From contig OZ059895.1 of NCBI GenBank assembly GCA_964057225.1, forward strand, positions 16,058,001 to 16,122,000: DNA of 64,000 nt, written 5' to 3'. The notes under the pieces are model-generated. The model was not told the DNA's origin. It ran no database searches and was given only the letters and a program-made list of their open reading frames with translations. This document shows, piece after piece, positions 1-64,000 of the stretch (its first letter is position 1; every line of letters begins with the position of its first letter). A program made the translations under genes and the position numbers. The stretch is from Auanema rhodensis. Lineage: Eukaryota > Animalia > Nematoda.

Positions 1-339
1 AACTCTGGCCCTCGACAAAATTATGGAAACAACTACTCAATGGAGAGTCATCATCATACGAGAGAACCTCGCAACAATTATCCAAGAGGAAATCGAGACA
101 ACCTATTCTAAATTCTCCAGAAAATGACGAATTATTGGAAAGAAATGAAAATCGGAAAAATACCTGGAATTCTATTCAAGAGAAAATTAAACAAAAATCA
201 ATTGAACAACAACATCGACTGAATAATAGTAACCGAATAGCATCACGTACATTTGAAATAGGTTAAATGGCGTTAAAGGGGATGAAAAATTTTACAAACC
301 TTATACCTGTGAGGACACAGGACTTCAAGAGCGGTATCA
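1..339 (+). mobile_element. Degenerate 3' internal region of an LTR retrotransposon (continues left of the window)
   Basis: Broken coding-like sequence ending in GAGGACACAGGACTTCAAGAGCGGTATCA directly before a TGT-starting LTR. This resembles the pre-3'-LTR region of Ty3/gypsy elements. Confidence 0.45.
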
Positions 340-734
340 TGTAATACTTTATAATTCTGTACTTTATTCTTTCTATAATTTTTATGTATTTCTTTATTCT
401 TTATTCTGTATTTCATATTTCTTAATTCTAATTTCTTGTCTTAGTGTATTATGTTATCAGTTATATTTTACAACCTCAGCATTTTCCAGGATAATTACAA
501 TTGTCATTGACAACTTAAAACCTTGCGTGGAAAATGCTGATAACATTCGCTATATAAGCTTGCCATTCAACTGAATCTTCAGTTGGCGGACTTATCTTTA
601 TTTGTTTATTGTTTAAATGTTTTTTATTTATAATAAATCTTTCTCTCTTCCTCAAATCTTATTGTTTCTTTTACAACACATCAATCTAAGGGTCAATAAC
701 ATGGAACATTAATATCCAAATCAAGGATATTACA
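340..734 (+). mobile_element. LTR (~395 bp), probably the 3' LTR of a Ty3/gypsy-like element inserted in an array unit
   Basis: Inverted termini TGTAATA...TATTACA, internal TATATAA (~551) and AATAAA (~632). Array sequence resumes at 735, 22 bp downstream of the tRNA 3' end position. Confidence 0.7.
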
Positions 735-899
735 TGTTTTCTTCCAGGTAATGCCCTGAGGGTTAAATTATCCGTAAATGTATTGTTTCATTGGCTAAAT
801 AGTTGTGAACGGGATGGTCGCCAATACTTTCGGGTTCTTCCCGCTTGAGTTGCAATTAAAACCTGATCGAATGTTTTTCCTCAAGATTCAGAAATTGAA

Positions 900-940
900 T
901 AAAGTGAAACCCATATGAGATACCAAACAAGGTATGGCCT
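900..940 (+). promoter_or_regulatory. Probable proximal sequence element (PSE) region of U1, once per unit
   Basis: Position -65 to -25 of U1. The GAAACCCATATGAGATACCAA core is invariant in both sub-arrays while neighbouring spacer varies. Assigned mainly by position. Confidence 0.4.
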
Positions 941-964
941 GTTAGACTCATTGAGTTGACCAAT

Positions 965-1126
965 AAACTTACCTGGCTGGGAGCTGCCCGCGATCATCAA
1001 GGCGGGCTCTCTACGAAGAGGCCTGATCATTGCACTTTTCGATTGGGCTGACCTGTATGGCAATCTCGAGTTGAGATTCGCCAACAGCTAAATTTTTGCG
1101 TTTGGGGATGCGTTCGCGCGTCCCTT
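965..1126 (+). ncRNA. U1: U1 spliceosomal snRNA (first copy; representative of ~60)
   Basis: 5' AAACTTACCTGG splice-site recognition end, stem-loop I loop GATCATCAAG (U1-70K site), loop II ATTGCAC (U1A site), SL3 GGCAATCTCGAGTTGAGATTCGCC, Sm site AATTTTTG (1091-1098), terminal hairpin GGGGATGCG-TTCG-CGCGTCCCT. Closely resembles C. elegans U1 as I recall it. Confidence 0.97.
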
Positions 1127-1367
1127 ACAATCTCGAATATTAATTTCATGCTTGGTAATCAGAATATCGTGAGAGTTTCACGTGAAATCCACGTACATCC
1201 ACACGCTCACTTCATTTTTGAATTATAATAGCACTTGACCGGTTGTTCTTCATGTTATAAAATTACTTCTATACTACAATTTTTCTTTTCAGGAAATTGT
1301 GATCATTGAAGCCAAGGGAGAGACTTAGAATCGTAACGTTGGTATTCTGATAACGTGTAGTCTCATA

Positions 1368-1439
1368 TCCTCGGTAGTATAGTGGTGAGTATCCGCGTCT
1401 GTCACATGCGAGACCCGGGTTCAATTCCCGGCCGGGGAG
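1368..1439 (+). tRNA. tRNA-Asp: tRNA-Asp(GTC) (first copy; representative of ~63)
   Basis: 72-nt cloverleaf TCCTCGG.../...CCGGGGAG, A box TAGTATAGTGG, anticodon arm CGCGT-CTGTCAC-ATGCG (GTC at 1401-1403), B box GGTTCAATTCC. Matches nematode tRNA-Asp as I recall it. Confidence 0.98.
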
Positions 1440-1443
1440 AATG

Positions 1444-1447
1444 TTTT
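1444..1447 (+). terminator. Pol III terminator (TTTT) after tRNA-Asp, present in essentially every unit
   Basis: TTTT 4 nt after the discriminator base, with a second TTTT about 20 nt later. Confidence 0.8.
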
Positions 1448-4274
1448 ACACCTGTTCAGTATGTTTTCTTCCAGGTAATGCCCTGAGGGTTAAATTATCC
1501 GTAAATGTATTGTTTCATTGGCTAAATAGTTGTGAACGGGATGGTCGCCAGTACTTTCGGGTTCTTCCCGCTTGAGTTGCAATTAAAACCTGATCGAATG
1601 TTTTTCCTCAAGATTCAGAAATTGAATAAAGTGAAACCCATATGAGATACCAAACAAGGTATGGCCTGTTAGACTCATTGAGTTGACCAATAAACTTACC
1701 TGGCTGGGAGCTGCCCGCGATCATCAAGGCGGGCTCTCTACGAAGAGGCCTGATCATTGCACTTTTCGATTGGGCTGACCTGTATGGCAATCTCGAGTTG
1801 AGATTCGCCAACAGCTAAATTTTTGCGTTTGGGGATGCGTTCGCGCGTCCCTTACAATCTGAAGTATAAATTTCATGCTTGGTAATCAGAATATCGTGAG
1901 AGTTTCACGTGAAATCCACGTACATCCACACGCTCACTTCATTTTTGAATTATAATAGCACTTGACCGGTTGTTCTTCATGTTATAAAATTACTTCTATA
2001 CTACAATTTTTCTTTTCAGGAAATTGTGATCATTGAAGCCAAGGGAGAGACTAGAATCGTAACGTTGGTATTCTGATAACGTGTAGTCTCATATCCTCGG
2101 TAGTATAGTGGTGAGTATCCGCGTCTGTCACATGCGAGACCCGGGTTCAATTCCCGGCCGGGGAGAATGTTTTACACCTGTTCAGTATGTTTTCTTCCAG
2201 GTAATGCCCTGAGGGTTAAATTATCCGTAAATGTATTGTTTCATTGGCTAAATAGTTGTGAACGGGATGGTCGCCAATACTTTCGGGTTCTTCCCGCTTG
2301 AGTTGCAATTAAAACCTGATCGAATGTTTTTCCTCAAGATTCAGAAATTGAATAAAGTGAAACCCATATGAGATACCAAACAAGGTATGGCCTGTTAGAC
2401 TCATTGAGTTGACCAATAAACTTACCTGGCTGGGAGCTGCCCGCGATCATCAAGGCGGGCTCTCTACGAAGAGGCCTGATCATTGCACTTTTCGATTGGG
2501 CTGACCTGTATGGCAATCTCGAGTTGAGATTCGCCAACAGCTAAATTTTTGCGTTTGGGGATGCGTTCGCGCGTCCCTTACAATCTCGAATATTAATTTC
2601 ATGCTTGGTAATCAGAATATCGTGAGAGTTTCACGTGAAATCCACGTACATCCACACGCTCACTTCATTTTTGAATTATAATAGCACTTGACCGGTTGTT
2701 CTTCATGTTATAAAATTACTTCTATACTACAATTTTTCTTTTCAGGAAATTGTGATCATTGAAGCCAAGGGAGAGACTTAGAATCGTAACGTTGGTATTC
2801 TGATAACGTGTAGTCTCATATCCTCGGTAGTATAGTGGTGAGTATCCGCGTCTGTCACATGCGAGACCCGGGTTCAATTCCCGGCCGGGGAGAATGTTTT
2901 ACACCTGTTCAGTATGTTTTCTTCCAGGTAATGCCCTGAGGGTTAAATTATCCGTAAATGTATTGTTTCATTGGCTAAATAGTTGTGAACGGGATGGTCG
3001 CCAATACTTTCGGGTTCTTCCCGCTTGAGTTGCAATTAAAACCTGATCGAATGTTTTTCCTCAAGATTCAGAAATTGAATAAAGTGAAACCCATATGAGA
3101 TACCAAACAAGGTATGGCCTGTTAGACTCATTGAGTTGACCAATAAACTTACCTGGCTGGGAGCTGCCCGCGATCATCAAGGCGGGCTCTCTACGAAGAG
3201 GCCTGATCATTGCACTTTTCGATTGGGCTGACCTGTATGGCAATCTCGAGTTGAGATTCGCCAACAGCTAAATTTTTGCGTTTGGGGATGCGTTCGCGCG
3301 TCCCTTACAATCTCGAATATTAATTTCATGCTTGGTAATCAGAATATCGTGAGAGTTTCACGTGAAATCCACGTACATCCACACGCTCACTTCATTTTTG
3401 AATTATAATAGCACTTGACCGGTTGTTCTTCATGTTATAAAATTACTTCTATACTACAATTTTTCTTTTCAGGAAATTGTGATCATTGAAGCCAAGGGAG
3501 AGACTTAGAATCGTAACGTTGGTATTCTGATAACGTGTAGTCTCATATCCTCGGTAGTATAGTGGTGAGTATCCGCGTCTGTCACATGCGAGACCCGGGT
3601 TCAATTCCCGGCCGGGGAGAATGTTTTACACCTGTTCAGTATGTTTTCTTCCAGGTAATGCCCTGAGGGTTAAATTATCCGTAAATGTATTGTTTCATTG
3701 GCTAAATAGTTGTGAACGGGATGGTCGCCAATACTTTCGGGTTCTTCCCGCTTGAGTTGCAATTAAAACCTGATCGAATGTTTTTCCTCAAGATTCAGAA
3801 ATTGAATAAAGTGAAACCCATATGAGATACCAAACAAGGTATGGCCTGTTAGACTCATTGAGTTGACCAATAAACTTACCTGGCTGGGAGCTGCCCGCGA
3901 TCATCAAGGCGGGCTCTCTACGAAGAGGCCTGATCATTGCACTTTTCGATTGGGCTGACCTGTATGGCAATCTCGAGTTGAGATTCGCCAACAGCTAAAT
4001 TTTTGCGTTTGGGGATGCGTTCGCGCGTCCCTTACAATCTCGAATATTAATTTCATGCTTGGTAATCAGAATATCGTGAGAGTTTCACGTGAAATCCACG
4101 TACATCCACACGCTCACTTCATTTTTGAATTATAATAGCACTTGACCGGTTGTTCTTCATGTTATAAAATTACTTCTATACTACAATTTTTCTTTTCAGG
4201 AAATTGTGATCATTGAAGCCAAGGGAGAGACTTAGAATCGTAACGTTGGTATTCTGATAACGTGTAGTCTCATA

Positions 4275-4346
4275 TCCTCGTTTGTATAGTGGTGAGTATC
4301 CGCGTCTGTCACATGCGAGACCCGGGTTCAATTCCCGGCCGGGGAG
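4275..4346 (+). tRNA. tRNA-Asp: tRNA-Asp variant with G7T and A9T (possibly defective)
   Basis: TCCTCGTTTGTATAG instead of TCCTCGGTAGTATAG; the acceptor-stem pair is broken. Confidence 0.8.
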
Positions 4347-7300
4347 AATGTTTTACACCTGTTCAGTATGTTTTCTTCCAGGTAATGCCCTGAGGGTTAA
4401 ATTATCCGTAAATGTATTGTTTCATTGGCTAAATAGTTGTGAACGGGATGGTCGCCAATACTTTCGGGTTCTTCCCGCTTGAGTTGCAATTAAAACCTGA
4501 TCGAATGTTTTTCCTCAAGATTCAGAAATTGAATAAAGTGAAACCCATATGAGATACCAAACAAGGTATGGCCTGTTAGACTCATTGAGTTGACCAATAA
4601 ACTTACCTGGCTGGGAGCTGCCCGCGATCATCAAGGCGGGCTCTCTACGAAGAGGCCTGATCATTGCACTTTTCGATTGGGCTGACCTGTATGGCAATCT
4701 CGAGTTGAGATTCGCCAACAGCTAAATTTTTGCGTTTGGGGATGCGTTCGCGCGTCCCTTACAATCTCGAATATTAATTTCATGCTTGGTAATCAGAATA
4801 TCGTGAGAGTTTCACGTGAAATCCACGTACATCCACACGCTCACTTCATTTTTGAATTATAATAGCACTTGACCGGTTGTTCTTCATGTTATAAAATTAC
4901 TTCTATACTACAATTTTTCTTTTCAGGAAATTGTGATCATTGAAGCCAAGGGAGAGACTTAGAATCGTAACGTTGGTATTCTGATAACGTGTAGTCTCAT
5001 ATCCTCGGTAGTATAGTGGTGAGTATCCGCGTCTGTCACATGCGAGACCCGGGTTCAATTCCCGGCCGGGGAGAATGTTTTACACCTGTTCAGTATGTTT
5101 TCTTCCAGGTAATGCCCTGAGGGTTAAATTATCCGTAAATGTATTGTTTCATTGGCTAAATAGTTGTGAACGGGATGGTCGCCAATACTTTCGGGTTCTT
5201 CCCGCTTGAGTTGCAATTAAAACCTGATCGAATGTTTTTCCTCAAGATTCAGAAATTGAATAAAGTGAAACCCATATGAGATACCAAACAAGGTATGGCC
5301 TGTTAGACTCATTGAGTTGACCAATAAACTTACCTGGCTGGGAGCTGCCCGCGATCATCAAGGCGGGCTCTCTACGAAGAGGCCTGATCATTGCACTTTT
5401 CGATTGGGCTGACCTGTATGGCAATCTCGAGTTGAGATTCGCCAACAGCTAAATTTTTGCGTTTGGGGATGCGTTCGCGCGTCCCTTACAATCTGAAGTA
5501 TAAATTTCATGCTTGGTAATCAGAATATCGTGAGAGTTTCACGTGAAATCCACGTACATCCACACGCTCACTTCATTTTTGAATTATAATAGCACTTGAC
5601 CGGTTGTTCTTCATGTTATAAAATTACTTCTATACTACAATTTTTCTTTTCAGGAAATTGTGATCATTGAAGCCAAGGGAGAGACTTAGAATCGTAACGT
5701 TGGTATTCTGATAACGTGTAGTCTCATATCCTCGGTAGTATAGTGGTGAGTATCCGCGTCTGTCACATGCGAGACCCGGGTTCAATTCCCGGCCGGGGAG
5801 AATGTTTTACACCTGTTCAGTATGTTTTCTTCCAGGTAATGCCCTGAGGGTTAAATTATCCGTAAATGTATTGTTTCATTGGCTAAATAGTTGTGAACGG
5901 GATGGTCGCCAATACTTTCGGGTTCTTCCCGCTTGAGTTGCAATTAAAACCTGATCGAATGTTTTTCCTCAAGATTCAGAAATTGAATAAAGTGAAACCC
6001 ATATGAGATACCAAACAAGGTATGGCCTGTTAGACTCATTGAGTTGACCAATAAACTTACCTGGCTGGGAGCTGCCCGCGATCATCAAGGCGGGCTCTCT
6101 ACGAAGAGGCCTGATCATTGCACTTTTCGATTGGGCTGACCTGTATGGCAATCTCGAGTTGAGATTCGCCAACAGCTAAATTTTTGCGTTTGGGGATGCG
6201 TTCGCGCGTCCCTTACAATCTCGAATATTAATTTCATGCTTGGTAATCAGAATATCGTGAGAGTTTCACGTGAAATCCACGTACATCCACACGCTCACTT
6301 CATTTTTGAATTATAATAGCACTTGACCGGTTGTTCTTCATGTTATAAAATTACTTCTATACTACAATTTTTCTTTTCAGGAAATTGTGATCATTGAAGC
6401 CAAGGGAGAGACTTAGAATCGTAACGTTGGTATTCTGATAACGTGTAGTCTCATATCCTCGGTAGTATAGTGGTGAGTATCCGCGTCTGTCACATGCGAG
6501 ACCCGGGTTCAATTCCCGGCCGGGGAGAATGTTTTACACCTGTTCAGTATGTTTTCTTCCAGGTAATGCCCTGAGGGTTAAATTATCCGTAAATGTATTG
6601 TTTCATTGGCTAAATAGTTGTGAACGGGATGGTCGCCAATACTTTCGGGTTCTTCCCGCTTGAGTTGCAATTAAAACCTGATCGAATGTTTTTCCTCAAG
6701 ATTCAGAAATTGAATAAAGTGAAACCCATATGAGATACCAAACAAGGTATGGCCTGTTAGACTCATTGAGTTGACCAATAAACTTACCTGGCTGGGAGCT
6801 GCCCGCGATCATCAAGGCGGGCTCTCTACGAAGAGGCCTGATCATTGCACTTTTCGATTGGGCTGACCTGTATGGCAATCTCGAGTTGAGATTCGCCAAC
6901 AGCTAAATTTTTGCGTTTGGGGATGCGTTCGCGCGTCCCTTACAATCTCGAATATTAATTTCATGCTTGGTAATCAGAATATCGTGAGAGTTTCACGTGA
7001 AATCCACGTACATCCACACGCTCACTTCATTTTTGAATTATAATAGCACTTGACCGGTTGTTCTTCATGTTATAAAATTACTTCTATACTACAATTTTTC
7101 TTTTCAGGAAATTGTGATCATTGAAGCCAAGGGAGAGACTTAGAATCGTAACGTTGGTATTCTGATAACGTGTAGTCTCATATCCTCGGTAGTATAGTGG
7201 TGAGTATCCGCGTCTGTCACATGCGAGACCCGGGTTCAATTCCCGGCCGGGGAGAATGTTTTACACCTGTTCAGTATGTTTTCTTCCAGGTAATGCCCTG

Positions 7301-10090
7301 AGGGTTAAATTATCCGTAAATGTATTGTTTCATTGGCTAAATAGTTGTGAACGGGATGGTCGCCAATACTTTCGGGTTCTTCCCGCTTGAGTTGCAATTA
7401 AAACCTGATCGAATGTTTTTCCTCAAGATTCAGAAATTGAATAAAGTGAAACCCATATGAGATACCAAACAAGGTATGGCCTGTTAGACTCATTGAGTTG
7501 ACCAATAAACTTACCTGGCTGGGAGCTGCCCGCGATCATCAAGGCGGGCTCTCTACGAAGAGGCCTGATCATTGCACTTTTCGATTGGGCTGACCTGTAT
7601 GGCAATCTCGAGTTGAGATTCGCCAACAGCTAAATTTTTGCGTTTGGGGATGCGTTCGCGCGTCCCTTACAATCTCGAATATTAATTTCATGCTTGGTAA
7701 TCAGAATATCGTGAGAGTTTCACGTGAAATCCACGTACATCCACACGCTCACTTCATTTTTGAATTATAATAGCACTTGACCGGTTGTTCTTCATGTTAT
7801 AAAATTACTTCTATACTACAATTTTTCTTTTCAGGAAATTGTGATCATTGAAGCCAAGGGAGAGACTTAGAATCGTAACGTTGGTATTCTGATAACGTGT
7901 AGTCTCATATCCTCGGTAGTATAGTGGTGAGTATCCGCGTCTGTCACATGCGAGACCCGGGTTCAATTCCCGGCCGGGGAGAATGTTTTACACCTGTTCA
8001 GTATGTTTTCTTCCAGGTAATGCCCTGAGGGTTAAATTATCCGTAAATGTATTGTTTCATTGGCTAAATAGTTGTGAACGGGATGGTCGCCAGTACTTTC
8101 GGGTTCTTCCCGCTTGAGTTGCAATTAAAACCTGATCGAATGTTTTTCCTCAAGATTCAGAAATTGAATAAAGTGAAACCCATATGAGATACCAAACAAG
8201 GTATGGCCTGTTAGACTCATTGAGTTGACCAATAAACTTACCTGGCTGGGAGCTGCCCGCGATCATCAAGGCGGGCTCTCTACGAAGAGGCCTGATCATT
8301 GCACTTTTCGATTGGGCTGACCTGTATGGCAATCTCGAGTTGAGATTCGCCAACAGCTAAATTTTTGCGTTTGGGGATGCGTTCGCGCGTCCCTTACAAT
8401 CTCGAATATTAATTTCATGCTTGGTAATCAGAATATCGTGAGAGTTTCACGTGAAATCCACGTACATCCACACGCTCACTTCATTTTTGAATTATAATAG
8501 CACTTGACCGGTTGTTCTTCATGTTATAAAATTACTTCTATACTACAATTTTTCTTTTCAGGAAATTGTGATCATTGAAGCCAAGGGAGAGACTTAGAAT
8601 CGTAACGTTGGTATTCTGATAACGTGTAGTCTCATATCCTCGGTAGTATAGTGGTGAGTATCCGCGTCTGTCACATGCGAGACCCGGGTTCAATTCCCGG
8701 CCGGGGAGAATGTTTTACACCTGTTCAGTATGTTTTCTTCCAGGTAATGCCCTGAGGGTTAAATTATCCGTAAATGTATTGTTTCATTGGCTAAATAGTT
8801 GTGAACGGGATGGTCGCCAGTACTTTCGGGTTCTTCCCGCTTGAGTTGCAATTAAAACCTGATCGAATGTTTTTCCTCAAGATTCAGAAATTGAATAAAG
8901 TGAAACCCATATGAGATACCAAACAAGGTATGGCCTGTTAGACTCATTGAGTTGACCAATAAACTTACCTGGCTGGGAGCTGCCCGCGATCATCAAGGCG
9001 GGCTCTCTACGAAGAGGCCTGATCATTGCACTTTTCGATTGGGCTGACCTGTATGGCAATCTCGAGTTGAGATTCGCCAACAGCTAAATTTTTGCGTTTG
9101 GGGATGCGTTCGCGCGTCCCTTACAATCTGAAGTATAAATTTCATGCTTGGTAATCAGAATATCGTGAGAGTTTCACGTGAAATCCACGTACATCCACAC
9201 GCTCACTTCATTTTTGAATTATAATAGCACTTGACCGGTTGTTCTTCATGTTTTAAAGTTACTTCTATACTACAATTTTTCTTTTCAGGAAATTGTGATC
9301 ATTGAAGCCAAGGGAGAGACTTAGAATCGTAACGTTGGTATTCTGATAACGTGTAGTCTCATATCCTCGGTAGTATAGTGGTGAGTATCCGCGTCTGTCA
9401 CATGCGAGACCCGGGTTCAATTCCCGGCCGGGGAGAATGTTTTACACCTGTTCAGTATGTTTTCTTCCAGGTAATGCCCTGAGGGTTAAATTATCCGTAA
9501 ATGTATTGTTTCATTGGCTAAATAGTTGTGAACGGGATGGTCGCCAGTACTTTCGGGTTCTTCCCGCTTGAGTTGCAATTAAAACCTGATCGAATGTTTT
9601 TCCTCAAGATTCAGAAATTGAATAAAGTGAAACCCATATGAGATACCAAACAAGGTATGGCCTGTTAGACTCATTGAGTTGACCATTAAACTTACCTGGC
9701 TGGGAGCTGCCCGCGATCATCAAGGCGGGCTCTCTACGAAGAGGCCTGATCATTGCACTTTTCGATTGGGCTGACCTGTATGGCAATCTCGAGTTGAGAT
9801 TCGCCAACAGCTAAATTTTTGCGTTTGGGGATGCGTTCGCGCGTCCCTTACAATCTCGAATATTAATTTCATGCTTGGTAATCAGAATATCGTGAGAGTT
9901 TCACGTGAAATCCACGTATATCCACACGCTCACTTCATTTTTGAATTATAATAGCACTTGACCGGTTGTTCTTCATGTTATAAAATTACTTCTATACTAC
10001 AATTTTTCTTTTCAGGAAATTGTGATCATTGAAGCCAAGGGAGAGACTTAGAATCGTAACGTTGGTATTCTGATAACGTGTAGTCTCATA

Positions 10091-10162
10091 TCCTCGGTAG
10101 TATAGTGGTGAGTATCCGCGTCTGTCACATGCGAGACCCGGGTTTAATTCCCGGCCGGGGAG
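10091..10162 (+). pseudogene. tRNA-Asp B-box mutant (C56T); the same allele occurs at 15907 and 20996
   Basis: GGTTTAATTCC replaces GGTTCAATTCC. Confidence 0.7.
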
Positions 10163-13100
10163 AATGTTTTACACCTGTTCAGTATGTTTTCTTCCAGGTA
10201 ATGCCCTGAGGGTTAAATTATCCGTAAATGTATTGTTTCATTGGCTAAATAGTTGTGAACGGGATGGTCGCCAATACTTTCGGGTTCTTCCCGCTTGAGT
10301 TGCAATTAAAACCTGATCGAATGTTTTTCCTCAAGATTCAGAAATTGAATAAAGTGAAACCCATATGAGATACCAAACAAGGTATGGCCTGTTAGACTCA
10401 TTGAGTTGACCATTAAACTTACCTGGCTGGGAGCTGCCCGCGATCATCAAGGCGGGCTCTCTACGAAGAGGCCTGATCATTGCACTTTTCGATTGGGCTG
10501 ACCTGTATGGCAATCTCGAGTTGAGATTCGCCAACAGCTAAATTTTTGCGTTTGGGGATGCGTTCGCGCGTCCCTTACAATCTGAAGTATAAATTTCATG
10601 CTTGGTAATCAGAATATCGTGAGAGTTTCACGTGAAATCCACGTACATCCACACGCTCACTTCATTTTTGAATTATAATAGCACTTGACCGGTTGTTCTT
10701 CATGTTATAAAATTACTTCTATACTACAATTTTTCTTTTCAGGAAATTGTGATCATTGAAGCCAAGGGAGAGACTTAGAATCGTAACGTTGGTATTCTGA
10801 TAACGTGTAGTCTCATATCCTCGGTAGTATAGTGGTGAGTATCCGCGTCTGTCACATGCGAGACCCGGGTTCAATTCCCGGCCGGGGAGAATGTTTTACA
10901 CCTGTTCAGTATGTTTTCTTCCAGGTAATGCCCTGAGGGTTAAATTATTCGTAAATGTATTGTTTCATTGGCTAAATAGTTGTGAACGGGATGGTCGCCA
11001 ATACTTTCGGGTTCTTCCCGCTTGAGTTGCAATTAAAACCTGATCGAATGTTTTTCCTCAAGATTCAGAAATTGAATAAAGTGAAACCCATATGAGATAC
11101 CAAACAAGGTATGGCCTGTTAGACTCATTGAGTTGACCATTAAACTTACCTGGCTGGGAGCTGCCCGCGATCATCAAGGCGGGCTCTCTACGAAGAGGCC
11201 TGATCATTGCACTTTTCGATTGGGCTGACTTGTATGGCAATCTCGAGTTGAGATTCGCCAACAGCTAAATTTTTGCGTTTGGGGATGCGTTCGCGCGTCC
11301 CTTACAATCTGAAGTATAAATTTCATGCTTGGTAATCAGAATATCGTGAGAGTTTCACGTGAAATCCACGTACATCCACACGCTCACTTCATTTTTGAAT
11401 TATAATAGCACTTGACCGGTTGTTCTTCATGTTATAAAATTACTTCTATACTACAATTTTTCTTTTCAGGAAATTGTGATCATTGAAGCCAAGGGAGAGA
11501 CTTAGAATCGTAACGTTGGTATTCTGATAACGTGTAGTCTCATATCCTCGGTAGTATAGTGGTGAGTATCCGCGTCTGTCACATGCGAGACCCGGGTTCA
11601 ATTCCCGGCCGGGGAGAATGTTTTACACCTGTTCAGTATGTTTTCTTCCAGGTAATGCCCTGAGGGTTAAATTATCCGTAAATGTATTGTTTCATTGGCT
11701 AAATAGTTGTGAACGGGATGGTCGCCAGTACTTTCGGGTTCTTCCCGCTTGAGTTGCAATTAAAACCTGATCGAATGTTTTTCCTCAAGGTTCAGAAATT
11801 GAATAAAGTGAAACCCATATGAGATACCAAACAAGGTATGGCCTGTTAGACTCATTGAGTAGACCATTAAACTTACCTGGCTGGGAGCTGCCCGCGATCA
11901 TCAAGGCGGGCTCTCTACGAAGAGGCCTGATCATTGCACTTTTCGATTGGGCTGACCTGTATGGCAATCTCGAGTTGAGATTCGCCAACAGCTAAATTTT
12001 TGCGTTTGGGGATGCGTTCGCGCGTCCCTTACAATCTGAAGTATAAATTTCATGCTTGGTAATCAGAATATCGTGAGAGTTTCACGTGAAATCCACGTAC
12101 ATCCACACGCTCACTTCATTTTTGAATTATAATAGCACTTGACCGGTTGTTCTTCATGTTATAAAATTACTTCTATACTACAATTTTTCTTTTCAGGAAA
12201 TTGTGATCATTGAAGCCAAGGGAGAGACTTAGAATCGTAACGTTGGTATTCTGATAACGTGTAGTCTCATATCCTCGGTAGTATAGTGGTGAGTATCCGC
12301 GTCTGTCACATGCGAGACCCGGGTTCAATTCCCGGCCGGGGAGAATGTTTTACACCTGTTCAGTATGTTTTCTTCCAGGTAATGCCCTGAGTATTAAATT
12401 ATCCGTATATATGTTGTTTCATTGGCAAAATAGTTGTGAACGGGATGGTCGCCAATATTGTCGGGTTCTTCCAGCTTGAGTTGCAATTAAAACTTGATGG
12501 AATGTTTTTCCTCAAGATTCAGAAATTGAATAAAGTGAAACCCATATGAGATACCAAACAAGGTATGGCCTGTTAGACTCATTGAGTTGACCATTAAACT
12601 TACCTGGCTGGGAGCTGCCCGCGATCATCAAGGCGGGCTCTCTACGAAGAGGCCTGATCATTGCACTTTTCGATTGGGCTGACCTGTATGGCAATCTCGA
12701 GTTGAGATTCGCCAACAGCTAAATTTTTGCGTTTGGGGATGCGTTCGCGCGTCCCTTACAATCTCGAATATTAATTTCATGCTTAGTAATCAGAATATCG
12801 TGAGAGTTTCACGTGAAATCCACGTACATCCACACGCTCACTTCATTTTTGAATTATAATAGCACTTGACCGGTTGTTCTTCATGTTATAAAATTACTTC
12901 TATACTACAATTTTTCTTTTCAGGAAATTGTGATCATTGAAGCCAAGGGAGAGACTTAGAATCGTAACGTTGGTATTCTGATAACGTGTAGTCTCATATC
13001 CTCGGTAGTATAGTGGTGAGTATCCGCGTCTGTCACATGCGAGACCCGGGTTCAATTCCCGGCCGGGGAGAATGTTTTACACCTGTTCAGTATGTTTTCT

Positions 13101-16100
13101 TCCAGGTAATGCCCTGAGGGTTAAATTATCCGTAAATGTATTGTTTCATTGGCTAAATAGTTGTGAACGGGATGGTCGCCAATACTTTCGGGTTCTTCCC
13201 GCTTGAGTTGCAATTAAAACCTGATCGAATGTTTTTCCTCAAGATTCAGAAATTGAATAAAGTGAAACCCATATGAGATACCAAACAAGGTATGGCCTGT
13301 TAGACTCATTGAGTTGACCAATAAACTTACCTGGCTGGGAGCTGCCCGCGATCATCAAGGCGGGCTCTCTACGAAGAGGCCTGATCATTGCACTTTTCGA
13401 TTGGGCTGACCTGTATGGCAATCTCGAGTTGAGATTCGCCAACAGCTAAATTTTTGCGTTTGGGGATGCGTTCGCGCGTCCCTTACAATCTCGAATATTA
13501 ATTTCATGCTTGGTAATCAGAATATCGTGAGAGTTTCACGTGAAATCCACGTACATCCACACGCTCACTTCATTTTTGAATTATAATAGCACTTGACCGG
13601 TTGTTCTTCATGTTATAAAATTACTTCTATACTACAATTTTTCTTTTCAGGAAATTGTGATCATTGAAGCCAAGGGAGAGACTTAGAATCGTAACGTTGG
13701 TATTCTGATAACGTGTAGTCTCATATCCTCGGTAGTATAGTGGTGAGTATCCGCGTCTGTCACATGCGAGACCCGGGTTCAATTCCCGGCCGGGGAGAAT
13801 GTTTTACACCTGTTCAGTATGTTTTCTTCCAGGTAATGCCCTGAGGGTTAAAATATCCGTAAATGTATTGTTTCATTGGCTAAATAGTTGTGAACGGGAT
13901 GGTCGCCAATACTTTCGGGTTCTTCCCGCTTGAGTTGCAATTAAAACCTGATCGAATGTTTTTCCTCAAGATTCAGAAATTGAATAAAGTGAAACCCATA
14001 TGAGATACCAAACAAGGTATGGCCTGTTAGACTCATTGAGTTGACCAATAAACTTACCTGGCTGGGAGCTGCCCGCGATCATCAAGGCGGGCTCTCTACG
14101 AAGAGGCCTGATCATTGCACTTTTCGATTGGGCTGACCTGTATGGCAATCTCGAGTTGAGATTCGCCAACAGCTAAATTTTTGCGTTGGGGGATGCGTTC
14201 GCGCGTCCCTTACAATCTCGAATATTAATTTCATGCTTGGTAATCAGAATATCGTGAGAGTTTCACGTGAAATCCACGTACATCCACACGCTCACTTCAT
14301 TTTTGAATTATAATAGCACTTGACCGGTTGTTCTTCATGTTATAAAATTACTTCTATACTACAATTTTTCTTTTCAGGAAATTGTGATCATTGAAGCCAA
14401 GGGAGAGACTTAGAATCGTAACGTTGGTATTCTGATAACGTGTAGTCTCATATCCTCGGTAGTATAGTGGTGAGTATCCGCGTCTGTCACATGCGAGACC
14501 CGGGTTCAATTCCCGGCCGGGGAGAATGTTTTACACCTGTTCAGTATGTTTTCTTCCAGGTAATGCCCTGAGGGTTAAATTATCCGTAAATGTATTGTTT
14601 CATTGGCTAAATAGTTGTGAACGGGATGGTCGCCAGTACTTTCGGGTTCTTCCCGCTTGAGTTGCAATTAAAACCTGATCGAATGTTTTTCCTCAAGATT
14701 CAGAAATTGAATAAAGTGAAACCCATATGAGATACCAAACAAGGTATGGCCTGTTAGACTCATTGAGTTGACCAATAAACTTACCTGGCTGGGAGCTGCC
14801 CGCGATCATCAAGGCGGGCTCTCTACGAAGAGGCCTGATCATTGCACTTTTCGATTGGGCTGACCTGTATGGCAATCTCGAGTTGAGATTCGCCAACAGC
14901 TAAATTTTTGCGTTTGGGGATGCGTTCGCGCGTCCCTTACAATCTGAAGTATAAATTTCATGCTTGGTAATCAGAATATCGTGAGAGTTTCACGTGAAAT
15001 CCACGTACATCCACACGCTCACTTCATTTTTGAATTATAATAGCACTTGACCGGTTGTTCTTCATGTTTTAAAGTTACTTCTATACTACAATTTTTCTTT
15101 TCAGGAAATTGTGATCATTGAAGCCAAGGGAGAGACTTAGAATCGTAACGTTGGTATTCTGATAACGTGTAGTCTCATATCCTCGGTAGTATAGTGGTGA
15201 GTATCCGCGTCTGTCACATGCGAGACCCGGGTTCAATTCCCGGCCGGGGAGAATGTTTTACACCTGTTCAGTATGTTTTCTTCCAGGTAATGCCCTGAGG
15301 GTTAAATTATCCGTAAATGTATTGTTTCATTGGCTAAATAGTTGTGAACGGGATGGTCGCCAGTACTTTCGGGTTCTTCCCGCTTGAGTTGCAATTAAAA
15401 CCTGATCGAATGTTTTTCCTCAAGATTCAGAAATTGAATAAAGTGAAACCCATATGAGATACCAAACAAGGTATGGCCTGTTAGACTCATTGAGTTGACC
15501 ATTAAACTTACCTGGCTGGGAGCTGCCCGCGATCATCAAGGCGGGCTCTCTACGAAGAGGCCTGATCATTGCACTTTTCGATTGGGCTGACCTGTATGGC
15601 AATCTCGAGTTGAGATTCGCCAACAGCTAAATTTTTGCGTTTGGGGATGCGTTCGCGCGTCCCTTACAATCTCGAATATTAATTTCATGCTTGGTAATCA
15701 GAATATCGTGAGAGTTTCACGTGAAATCCACGTATATCCACACGCTCACTTCATTTTTGAATTATAATAGCACTTAACCGGTTGTTCTTCATGTTATAAA
15801 ATTACTTCTATACTACAATTTTTCTTTTCAGGAAATTGTGATCATTGAAGCCAAGGGAGAGACTTAGAATCGTAACGTTGGTATTCTGATAACGTGTAGT
15901 CTCATATCCTCGGTAGTATAGTGGTGAGTATCCGCGTCTGTCACATGCGAGACCCGGGTTTAATTCCCGGCCGGGGAGAATGTTTTACACCTGTTCAGTA
16001 TGTTTTCTTCCAGGTAATGCCCTGAGGGTTAAATTATCCGTAAATGTATTGTTTCATTGGCTAAATAGTTGTGAACGGGATGGTCGCCAATACTTTCGGG

Positions 16101-19100
16101 TTCTTCCCGCTTGAGTTGCAATTAAAACCTGATCGAATGTTTTTCCTCAAGATTCAGAAATTGAATAAAGTGAAACCCATATGAGATACCAAACAAGGTA
16201 TGGCCTGTTAGACTCATTGAGTTGACCATTAAACTTACCTGGCTGGGAGCTGCCCGCGATCATCAAGGCGGGCTCTCTACGAAGAGGCCTGATCATTGCA
16301 CTTTTCGATTGGGCTGACCTGTATGGCAATCTCGAGTTGAGATTCGCCAACAGCTAAATTTTTGCGTTTGGGGATGCGTTCGCGCGTCCCTTACAATCTC
16401 GAATATTAATTTCATGCTTGGTAATCAGAATATCGTGAGAGTTTCACGTGAAATCCACGTATATCCACACGCTCACTTCATTTTTGAATTATAATAGCAC
16501 TTGACCGGTTGTTCTTCATGTTATAAAATTACTTCTATACTACAATTTTTCTTTTCAGGAAATTGTGATCATTGAAGCCAAGGGAGAGACTTAGAATCGT
16601 AACGTTGGTATTCTGATAACGTGTAGTCTCATATCCTCGGTAGTATAGTGGTGAGTATCCGCGTCTGTCACATGCGAGACCCGGGTTCAATTCCCGGCCG
16701 GGGAGAATGTTTTACACCTGTTCAGTATGTTTTCTTCCAGGTAATGCCCTGAGGGTTAAATTATCCGTAAATGTATTGTTTCATTGGCTAAATAGTTGTG
16801 AACGGGATGGTCGCCAGTACTTTCGGGTTCTTCCCGCTTGAGTTGCAATTAAAACCTGATCGAATGTTTTTCCTCAAGGTTCAGAAATTGAATAAAGTGA
16901 AACCCATATGAGATACCAAACAAGGTATGGCCTGTTAGACTCATTGAGTAGACCATTAAACTTACCTGGCTGGGAGCTGCCCGCGATCATCAAGGCGGGC
17001 TCTCTACGAAGAGGCCTGATCATTGCACTTTTCGATTGGGCTGACCTGTATGGCAATCTCGAGTTGAGATTCGCCAACAGCTAAATTTTTGCGTTTGGGG
17101 ATGCGTTCGCGCGTCCCTTACAATCTGAAGTATAAATTTCATGCTTGGTAATCAGAATATCGTGAGAGTTTCACGTGAAATCCACGTACATCCACACGCT
17201 CACTTCATTTTTGAATTATAATAGCACTTGACCGGTTGTTCTTCATGTTATAAAATTACTTCTATACTACAATTTTTCTTTTCAGGAAATTGTGATCATT
17301 GAAGCCAAGGGAGAGACTTAGAATCGTAACGTTGGTATTCTGATAACGTGTAGTCTCATATCCTCGGTAGTATAGTGGTGAGTATCCGCGTCTGTCACAT
17401 GCGAGACCCGGGTTCAATTCCCGGCCGGGGAGAATGTTTTACACCTGTTCAGTATGTTTTCTTCCAGGTAATGCCCTGAGTATTAAATTATCCGTATATA
17501 TGTTGTTTCATTGGCAAAATAGTTGTGAACGGGATGGTCGCCAATATTGTCGGGTTCTTCCAGCTTGAGTTGCAATTAAAACTTGATGGAATGTTTTTCC
17601 TCAAGATTCAGAAATTGAATAAAGTGAAACCCATATGAGATACCAAACAAGGTATGGCCTGTTAGACTCATTGAGTTGACCATTAAACTTACCTGGCTGG
17701 GAGCTGCCCGCGATCATCAAGGCGGGCTCTCTACGAAGAGGCCTGATCATTGCACTTTTCGATTGGGCTGACCTGTATGGCAATCTCGAGTTGAGATTCG
17801 CCAACAGCTAAATTTTTGCGTTTGGGGATGCGTTCGCGCGTCCCTTACAATCTCGAATATTAATTTCATGCTTAGTAATCAGAATATCGTGAGAGTTTCA
17901 CGTGAAATCCACGTACATCCACACGCTCACTTCATTTTTGAATTATAATAGCACTTGACCGGTTGTTCTTCATGTTATAAAATTACTTCTATACTACAAT
18001 TTTTCTTTTCAGGAAATTGTGATCATTGAAGCCAAGGGAGAGACTTAGAATCGTAACGTTGGTATTCTGATAACGTGTAGTCTCATATCCTCGGTAGTAT
18101 AGTGGTGAGTATCCGCGTCTGTCACATGCGAGACCCGGGTTCAATTCCCGGCCGGGGAGAATGTTTTACACCTGTTCAGTATGTTTTCTTCCAGGTAATG
18201 CCCTGAGGGTTAAATTATCCGTAAATGTATTGTTTCATTGGCTAAATAGTTGTGAACGGGATGGTCGCCAATACTTTCGGGTTCTTCCCGCTTGAGTTGC
18301 AATTAAAACCTGATCGAATGTTTTTCCTCAAGATTCAGAAATTGAATAAAGTGAAACCCATATGAGATACCAAACAAGGTATGGCCTGTTAGACTCATTG
18401 AGTTGACCAATAAACTTACCTGGCTGGGAGCTGCCCGCGATTATCAAGGCGGGCTCTCTACGAAGAGGCCTGATCATTGCACTTTTCGATTGGGCTGACC
18501 TGTATGGCAATCTCGAGTTGAGATTCGCCAACAGCTAAATTTTTGCGTTTGGGGATGCGTTCGCGCGTCCCTTACAATCTCGAATATTAATTTCATGCTT
18601 GGTAATCAGAATATCGTGAGAGTTTCACGTGAAATCCACGTACATCCACACGCTCACTTCATTTTTGAATTATAATAGCACTTGACCGGTTGTTCTTCAT
18701 GTTATAAAATTACTTCTATACTACAATTTTTCTTTTCAGGAAATTGTGATCATTGAAGCCAAGGGAGAGACTTAGAATCGTAACGTTGGTATTCTGATAA
18801 CGTGTAGTCTCATATCCTCGGTAGTATAGTGGTGAGTATCCGCGTCTGTCACATGCGAGACCCGGGTTCAATTCCCGGCCGGGGAGAATGTTTTACACCT
18901 GTTCAGTATGTTTTCTTCCAGGTAATGCCCTGAGGGTTAAAATATCCGTAAATGTATTGTTTCATTGGCTAAATAGTTGTGAACGGGATGGTCGCCAATA
19001 CTTTCGGGTTCTTCCCGCTTGAGTTGCAATTAAAACCTGATCGAATGTTTTTCCTCAAGATTCAGAAATTGAATAAAGTGAAACCCATATGAGATACCAA

Positions 19101-22100
19101 ACAAGGTATGGCCTGTTAGACTCATTGAGTTGACCAATAAACTTACCTGGCTGGGAGCTGCCCGCGATCATCAAGGCGGGCTCTCTACGAAGAGGCCTGA
19201 TCATTGCACTTTTCGATTGGGCTGACCTGTATGGCAATCTCGAGTTGAGATTCGCCAACAGCTAAATTTTTGCGTTGGGGGATGCGTTCGCGCGTCCCTT
19301 ACAATCTCGAATATTAATTTCATGCTTGGTAATCAGAATATCGTGAGAGTTTCACGTGAAATCCACGTACATCCACACGCTCACTTCATTTTTGAATTAT
19401 AATAGCACTTGACCGGTTGTTCTTCATGTTATAAAATTACTTCTATACTACAATTTTTCTTTTCAGGAAATTGTGATCATTGAAGCCAAGGGAGAGACTT
19501 AGAATCGTAACGTTGGTATTCTGATAACGTGTAGTCTCATATCCTCGGTAGTATAGTGGTGAGTATCCGCGTCTGTCACATGCGAGACCCGGGTTCAATT
19601 CCCGGCCGGGGAGAATGTTTTACACCTGTTCAGTATGTTTTCTTCCAGGTAATGCCCTGAGGGTTAAATTATCCGTAAATGTATTGTTTCATTGGCTAAA
19701 TAGTTGTGAACGGGATGGTCGCCAGTACTTTCGGGTTCTTCCCGCTTGAGTTGCAATTAAAACCTGATCGAATGTTTTTCCTCAAGATTCAGAAATTGAA
19801 TAAAGTGAAACCCATATGAGATACCAAACAAGGTATGGCCTGTTAGACTCATTGAGTTGACCAATAAACTTACCTGGCTGGGAGCTGCCCGCGATCATCA
19901 AGGCGGGCTCTCTACGAAGAGGCCTGATCATTGCACTTTTCGATTGGGCTGACCTGTATGGCAATCTCGAGTTGAGATTCGCCAACAGCTAAATTTTTGC
20001 GTTTGGGGATGCGTTCGCGCGTCCCTTACAATCTGAAGTATAAATTTCATGCTTGGTAATCAGAATATCGTGAGAGTTTCACGTGAAATCCACGTACATC
20101 CACACGCTCACTTCATTTTTGAATTATAATAGCACTTGACCGGTTGTTCTTCATGTTTTAAAGTTACTTCTATACTACAATTTTTCTTTTCAGGAAATTG
20201 TGATCATTGAAGCCAAGGGAGAGACTTAGAATCGTAACGTTGGTATTCTGATAACGTGTAGTCTCATATCCTCGGTAGTATAGTGGTGAGTATCCGCGTC
20301 TGTCACATGCGAGACCCGGGTTCAATTCCCGGCCGGGGAGAATGTTTTACACCTGTTCAGTATGTTTTCTTCCAGGTAATGCCCTGAGGGTTAAATTATC
20401 CGTAAATGTATTGTTTCATTGGCTAAATAGTTGTGAACGGGATGGTCGCCAGTACTTTCGGGTTCTTCCCGCTTGAGTTGCAATTAAAACCTGATCGAAT
20501 GTTTTTCCTCAAGATTCAGAAATTGAATAAAGTGAAACCCATATGAGATACCAAACAAGGTATGGCCTGTTAGACTCATTGAGTTGACCATTAAACTTAC
20601 CTGGCTGGGAGCTGCCCGCGATCATCAAGGCGGGCTCTCTACGAAGAGGCCTGATCATTGCACTTTTCGATTGGGCTGACCTGTATGGCAATCTCGAGTT
20701 GAGATTCGCCAACAGCTAAATTTTTGCGTTTGGGGATGCGTTCGCGCGTCCCTTACAATCTCGAATATTAATTTCATGCTTGGTAATCAGAATATCGTGA
20801 GAGTTTCACGTGAAATCCACGTATATCCACACGCTCACTTCATTTTTGAATTATAATAGCACTTGACCGGTTGTTCTTCATGTTATAAAATTACTTCTAT
20901 ACTACAATTTTTCTTTTCAGGAAATTGTGATCATTGAAGCCAAGGGAGAGACTTAGAATCGTAACGTTGGTATTCTGATAACGTGTAGTCTCATATCCTC
21001 GGTAGTATAGTGGTGAGTATCCGCGTCTGTCACATGCGAGACCCGGGTTTAATTCCCGGCCGGGGAGAATGTTTTACACCTGTTCAGTATGTTTTCTTCC
21101 AGGTAATGCCCTGAGGGTTAAATTATCCGTAAATGTATTGTTTCATTGGCTAAATAGTTGTGAACGGGATGGTCGCCAATACTTTCGGGTTCTTCCCGCT
21201 TGAGTTGCAATTAAAACCTGATCGAATGTTTTTCCTCAAGATTCAGAAATTGAATAAAGTGAAACCCATATGAGATACCAAACAAGGTATGGCCTGTTAG
21301 ACTCATTGAGTTGACCATTAAACTTACCTGGCTGGGAGCTGCCCGCGATCATCAAGGCGGGCTCTCTACGAAGAGGCCTGATCATTGCACTTTTCGATTG
21401 GGCTGACCTGTATGGCAATCTCGAGTTGAGATTCGCCAACAGCTAAATTTTTGCGTTTGGGGATGCGTTCGCGCGTCCCTTACAATCTCGAATATTAATT
21501 TCATGCTTGGTAATCAGAATATCGTGAGAGTTTCACGTGAAATCCACGTATATCCACACGCTCACTTCATTTTTGAATTATAATAGCACTTGACCGGTTG
21601 TTCTTCATGTTATAAAATTACTTCTATACTACAATTTTTCTTTTCAGGAAATTGTGATCATTGAAGCCAAGGGAGAGACTTAGAATCGTAACGTTGGTAT
21701 TCTGATAACGTGTAGTCTCATATCCTCGGTAGTATAGTGGTGAGTATCCGCGTCTGTCACATGCGAGACCCGGGTTCAATTCCCGGCCGGGGAGAATGTT
21801 TTACACCTGTTCAGTATGTTTTCTTCCAGGTAATGCCCTGAGGGTTAAATTATCCGTAAATGTATTGTTTCATTGGCTAAATAGTTGTGAACGGGATGGT
21901 CGCCAGTACTTTCGGGTTCTTCCCGCTTGAGTTGCAATTAAAACCTGATCGAATGTTTTTCCTCAAGATTCAGAAATTGAATAAAGTGAAACCCATATGA
22001 GATACCAAACAAGGTATGGCCTGTTAGACTCATTGAGTTGACCATTAAACTTACCTGGCTGGGAGCTGCCCGCGATCATCAAGGCGGGCTCTCTACGAAG

Positions 22101-23500
22101 AGGCCTGATCATTGCACTTTTCGATTGGGCTGACCTGTATGGCAATCTCGAGTTGAGATTCGCCAACAGCTAAATTTTTGCGTTTGGGGATGCGTTCGCG
22201 CGTCCCTTACAATCTGAAGTATAAATTTCATGCTTGGTAATCAGAATATCGTGAGAGTTTCACGTGAAATCCACGTACATCCACACGCTCACTTCATTTT
22301 TGAATTATAATAGCACTTGACCGGTTGTTCTTCATGTTATAAAATTACTTCTATACTACAATTTTTCTTTTCAGGAAATTGTGATCATTGAAGCCAAGGG
22401 AGAGACTTAGAATCGTAACGTTGGTATTCTGATAACGTGTAGTCTCATATCCTCGGTAGTATAGTGGTGAGTATCCGCGTCTGTCACATGCGAGACCCGG
22501 GTTCAATTCCCGGCCGGGGAGAATGTTTTACACCTGTTCAGTATGTTTTCTTCCAGGTAATGCCCTGAGGGTTAAATTATCCGTAAATGTATTGTTTCAT
22601 TGGCTAAATAGTTGTGAACGGGATGGTCGCCAGTACTTTCGGGTTCTTCCCGCTTGAGTTGCAATTAAAACCTGATCGAATGTTTTTCCTCAAGGTTCAG
22701 AAATTGAATAAAGTGAAACCCATATGAGATACCAAACAAGGTATGGCCTGTTAGACTCATTGAGTAGACCATTAAACTTACCTGGCTGGGAGCTGCCCGC
22801 GATCATCAAGGCGGGCTCTCTACGAAGAGGCCTGATCATTGCACTTTTCGATTGGGCTGACCTGTATGGCAATCTCGAGTTGAGATTCGCCAACAGCTAA
22901 ATTTTTGCGTTTGGGGATGCGTTCGCGCGTCCCTTACAATCTGAAGTATAAATTTCATGCTTGGTAATCAGAATATCGTGAGAGTTTCACGTGAAATCCA
23001 CGTACATCCACACGCTCACTTCATTTTTGAATTATAATAGCACTTGACCGGTTGTTCTTCATGTTATAAAATTACTTCTATACTACAATTTTTCTTTTCA
23101 GGAAATTGTGATCATTGAAGCCAAGGGAGAGACTTAGAATCGTAACGTTGGTATTCTGATAACGTGTAGTCTCATATCCTCGGTAGTATAGTGGTGAGTA
23201 TCCGCGTCTGTCACATGCGAGACCCGGGTTCAATTCCCGGCCGGGGAGAATGTTTTACACCTGTTCAGTATGTTTTCTTCCAGGTAATGCCCTGAGGGTT
23301 AAATTATCCGTAAATGTATTGTTTCATTGGCTAAATAGTTGTGAACGGGATGGTCGCCAATACTTTCGGGTTCTTCCCGCTTGAGTTGCAATTAAAACCT
23401 GATCGAATGTTTTTCCTCAAGATTCAGAAATTGAATAAAGTGAAACCCATATGAGATACCAAACAAGGTATGGCCTGTTAGACTCATTGAGTTGACCAAT

Positions 23501-23662
23501 AAACTTACCTGGCTGGGAGCTGCCCGCGATCATCAAGGCGGGCTCTCTACGAAGAGGCCTGATCATTGCACTTTTCGATTGGGCTGACCTGTATGGCAAT
23601 CTCGAGTTGAGATTCGCCAACAGCTAAATTTTTGCGTTTGGGGATGCGTTCGCGCGTCCCTT
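23501..23662 (+). ncRNA. U1: U1 snRNA (last copy before Merlin)
   Basis: Identical to the first copy. Confidence 0.95.
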
Positions 23663-23903
23663 ACAATCTCGAATATTAATTTCATGCTTAGTAATCAGAA
23701 TATCGTGAGAGTTTCACGTGAAATCCACGTACATCCACACGCTCACTTCATTTTTGAATTATAATAGCACTTGACCGGTTGTTCTTCATGTTATAAAATT
23801 ACTTCTATACTACAATTTTTCTTTTCAGGAAATTGTGATCATTGAAGCCAAGGGAGAGACTTAGAATCGTAACGTTGGTATTCTGATAACGTGTAATCTC
23901 ATA

Positions 23904-23975
23904 TCCTCGGTAGTATAGTGGTGAGTATCCGCGTCTGTCACATGCGAGACCCGGGTTCAATTCCCGGCCGGGGAG
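23904..23975 (+). tRNA. tRNA-Asp: tRNA-Asp(GTC)
   Basis: Identical to the first copy. Confidence 0.96.
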
Positions 23976-24043
23976 AATGTTTTACACCTGTTCAGTATGT
24001 TTTCTTCCAGGTAATGCCCTGAGGGTTAAATTATCCGTAAATG

Positions 24044-25317
24044 GGTTCAAGTGCAGTTTCCCCCCCCCCCCGGCCCTAAGCCCCGCCTCTTTTGCCGAAA
24101 AGCACACAGTTGCTTAAAAAGTAAAAAAATTATAATAAATATCAAATAAAAAACAATCGATATCTCGAAGTCAATCTGACAGCATGTTCGCTCTAAGAGA
24201 TAAAGTTGCAACTAAAGAAAGTGCAATTCGATTTTTGCAAGAAAAGGGGTTGTTACCAGATGCTATGATCTGTAGCCTCTGCCAATCTGAAATGAAGCTC
24301 TCAATAGAGCGTGAACGGTGGAGATGCCCCAAAAAAAGCTGTAGGAAAGAACAGCAATTAAAAAAAAGAACAGTTTTAGAAGGTATAGCTTCACATTTAA
24401 GATGTAAATAATTAAAATTAAATAGGTTCTCACTTATCGTATTCCAACTTCATACTCTTCATTTACTGTTGGACAAAGGAGTATACTACAGTTCAATTTT
24501 GCAAAGATGAGCTGGGAATAGGATCCAATCATACTGTAGTAGATTATAATAATTTTTTACGTGAAGTCTGTGCCCACTCTCTTTTAAAAAATCCAGTTAA
24601 AATAGGGGGCCCTAATATGACTGTAGAGATAGATGAGACCCTTGTATCTAAGCGTAAATATAATGTTGGTAGGGTTAAGCCAGAGCAATGGGTGTTTGGG
24701 GGGATATGTCGTGAGACAAAGGAATGTTTTTTGTATGCAGTGCCTGATAGAAGTAGAGCTACTCTCCAGGAATGTATTGAGTTCTCAATAAATCCTGGAA
24801 GTACTATAATATCAGACTGCTGGCGCGCTTATGGGGGGTTAGAATCTTTAAACAAGCAATACACCCATCTGACGGTTAACCATTCATATAATTTTGTTGA
24901 CCCCGAAACCGCAGCTCATACTAATACTATAGAGGGAGTTTGGAACATTGCGAAAGCCAAATTTAAGCGTTTATGGGGGGTACAGACTCACATGTTAGAT
25001 GGTTATTTGTGTGAATTTATGTGGCGCCGTAGACACATAAATTCAGACCTTTTTGAAAATATGTTATGTGATATAAATGATTTTATGAATGATATTAATA
25101 ACCGTGAATAATAAAAATATTATAATTAAATTTAATCAAAAGAAAATCAAAACTAAACACCGAGAATGGGGGGTAAACCCCCCAAACCCCCCGTTCTGAA
25201 AGGTATGTCTCCCGCCGGTTTAAAATTATACAGGTTGACAAAAAGTATGCACCGTTTGGCAAAAGAGGCGGGGCTTAGGCGGGGGGGGGGGGGGGGGGGG
25301 GAAACTGCACTAGAGCC
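24044..25317 (+). mobile_element. Merlin (IS1016/IS1595-like) DNA transposon, 1274 bp
   Basis: TIRs GGTTCAAGTGCAGTTTC(C)n..CCTAAGCCCCGCCTCTTTTGCC / GGCAAAAGAGGCGGGGCTTAGGC(G)nAAACTGCACTAGAGCC. 8-bp TSD CGTAAATG (24036-24043, 25318-25325). The array period across it is 2009 = 727+1274+8. Confidence 0.93.
24184..25111 (+). CDS. Merlin transposase, two exons (24184-24382, 24426-25111), ~294 aa
   Basis: A 43-nt GT..AG intron joins the track ORFs in frame (..LEGSHLSY..KIGGPNMTVEIDET..). Motifs: N-terminal CxxC..WRC zinc ribbon, VEIDET, IISDCWRAY, VNHSYNFVDP, HTNTIEGVW, YLCEFMWRRR. Confidence 0.9.
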
Positions 25318-25509
25318 CGTAAATGTATTGTTTCATTGGCTAAATAGTTGTGAACGGGATGGTCGCCAATACTTTCGGGTTCTTCCCGCTTGAGTTGCAA
25401 TTAAAACCTGATCGAATGTTTTTCCTCAAGATTCAGAAATTGAATAAAGTGAAACCCATATGAGATACCAAACAAGGTATGGCCTGTTAGACTCATTGAG
25501 TTGACCATT

Positions 25510-25671
25510 AAACTTACCTGGCTGGGAGCTGCCCGCGATCATCAAGGCGGGCTCTCTACGAAGAGGCCTGATCATTGCACTTTTCGATTGGGCTGACCTG
25601 TATGGCAATCTCGAGTTGAGATTCGCCAACAGCTAAATTTTTGCGTTTGGGGATGCGTTCGCGCGTCCCTT
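25510..25671 (+). ncRNA. U1: U1 snRNA
   Basis: Full-length copy after Merlin. Confidence 0.95.
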
Positions 25672-25912
25672 ATAATCTGAAGTATAAATTTCATGCTTGG
25701 TAATCAGAATATCGTGAGAGTTTCACGTGAAATCCACGTACATCCACACGCTCACTTCATTTTTGAATTATAATAGCACTTGACCGGTTGTTCTTCATGT
25801 TATAAAATTACTTCTATACTACAATTTTTCTTTTCAGGAAATTGTGATCATTGAAGCCAAGGGAGAGACTTAGAATCGTAACGTTGGTATTCTGATAACG
25901 TGTAGTCTCATA

Positions 25913-25984
25913 TCCTCGGTAGTATAGTGGTGAGTATCCGCGTCTGTCACATGCGAGACCCGGGTTCAATTCCCGGCCGGGGAG
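25913..25984 (+). tRNA. tRNA-Asp: tRNA-Asp(GTC)
   Basis: Full-length copy. Confidence 0.96.
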
Positions 25985-26236
25985 AATGTTTTACACCTGT
26001 TCAGTATGTTTTCTTCCAGGTAATGCCCTGAGGGTTAAATTATCCGTAAATGTATTGTTTCATTGGCTAAATAGTTGTGAACGGGATGGTCGCCAACACT
26101 TTCGGGTTCTTCCCGCTTGAGTTGCAATTAAAACATGATCGAATGTTTTTCCTCAAGATTCAGAAATTGAATAAAGTGAAACCCATATGAGATACCAAAC
26201 AAGGTATGGCCTGTTAGACTCATTGAGTTGACCATT

Positions 26237-26376
26237 AAACTTACCTGGCTGGGAGCTGCCCGCGATCATCAAGGCGGGCTCTCTACGAAGAGGCCTGATC
26301 ATTGCACTTTTCGATTGGGCTGACCTGTATGGCAATCTCGAGTTGAGAATCGCCAACAGCTAAATTTTTGCGTTTG
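26237..26376 (+). pseudogene. U1 pseudogene lacking the 3' terminal stem-loop
   Basis: GCGTTTG is joined directly to TTCTGAAGTA, so SL4 is deleted. Confidence 0.85.
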
Positions 26377-26602
26377 TTCTGAAGTATTAATTTCATGCTT
26401 GGTGATCAGAATATCTTGAGAGTTTCACGTGAAATCCACGTACATCCACACGCTGACTTCATTTTTGAATTATAATAGCACTTGACCGGTTGTTCTTCAT
26501 GTTATAAAGTTACTTCTATACTACAATTTTTCTTTTCAGGAAATTGTGATCATCGAAGCGTAGTCAATGTAGTCTATAAGATGTGCGATATAGTGTTCCA
26601 GA

Positions 26603-26845
26603 TGTAGCGGTATTAATAGAGCATAATGGATAAACATAAGACTCATGAAAAGAAAGGTTTATTCTACGTAATGGTTACAATAAGTTACGATAAGAAATAA
26701 AGAGATATAAACTATAGGTGAGTTCCGAGGAGATGACAAGCCATCCTTAGTCATTCCATGAGACAGAACTAAAGTCTGAGTTCCATACAAAAGGCGTGTC
26801 AGCTCCTCTCGTCTCTTGTCGTCTAGTTCTAACCCGCCTGCTACA
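26603..26845 (-). mobile_element. Candidate 3' LTR of the minus-strand retroelement
   Basis: Termini TGTAGC...GCTACA, minus-strand AATAAA at ~26658, and minus-strand GTCGCGAGGACGCGAC shortly before it. An alternative left end is at 26568 (TGTAG). Confidence 0.5.
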
Positions 26846-27481
26846 TATTGATCATCCGGATGGAACGTGCCATTTTTTCGAGTTTATGTCGCGTCCTCGC
26901 GACTATCAAAATGTGTGGCTTGTTTCAATCGTAGCAAGAGGTTTAGAGGTTTTACATGTTAAAATACATTGTTGTTGTGCAAATAATACAAAATTATACA
27001 ATATTAACCTTAACAATATTGTCTAAAAAGGATTTAATAAGTTTTAAGTAAAATAATACATGAGTATAGAGCAAAAACACAATCTTTTAAGAATACTAGA
27101 GCTATATTTTGTCAGCGAAAGTGCATGAAAGTAGCTTTTTGGGCACGACGCTGTGTGTCTAACCAATATAGAGCAGAGTAGCGAGAGCTAAGTTATATTC
27201 TCAATGAAGCTAGACTGTTTCTTCAGCTTTGAAAGAAAACATTATTTCTTGGAATTATTAAAACAATCCCATATAATTTCCAGAAATGAACTTTTATGAT
27301 AATTTGTAGCTATTATTATTATATTTTTTTTTCGATGTGCTTGAAACATGACTGCTCATTAAGTTATAGCTTACTGCTCATCTATCTATTGCTTGTGTTG
27401 GTAAAATTAATTTTTAGCTCTAGTTTCCTTAAAAAGATTTTATGCAGAATGTTTAACAATAGTGTAATCAATGTGGTTGTT

Positions 27482-28048
27482 TTATCTTCTTCTTGATGGT
27501 ATCCAATTATGATCTGATGGGTCTTCTGAGTCAATTTCGGTGTCTAATTCTTCATTATTGTTTCCGTGTATAACTTCGATAATTTCAATGTCACTGTCGT
27601 TATCTGAGTCGCTGTTTCTAGCTTTGGAGCGAGTGTTGTGCGCTGCTCCATATGTTGAACTTCGATTGAAAAGTTTCAAGTTGTCTTTGTGTATATCTTG
27701 GAGTTTTCCAAAAGGATTCTTGATTTGTACCATTGATCCTTTTATTTTGATGACCTCAAAGGGTCCATCATAACATTTCCTCAGCTTCTGACCTATTTTA
27801 TGTGACTTAATGGTCAACATAACTTGGTCTCCTTCACGGATGTCCCTTTCTTCAATTGGTTGTCTTGAATCGTGTTTCTTCTTTGCTTGTTGCTGATATT
27901 TTTCCAAGTTGTCTTGAATCACGTGGTTTGCTTCGGTTAATTTGCATTTCTTTAATGTTGGAGGCATGAGTAGTGCTCCCCCTATTGCTTTTGTGCATGC
28001 TTGGTAGCTTGATGCACAAGGCAGCAGTATTGCTGCTGTTAATGCCAT
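27482..28048 (-). pseudogene. Remnant of the gypsy integrase C-terminus (GPY/F module)
   Basis: IREGDQVML..KLRKCYDGPFEVIK..IHKDNLK; the catalytic core is absent. Confidence 0.75.
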
Positions 28049-28120
28049 TACAACAGTTAATGAGAGTGGTGAAAGAGAGATGGAGTTAACTCTTGAAGAG
28101 CTCCTATTTCTTCCTCTCGA

Positions 28121-29284
28121 TTAGTTTCTTCGTTCTTTAAATTGTACTCGCCTTTGTTCATTTCTTCCTCCTTGATTGTTATATCGAGGATTATAATTAT
28201 TTTGATACCAATTAGTACCATTATTGCTGTTTTGACGCTCGTTATTTCTTCCAAAATTATTTGGACGGCGATTATTTCCAAAATTATTATTACGTTGTGG
28301 GAAATTGTTATAATTTGAACGGTTTTTATTTGTTTGATAATTTTGATAATTTTGATTACCGCGCTGGTAACTTCGGTCAAACGTTCTGTTATCTCTTCTC
28401 TCTTTATTGCGCGTAAAGGGAGCTAGTGCTTGGTTAACTGCATTCACTAGCATCGCCTGAGTGTCTGCCGTCTGGTTGAATATTGATTCTTCCCAGCGAG
28501 CAGCCTCAATCGCCTCAGCAAAGGTTTTGGGCCTTGCTCGGATCACTCATGCCTTCAGAGTATTTTTAAGTCCTCTCAGGAAGGTTGATCGTAGTATGTG
28601 ATCATTATGTGGGTCGTCGCTGGCAAAAGCACTAAGGCTTATTGTTCGCAAAGCCTGAGCAAAGGCATCAATCGAAATATCCCCTTGACTAGTGTTTTGA
28701 AGGCTGATCAGTGCTGGGTCCTGATTATATTTAGGGCAGAGCTTTGATGTTAAAGCTGCTAACAAATCGTTCCATGAACCCGATGTTTTAAGGTGTTCAA
28801 GAGTTTGTTTGTATGCTTCTTCTGCCGCATCATTTTTAAGAAGCAACGGCAGAAGAGTCAACCTTTCAGGTATTACTAGGCCAAGTGCATTAGCGAAGAC
28901 ATTAAATATAGCGGTAAAGTCGCGGAAATTGCGGGTACCGTCATAAACAGGGCAGTAGAGAGATGTCAAAACTTGGGCAATTGTTGTTTTCCCCGCTCCG
29001 GGTAAATTGGTGGCGGGCTCAGTCATTTTTTTCGGAACAGTTATTACTGTATATGCAGATCTTGAACTTCCTGAAGTAGGAGTAATGTGCTCTGTTTGGT
29101 TATATTGGTTAGGTATCGTCAATTCGTCTAATCTTGGACTATTGAGAATTGGGGTTGATGTTTGTGGGTTATTTTTCAAAAGTTTTCTCTGCTCCGGTGA
29201 GGTGATTGGAGATAACGTATAGCGCGTGTATGTATTGGGTATTGTAGCAAGTCGCTGTGCTCGGCTAGATTTTGAGCGATTCAA
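28121..29284 (-). pseudogene. Retrotransposon gag, interrupted by an in-frame TGA at 28547-28549
   Basis: PVYDGTRNFRDF..SWNDLLAAL..QGDISIDAFAQALR..FLRGL..*..RPKTFAEAIEAARWEE, followed by an N/R-rich tail. Confidence 0.75.
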
Positions 29285-32130
29285 TAAATCAACGACTTTG
29301 TTTTTAAGAGATTGTAAGCCTGTTGTTGAAGGTGAACCAGTAGGTTCTTGACTTGAGAGAGAGAGAGAGAGATATCAGAATTATTTAGATTTTTATTATT
29401 TTTATGTATATTGGAAGAGCGTACCTTTTTTTTCGTAGTGGTGTTCGGTGTCTGTTCGTCTATGACCAAGGGTCGCTCGTCGTCTCCAGATGGTATGTAG
29501 TCCAGATTACTAGAACGTTCTGAAGGAGAAAAACGTACCTGCACGGGGCGTGTAAAATTTTTCCACGTTAGGCTTCTCCTCTGCTGTCTCTTCGTTGATG
29601 ATAGCGACACTTTGCGCGCTAATTCGGCCTCTGGTTACCGGAGCTGAATCGCGTGGATCCGGGTTGGAGTGTGTACTAAGAGGTACTTCTGAGTTATACC
29701 TTCTCTCCACCTTGTTAAGGCTCTTGGTTTGAAAAAACCTCGAGTGTCTGATTACGTGTGGGATTTTGAGACGTTAGGGAGTGTTGTGGATAAGGAGTTT
29801 TAGAAAAGGGGTGAGAAAGCTGTGAGTAACTGGTTTGTATAGTCGGCGTTAAGGAATGAATCTAAGTTGTGGCCTTTAACAGAGATCCGCCTACTACCGT
29901 ATGAAAGTTTTGGACTTTGTTCGCTTTCCAATTCAATATTCTTAAATGTATATAATTTAACCAGTTTGTATGTGTTCAAAAATGTTCAGTGCTCACTTGA
30001 TTGATGCCTGAGCAATCTCATTAGTCCTTATTCCCATTTTTTTCTTTTTCTGACGATTCTGATCTTCTTGGACTCACGAGTGATCGAAAATGACACGAAA
30101 ATGGACTTTGGTAAATGTTCAAAGGATTTTAGCGGTTCTCATAATGTACATTCGTAATAGCATCACTCTTTAAGGAAGCAATTTAGAAAATGAATGAGTA
30201 CCGTAGTCCCATCATGATCAGAAAGAAAAATTCAATAAATCAACGACTTTGTTTTTAAGAGATTGTAAGCCTGTTGTTGAAGGTGAACCAGTAGGTTCTT
30301 GACTTGAGAGAGAGAGAGAGAGATATCAGAATTATTTAGATTTTTATTATTTTTATGTATATTGGAAGAGCGTACCTTTTTTTTCGTAGTGGTGTTCGGT
30401 GTCTGTTCGTCTACGACCAAGGGTCGCTCGTCGTCTCCAGATGGTATGTAGTCCAGATCACTAGAACGTTCTGAAGGAGAAAAACGTACCTGCACGGGGC
30501 GTGTAAAATTTTTCCACGTTAGGCTTCTCCTCTGCTGTCTCTTCGTTGATGATAGCGACACTTTGCGCGCTAATTCGGCCTCTGGTTACTGGAGCTGAAT
30601 CGCGTGGATCCGGGTTGGAGTGTGTACTAAGAGGTACTTCTGAGTTATACCTTCTCTCCACCTTGTTAGGGCTCTTGGTTTGAAAAAACCTCGAGTGTCT
30701 GATTACGTGTGGGATTTTGAGACGTTAGGGAGTGTTGTGGATAAGGAGTTTTAGAAAAGGGGTGAGAAAGCTGTGAGTAACTGGTTTGTATAGTCGGCGT
30801 TAAGGAATGAATCTAAGTTGTGGCCTTTAACAGAGATCCGCCTACTACCGTATGAAAGTTTTGGACTTTGTTCGTTTTCCAATTCAATATTCTTAAATGT
30901 ATATAATTTAACCAGTTTGTATGTGTTCAAAAATGTTCAGTGCTCACTTGATTGATGCCTGAGCAATCTCATTAGTCCTTATTCCCATTTTTTTCTTTTT
31001 CTGACGATTCTGATCTTCTTGGACTCACGAGTGATCGAAAATGCCACGAAAATGGACTTTGGTAAATGTTCAAAGGATTTTAGCGGTTCTCATAATGTAC
31101 ATTCGTAATAGCATCACTCTTTAAGGAAGCAATTTAGAAAATGAATGAGTACCGTAGTCCCATCATGATCAGAAAGAAAAATTCAATAAATCAACGACTT
31201 TGTTTTTAAGAGATTGTAAGCCTGTTGTTGAAGGTGAACCAGTAGATTCTTGACTTGAGAGAGAGAGAGAGAGAGAGAGATATCAGAATTATTTAGATTT
31301 TTATTATTTTTATGTATATTGGAAGAGCGTACCTTTTTTTTCGTAGTGGTGTTCGGTGTCTGTTCGTCTATGACCAAGGGTCGCTCGTCGTCTCCAGATG
31401 GTATGTAGTCCAGATCACTAGAACGTTCTGAAGGAGAAAACGTACCTGCACGGGGCGTGTAAAATTTTTCCACGTTAGGCTTCTCCTCTGCTGTCTCTTC
31501 GTTGATGATAGCGACACTTTGCGCGCTAATTCGGCCTCTGGTTACTGGAGCTGAATCGCGTGGATCCGGGTTGGAGTGTGTACTAAGAGGTACTTCTGAG
31601 TTATACCTTCTCTCCACCTTGTTAGGGCTCTTGGTTTGAAAAAACCTCGAGTGTCTGATTACGTGTGGGATTTTGAGACGTTAGGGAGTGTTGTGGATAA
31701 GGAGTTTTAGAAAAGGGATGAGAAAGCTGTGAGTAACTGGTTTGTATAGTCGGCGTTAAGGAATGAATCTAAGTTGTGGCCTTTAACAGAGATCCGCCTA
31801 CTACCGTATGAAAGTTTTGGACTTTGTTCGCTTTCCAATTCAATATTCTTAAATGTATATAATTTAACCAGTTTGTATGTGTTCAAAAATGTTCAGTGCT
31901 CACTTGATTGATGCCTGAGCAATCTCATTAGTCCTTATTCCCATTTTTTTCTTTTTCTGACGATTCTGATCTTCTTGGACTCACGAGTGATCGAAAATGC
32001 CACGAAAATGGACTTTGGTAAATGTTCAAAGGATTTTAGCGGTTCTCATAATGTACATTCGTAATAGCATCACTCTTTAAGGAAGCAATTTAGAAAACGA
32101 ATGAGTACCGTAGTCCCATCATGATCAGAA
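29280..32130. repeat. Three tandem ~951-bp copies of the retroelement leader and upstream ORF
   Basis: Near-identical blocks start at ~29280, ~30231 and ~31182, joined by CATGATCAGAA-AGAAAAA-TTCAATAAATC. Confidence 0.93.
31183..31617 (-). CDS. Retroelement upstream ORF / gag N-terminal part (144 aa, non-ATG start); frameshifted in the other two tandem copies
   Basis: Homologous to 40715-41143. Copies 1 and 2 carry an extra A in the GAGAAAA run. Confidence 0.4.
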   Translation of the reverse strand: MERRYNSEVPLSTHSNPDPRDSAPVTRGRISAQSVAIINEETAEEKPNVEKFYTPRAGTFSPSERSSDLDYIPSGDDERPLVIDEQTPNTTTKKKVRSSNIHKNNKNLNNSDISLSLSLSQVKNLLVHLQQQAYNLLKTKSLIY

Positions 32131-32387
32131 GTCTAGTTTTAAAATTATGACTAGAAATAGGTGACTAAAGATTACAATAACTATATTTACAGAATTATGG
32201 TGTTTAGGAATGAGTCTTATGCTTCAAAACAACAATAACGGTATGAGGAAGGTGACATATAGTAAGGGGAGAAAATCCAAACTGATATGCTTAAGCCAAC
32301 TCGACCTGACGAATAAATTTAAATTTGGAGATCAGTTTGTAAGAATGTCGCAGGATTTTTCGGACTATAGCGAATATAAGTTATTAA

Positions 32388-34932
32388 CACATTCAGGACG
32401 GCGTGACCCAGCACTGGGTCACGGTCGGTAAATTACGTACAAAAAATTTAAAAATTTAAAAAATAGATTTTACTTGTTAATTTCAATATTATGTTAATAA
32501 ACAACACGGAAATAATCTAAAAAAGGGGAATGATACAAAACTAAGATAAAATGATAAAAAAAAACTGTCAATTTTTCTATCAATTTTTGTTCATTCTTGA
32601 ACGTACGGCATACTTTAAACTTGATCTATTTATGCTTAAGAACTTACTGTGATTAGATATCTAGTTGAATGATAGATGATATATCACTCTTCACATGCCT
32701 AAAGTTTTGATTCATAGATCCTTTTATTTTTGAAGTTATAGAATCTCAAATATACGATATCGTCATAAACTGTTTCACAATTTATTACATGCGTTTTAGC
32801 CATGAGCACTGTGTCGATTATTTTTTTAAAAATTTAAAATTTTTATGACTTTTACCTGATTTTCTATCTTATTTAGGTATTAATTTACTTTTTACCATTA
32901 TGAATTTTTTTACTTTTTTTATTGCATTTTTCAACTTTCTCTCGTCTTTCAGTTTCACTTATTCGAATATTTAGTTTTTCTCATTCAATTATTTAGGCTA
33001 CTCATTCGTACTTTGTTTACAAATGGACGCTGAAAACTTCTACCTCGAAGCTGACAACTTCTACCTCGATTCTGAGGATTCTGATTGGGATGATGACAAC
33101 GAGGAGAACGACGGAAATCTGTCTGGAGTTGTTTCCTGCGATGAGGACTAAATGGAAGAGGATGTAATGAAGAATGTCTTGAATGACGATTGGAAGGATG
33201 AGACATTCAAGAACTCCAGTTTTGACTTCACCGGCAGAATTGGAGCTAACGAAACTTGGATAGGAAATTGTCGGACACCCATCAGTTCTGGAGCTTGTTC
33301 GTCACATCTCATATGCTTATGATGATTGTGAATGAGACAAATCGCTATGAATCGACCAAGTTCAACACTCACTGGAATGACATCACCACTGCGGAGCTCC
33401 TCAAATTTTTTGGTCTGTGTCTACAAATGGGAATAGTTAGACTACCAGAACTCAAAAATTACTGGAGCAGTCACCCAGTTTTTGGATCAGCGATCGGTTC
33501 TAAAGTAATGAGTCGTTAAAAATTTGAACAAATTTTCCGGTCATTACATTTTGTGAACAATGCTGATACAGAAAAAAACAAGAACAACAGGCTGTTCAAG
33601 ATTGAGCCAATTCTGAAGATGTTCAACGATAGTGCTGCTAAGGCATGCATGCCAGGAAAACAGATCTGCATAGATGAGTCGATTGTTCCATTCCGAGGAC
33701 GGATCCTTTTCAAGCAATACATACCTCAGAAACATCATCGTTTTGGACTGAAATTGTTTAAACTGTGTTGTCCTCAAGGATACACATACAAAACAATTGT
33801 ATACACAGGAAAAGAGGTTGAGAGAACAGGAACAATTGCCGATACCGTCGTAATGAGATTGACTGAAAATCTTCTCCATGCTGGCAGACATCTTTTCACG
33901 GACAACTGGTATACTTCCATCTCTCTAGCTGAAAAACTGTTCAGCAACGGAACATATCTGACAGGAACTATCAGGAAGAATCGGATGGGAATTCCCGCTA
34001 AGATCAAAAATGCCAAGCTTCAAAGAGGAGAAATGATTTCACAGCAAAAAAATGGAATTGTTTCAATTTTCAAGTGGCAGGATAAACGGGAAATCTACAT
34101 GCTGTCTACCCATCACGATTACAGTGTTTGCATAAGAAAGACGAAGAAATGGTACATCAGATTGTTTTACCATATTATATTTCAAACTAGTATGGTTAAC
34201 GCATGGGTTCTCTATAACCAAATGTTTCCTGATGCTAAAATCTCTATAACGGCTTTCAAAATCAAAATTATAGAAGATCTTCTTGATTTTGACTCGATGA
34301 AAGACGCTAGAGAAGATGGACCGCGACCACTTCTTGTGAACATGGAAAAAAGGCCGGATAATAGGTAGCGCTGTTTTGGATGTTATGCACAAGAGCGAGA
34401 AGGAAAGAACAGAAAAGAAGCATCAGCATCAACCAAGAAAACAAGGAACATGTGTAGTGAATGTTTGAAACCTTATTGTCCTAATTGTTTTACTTCTTGT
34501 TCACATTCATGCATTGAAAAATAAATTTTTTTTTATAAATGTTATTATTTTATAGATGATATAAGCAAAATGGTGGGGGCATAACTTCAAAAATAAAAGG
34601 ATCTATGAATCAAAACTTTAGGCATGTGAAGAGTGATATCTCATCTATCATTCAACTAGATATCTAATCACAGTAAGTTCTTAAGCATAAATAGATCAAG
34701 TTTGAAGTATGCCGTACGTTCAAAAATGAACAAAAATTGATAGAAAAATTGACAGTTTTTTTTTATCATTTTATCTTAGTTTTGTATCATTTCCCTTTTT
34801 TAGATTATTTCCGTGTTGTTTATTAACATAATATTGAAATTAACAAGTAAAATCTATTTTTTAAATTTTTAAATTTTTTGTACGTAATTTACCGACCGGG
34901 ACCCAATGCTGGGTCACGCCGCTCTGAATGTG
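32388..34932 (+). mobile_element. piggyBac-family DNA transposon (2545 bp) with ~350-bp TIRs
   Basis: TTAA TSDs at 32384-32387 and 34933-34936, termini CACATTCAG/CTGAATGTG, inverted repeats at 32388-32739 and 34581-34932. Confidence 0.93.
33023..34524 (+). pseudogene. piggyBac (PGBD4-like) transposase pseudogene
   Basis: IVNETNRY, ELLKFFGL, YWS, CIDESIVPFRGR..KQYIPQK, LFTDNWYTS, GTIRKNR, KWQDKREIYMLST, RKTKKWY and a C-terminal Cys-rich domain. It has stops at ~33517 and 34366, 5' frameshifts, and lacks the segment with the third catalytic Asp. Confidence 0.9.
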
Positions 34933-35389
34933 TTAAAATTAAACATCCTCTCACTTGTTGTGAGGTTTCCCGTACGATTTTTAAGCGTTTTTTTATATTT
35001 TTGGATGGTAAATGCTAAAGGTTGTCTGAACGATTTTAAACGCAAAATGTAATAGTCCTTATCGCAAAATTATTTAAATTTCAAATTGGCATGCTTTTCA
35101 TCCACAAAATTTAAGGAATAACTGGAGTTATTCTTTCCTCAAACCCGAAATCATTCCTTAAAAGGAGAATGGTGTGGGTAATAATCAAAATATATAAAAT
35201 CTTTAGGTGAATCTGTTCACGAATTCAGCCTAAAGTCCTCATGTGGCTTCGAGGTCGGGTAACAGTATAAATCAGATGTTTATAGCAAGGATATGTGACT
35301 TAGGTTCAGACATGACAAAATTGTGAACAACGGGATCAAGTAAAATAAATTCTTCCCAAAATGTATAATTTTTCTCTCTTATTATGAGA

Positions 35390-35628
35390 GGTATTCTGAT
35401 AACGTGTAGTCTCATATCCTCGGTAGTATAGTGGTGAGTATCCGCGTCTGTCATAAGCGAGACCCAGGTTCAATTCCCGGCCGGGGAGAATGTTTTACAC
35501 CTGTTCAGTATGTTTTCTTCCAGGTAATGCCCTGAGGGTTAAATTATCCGTAAATGTATTGTTTCATTGGCTAAATGGTTGTGAACGGGATGGTCGCCAA
35601 TACTGTCGGGTTCTTCCCGCTTGAGTTG
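35390..35628 (+). repeat. Isolated partial array unit
   Basis: Unit sequence from GGTATTCTGATAACG to the MULE TSD. Confidence 0.9.
35417..35488 (+). pseudogene. tRNA-Asp, degenerate copy
   Basis: CTGTCATAAGCG breaks the anticodon stem and CCCAGG breaks the T stem. Confidence 0.75.
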
Positions 35629-38222
35629 GGGTCTGAGACGTTTCGTCGTCTCCTATTTTTACAACCTCTCCCCAGCAAGCCTAACGGTCGTAAATTATAC
35701 CACACGTGTTTTACTCTCAGTTTTTGGTCGTTTAGACTTCTAAAAATTACCCAAAAACTTAAACAGTTCATAAAAAATCAAGGTTTTCAATCTAAACGGC
35801 AAGGAGGTTTTTGTGTTAGAAAAAAAATATATGGTTCAAAAAATTTATTAGAGTTTAGTTTTTCAAGTTAAATGATTCAAAAATAAGATTTTCTGGTGTT
35901 AAATTTCGCCATCTCCTCGACATATGCTATTATTTCTTCCTGATTAGGCAGTCGGTTATTGGAGATGCTCTTGAAGTTTTCAAACTGAACCTCAATCCGT
36001 TGTTGCCTCTCAATTACGTTTTTTCTTTTTTTCCTGGCAGGCTCAACATTCGATGACAAAGCGATCAGGACATGATTAGCCATCAAATTTTCACCATGAA
36101 AAAAAGTAATTAATTCAGAAAGAGGAGGATGAGAACAAGATAAAATAGTCTTCATTTTATGGTGAAAGAGAGATTCAACATTATTAGATGTACAAAACTG
36201 TTTTATGTCCCATTTGCTCCAATAATGTCGCAAAGGTCCTTCAATCCATGTTTCATTCACATAACTGATCATTTGAAGACAAGAAGAATATGATGGATGA
36301 TCAGAAGAAACAGGAGAATTGAGTAACCCGGACCGTGAGATAAGATCAGTTTGAAGGAAGAGCAAGCCCAGCAGCCGACCATGCCATTGTTTGATTTCAA
36401 TGGATTGCTTCTCTGCTTGTGTCAAACCTAGTTGAAGAAACCGTCTGTTCAAGCTCTGAGCATAATGAAATGCACATCCTTGAACAGAATTAAAAATAGT
36501 TTCAGCTTCCCTTATTACAGCGATCTCAAAATCACAGATAAAAATAAGGTTTTCAACTATGCAACCAACGTTGGAGAGAGCTAGTGCAATATGTTGAAGA
36601 AGCCTTCTATAAGTGAACCTACTCTTATTTTTTAAAATGGAATAGAAAAGAGGTACAGTTGTTCCATTTCTGCAACCGCCCATGATGGTATATGTTTGTT
36701 CCATATCCAAAGGCTGGTATTTGAAACAACCGTCCCCAAGCAAATGAGTTAAACCATTCTGAACAGCTAGTTCCAAACAAAATGTATCAAAATACAAATG
36801 AAACTCGCTGTCATGAAAATGCAAGAACGTACGATCATTGATAGTTTTGGACAAAGACAGAGGAACATTGGTCATGGATGTTCTTAAGTCTTTACGAGAA
36901 CTTAAAGCCCTTGTAATAGCTCTACGTCTACTATCGTAGCCACCATGAAACCAAGCAGAGGAAACTTCTTGCTTTTCATGCTCTTCTAACTCAGATTCAT
37001 GAAATATTTTTTTTATTTCATTGACAAATAAGGAATATGCTTTCATCTCAAAACATGAGTCTGAACTTTTAATATTCTGAGTTAGAGAGTATGTGATATT
37101 TTTGCATTTGTTAATAGAAAACAAAAATGGATCACAATAATGGTTTTGAGCAACAGGATTTTCGAGAAATACATTATTTTCTACTTTGATAGAAGTGTAT
37201 TTACCCAAATGTTTACAACCCGTGCAACGATAAATAGAATAAGCTTTTTGAGAACTTTTACTACTGAATTGGTAGCGATACAGCAAGTTTTCAAATTTAT
37301 ATTCTAAACAGGGGTGTACACCCTGCTTAGAAGGCGCAATGAGAGCGGCGTATGAGTTAGGATTTGCAGATTGCGAAGAAAATGAAGAAGAAGGAGAGGG
37401 AACAGAAGAAGAAGGAGAGGGAACAGAAGAAGAAGGAGAGAGAACAGGTAAAGAAGGAGAGGAAACAGAAGGAGGAGAAGAAGAAAGAGAAGATGACGAT
37501 GAAGAATGAACGGCAGAAGAAGAAGAAGAAGGCTGAATAGAAAGATGTGAAGTAGAAGAAGAGAACAGTGGAACAGTCCTTCTGTTGACAGTAGGAACAG
37601 TAACTGTAGCAACAGATTCAACTGAAGAAGATGCCGCAGATGAATTTGCTAGAGAAAGAGCAGAAGCAAAATTAACATTTTGCTGCCTCAATGGAGGGAT
37701 ATTGAAAGATGGAAGAGTGAAATTCAAAAATGAGAGTGAAGTTACATCATTTGAATAAACTTCAAGATTCTGAGTATTTACCGAAGAATTATTGAAAAAG
37801 ATAGTTATGTTCTCCGAAGGAACATTATCAAAAGGCTGAGAAACAAGAACAAATTTACCCTGAGCGTTAATCATCAGAGAAAATGGACAGAAAGTAGAAG
37901 GAAAAATCATGATGAACGAGAAAAGTTGAGAAAGTGTGAATAAGCAAACTTATCGAAAGAAAAGATAAACTAACAACTATTACTATGAACTCACGTAACT
38001 GTTGACTTGAAACTGTTTGATGATAGCCTGGTTGATAGAACTGTATGTTTATTTTAATTTCTGCTTTTTTCAATTTATATTTTGATGGCACTTCAAGGTA
38101 TGTAGCCACTTATATCTGACTTCTATAGATTTATAGCTTTAATAGCACCCCGAGTTACATGAACACTGACACTTGTCAGCACATTAGTTCACAAACTAGA
38201 GACGACAAAACGTCCGCCACCC
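35629..38222 (-). mobile_element. Mutator-like element (MULE), 2594 bp
   Basis: 9-bp TSD CTTGAGTTG (35620-35628, 38223-38231). Imperfect 24-bp TIRs GGGTCTGAGACGTTTCGTCGTCTC / GAGACGACAAAACGTCCGCCACCC. Confidence 0.9.
35877..37910 (-). CDS. MULE transposase, 677 aa uninterrupted ORF
   Basis: FLYWCH-like YRCTGC..NHYC, then LLGDGCFKYQP, VPLFYSILKNK, FICDFEIA, GCAFHYAQ (CxxH) and TSNNVESLFH. Ser/Pro-rich N-terminal tract. The true start may be in an upstream exon. Confidence 0.88.
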   Translation of the reverse strand: MIFPSTFCPFSLMINAQGKFVLVSQPFDNVPSENITIFFNNSSVNTQNLEVYSNDVTSLSFLNFTLPSFNIPPLRQQNVNFASALSLANSSAASSSVESVATVTVPTVNRRTVPLFSSSTSHLSIQPSSSSSAVHSSSSSSLSSSPPSVSSPSLPVLSPSSSVPSPSSSVPSPSSSFSSQSANPNSYAALIAPSKQGVHPCLEYKFENLLYRYQFSSKSSQKAYSIYRCTGCKHLGKYTSIKVENNVFLENPVAQNHYCDPFLFSINKCKNITYSLTQNIKSSDSCFEMKAYSLFVNEIKKIFHESELEEHEKQEVSSAWFHGGYDSRRRAITRALSSRKDLRTSMTNVPLSLSKTINDRTFLHFHDSEFHLYFDTFCLELAVQNGLTHLLGDGCFKYQPLDMEQTYTIMGGCRNGTTVPLFYSILKNKSRFTYRRLLQHIALALSNVGCIVENLIFICDFEIAVIREAETIFNSVQGCAFHYAQSLNRRFLQLGLTQAEKQSIEIKQWHGRLLGLLFLQTDLISRSGLLNSPVSSDHPSYSSCLQMISYVNETWIEGPLRHYWSKWDIKQFCTSNNVESLFHHKMKTILSCSHPPLSELITFFHGENLMANHVLIALSSNVEPARKKRKNVIERQQRIEVQFENFKSISNNRLPNQEEIIAYVEEMAKFNTRKSYF

Positions 38223-38728
38223 CTTGAGTTGCAATTAAAACCTGATCGAATGGTTTTCCTCAAGATTCACAAATTGAATAAAGTGAAACCCATATGAGAT
38301 ACCAAACAAGGTATGGCCTGTTAGACTCATTGAGTTGACCATTAAACTTACCTGGCTGGGAGCTGCCCGCGATCATCAAGGCGGGCTCTCTACGAAGAGG
38401 CCTGATCATTGCACTTTTCGATTGGGCTGACCTGTATGGCAATCTCGAGTATAAATTTATGCTTGGTGATCAGAATATCTTGAGAGTTTCACGTGAAATG
38501 GGCTGACATGTATGGCAATCTCGAGTTGAGATTCGCCAACAGCTAAATTTTTGCGTTTGGGGATGCGTTCGCGCGTCCCTTACAATCTGAAGTATAAAGT
38601 TCATGCTTCGTGATTAGAATATCTTGAGAGTTTCACGTGAGATCCACGTACATCCACACGCTCACTTCATTTTTGAAATATATTAGCATGATTGATGCTA
38701 AGGGAGAGACTTAGAATCGTAACGTTGG
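38223..38728 (+). pseudogene. Rearranged array unit with a split U1 (5' part 38344-38450; 3' part ~38499-38581)
   Basis: U1 jumps at CAATCTCGAGT to the 3' flank, then restarts at TGGGCTGACATG. There is a further spacer deletion at ~38689. Confidence 0.85.
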
Positions 38729-39939
38729 CTTTCTCTTTTCTTAAGATTGACCTTATGCTCTTTATTTCTTACCGCTACACCAATGAATACCATACACGTT
38801 TATTTTAAGTCCATTTTTGCTCTCCAAATTATAAATTGCTCGACTTGAAACAACAAAATGAAGGCGCCAATTTGTTTTAAGGTACAGATACAAGGGATCT
38901 TGCTTAAATGCAAGATAGGACCAATACAATTTTTGCCCGCCGTCCTCAATCAATTTCGCCAAACGAGAAATTATAATTGTTCACATTTTATTTTGGGCAT
39001 AAAGAAGTTGATTATTGGAGCAAAAATTCATAAAGACGCGCGCAATTGATTATAGTTTGTATATATTGTGGTCAGAACTAGAATTTCAAAACATTATTAT
39101 ATTCAGACGTACAAGATCAATTTACATATTATTTTGCGGGAAACCGAAAACGGTTATATAAAATCAATATAAAAACAGACCACACTAGTCCGAAAAAGCC
39201 TGGTAAATCTGCAATAAGACTTCTCAGCTCTTTTTTGACAGTCAGGTCAAGTTGGCGGAAGCATAACTGCTACGGATTTTATTCCGGTAGATTATGTCAC
39301 CTTCCTCAAATCATTTCGTTGTTTCAATTCATAAGATACCCCTCATCTCTTACAGTAATACTAAGTAATTTGGATATGTTTAAAAATAGACGTAATTTTC
39401 TCATTCTCAAAAAGAAATTCACTTAGTTCAACGCAGTTTGGCTTATTTTGATCAAGAAAAAGGACAGCCTTTTCAATAATTTTCCTCAAACATCATTAGC
39501 ATGCACAATGTCAAAAACATTTTGAGCAAAACATGCTATTTAAGGAAAAAGGAATGAGGACAAGATTGAAAAACACATAAGGCCATTTTCTTAACAAAAA
39601 CAGAGCAAAGCGCACAAAAATAAAAACACAGAGTACAAGCTTTATTTATTCAAAACCCCCACTTGTAAGCTAGCTGTCTCTCAAACTCTGCAGCAAGAGA
39701 GATAGGCTCGTAACTGGGATTGAGGTATTCGGGAAACTCTCTCCCCAGTGAGGCCCTCAGCTACAATCCAAGCGAAGAGCTATCATAACATACATCAATT
39801 TCAAACAATATTTTACATAATAATTCATAAAATAAAGGCTGCCTATCGGAATACCAACTCCAGGGAAGTGCGACAAGCCCACACGGGAGAGCGGCATAAA
39901 AATGCGCGCACTGGTCACGGAAGCAGAGAAGCCCTACGA

Positions 39940-41382
39940 GTTTTGGGCCTTGCTCAGATCACTCCTACCTTCAGAGTATTTTTAAGTCCTCTTAAGAAGG
40001 TTGATCTTAATATGTGATCCTTATGTGGGTCATCGCTGGCGAAAGCACTAAGGCTTATTGTTCGCAAAGCTTGAGCAAAGGCATCAATCGAAAGATCCCC
40101 TTGACTAGTGTTTTGAAGGCTGATCAGTGCTGGTTCCTGATTATATTCAGGACAGAGATTTGATGTTAAAGCTGCTAACAGATCGTTCCATGAACCCGAT
40201 GTTTCAAGGTGTTCAGGAGTTTGTTTGTATGCTTCTTCCGCCGCATCATTTTTAAGAAGCAACGGCAGAAGAGTCAACCTTTCAGGTATTACTAGGCCAA
40301 GTGCATTAGCGAAGACATTAGATTTAGCGGTAAAGTCGCGGAAATTGCGGCTACCGTCATAAACAGGGCAGTAGGGTGATGTTAAAACTTGGACGATTGT
40401 TGTTTTCCCCGCTCCGGGTAAATTGGTTGCGGGCTCAATCATTTTTTTCGGAACAGTTATTACTGTATATGCAGATCTTGAACTTCCTGACGTAGGAGTA
40501 ATGTGCTCTGTTTGGTTATATTGGTTAGGTGTCGTCAATTCGTCTAATCTTGGACTATTGAGAATTGAGGTTGATGTTTGTGGGTTATTTTTCAAAAGTT
40601 TTCTCTGCTTCGGTGAGGTGATTGGAGATAACGTATAGCGCGTGTATGTATTGGGTATTGTAGCGAGTCGTTGTGCTCGGCTAGATTTTGGGTTTGGGTC
40701 TTTGTTTGAGCGATTCAATAAATCAACGACTTTGTTTTTAAGAGATTGTAAGTCTGTTGTTGAAGGTTAACCAGTAGGTTCTTGACTTGAGAGAGAGAAA
40801 GAGAGATATCAGAATTATTTAAATTTTTATTATTTTTATGTATATTTGAAGAGCGTACCTTTTCTTTCGTAGTGGTGTTCGGTGTCTGTTCGTCTATGAT
40901 CAAGGGTCGCTCGTTGTCTCCAGATGGTATGTAGTCCGGATCGCTAGAATGTTCTGAAGGAGAAAACGTACCTGCGCGGGGCGTGTAAAATTTTTCGACG
41001 TTAGGCTTCCCCTCTGCTGTGTCTTCGTTGATGATAGCGACACTTTGCGCGCGAGTTCGGCTTCTGGTTACTGGAGCTGAATCGCGTGGATCCGGGTTGG
41101 AGTGTGTACTAAGAGGTACAGCTGAGTTATACCTTCTCTCCACCTTGTTAGGGCTCTTGGTTTGAAAAAACCTTGAGTGTTTTATTACGTGTGGGATGAT
41201 GGGATTTTAACGTAAATAGGTGGGTATGTAAGCTTAGTTGTTGGTGATCAGTTGGGAAAAGTTAGATTGAGACTGACGACTGGTTTGGACAAGTCGGAAG
41301 GATAGGAATGAATCTAAGGTTCTGGCCATAACTTTAAATCTGCCTTCTACCGTACTTTGGAATTGGACTTTGGTTATCTTGG
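39940..41382 (-). mobile_element. Second, diverged and truncated copy of the gypsy-like element (leader, upstream ORF 40715-41143, gag 39954-40718)
   Basis: High similarity to 28525-29920. gag stops at a different TGA and the element ends after RPKT. Confidence 0.85.
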
Positions 41383-41855
41383 TCTCATATTCTCGGTAGT
41401 ATAGTGGTGAGTAACCACACGTTACGATTCTTAGATTCATTCGTATCCTTCCGACGGGTCTCGCATGTGACATCGTATCCTTCCGAGGGGTCTCGCATGT
41501 GACAGACGCGGATACTATACTACCGAGGATATGAGACCAAGATAACCAAAGTCCAATTCCAAAGTACGGTAGAAGGCAGATTTAAAGTTATGGCCAGAAC
41601 CTTAGATTCATTCCTATCCTTCCGACTTGTCCAAACCAGTCGTCAGTCTCAATCTAAGTTTTCCCATCTTATCAGAATACCAACGTTACGATTCTAGATG
41701 GTTAAATTGGTCTCATATTCTCGGTAGTATAGTGGTGAGTATCCGCGTCTGTCACATGCGAGACCCGTCGGAAGGATACGAATGAATCTAAGGTTCTGGC
41801 CATAACTTTAAATCCGCCTTCCACCGTATTTTGGAATTGGACTTTGGTTAAATTG
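41253..41855. repeat. Inverted and direct patchwork of retroelement leader and tRNA-Asp fragments
   Basis: ~153-bp inverted repeat 41253-41405 / 41514-41666, antisense tRNA pieces 41455-41530, inverted spacer 41669-41696, truncated tRNA 41718-41767. Confidence 0.85.
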
Positions 41856-41863
41856 GTCTCATA

Positions 41864-41935
41864 TTCTCGGTAGTATAGTGGTAAGTATCCGCGTCTGTCA
41901 CATGCGAGACCCGGGTTCAATTCCCGGCCGGGGAG
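41864..41935 (+). tRNA. tRNA-Asp: tRNA-Asp variant (C2T, D-loop G>A) with retroelement-derived 5' flank
   Basis: TTCTCGGTAGTATAGTGGTAAG...GGGGAG. Confidence 0.85.
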
Positions 41936-42110
41936 AATGTATTACACCTGTTCAGTATGTTTTCTTCCAGGTAATGCCCTGAGGGTTAAATTATCCGTAA
42001 ATGTATTGTTTCATTGGCTAAATAGTTGTGAACGGTATGGTCGCCAATATTGTCGAGTTCTTCCCGCTTGAGTTGCAAATAAAACCTGATCGAATGTTTT
42101 TCCTCAAGAG

Positions 42111-42246
42111 GATCATCAAGGCGGGCTCTCTACGAAGAGGCCTGATTATTGCACTTTTCGATTGGGCTGACCTGTATGGCAATCTCGAGTTGAGATTCGC
42201 CAACAGCTAAATTTTTGCGTTTGGGGATGCGTTCGCGCGGCCCTTA
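42111..42246 (+). pseudogene. 5'-truncated U1 (promoter region and 5' end deleted)
   Basis: TCCTCAAGAG is joined to GATCATCAAG. Confidence 0.85.
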
Positions 42247-42485
42247 CAATCTGAAGTATAAAGTTCATGCTTCGTGATTAGAATATCTTGAGAGTTTCAC
42301 GTGAGATCCACGTACATCCACACGCTCACTTCATTTTTGAAATATATTAGCACTTGACCGGTTGTTCTTCATGTTATGAAATTACTTCTATACTACAGTT
42401 TTCTTTTCAGGAAATTGTGATCAATGAAGCTAAGGGAGAGACTTAGAATCGTAACGTTGGTATTCTGATAACGTGTAGCCTCATA

Positions 42486-42557
42486 TCCTCGGTAGTATAG
42501 TGGTGAGTATCCGCGTCTGTCACATGCGAGACCCGGGTTCAATTCCCGGCCGGGGAG
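42486..42557 (+). tRNA. tRNA-Asp: tRNA-Asp(GTC)
   Basis: Consensus copy. Confidence 0.96.
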
Positions 42558-42809
42558 AATGTTTTACACCTGTTCAGTATGTTTTCTTCCAGGTAATGCC
42601 CTGAGGATTAAATTATCCGTAAATATGTTGTTTCATTGGCAAAATAGTTGTGAACGGGATGGTCGCCAATATTGTCGGGTTCTTCCAGCTTGAGTTGCAA
42701 TTAAAACCTGATCGAATGTTTTTCCTCAAGATTCAGAAATTTAATAAAGTGAAACCCATATGAGATACCAAACAAGGTATGGCCTGTTAGACTGATTGAG
42801 TTGACCATT

Positions 42810-42971
42810 AAACTTACCTGGCTGGGAGCTGCCCGCGATCATCAAGGCGGGCTCTCTATGAAGAGGCCTGATCATTGCACTTTTCGATTGGGCTGACATG
42901 TATGGCAATCTCGAGTTGAGATTCGCCAACAGCTAAATTTTTGCGTTTGGGGATGCGTTCGCGCGTCCCTT
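42810..42971 (+). ncRNA. U1: U1 snRNA (first full copy of the right array; two SL2 substitutions)
   Basis: All U1 motifs are present. Confidence 0.93.
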
Positions 42972-45900
42972 ACAATCTGAAGTATAAAGTTCATGCTTCG
43001 TGATTAGAATATCTTGAGAGTTTCACGTGAGATCCACGTACATCCACACGCTCACTTCATTTTTGAAATATATTAGCACTTGACCGGTTGTTCTTCATGT
43101 TATAAAGTTACTTCTATACTACAGTTTTTCTTTTCAGGAAATTGTGATCATTGAAGCTAAGGGAGAGACTTAGAATCGTAACGTTGGTATTCTGATAACG
43201 TGTAGCCTCATATCCTTGGTAGTATAGTGGTGAGTATCCGCGTCTGTCACATGCGAGACCCGGGTTCAATTCCCGGCCGGGGAGAATGTTTTACACCTGT
43301 TCAGTATGTTTTCTTCCAGGTAATGCCCTGAGTATTAAATTATCCGTATATATGTTGTTTCATTGGCAAAATAGTTGTGAACGGGATGGTCGCCAATATT
43401 GTCGGGTTCTTCCAGCTTGAGTTGCAATTAAAACCTGATCGAATGTTTTTCCTCAAGATTCAGAAATTTAATAAAGTGAAACCCATATGAGATACCAAAC
43501 AAGGTATGGCCTGTTAGACTCATTGAGTTGACCATTAAACTTACCTGGCTGGGAGCTGCCCGCGATCATCAAGGCGGGCTCTCTACGAAGAGGCCTGATC
43601 ATTGCACTTTTCGATTGGGCTGACCTGTATGGCAATCTCGAGTTGAGATTCGCCAACAGCTAAATTTTTGCGTTTGGGGATGCGTTCGCGCGTCCCTTAC
43701 AATCTCGAGTATTAATTTCATGCTTGGTAATCAGAATATCGTGAGAGTTTCACGTGAAATCCACGTACATCCACACGCTCACTTCATTTTTGAATTATAA
43801 TAGCACTTGACCGGTTGTTCTTCATGTTATAAAATTATTTCTATACTACAATTTTTCTTTTCAGGAAATTGTGATCATTGAAGTTAAGGGAGAGACTTAG
43901 AATCGCAACGTTGGTATTCTGATAACGTGTAGCCTCATATCCTCGGTAGTATAGTGGTGAGTATCCGCGTCTGTCACATGCGAGACCCGGGTTCAATTCC
44001 CGGCCGGGGAGAATGTTTTACACCTGTTCAGTATGTTTTCTTTCAGGTAATGCCCTGAGGGTTAAATTATCCGTAAATATGTAGTTTCATTGGCAGAGTA
44101 GTTAAGAACGGGATGGTCGCCAATATTGTCGGGTTCTTCCAGCTTGAGTTGCAATTAAAACCTGATCGAATGTTTTTCCTCATGATTCAGAAATTTAATA
44201 AAGAGAAACCCATATGAGATACCAAACAAGGTATGGCCTGTTAGACTCATTGAGTTGACCATTAAACTTACCTGGCTGGGAGCTGCCCGCGATCATCAAG
44301 GCGGGCTCTCTACGAAGAGGCCTGATCATTGCACTTTTCGATTGGGCTGACCTGTATGGCAATCTCGAGTTGAGATTCGCCAACAGCTAAATTTTTGCGT
44401 TTGGGGATGCGTTCGCGCGTCCCTTACAATCTGAAGTATAAAGTTCATGCTTCGTGATTAGAATATCTTGAGAGTTTCACGTGAGATCCACGTACATCCA
44501 CACGCTCACTTCATTTTTGAAATATATTAGCACTTGACCGGTTGTTCTTCATGTTATAAAGTTACTTCTATACTACAGTTTTTCTTTTCAGGAAATTGTG
44601 ATCATTGAAGCTAAGGGAGAGACTTAGAATCGTAACGTTGGTATTCTGATAACGTGTAGCCTCATATCCTCGGTAGTATAGTGGTGAGTATCCGCGTCTG
44701 TCACATGCGAGACCCGGGTTCAATTCCCGGCCGGGGAGAATGTTTTACACCTGTTCAGTATGTTTTCTTCCAGGTAATGCCCTGAGTATTAAATTATCCG
44801 TATATATGTTGTTTCATTGGCAAAATAGTTGTGAACGGGATGGTCGCCAATATTGTCGGGTTCTTCCAGCTTGAGTTGCAATTAAAACCTGATCGAATGT
44901 TTTTCCTCAAGATTCAGAAATTTAATAAAGTGAAACCCATATGAGATACCAAACAAGGTATGGCCTGTTAGACTCATTGAGTTGACCATTAAACTTACCT
45001 GGCTGGGAGCTGCCCGCGATCATCAAGGCGGGCTCTCTACGAAGAGGCCTGATCATTGCACTTTTCGATTGGGCTGACCTGTATGGCAATCTCGAGTTGA
45101 GATTCGCCAACAGCTAAATTTTTGCGTTTGGGGATGCGTTCGCGCGTCCCTTACAATCTCGAGTATTAATTTCATGCTTGGTAATCAGAATATCGTGAGA
45201 GTTTCACGTGAAATCCACGTACATCCACACGCTCACTTCATTTTTGAATTATAATAGCACTTGACCGGTTGTTCTTCATGTTATAAAATTACTTCTATAC
45301 TACAATTTTTCTTTTCAGGAAATTGTGATCATTGAAGTTAAGGGAGAGACTTAGAATCGCAACGTTGGTATTCTGATAACGTGTAGCCTCATATCCTCGG
45401 TAGTATAGTGGTGAGTATCCGCGTCTGTCACATGCGAGACCCGGGTTCAATTCCCGGCCGGGGAGAATGTTTTACACCTGTTCAGTATGTTTTCTTCCAG
45501 GTAATGCCCTGAGGGTTAAATTATCCGTAAATATGTAGTTTCATTGGCAGAGTAGTTAAGAACGGGATGGTCGCCAATATTGTCGGGTTCTTCCAGCTTG
45601 AGTTGCAATTAAAACCTGATCGAATGTTTTTCCTCATGATTCAGAAATTTAATAAAGAGAAACCCATATGAGATACCAAACAAGGTATGGCCTGTTAGAC
45701 TCATTGAGTTGACCATTAAACTTACCTGGCTGGGAGCTGCCCGCGATCATCAAGGCGGGCTCTCTACGAAGAGGCCTGATCATTGCACTTTTCGATTGGG
45801 CTGACCTGTATGGCAATCTCGAGTTGAGATTCGCCAACAGCTAAATTTTTGCGTTTGGGGATGCGTTCGCGCGTCCCTTACAATCTCGAGTATTAATTTC

Positions 45901-48900
45901 ATGCTTGGTAATCAGAATATCGTGAGAGTTTCACGTGAAATCCACGTACATCCACACGCTCACTTCATTTTTGAATTATAATAGCACTTGACCGGTTGTT
46001 CTTCATGTTATAAAATTACTTCTATACTACAATTTTTCTTTTCAGGAAATTGTGATCATTGAAGTTAAGGGAGAGACTTAGAATCGCAACGTTGGTATTC
46101 TGATAACGTGTAGCCTCATATCCTCGGTAGTATAGTGGTGAGTATCCGCGTCTGTCACATGCGAGACCCGGGTTCAATTCCCGGCCGGGGAGAATGTTTT
46201 ACACCTGTTCAGTATGTTTTCTTCCAGGTAATGCCCTGAGTATTAAATTATCCGTATATATGTTGTTTCATTGGCAAAATAGTTGTGAACGGGATGGTCG
46301 CCAATATTGTCGGGTTCTTCCAGCTTGAGTTGCAATTAAAACTTGATCGAATGTTTTTCCTCAAGATTCAGAAATTTAATAAAGTGAAACCCATATGAGA
46401 TACCAAGCAAAGTATGGCCTGTGGGACTCATTGAGTTGAACATTAAACTTACCTGGCTGGGAGCTGCCCGCGATCATCAAGGCGGGCTCTCTACGAAGAG
46501 GCCTGATCATTGCACTTTTCGATTGGGCTGACCTGTATGGCAATCTCGAGTTGAGATTCGCCAACAGCTAAATTTTTGCGTTTGGGGATGCGTTCGCGCG
46601 TCCCTTACAATCTCGAGTATTAATTTCATGCTTGGTAATCAGAATATCGTGAGAGTTTCACGTGAAATCCACGTACATCCACACGCTCACTTCATTTTTG
46701 AATTATAATAGCACTTGACCGGTTGTTCTTCATGTTATAAAATTACTTCTATACTACAATTTTTCTTTTCAGGAAATTGTGATCATTGAAGTTAAGGGAG
46801 AGACTTAGAATCGCAACGTTGGTATTCTGATAACGTGTAGCCTCATATCCTCGGTACTATAGTGGTGAGTATCCGCGTCTGTCACATGCGAGACCCGGGT
46901 TCAATTCCCGGCCGGGGAGAATGTTTTACACCTGTTCAGTATGTTTTCTTCCAGGTAATGCCCTGAGGGTTAAATTATCCGTAAATATGTTGTTTCATTG
47001 GCAAAATAGTTGTGAACGGGATGGTCGCCAATATTGTCGGGTTCTTCCAGCTTGAGTTGCAATTAAAACTTGATCGAATGTTTTTCCTCAAGATTCAGAA
47101 ATTTAATAAAGTGAAACCCATATGAGATACCAAGCATAGTATGGCCTGTTAGACTCATTGAGTTGAACATTAAACTTACCTGGCTGGGAGCTGCCCGCGA
47201 TCATCAAGGCGGGCTCTCTACGAAGAGGCCTGATCATTGCACTTTTCGATTGGGCTGACCTGTATGGCAATCTCGAGTTGAGATTCGCCAACAGCTAAAT
47301 TTTTGCGTTTGGGGATGCGTTCGCGCGTCCCTTACAATCTGAAGTATAAAGTTCATGCTTCGTGATTAGAATATCTTGAGAGTTTCACGTGAGATCCACG
47401 TACATCCACACGCTCACTTCATTTTTGAAATATATTAGCACTTGACCGGTTGTTCTTCATGTTATGAAATTACTTCTATACTACAGTTTTCTTTTCAGGA
47501 AATTGTGATCAATGAAGCTAAGGGAGAGACTTAGAATCGTAACGTTGGTATTCTGATAACGTGTAGCCTCATATCCTCGGTAGTATAGTGGTGAGTATCC
47601 GCGTCTGTCACATGCGAGACCCGGGTTCAATTCCCGGCCGGGGAGAATGTTTTACACCTGTTCAGTATGTTTTCTTCCAGGTAATGCCCTGAGGATTAAA
47701 TTATCCGTAAATATGTTGTTTCATTGGCAAAATAGTTGTGAACGGGATGGTCGCCAATATTGTCGGGTTCTTCCAGCTTGAGTTGCAATTAAAACCTGAT
47801 CGAATGTTTTTCCTCAAGATTCAGAAATTTAATAAAGTGAAACCCATATGAGATACCAAACAAGGTATGGCCTGTTAGACTGATTGAGTTGACCATTAAA
47901 CTTACCTGGCTGGGAGCTGCCCGCGATCATCAAGGCGGGCTCTCTATGAAGAGGCCTGATCATTGCACTTTTCGATTGGGCTGACATGTATGGCAATCTC
48001 GAGTTGAGATTCGCCAACAGCTAAATTTTTGCGTTTGGGGATGCGTTCGCGCGTCCCTTACAATCTGAAGTATAAAGTTCATGCTTCGTGATTAGAATAT
48101 CTTGAGAGTTTCACGTGAGATCCACGTACATCCACACGCTCACTTCATTTTTGAAATATATTAGCACTTGACCGGTTGTTCTTCATGTTATAAAGTTACT
48201 TCTATACTACAGTTTTTCTTTTCAGGAAATTGTGATCATTGAAGCTAAGGGAGAGACTTAGAATCGTAACGTTGGTATTCTGATAACGTGTAGCCTCATA
48301 TCCTTGGTAGTATAGTGGTGAGTATCCGCGTCTGTCACATGCGAGACCCGGGTTCAATTCCCGGCCGGGGAGAATGTTTTACACCTGTTCAGTATGTTTT
48401 CTTCCAGGTAATGCCCTGAGTATTAAATTATCCGTATATATGTTGTTTCATTGGCAAAATAGTTGTGAACGGGATGGTCGCCAATATTGTCGGGTTCTTC
48501 CAGCTTGAGTTGCAATTAAAACCTGATCGAATGTTTTTCCTCAAGATTCAGAAATTTAATAAAGTGAAACCCATATGAGATACCAAACAAGGTATGGCCT
48601 GTTAGACTCATTGAGTTGACCATTAAACTTACCTGGCTGGGAGCTGCCCGCGATCATCAAGGCGGGCTCTCTACGAAGAGGCCTGATCATTGCACTTTTC
48701 GATTGGGCTGACCTGTATGGCAATCTCGAGTTGAGATTCGCCAACAGCTAAATTTTTGCGTTTGGGGATGCGTTCGCGCGTCCCTTACAATCTCGAGTAT
48801 TAATTTCATGCTTGGTAATCAGAATATCGTGAGAGTTTCACGTGAAATCCACGTACATCCACACGCTCACTTCATTTTTGAATTATAATAGCACTTGACC

Positions 48901-51900
48901 GGTTGTTCTTCATGTTATAAAATTATTTCTATACTACAATTTTTCTTTTCAGGAAATTGTGATCATTGAAGTTAAGGGAGAGACTTAGAATCGCAACGTT
49001 GGTATTCTGATAACGTGTAGCCTCATATCCTCGGTAGTATAGTGGTGAGTATCCGCGTCTGTCACATGCGAGACCCGGGTTCAATTCCCGGCCGGGGAGA
49101 ATGTTTTACACCTGTTCAGTATGTTTTCTTCCAGGTAATGCCCTGAGGGTTAAATTATCCGTAAATATGTAGTTTCATTGGCAGAGTAGTTAAGAACGGG
49201 ATGGTCGCCAATATTGTCGGGTTCTTCCAGCTTGAGTTGCAATTAAAACCTGATCGAATGTTTTTCCTCATGATTCAGAAATTTAATAAAGAGAAACCCA
49301 TATGAGATACCAAACAAGGTATGGCCTGTTAGACTCATTGAGTTGACCATTAAACTTACCTGGCTGGGAGCTGCCCGCGATCATCAAGGCGGGCTCTCTA
49401 CGAAGAGGCCTGATCATTGCACTTTTCGATTGGGCTGACCTGTATGGCAATCTCGAGTTGAGATTCGCCAACAGCTAAATTTTTGCGTTTGGGGATGCGT
49501 TCGCGCGTCCCTTACAATCTGAAGTATAAAGTTCATGCTTCGTGATTAGAATATCTTGAGAGTTTCACGTGAGATCCACGTACATCCACACGCTCACTTC
49601 ATTTTTGAAATATATTAGCACTTGACCGGTTGTTCTTCATGTTATAAAGTTACTTCTATACTACAGTTTTTCTTTTCAGGAAATTGTGATCATTGAAGCT
49701 AAGGGAGAGACTTAGAATCGTAACGTTGGTATTCTGATAACGTGTAGCCTCATATCCTCGGTAGTATAGTGGTGAGTATCCGCGTCTGTCACATGCGAGA
49801 CCCGGGTTCAATTCCCGGCCGGGGAGAATGTTTTACACCTGTTCAGTATGTTTTCTTCCAGGTAATGCCCTGAGTATTAAATTATCCGTATATATGTTGT
49901 TTCATTGGCAAAATAGTTGTGAACGGGATGGTCGCCAATATTGTCGGGTTCTTCCAGCTTGAGTTGCAATTAAAACCTGATCGAATGTTTTTCCTCAAGA
50001 TTCAGAAATTTAATAAAGTGAAACCCATATGAGATACCAAACAAGGTATGGCCTGTTAGACTCATTGAGTTGACCATTAAACTTACCTGGCTGGGAGCTG
50101 CCCGCGATCATCAAGGCGGGCTCTCTACGAAGAGGCCTGATCATTGCACTTTTCGATTGGGCTGACCTGTATGGCAATCTCGAGTTGAGATTCGCCAACA
50201 GCTAAATTTTTGCGTTTGGGGATGCGTTCGCGCGTCCCTTACAATCTCGAGTATTAATTTCATGCTTGGTAATCAGAATATCGTGAGAGTTTCACGTGAA
50301 ATCCACGTACATCCACACGCTCACTTCATTTTTGAATTATAATAGCACTTGACCGGTTGTTCTTCATGTTATAAAATTACTTCTATACTACAATTTTTCT
50401 TTTCAGGAAATTGTGATCATTGAAGTTAAGGGAGAGACTTAGAATCGCAACGTTGGTATTCTGATAACGTGTAGCCTCATATCCTCGGTACTATAGTGGT
50501 GAGTATCCGCGTCTGTCACATGCGAGACCCGGGTTCAATTCCCGGCCGGGGAGAATGTTTTACACCTGTTCAGTATGTTTTCTTCCAGGTAATGCCCTGA
50601 GGGTTAAATTATCCGTAAATATGTTGTTTCATTGGCAAAATAGTTGTGAACGGGATGGTCGCCAATATTGTCGGGTTCTTCCAGCTTGAGTTGCAATTAA
50701 AACTTGATCGAATGTTTTTCCTCAAGATTCAGAAATTTAATAAAGTGAAACCCATATGAGATACCAAGCATAGTATGGCCTGTTAGACTCATTGAGTTGA
50801 ACATTAAACTTACCTGGCTGGGAGCTGCCCGCGATCATCAAGGCGGGCTCTCTACGAAGAGGCCTGATCATTGCACTTTTCGATTGGGCTGACCTGTATG
50901 GCAATCTCGAGTTGAGATTCGCCAACAGCTAAATTTTTGCGTTTGGGGATGCGTTCGCGCGTCCCTTACAATCTGAAGTATAAAGTTCATGCTTCGTGAT
51001 TAGAATATCTTGAGAGTTTCACGTGAGATCCACGTACATCCACACGCTCACTTCATTTTTGAAATATATTAGCACTTGACCGGTTGTTCTTCATGTTATA
51101 AAATTACTTCTATACTACAGTTTTCTTTTCAGGAAATTGTGATCAATGAAGCTAAGGGAGAGACTTAGAATCGTAACGTTGGTATTCTGATAACGTGTAG
51201 CCTCATATCCTCGGTAGTATAGTGGTGAGTATCCGCGTCTGTCACATGCGAGACCCGGGTTCAATTCCCGGCCGGGGAGAATGTTTTACACCTGTTCAGT
51301 ATGTTTTCTTCCAGGTAATGCCCTGAGGATTAAATTATCCGTAAATATGTTGTTTCATTGGCAAAATAGTTGTGAACGGGATGGTCGCCAATATTGTCGG
51401 GTTCTTCCAGCTTGAGTTGCAATTAAAACTTGATGGAATGTTTTTCCTCAACATTCAGAAATTTAATAAAGTGAAACCCATATGAGATACCAAACAAGGT
51501 ATGGCCTGTTAGACTCATTGAGTTGACCATTAAACTTACCTGGCTGGGAGCTGCCTGCGATCATCAAGGCGGGCTCTCTACGAAGAGGCCTGATCATTGC
51601 ACTTTTCGATTGGGCTGACCTGTATGGCAATCTCGAGTTGAGATTCGCCAACAGCTAAATTGTTGCGTTTGGGGATGCGTTCGCGCGTCCCTTACAATCT
51701 GAAGTATAAAGTTCATGCTTCGTGATTAGAATATCTTGAGAGTTTCACGTGAGATCCACGTACATCCACACGCTCACTTCATTTTTGAAATATATTAGCA
51801 CTTGACCGGTTGTTCTTCATGTTATAAAGTTACTTCTATACTACAGTTTTTCTTTTCAGGAAATTGTGATCATTGAAGCTAAGGGAGAGACTTAGAATCC

Positions 51901-54900
51901 TAACGTTGGTATTCTGATAACGTGTAGCCTCATATCCTCGGTAGTATAGTGGTGAGTATCCGCGTCTGTCACATGCGAGACCCGGGTTCAATTCCCGGCC
52001 GGGGAGAATGTTTTACACCTGTTCAGTATGTTTTCTTCCAGGTAATGCCCTGAGGATTAAATTATCCGTAAATATGTTGTTTCATTGGCAAAATAGTTGT
52101 GAACGGGATGGTCGCCAATATTGTCGGGTTCTTCCAGCTTGAGTTGCAATTAAAACTTGATGGAATGTTTTTCCTCAACATTCAGAAATTTAATAAAGTG
52201 AAACCCATATGAGATACCAAACAAGGTAGGGCCTGTTAGACTCATTGAGTTGAACATTAAACTTACCTGGCTGGGAGCTGCCCGCGATCATCAAGGCGGG
52301 CTCTCTACGAAGAGGCCTGATCATTGCACTTTTCGATTGGGCTGACATGTATGGCAATCTCGAGTTGAGATTCGCCAACAGCTAAATTTTTGCGTTTGGG
52401 GATGAGTTCGCGCGTCTCTTACAATCTGAAGTATAAAGTTCATGCTTCGTGATTAGAATATCTTGAGAGTTTCACGTGAGATCCACGTACATCCACACGC
52501 TCACTTCATTTTTGAAATATATTAGCACTTGACCGGTTGTTCTTCATGTTATAAAGTTACTTCTATACTACAGTTTTTCTTTTCAGGAAATTGTGATCAT
52601 TGAAGCTAAGGGAGAGACTTAGAATCGTAACGTTGGTATTCTGATAACGTGTGGCCTCATATCCTTGGTAGTATAGTGGTGAGTATCCGCGTCTGTCACA
52701 TGCGAGACCCGGGTTCAATTCCCGGCCGGGGAGAATGTTTTACACCTGTTCAGTATGTTTTCTTCCAGGTAATGCCCTGAGTATTAAATTATTCGTATAT
52801 ATGTTGTTTCATTGGCAAAATAGTTGTGAACGGGATGGTCGCCAATATTGTCGGGTTCTTCCAGCTTGAGTTGCAATTAAAACCTGATCGAATGTTTTTC
52901 CTCAAGATTCAGAAATTTAATAAAGTGAAACCCATATGAGATACCAAACAAGGTATGGCCTGTTAGACTCATTGAGTTGACCATTAAACTTACCTGGCTG
53001 GGAGCTGCCCGCGATCATCAAGGCGGGCTCTCTACGAAGAGGCCTGATCATTGCACTTTTCGATTGGGCTGACCTGTATGGCAATCTCGAGTTGAGATTC
53101 GCCAACAGCTAAATTTTTGCGTTTGGGGATGCGTTCGCGCGTCCCTTACAATCTCGAGTATTAATTTCATGCTTGGTAATCAGAATATCGTGAGAGTTTC
53201 ACGTGAAATCCACGTACATCCACACGCTCACTTCATTTTTGAATTATAATAGCACTTGACCGGTTGTTCTTCATGTTATAAAATTACTTCTATACTACAA
53301 TTTTTCTTTTCAGGAAATTGTGATCATTGAAGCTAAGGGAGAGACTTAGAATCGTAACGTTGGTATTCTGATAACGTGTAGCCTCATATCCTTGGTAGTA
53401 TAGTGGTGAGTATCCGCGTCTGTCACATGCGAGACCCGGGTTCAATTCCCGGCCGGGGAGAATGTTTTACACCTGTTCAGTATGTTTTCTTCCAGGTAAT
53501 GCCCTGAGTATTAAATTATCCGTATATATGTTGTTTCATTGGCAAAATAGTTGTGAACGGGATGGTCGCCAATATTGTCGGGTTCTTCCAGCTTGAGTTG
53601 CAATTAAAACCTGATCGAATGTTTTTCCTCAAGATTCAGAAATTTAATAAAGTGAAACCCATATGAGATACCAAGCAAAGTATGGCCTGTTAGACTCATT
53701 GAGTTGAACATTAAACTTACCTGGCTGGGAGCTGCCCGCGATCATCAAGGCGGGCTCTCTACGAAGAGGCCTGATCATTGCACTTTTCGATTGGGCTGAC
53801 ATGTATGGCAATCTCGAGTTGAGATTCGCCAACAGCTAAATTTTTGCGTTTGGGGATGCGTTCGCGCGTCCCTTACAATCTGAAGTATAAAGTTCATGCT
53901 TCGTGATTAGAATATCTTGAGAGTTTCACGTGAGATCCACGTACATCCACACGCTCACTTCATTTTTGAAATATATTAGCACTTGACCGGTTGTTCTTCA
54001 TGTTATAAAGTTACTTCTATACTACAGTTTTTCTTTTCAGGAAATTGTGATCATTGAAGCTAAGGGAGAGACTTAGAATCGTAACGTTGGTATTCTGATA
54101 ACGTGTAGCCTCATATCCTTGGTAGTATAGTGGTGAGTATCCGCGTCTGTCACATGCGAGACCCGGGTTCAATTCCCGGCCGGGGAGAATGTTTTACACC
54201 TGTTCAGTATGTTTTCTTCCAGGTAATGCCCTGAGTATTAAATTATCCGTATATATGTTGTTTCATTGGCAAAATAGTTGTGAACGGGATGGTCGCCAAT
54301 ATTGTCGGGTTCTTCCAGCTTGAGTTGCAATTAAAACCTGATCGAATGTTTTTCCTCAAGATTCAGAAATTTAATAAAGTGAAACCCATATGAGATACCA
54401 AGCAAAGTATGGCCTGTTAGACTCATTGAGTTGAACATTAAACTTACCTGGCTGGGAGCTGCCCGCGATCATCAAGGCGGGCTCTCTACGAAGAGGCCTG
54501 ATCATTGCACTTTTCGATTGGGCTGACATGTATGGCAATCTCGAGTTGAGATTCGCCAACAGCTAAATTTTTGCGTTTGGGGATGCGTTCGCGCGTCCCT
54601 TACAATCTGAAGTATAAAGTTCATGCTTCGTGATTAGAATATCTTGAGAGTTTCACGTGAGATCCACGTACATCCACACGCTCACTTCATTTTTGAAATA
54701 TATTAGCACTTGACCGGTTGTTCTTCATGTTATAAAGTTACTTCTATACTACAGTTTTTCTTTTCAGGAAATTGTGATCATTGAAGCTAAGGGAGAGACT
54801 TAGAATCGTAACGTTGGTATTCTGATAACGTGTAGCCTCATATCCTTGGTAGTATAGTGGTGAGTATCCGCGTCTGTCACATGCGAGACCCGGGTTCAAT

Positions 54901-57900
54901 TCCCGGCCGGGGAGAATGTTTTACACCTGTTCAGTATGTTTTCTTCCAGGTAATGCCCTGAGTATTAAATTATCCGTATATATGTTGTTTCATTGGCAAA
55001 ATAGTTGTGAACGGGATGGTCGCCAATATTGTCGGGTTCTTCCAGCTTGAGTTGCAATTAAAACCTGATCGAATGTTTTTCCTCAAGATTCAGAAATTTA
55101 ATAAAGTGAAACCCATATGAGATACCAAGCAAAGTATGGCCTGTTAGACTCATTGAGTTGAACATTAAACTTACCTGGCTGGGAGCTGCCCGCGATCATC
55201 AAGGCGGGCTCTCTACGAAGAGGCCTGATCATTGCACTTTTCGATTGGGCTGACATGTATGGCAATCTCGAGTTGAGATTCGCCAACAGCTAAATTTTTG
55301 CGTTTGGGGATGCGTTCGCGCGTCCCTTACAATCTGAAGTATAAAGTTCATGCTTCGTGATTAGAATATCTTGAGAGTTTCACGTGAGATCCACGTACAT
55401 CCACACGCTCACTTCATTTTTGAAATATATTAGCACTTGACCGGTTGTTCTTCATGTTATAAAGTTACTTCTATACTACAGTTTTTCTTTTCAGGAAATT
55501 GTGATCATTGAAGCTAAGGGAGAGACTTAGAATCGTAACGTTGGTATTCTGATAACGTGTAGCCTCATATCCTTGGTAGTATAGTGGTGAGTATCCGCGT
55601 CTGTCACATGCGAGACCCGGGTTCAATTCCCGGCCGGGGAGAATGTTTTACACCTGTTCAGTATGTTTTCTTCCAGGTAATGCCCTGAGTATTAAATTAT
55701 CCGTATATATGTTGTTTCATTGGCAAAATAGTTGTGAACGGGATGGTCGCCAATATTGTCGGGTTCTTCCAGCTTGAGTTGCAATTAAAACCTGATCGAA
55801 TGTTTTTCCTCAAGATTCAGAAATTTAATAAAGTGAAACCCATATGAGATACCAAACAAGGTAGGGCCTGTTAGACTCATTGAGTTGAACATTAAACTTA
55901 CCTGGCTGGGAGCTGCCCGCGATCATCAAGGCGGGCTCTCTACGAAGAGGCCTGATCATTGCACTTTTCGATTGGGCTGACATGTATGGCAATCTCGAGT
56001 TGAGATTCGCCAACAGCTAAATTTTTGCGTTTGGGGATGCGTTCGCGCGTCCCTTACAATCTGAAGTATAAAGTTCATGCTTCGTGATTAGAATATCTTG
56101 AGAGTTTCACGTGAGATCCACGTACATCCACACGCTCACTTCATTTTTGAATTATAATAGCACTTGACCGGTTGTTCTTCATGTTATAAAGTTACTTCTA
56201 TACTACAGTTTTTCTTTTCAGGAAATTGTGATCATTGAAGCTAAGGGAGAGACTTAGAATCGTAACGTTGGTATTCTGATAACGTGTAGCCTCATATCCT
56301 TGGTAGTATAGTGGTGAGTATCCGCGTCTGTCACATGCGAGACCCGGGTTCAATTCCCGGCCGGGGAGAATGTTTTACACCTGTTCAGTATGTTTTCTTC
56401 CAGGTAATGCCCTGAGGGTTAAATTATCCGTAAATATGTTGTTTCATTGGCAGAGTAGTTAAGAACGGGATGGTCGCCAATATTGTTGGGTTCTTCCCGC
56501 TTGAGTTGCAATTAAAACTTGATGGAATGTTTTTCCTCAAGATTCAGAAATTTAATAAAGTGAAACCCATATGAGATACCAAACAAGGTAGGGCCTGTTA
56601 GACTCATTGAGTTGAACATTAAACTTACCTGGCTGGGAGCTGCCCGCGATCATCAAGGCGGGATCTCTACGAAGAGGCCTGATCATTGCACTTTTCGATT
56701 GGGCTGACATGTATGGCAATCTCGAGTTGAGATTCGCCAACAGCTAAATTTTTGCGTTTGGGGATGCGTTCGCGCGTCCCTTACAATCTCGAGTATTAAT
56801 TTCATGCTTGGTAATCAGAATATCTTGAGAGTTTCACGTGAGATCCACGTACATCCACACGCTCACTTCATTTTTGAAATATAATAGCACTTGACCGGTT
56901 GTTCTTCATGTTATAAAATTACTTCTATACTACAATTTTTCTTTTCAGGAAATTGTGATCATTGAAGTTAAGGGAGAGACTTAGAATCGTAACGTTGGTA
57001 TTCTGATAACGTGTAGCCTCATATCCTTGGTAGTATAGTGGTGAGTATCCGCGTCTGTCACATGCGAGACCCGGGTTCAATTCCCGGCCGGGGAGAATGT
57101 TTTACACCTGTTCAGTATGTTTTCTTCCAGGTAATGCCCTGAGGGTTAAATTATCCGTATATATGTTGTTTCATTGGCAAAATAGTTGTGAACGGGAAGG
57201 TCGCCAATATTGTCGGGTTCTTCCAGCTTGAGTTGCAATTAAAACCTGATCGAATGTTTTTCCTCAAGATTCAGAAATTTAATAAAGTGAAACCCATATG
57301 AGATACCAAACAAGGTATGGCCTGTTAGACTCATTGAGTTGACCATTAAACTTACCTGGCTGGGAGCTGCCCGCGATCATCAAGGCGGGCTCTCTACGAA
57401 GAGGCCTGATCATTGCACTTTTCGATTGGGCTGACCTGTATGGCAATCTCGAGTTGAGATTCGCCAACAGCTAAATTTTTGCGTTTGGGGATGCGTTCGC
57501 GCGTCCCTTACAATCTGAAGTATAAAGTTCATGCTTCGTGATTAGAATATCTTGAGAGTTTCACGTGAGATCCACGTACATCCACACGCTTACTTCATTT
57601 TTGAATTATAATAGCACTTGACCGGTTGTTCTTCATGTTATAAAATTACTTCTATACTACAGTTTTCTTTTCAGGAAATTGTGATCAATGAAGCTAAGGG
57701 AGAGACTTAGAATCGTAACGTTGGTATTCTGATAACGTGTAGCCTCATATCCTCGGTAGTATAGTGGTGAGTATCCGCGTCTGTCACATGCGAGACCCGG
57801 GTTCAATTCCCGGCCGGGGAGAATGTTTTACACCTGTTCAGTATGTTTTCTTCCAGGTAATGCCCTGAGGGTTAAATTATCCGTATATATGTTGTTTCAT

Positions 57901-60900
57901 TGGCAAAATAGTTGTGAACGGGATGGTCGCCAATATTGTCGGGTTCTTCCAGCTTGAGTTGCAATTAAAACTTGATCGAATGTTTTTCCTCAAGATTCAG
58001 AAATTTAATAAAGTGAAACCCATATGAGATACCAAGCAAAGTATGGCCTGTTAGACTCATTGAGTTGAACATTAAACTTACCTGGCTGGGAGCTGCCCGC
58101 GATCATCAAGGCGGGCTCTCTACGAAGAGGCCTGATCATTGCACTTTTCGATTGGGCTGACCTGTATGGCAATCTCGAGTTGAGATTCGCCAACAGCTAA
58201 ATTTTTGCGTTTGGGGATGCGTTCGCGCGTCCCTTACAATCTGAAGTATAAAGTTCATGCTTCGTGATTAGAATATCTTGAGAGTTTCACGTGAGATCCA
58301 CGTACATCCACACGCTCACTTCATTTTTGAATTATAATAGCACTTGACCGGTTGTTCTTCATGTTATAAAGTTACTTCTATACTACAGTTTTTCTTTTCA
58401 GGAAATTGTGATCATCGAAGCTAAGGGAGAGACTTAGAATCGTAACGTTGGTATTCTGATAACGTGTAGCCTCATATCCTCGGTAGTATAGTGGTGAGTA
58501 TCCGCGTCTGTCACATGCGAGACCCGGGTTCAATTCCCGGCCGGGGAGAATGTTTTACACCTGTTCAGTATGTTTTCTTCCAGGTAATGCTCTGAAGGTT
58601 AAATTATCCGTAAATATGTTGTTTCATTGGCAGAATAGTTAAGAACGGGATGGTCGCCAATATTGTCGGGTTCTTCCCGCTTGAGTTGCAATTAAAACTT
58701 GATCGAATGTTTTTCCTCAAGATTCAGAAATTTAATAAAGTGAAACCCATATGAGATACCAAGCAAAGTATGGCCTGTTAGACTCATTGAGTTGAACATT
58801 AAACTTACCTGGCTGGGAGCTGCCCGCGATCATCAAGGCGGGCTCTCTACGAAGAGGCCTGATCATTGCACTTTTCGATTGGGCTGACCTGTATGGCAAT
58901 CTCGAGTTGAGATTCGCCAACAGCTAAATTTTTGCGTTTGGGGATGCGTTCGCGCGTCCCTTACAATCTCGAGTATTAATTTCATGCTTGGTAATCAGAA
59001 TATCGTGAGAGTTTCACGTGAAATCCACGTACATCCACACGCTTACTTCATTTTTGAATTATAATAGCACTTGACCGGTTGTTCTTCATTTTATAAAATT
59101 ACTTCTATACTACAGTTTTCTTTTCAGGAAATTGTGATCATTGAAGTTAAGGGAGAGACTTAGAATCGTAACGTTGGTATTCTGATAACGTGTAGCCTCA
59201 TATCCTCGGTAGTATAGTGGTGAGTATCCGCGTCTGTCACATGCGAGACCCGGGTTCAATTCCCGGCCGGGGAGAATGTTTTACACCTGTTCAGTATGTT
59301 TTCTTCCAGGTAATGCCCTGAGGATTAAATTATCCGTAAATATGTTGTTTCATTGGCAAAATAGTTGTGAACGGGATGGTCGCCAATATTGTCGGGTTCT
59401 TCCAGCTTGAGTTGCAATTAAAACTTGATGGAATGTTTTTCCTCAAGATTCAGAAATTTAATAAAGTGAAACCCATATGAGATACCAAACAAGGTATGGC
59501 CTGTTAGACTCATTGAGTTGACCATTAAACTTACCTGGCTGGGAGCTGCCCGCGATCATCAAGGCGGGCTCTCTACGAAGAGGCCTGATCATTGCACTTT
59601 TCGATTGGGCTGACCTGTATGGCAATCTCGAGTTGAGATTCGCCAACAGCTAAATTTTTGCGTTTGGGGATGCGTTCGCGCGTCCCTTACAATCTGAAGT
59701 ATAAAGTTCATGCTTCGTGACTAGAATATCGTGAGAGTTTCACGTGAAATCCACGTACATCCACACGCTCACTTCATTTTTGAAATATATTAGCACTTGA
59801 CCGGTTGTTCTTCATGTTATAAAATTACTTCTATACTACAGTTTTTCTTTTCAGGAAATTGTGATCATTGAAGCTAAGGGAGAGACTTAGAATCGTAACG
59901 TTGGTATTCTGATAACGTTTAGCCCCATATCCTCGGTAGTATAGTGGTGAGTATCCGCGTCTGTCACATGCGAGACCCGGGTTCAATTCCCGGCCGGTGA
60001 GAATGTTTTACACCTGTTCAGTATGTTTTCTTCCAGGTAATGCCCTGAGGGTTAAATTATCCGTAAATATGTTGTTTCATTGGCAGAATAGTTAAGAACG
60101 GGATGGTCGCCAATGTTGTCGGGTTCTTCCCGCTTGAGTTGCAATTAAAACTTGATGGAATGTTTTTCCTCAAGATTCAGAAATTTAATAAAGTGAAACC
60201 CATATGAGATACCAAACAAGGTATGGCCTGTTAGACTCATTGAGTTGACCATTAAACTTACCTGGCTGGGAGCTGCCCGCGATCATCAAGGCGGGCTCTC
60301 TACGAAGAGGCCTGATCATTGCACTTTTCGATTGGGCTGACCTGTATGGCAATCTCGAGTTGAGATTCGCCAACAGCTAAATTTTTGCGTTTGGGGATGC
60401 GTTCGCGCGTCCCTTACAATCTGAAGTATAAAGTTCATGCTTCGTGATTAGAATATCTTGAGAGTTTCACGTGAGATCCACGTACATCCACACGCTCACT
60501 TCATTTTTGAAATATATTAGCACTTGACCGGTTGTTCTTCATGTTATAAAGTTACTTCTATACTACAGTTTTTCTTTTCAGGAAATTGTGATCATTGAAG
60601 CTAAGGGAGAGACTTAGAATCGTAACGTTGGTATTCTGATAACGTTTAGCCCCATATCCTCGGTAGTATAGTGGTGAGTATCCGCGTCTGTCACATGCGA
60701 GACCCGGGTTCAATTCCCGGCCGGGGAGAATGTTTTACACCTGTTCAGTATGTTTTCTTCCAGGTAATGCCCTGAGGGTTGAATTATCCGTAAATATGTT
60801 GTTTCATTGGCAAAATAGTTGTGAACGGGATGGTCGCCAATATTGTCGGGTTCTTCCAGCTTGAGTTGCAATTAAAACTTGATCGAATGTTTTTCCTCAA

Positions 60901-61707
60901 GATTCAGAAATTTAATAAAGTGAAACCCATATGAGATACCAAGCAAGGTATGGCCTGTTAGACTCATTGAGTTGACCATTAAACTTACCTGGCTGGGAGC
61001 TGCCCGCGATCATCAAGGCGGGCTCTCTACGAAGAGGCCTGATCATTGCACTTTTCGATTGGGCTGACCTGTATGGCAATCTCGAGTTGAGATTCGCCAA
61101 CAGCTAAATTTTTGCGTTTGGGGATGCGTTCGCGCGTCCCTTACAATCTCGAGTATTAATTTCATGCTTGGTAATCAGAATATCGTGAGAGTTTCACGTG
61201 AAATCCACGTACATCCACACGCTCACTTCATTTTTGAATAATAATAGCACTTGACCGGTTGTTCTTCATGTTATAAAATTACTTCTATACTACAGTTTTT
61301 CTTTTCAGGAAATTGTGATCATTGAAGCTAAGGGAGAGACTTAGAATCGTAACGTTGGTATTCTGATAACGTTTAGCCCCATATCCTCGGTAGTATAGTG
61401 GTGAGTATCCGCGTCTGTCACATGCGAGACCTGGGTTCAATTCCCGGCCGGGGAGAATGTTTTACACCTGTTCAGTATGTTTTCTTCCAGGTAATGCCCT
61501 GAGGATTAATTTATCCGTAAATATGTTGTTTCATTGGCAAAATAGTTGTGAACGGGATGGTCGCCAATATTGTCGGGTTCTTCCAGCTTGAGTTGCAATT
61601 AAAACTTGATCGAATGTTTTTCCTCAAGATTCAGAAATTTAATAAAGTGAAACCCATATGAGATACCAAGCAAAGTATGGCCTGTTAGACTCATTGAGTT
61701 GAACATT

Positions 61708-61869
61708 AAACTTACCTGGCTGGGAGCTGCCCGCGATCATCAAGGCGGGCTCTCTACGAAGAGGCCTGATCATTGCACTTTTCGATTGGGCTGACCTGTA
61801 TGGCAATCTCGAGTTGAGATTCGCCAACAGCTAAATTTTTGCGTTTGGGGATGCGTTCGCGCGTCCCTT
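61708..61869 (+). ncRNA. U1: U1 snRNA (last copy)
   Basis: Consensus copy. Confidence 0.95.
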
Positions 61870-62109
61870 ACAATCTGAAGTATAAAGTTCATGCTTCGTG
61901 ATTAGAATATCTTGAGAGTTTCACGTGAGATCCACGTACATCCACACGCTCACTTCATTTTTGAAATATATTAGCACTTGACCGGTTGTTCTTCATGTTA
62001 TAAAATTACTTCTATACTACAGTTTTCTTTTCAGGAAATTGTGATCAATGAAGCTAAGGGAGAGACTTAGAATCGTAACGTTGGTATTCTGATAACGTGT
62101 AGCCTCATA

Positions 62110-62181
62110 TCCTCGGTAGTATAGTGGTGAGTATCCGCGTCTGTCACATGCGAGACCCGGGTTCAATTCCCGGCCGGGGAG
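62110..62181 (+). tRNA. tRNA-Asp: tRNA-Asp(GTC) (last copy)
   Basis: Consensus copy. Confidence 0.96.
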
Positions 62182-62389
62182 AATGTTTTACACCTGTTCA
62201 GTATGTTTTCTTCCAGGTAATGCCCTGAGGGTTAAATTATCCGTAAATATGTTGTTTCATTGGCAGAATAGTTAAGAACGGGATGGTCGCCAATATTGTT
62301 GGGTTCTTCCCGCTTGAGTTGCAATTGAAACTTGATGGAATGTTTTTCCTCAAGATTCAGAAATTTAATAAAGTGAAACCCATATGAGA

Positions 62390-62710
62390 TACCAAAGAAG
62401 GTAAAAAAGAAAAACTAAATATCCGCTTCTCTTTTTCGTTAATTCCTGATGGATGAAAATAATAAAGAAGGCTTAAGCTAACTAGCCTGCAGTCATACAT
62501 AGATCCATTAGTGATACTTCCATATATTATTACTATATGGTTTATTTGCAGAAATTTTAAAAAACAACACAACAGATTGTATAATATTACAAAACACATG
62601 AAATATATATATGAAGACAAAGTTAAGCTAATACATCTTTTCTCTTGAGAATATGTTGGAATTAGAAAAAGTGTAATTGAGGTAACAGAAAACAATTTAT
62701 CATTTATGAA
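62390..62710 (-). other. Possible exon(s) of an unidentified membrane-protein gene abutting the array
   Basis: Minus-strand TTTTTCAG acceptor at ~62711 followed by an open hydrophobic frame (FINDKLFSVTSITLFLIPTY...). I could not build a complete gene model. Confidence 0.3.
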
Positions 62711-63373
62711 CTGAAAAAGATTTGATGAACTATAATTTTTGAAATAGCAACTTCATATATATGTGCACCTTTCAAGTTGATTTCTTGATTTTCTGTGCTT
62801 ATGACGGCAGCTTGAAAATCAAAACAAAGTTATAACAAATGATTATCAAAATAATTTAATTATTCTATAACATCTGTTATTAAATATGTACCATTAACAG
62901 ACATATAACAAGCCAAGCTGAATCCAACAGAGTAGGCTTGTTCTTTGTATTTAAATAGTTCTGTAGTAGATTAGTTCGAGTAAATAGATAATGTCCTTGA
63001 TAACAAAGTCATATATGGGTTTGTTTGTGTAAGAAGATTGAGTTTCTCTTAGTTCCAGTAAGTTCATGACAGTAGAGATGGAAAAGTTACGTGAAAAGTC
63101 CCCACGTCATTAGCATAAAAGCACGTTTTCAAAAATGAAGGTCTCGCAATTTATGCTTAATATCCACGTGACGTCAACTACATTTCCTGAATATAGCAGA
63201 TTAAAATAACCACTAATTTTTTTTATTTATAATTGATTGAAACAGAAAAAAATAGAAATAGCATTTCATACGTTTATCCCTGTGGTCGAATATGATGCGT
63301 CGGTATGATTGTACTGATTCCCATAATACTAGCAGTACTACGTAATCGTCGACTTGTTACTGTGGTCATGGTT

Positions 63374-64000
63374 TTAGTGTCTTGAAGAAAAATAATAAAT
63401 TAATAATATAAGTACATAATTTGATTTACTATTTGAAATAAATTGGTTTGGCACGTATTTGGAAAACATTTTAATTATTCCTTGTCGGACAGATCGATTT
63501 AGAAGAATATATATATAGGGTGGAAAGCCTGTAATAATTGATGTATGTAAGTAGACAAAAATAAAATAAATAAAAGCATACATGTAGAGAGAATATATAG
63601 GACTCCGGTAGCTTGTTTTACTAGTAAATGGCAGTCAAAGAAGAAGTTCACAAGATATAGTAATGCTGCTATATTGCATAAACTAACTATAGCTAAACAT
63701 TGAAAGAAAAGCTGAAAATAGATGATTCAAAATGATTAAACGATCATGTTGAATATACTGTCACTTGACGACGTCTATCTATTATATTTCCAAAATTTTC
63801 GCGTAGATTTTTGGAGATGTTGAAACATAGAAATATGCTCAGAATGCTGTTGCACGAAACAACAATAGTATTATTGAAGATGAGTAGATGGCCAAAGTAC
63901 TGAACATGATTTAACTAATATTGATTATGATTTATATGGCACATACTTCAGATGTAGCATTTTCATAGATCTGCGGATCCCAATAGGCTAATCCAGTTTT
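63374..64000 (-). CDS. 3' half of a nematode serpentine 7TM chemoreceptor, Srt-like (exons >64000-63947, 63899-63759, 63711-63582, 63528-63374)
   Basis: Three GT..AG introns of 47-53 nt splice in frame to KTGLAYWDPQIYENATSE/YFGHLLIFNNTIVV...RRQVT/LFFQCLAIVSLCNIAALLYLV...LST/CFPPYIYILLNRSVRQG. The WDP, NN, FFQ and PPxIYxxLNxSVR motifs are typical of the Srt family. Confidence 0.8.

Follow-up and report, generated by a model that had tools for sequence, protein, structure and literature searches.

In C. elegans, the 5S rRNA and SL1 genes share a tandem repeat of about 110 copies with a 1-kb unit. Tandemly repeated embryonic U1 genes are present in sea urchin and Xenopus, and U1 genes are linked to the 5S rDNA in crustaceans and fishes. 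In trypanosomatids, a divergent tRNA gene lies ~100 bp upstream of the snRNA gene, which Pol III transcribes via the A and B boxes of this tRNA. The clustering of U1 genes has been reviewed (PMC12274263), and in zebrafish the snRNA loci are both clustered and dispersed, with embryo-specific and somatic variants (10.1101/858944). For the nematode Auanema rhodense, a genome assembly built from HiFi reads has been described, with 19,554 tRNA genes plus arrays of 5S, tRNA and U2 genes (10.64898/2026.08.27.747507). Neither U1 nor a composite unit of U1 and tRNA-Asp is mentioned in the main text of that preprint, and our literature search found no paper describing such a unit, in line with the original prediction, in which no co-array of this kind was known from nematodes.

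The window (the whole 64-kb stretch of DNA analysed) contains, between positions 734 and 62403, a tandem array of 62 U1 genes (60 intact) and 63 tRNA-Asp(GTC) genes, all present on a single strand in a 727-bp unit. An array of ~60 copies had been predicted and is confirmed. The Rfam model RF00003 (gathering score 69.5 bits) matched the window 62 times with scores of 79.8–110.6 bits over the model positions 1–166, and the Rfam tRNA model matched 63 times (42–55 bits versus 29), all on the + strand; ARAGORN assigned the identity Asp(GTC) to 63 of the 63 tRNA copies. The spacing from one U1 to the next is 727 bp in 53 cases and 726 bp in five. The gap between the U1 at 965–1126 and the tRNA at 1368–1439 is 241 bp and the gap from the tRNA end (1439) to the following U1 (1692) is 252 bp, exactly as predicted. 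The predicted limits (735 and 62403) also hold, but the array is not continuous: it consists of two blocks, 734–26559 and 41856–62403, separated by ~15 kb of transposon debris, with a further transposon inserted in the first block and two of the 62 U1 copies broken (26237 and 38344). The first block starts 22 nt past a tRNA end, while the second ends 30 nt short of where another U1 would begin. Feature coordinates are presented in Table 1.

Table 1. Features of the U1 and tRNA-Asp array, in window coordinates.
Feature	Position	Strand	Remarks
Array block A, 32 head-to-tail 727-bp units (U1 + tRNA-Asp)	734–24043	+	
DNA-transposon insertion in spacer 2, 1,273 bp	24044–25316	+	unit coordinates on either side overlap by 9 bp
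Array block A, remainder (last 1.7 units)	25317–26559	+	terminal U1 at 26237–26404 degenerate, 79.8 bits
Interruption between blocks	26560–41855	.	transposon debris and stranded unit fragments
LTR-retroelement gag ORFs			within the interruption
piggyBac-type transposase	33553–34368		within the interruption
Unit fragment	35390–35628		within the interruption; carries tRNA 35417–35488
MULE-type ORF	35877–37910		within the interruption
Unit fragment	38220–38728		within the interruption; carries rearranged U1 38344–38581
tRNA pieces	41382–41767		within the interruption
Array block B, 28 units	41856–62403	+	
Example tRNA-Asp(GTC) gene, 72 nt	1368–1439	+	internal A and B boxes; 55.4 bits; ARAGORN anticodon GTC
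TTTT run (Pol III terminator)	1444–1447	+	5 nt past the tRNA; after 62 of 63 copies
tRNA-Ser(GCT) relic, decayed	1528–1597	+	between tRNA-Asp and the U1 promoter
PSE-like promoter box TGAAACCCATATGAGATACC	1632–1651	+	−60 to −41 of U1; identical in 59 of 62 units
Example U1 snRNA gene, 162 nt, array-type variant	1692–1853	+	107.9 bits, full model

Since long stretches of identical repeats pose difficulties for assemblers, and our evidence consists of contigs rather than read depth, we considered the possibility that a few units had been inflated by the assembler. There are, however, 95 variable columns among the units, with block-specific variants, unique transposon insertions and stranded fragments. 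The 1,273-bp transposon is flanked by a 9-bp target duplication (unit positions 535–543) and its ORF (24617–25111) encodes an ISXO2/IS1595-like transposase domain (PF12762, E 6e-18). DNA runs from three studies contain 68–91% of the words of the unit, contigs of an independent run bridge both the U1-to-tRNA and the tRNA-to-U1 junctions, and in one run the word depth of the unit contigs exceeds that of the unique flank by a factor of ~10–20, a rough indication only. The variable columns, the insertions and the junction-bridging contigs rule out an artefact at the level of the unit, and with the HiFi origin of the assembly, inflation from a few units is extremely improbable.

Genome-wide counts were obtained for what is very probably the germline assembly of A. 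rhodense (180.9 Mb). A 42-mer from the 5′ part of the array-type U1 has 112 copies, and among the matches listed 100 of 100 are on C3 at 15.86–16.64 Mb, while a 45-mer from the 3′ part, common to the array and to four of five dispersed genes, has 116 copies. The array type thus accounts for ~112 of ~116 genomic U1 genes (~96%), of which the 62 in the window are over half, and the question raised in the prediction, whether most U1 genes lie here, is answered in the affirmative for the array family. The same question for tRNA-Asp has the opposite answer: only ~7% of the ~1,606 genomic copies are linked to U1, and the remaining 93% are mostly present in unrelated tRNA-only arrays. Very large tandem repeats have accumulated in this genome, and its arrayed tRNA genes number in the thousands.

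The array resembles the nematode 5S–SL1 repeats in its unit of at most 1 kb, its ~100 copies, the combination of an Sm-class, presumably SNAPc-dependent Pol II gene with a Pol III gene and its rDNA-like homogenisation. It differs in its genes, U1 and tRNA-Asp on the same strand, and the 5S arrays of the host (529-bp unit) showed only 5S. With ~112 homogenised copies of a comparable unit and yet different genes, it is a variant of the 5S–SL1 kind rather than a member of it. As in the 5S-linked U1 genes of crustaceans and fishes, U1 is repeated together with a Pol III gene, but the partner is a tRNA instead of the 5S rRNA.

In the example gene the 5′ splice-site recognition sequence, the Sm site and the four stem-loops are intact, and the 5′ end AAACTTACCTGGC is found in 62 of 62 copies. 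The consensus array U1 is ~94% identical to the dispersed U1 genes; it has an intact Sm site and the same mRNA-binding end, and its differences are located in stem-loop I and loop II (positions 18, 20, 23, 24, 33–34, 42 and 46, and an extra U in loop II). It retains 47 predicted pairs, the stem differences from the dispersed copies being compensatory, and those in stem-loop I (G-C to A-U and U-A to C-G) maintain the fold. Upstream of the five dispersed U1 genes and of the U2 genes there is a box related to the PSE-like box of the array, at an equal distance. Compared to the box of the dispersed U1 and array-type U2 genes, three otherwise invariant positions are changed in the array (GC to AA and the final G to C), although the dispersed U2 box itself deviates at one of these three. 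Nearly all U1 copies of this genome belong to one tandem array family, whose U1 is a sequence variant and whose promoter box is altered. Judged from its sequence, the altered box could have weakened or retargeted the promoter. Only one array-type contig came from a run that is possibly RNA (X12); it also spans 24 nt upstream of U1 and may for this reason be DNA.

The U1 and tRNA-Asp genes are 99–100% identical between array variants, where the spacers are only 52–96% identical, and almost no variation is seen in the 63 nt immediately preceding U1. In the window, where diversity within the array is below 4%, U1 and the tRNA show nucleotide diversities of 0.0038 and 0.0079, respectively, as compared to 0.036–0.038 in the spacers, that is 5–10 times lower in the genes; the consensus is matched exactly by 47 of the U1 copies and 44 of the tRNA copies, and of the eight positions with a fixed difference between the blocks all are in spacers. 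The prediction of a much stronger conservation in the genes than in the spacers is well borne out. Recent homogenisation could mimic part of this signal. The unit also contains a tRNA-Ser(GCT) relic, which no longer scores as a tRNA but is 74% identical to an intact tRNA-Ser in the array variant at 16.20 Mb (score 38, compared to 15 ± 2.2 on average for shuffled sequences). Since the tRNA-Ser has decayed in the window while U1 and tRNA-Asp have not, the array is old enough for its unselected parts to decay. Three adjoining small-RNA genes, presumably amplified together, two of them perfect and one decayed, provide a natural experiment separating selection from homogenisation.

This pattern bears on the reading of the array as a selfish or neutral satellite, in which most gene copies would be silent and their sameness would reflect recent amplification only. 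Such a reading would suit a host that accumulates tandem repeats, the colonisation of the array by transposons and the departure of its PSE from the canonical box. However, gene segments remain 99–100% identical where the spacers have diverged to 52–92% identity, the tRNA-Ser has decayed beside intact neighbours and the stem changes of U1 are compensatory, and we consider this explanation unlikely.

The original prediction went further and proposed a functional coupling: the tRNA gene, through bound TFIIIC or Pol III, may insulate the U1 genes or hold them open, and the shared unit would impose a dosage lock on both RNAs. In yeast and mammals, tRNA genes can serve as chromatin boundaries; in the array the alternation is strict, the spacing is even and conservation of the tRNA gene matches that of U1. 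A dosage lock is nevertheless contradicted by the 93% of tRNA-Asp copies that have no U1 linkage; a 439-bp tRNA-only array has only the tRNA and a few flanking bases in common with the 727-bp unit and is otherwise unrelated. A role of the tRNA as insulator or opener is not supported either. A neighbouring array variant contains 581-bp U1-only subunits with identical U1 and promoter, no tRNA was found within 1.5 kb of the five dispersed U1 genes or of the U2 genes (including the units of the U2 array), and U1 possesses its own PSE-like box. Moreover, decay of the tRNA-Ser, the tRNA closest to the U1 promoter, has left U1 conservation unaffected. A chromatin effect of TFIIIC may exist, but nothing in the analysis argues for it, and the coupling as a whole appears quite improbable. 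The adjacency of tRNA and snRNA genes also recalls the trypanosomatids, but here the tRNA is on the same strand and ends 252 bp upstream, and U1 contains an internal T5 run, which would stop Pol III. The strand, the gap, the PSE-like box and the U1-only subunits are not those of a tRNA-dependent promoter of the trypanosomatid type.

We therefore favour, with a probability of about 0.68, two independent transcription units, one of Pol II and one of Pol III, which unequal exchange multiplied together without regulatory coupling, as the explanation of an anatomy, copy numbers and a conservation pattern that are directly observed. An ancestral neighbourhood of U1, tRNA-Asp and tRNA-Ser would have given rise to tandem arrays on one chromosome through unequal exchange, and concerted evolution would maintain their homogeneity. 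Pol II would transcribe the variant U1 from a SNAPc-type PSE box of its own (−60 to −41), and Pol III the tRNA-Asp(GTC) from internal A and B boxes up to a T-run. Selection would preserve U1, its proximal promoter and tRNA-Asp, whereas spacer sequence drifts and the tRNA-Ser has been left to decay. As with the 5S–SL1 repeat of nematodes, the pairing would be a historical accident of co-amplification, because the array family holds ~96% of U1 but only ~7% of tRNA-Asp. The predicted rDNA-like amplified locus, alternating an snRNA gene of Pol II type with a tRNA gene presumably transcribed by Pol III, is supported, whereas the tempting coupling of the two gives way to a simpler reading of neighbours amplified together.

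It is possible, though we hold it tentatively, that there are two tiers of U1 genes, the clustered variant being produced in bulk in the germline or early embryo ('maternal-type') and the five dispersed canonical genes serving the soma. The variant beside canonical genes, which differ from it in stem-loop I and loop II but not at the mRNA-binding end, and the strict conservation of the variant PSE throughout all array variants are consistent with this. As in sea urchin, Xenopus and zebrafish (for the last, 10.1101/858944), a clustered U1 variant coexists with a few dispersed canonical genes and the end recognizing the 5′ splice site is unchanged; in contrast to those units, the array includes a tRNA gene and is known from sequence, its stage expression being putative. 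The more specific proposal for A. rhodense, that a ~110-copy clustered U1 with a variant PSE is made in bulk in the germline or early embryo and a handful of dispersed canonical genes serves the soma, is a little more doubtful. Whether nematodes have bulk clustered and canonical dispersed U1 genes, as fish, frogs and sea urchins do, becomes a testable question.

In its strong form, this idea would have the array restricted to the germline and removed by programmed DNA elimination. Somatic cells of the host lack 61% of the genome through elimination, and among the eliminated DNA are 5S, tRNA and U2 arrays (10.64898/2026.08.27.747507), which are likewise arrayed small-RNA genes of very probably the same genome. 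However, the germline-restricted list of the preprint comprises 5S, tRNA and U2 arrays without U1 (10.64898/2026.08.27.747507), and the U1 and tRNA-Asp array sits in non-satellite DNA, a placement favouring somatic retention. Its position relative to the satellites and break sites suggests that, unlike those arrays, it probably lies within somatically retained DNA. Satellite blocks on C3 are located at 9.5–13.5 Mb and 19.4 Mb, and break-site-like doublets at 4.999 and 19.211 Mb, the one at 19.21 Mb being strong. The region of 14–16.8 Mb is non-repetitive DNA with genes, with ordinary genes at 15.0–15.5 Mb on one side of the array.

The U1 and tRNA-Asp array is real, has an unusual gene content and dominates the number of U1 genes in the host genome. 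Rfam identified 62 U1 genes in the window (full-length model RF00003; scores of 79.8-110.6 bits, the gathering threshold being 69.5) together with 63 tRNA genes, all on the forward strand, and ARAGORN called all 63 tRNAs as tRNA-Asp(GTC). Alignment to the unit consensus placed the limits of the array at 734 and 62403, in agreement with the original prediction of about 60 copies at 735-62403. The predicted period and spacing were also reproduced on measurement: U1 starts lie 727 bp apart in 53 cases and 726 bp in five, with gaps of 241 bp from U1 to tRNA and 252 bp from tRNA to the next U1. Copies identical to the consensus make up 47 of the 62 U1 and 44 of the 63 tRNA genes, and two U1 copies are broken. 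In 11 units the tRNA has an array-specific change of C5 to U. The two array parts, blocks A and B, are separated by about 15 kb containing retroelement gag ORFs, a piggyBac-type transposase and a MULE-type ORF, and stranded fragments of the unit are scattered within this transposon DNA.

Coordinates of the array, its sister arrays and the surroundings on chromosome C3 (landscape from samples every 0.5 Mb)
Feature	Position	Strand	Remarks
Block A	window 734-26559	+	unit-consensus alignment
Transposon inside block A	window 24044-25316 (1,273 bp)		9-bp target duplication; ISXO2/IS1595-type transposase ORF
Block B	window 41856-62403	+	unit-consensus alignment
Higher-order repeat, 1,314 bp	C3 16.200-16.210 Mb (locus L014), also locus L013		733-bp + 581-bp subunits
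Diverged sister unit, 633 bp	C3 16.64 Mb
Satellites	C3 9.5-11.5 Mb
5S arrays	C3 12.0-13.5 Mb
Non-repetitive DNA	C3 14.0-16.8 Mb		phosphoesterase gene at 15.0 Mb; ion-channel genes and dispersed U2 at 15.5 Mb
tRNA-Thr array	C3 17.3 Mb
Other tandem repeats	C3 18.0-18.7 Mb
176-bp satellite	C3 19.4 Mb

Three smaller features are present between the blocks. A segment of about 950 bp occurs three times in near-identical form (29281-31617), each copy with an ORF of 109-144 aa and adjoining gag-like ORFs, and has a relative at 40715-41143; the triplicate is either an internal tandem duplication in a retroelement or a set of repeated LTR-like pieces. The region of the MULE-type ORF (677 aa, Ser/Pro-rich on the coding strand) contains a GAA-rich 21-bp repeat at 37375-37531. 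Flanking block B on the left, short tRNA-Asp fragments in both orientations (41382-41767), with a tandem repeat at 41441-41504 and one duplicated 32-bp piece, look like the scar of a rearrangement or of repeated insertion beside the tRNA.

Across the 58 complete units, 95 columns are variable, block-specific variants included, and this variation is unlike that of a collapsed or inflated repeat. Between 68 and 91% of the sampled unit words were present in the DNA runs of three studies. In an independent run, one contig joins the U1 interior to the tRNA across the spacer, and a second one joins the tRNA to the following U1, again across the spacer; the runs were seen as contigs and hence the comparison addresses the presence of the unit and its junctions, rather than copy number by depth.

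Genome-wide, the 5′ 42-mer of the array-type U1 occurs 112 times at up to two mismatches, and all 100 matches listed are located on C3 at 15.86-16.64 Mb, in sub-arrays of both orientations. A 45-mer from the 3′ half, common to the array type and to four of the five dispersed canonical genes, occurs 116 times. About 96% of the U1 genes of the genome are of the array type, 62 of them in the window alone. The five dispersed genes (four at C3 5.75-6.15 Mb, one on chromosome C7) score 109-116 bits with Rfam, above the array copies, and are 86-95% identical to array U1. The host genome contains thousands of arrayed tRNA genes, and the 72-nt tRNA-Asp alone occurs 1,606 times at up to three mismatches; set against 112 array-type U1 genes, only about 7% of the tRNA-Asp copies are linked to U1. 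Most copies in the genome thus belong to the array family in the case of U1 but not in that of tRNA-Asp, and the proposed locking of the dosage of the two RNAs fails on the same counts. Tandem arrays of tRNA-Asp alone, with a 439-bp unit, are present in both orientations at 14.40-14.54 Mb of chromosome C8 (loci L011 and L012, the orientation flipping inside L012). Derivation of the 727-bp unit from such an array is ruled out, because the two units have in common only the tRNA and a few flanking bases and their spacers are unrelated.

Compared to the dispersed genes, array U1 has two base pairs of stem-loop I altered on both sides (G-C to A-U and U-A to C-G) and one extra U in loop II, while its 5′ end, Sm site and stems III-IV are unchanged. 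The two types can be told apart at positions 18, 20, 23, 24, 33-34, 42 and 46 and by the additional U of loop II. Judged by its sequence, it would be a structurally sound variant rather than a pseudogene. Two sequencing runs, whose labelling as RNA is a guess, contain a 184-nt array-type contig that starts 24 nt upstream of U1 and is possibly DNA (X12), and a dispersed-type U1 contig including the 3′ flank (X25).

The sole upstream element common to the five dispersed U1 genes is a box at -60 to -41, roughly GCACCCATA-N-CAGATACG, and a related box is located at equal distance upstream of dispersed and arrayed U2 genes. In array U1 the box at -60 to -41 reads TGAAACCCATATGAGATACC and is identical in 59 of the 62 units. 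It departs at three positions (GC to AA, and the final G to C) which are invariant among dispersed U1 and array-type U2 genes, dispersed U2 differing at one of them. The U2 array on chromosome C1 (10.96-11.28 Mb, loci L044-L048) has a period of about 2.46 kb with many copies on both strands, and its PSE-like box, GCACTCGTAACAAGTACG, lies at a U1-like distance. Since no TATA-like element was found near -30 of array U1 and the gene has an internal T5 run (the Sm site), its features fit a Pol II rather than a Pol III gene; tRNA-Asp has standard internal boxes and is followed at 5 nt by TTTT in all but one of the 63 copies, the polymerase assignments of both genes being read from sequence.

The original prediction that the genes are far better conserved than the spacers is borne out both within and between arrays. 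Nucleotide diversity in the window is 0.0038 for U1 and 0.0079 for the tRNA, against 0.036-0.038 for the spacers. Between the sister arrays and the window unit, U1 and tRNA-Asp are each 99-100% identical, as compared to 53-96% for spacer 1 and 52-96% for the distal part of spacer 2; the 63 nt immediately upstream of U1 are almost constant across every array variant. The 733-bp subunit of the higher-order repeat contains U1, tRNA-Asp and an intact tRNA-Ser(GCT), and the 581-bp subunit contains U1 only. A stretch of the window at 1528-1597 aligns to positions 15-84 of this tRNA-Ser with 74% identity (score 38; shuffles 15 +/- 2.2). Rfam in E-value mode did not detect it as a tRNA, which rules it out as a scoring tRNA, and it is recognisable only through direct alignment to the intact gene. 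Because this relic aligns to the intact tRNA-Ser of the 16.20-Mb array, the ancestral cassette appears to have consisted of U1, tRNA-Asp and tRNA-Ser. The higher-order array at L014 and L013 keeps this three-gene cassette. Recent homogenisation might account for part of the uniformity of the genes; the decay of tRNA-Ser, with U1 and tRNA-Asp beside it kept perfect, argues against it as the whole explanation and for selection.

Several observations speak against the suggestion that the tRNA insulates each U1 gene or keeps it open. The 581-bp U1-only subunits have a gene and promoter identical to those of tRNA-linked U1, no tRNA was found within 1.5 kb of the dispersed U1 and U2 genes or of the arrayed U2 copies examined, and the decay of the promoter-proximal tRNA-Ser has left U1 conservation unaffected. 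The same absence of tRNA neighbours rules out that snRNA genes in this genome are generally linked to tRNAs, and the trypanosome model of tRNA-driven snRNA transcription does not match, whether in the orientation of the genes, their distance or the polymerase. TFIIIC might have an effect on chromatin at the array, though one that is unsupported. Co-amplification, rather than a new regulatory mechanism, is the best explanation of the array.

Among known architectures, the 5S-SL1 repeat of nematodes comes closest, a 1-kb unit of about 110 copies which combines a Pol III gene with a SNAPc-dependent gene of the Sm class. U1 is linked to 5S in crustaceans and fishes, and clustered variant U1 genes are present beside dispersed ones in sea urchin and Xenopus. 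Zebrafish has clustered variant U1 genes alongside dispersed ones as well (10.1101/858944). Our literature search found no paper on a U1 and tRNA-Asp array. The main text of the 2026 preprint on the Auanema rhodense germline genome describes neither U1 arrays nor a U1 and tRNA unit, and its Table S4 may list the array (10.64898/2026.08.27.747507).

The same preprint reports a 180.9-Mb HiFi germline assembly in seven chromosome-level scaffolds, 19,554 tRNA genes, a somatic loss of about 61% of the genome with 29-base palindromes as the break sites, and germline restriction of arrays of 5S rRNA, several tRNAs and U2 (10.64898/2026.08.27.747507). On C3, a palindromic doublet with telomere-like TAGGC is located at 4.999 Mb, at a border between satellite and genes. 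A pattern derived from this site and searched genome-wide recovered no more than about 7 of the 28 break sites that have been published and no inner site on C3; the motif is too degenerate for inner sites to be located in this way. Strong break-site-like doublets on C3 are those at 4.999 and 19.211 Mb. The latter consists of two inverted palindrome copies 103 bp apart (19,211,265-19,211,383), resembles the 4.999-Mb doublet and probably marks where terminal elimination begins on the right of C3. The simplest layout of the chromosome is eliminated, retained, eliminated, retained, eliminated, which would place the array in the right-hand retained segment. This placement agrees with the listing of U2, not U1, as germline-restricted (10.64898/2026.08.27.747507), and we favour retention of the array in the soma at odds of roughly two to one.

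The 5S arrays in the satellite-rich centre of C3 (loci L028, L030 and L031) consist of 529-bp units lying on both strands, and no SL RNA gene was found in the unit at Rfam gathering scores. The tRNA-Thr(AGT) tandem array (L039, C3 17.30 Mb), with a unit of about 470 bp and split by a retroelement integrase ORF, is a further array of one tRNA isoacceptor into which a mobile element has moved. Within the IS1595-like insert of block A, the sequence at 24666-24688 matches the break-site-like palindrome pattern at 14 of its 16 defined positions. The same half-site is repeated at least nine times near 18.7 Mb on C1 and is present once on C3, at 9.34 Mb, so that half motifs of the break-site-like kind may be spread by a transposon family.
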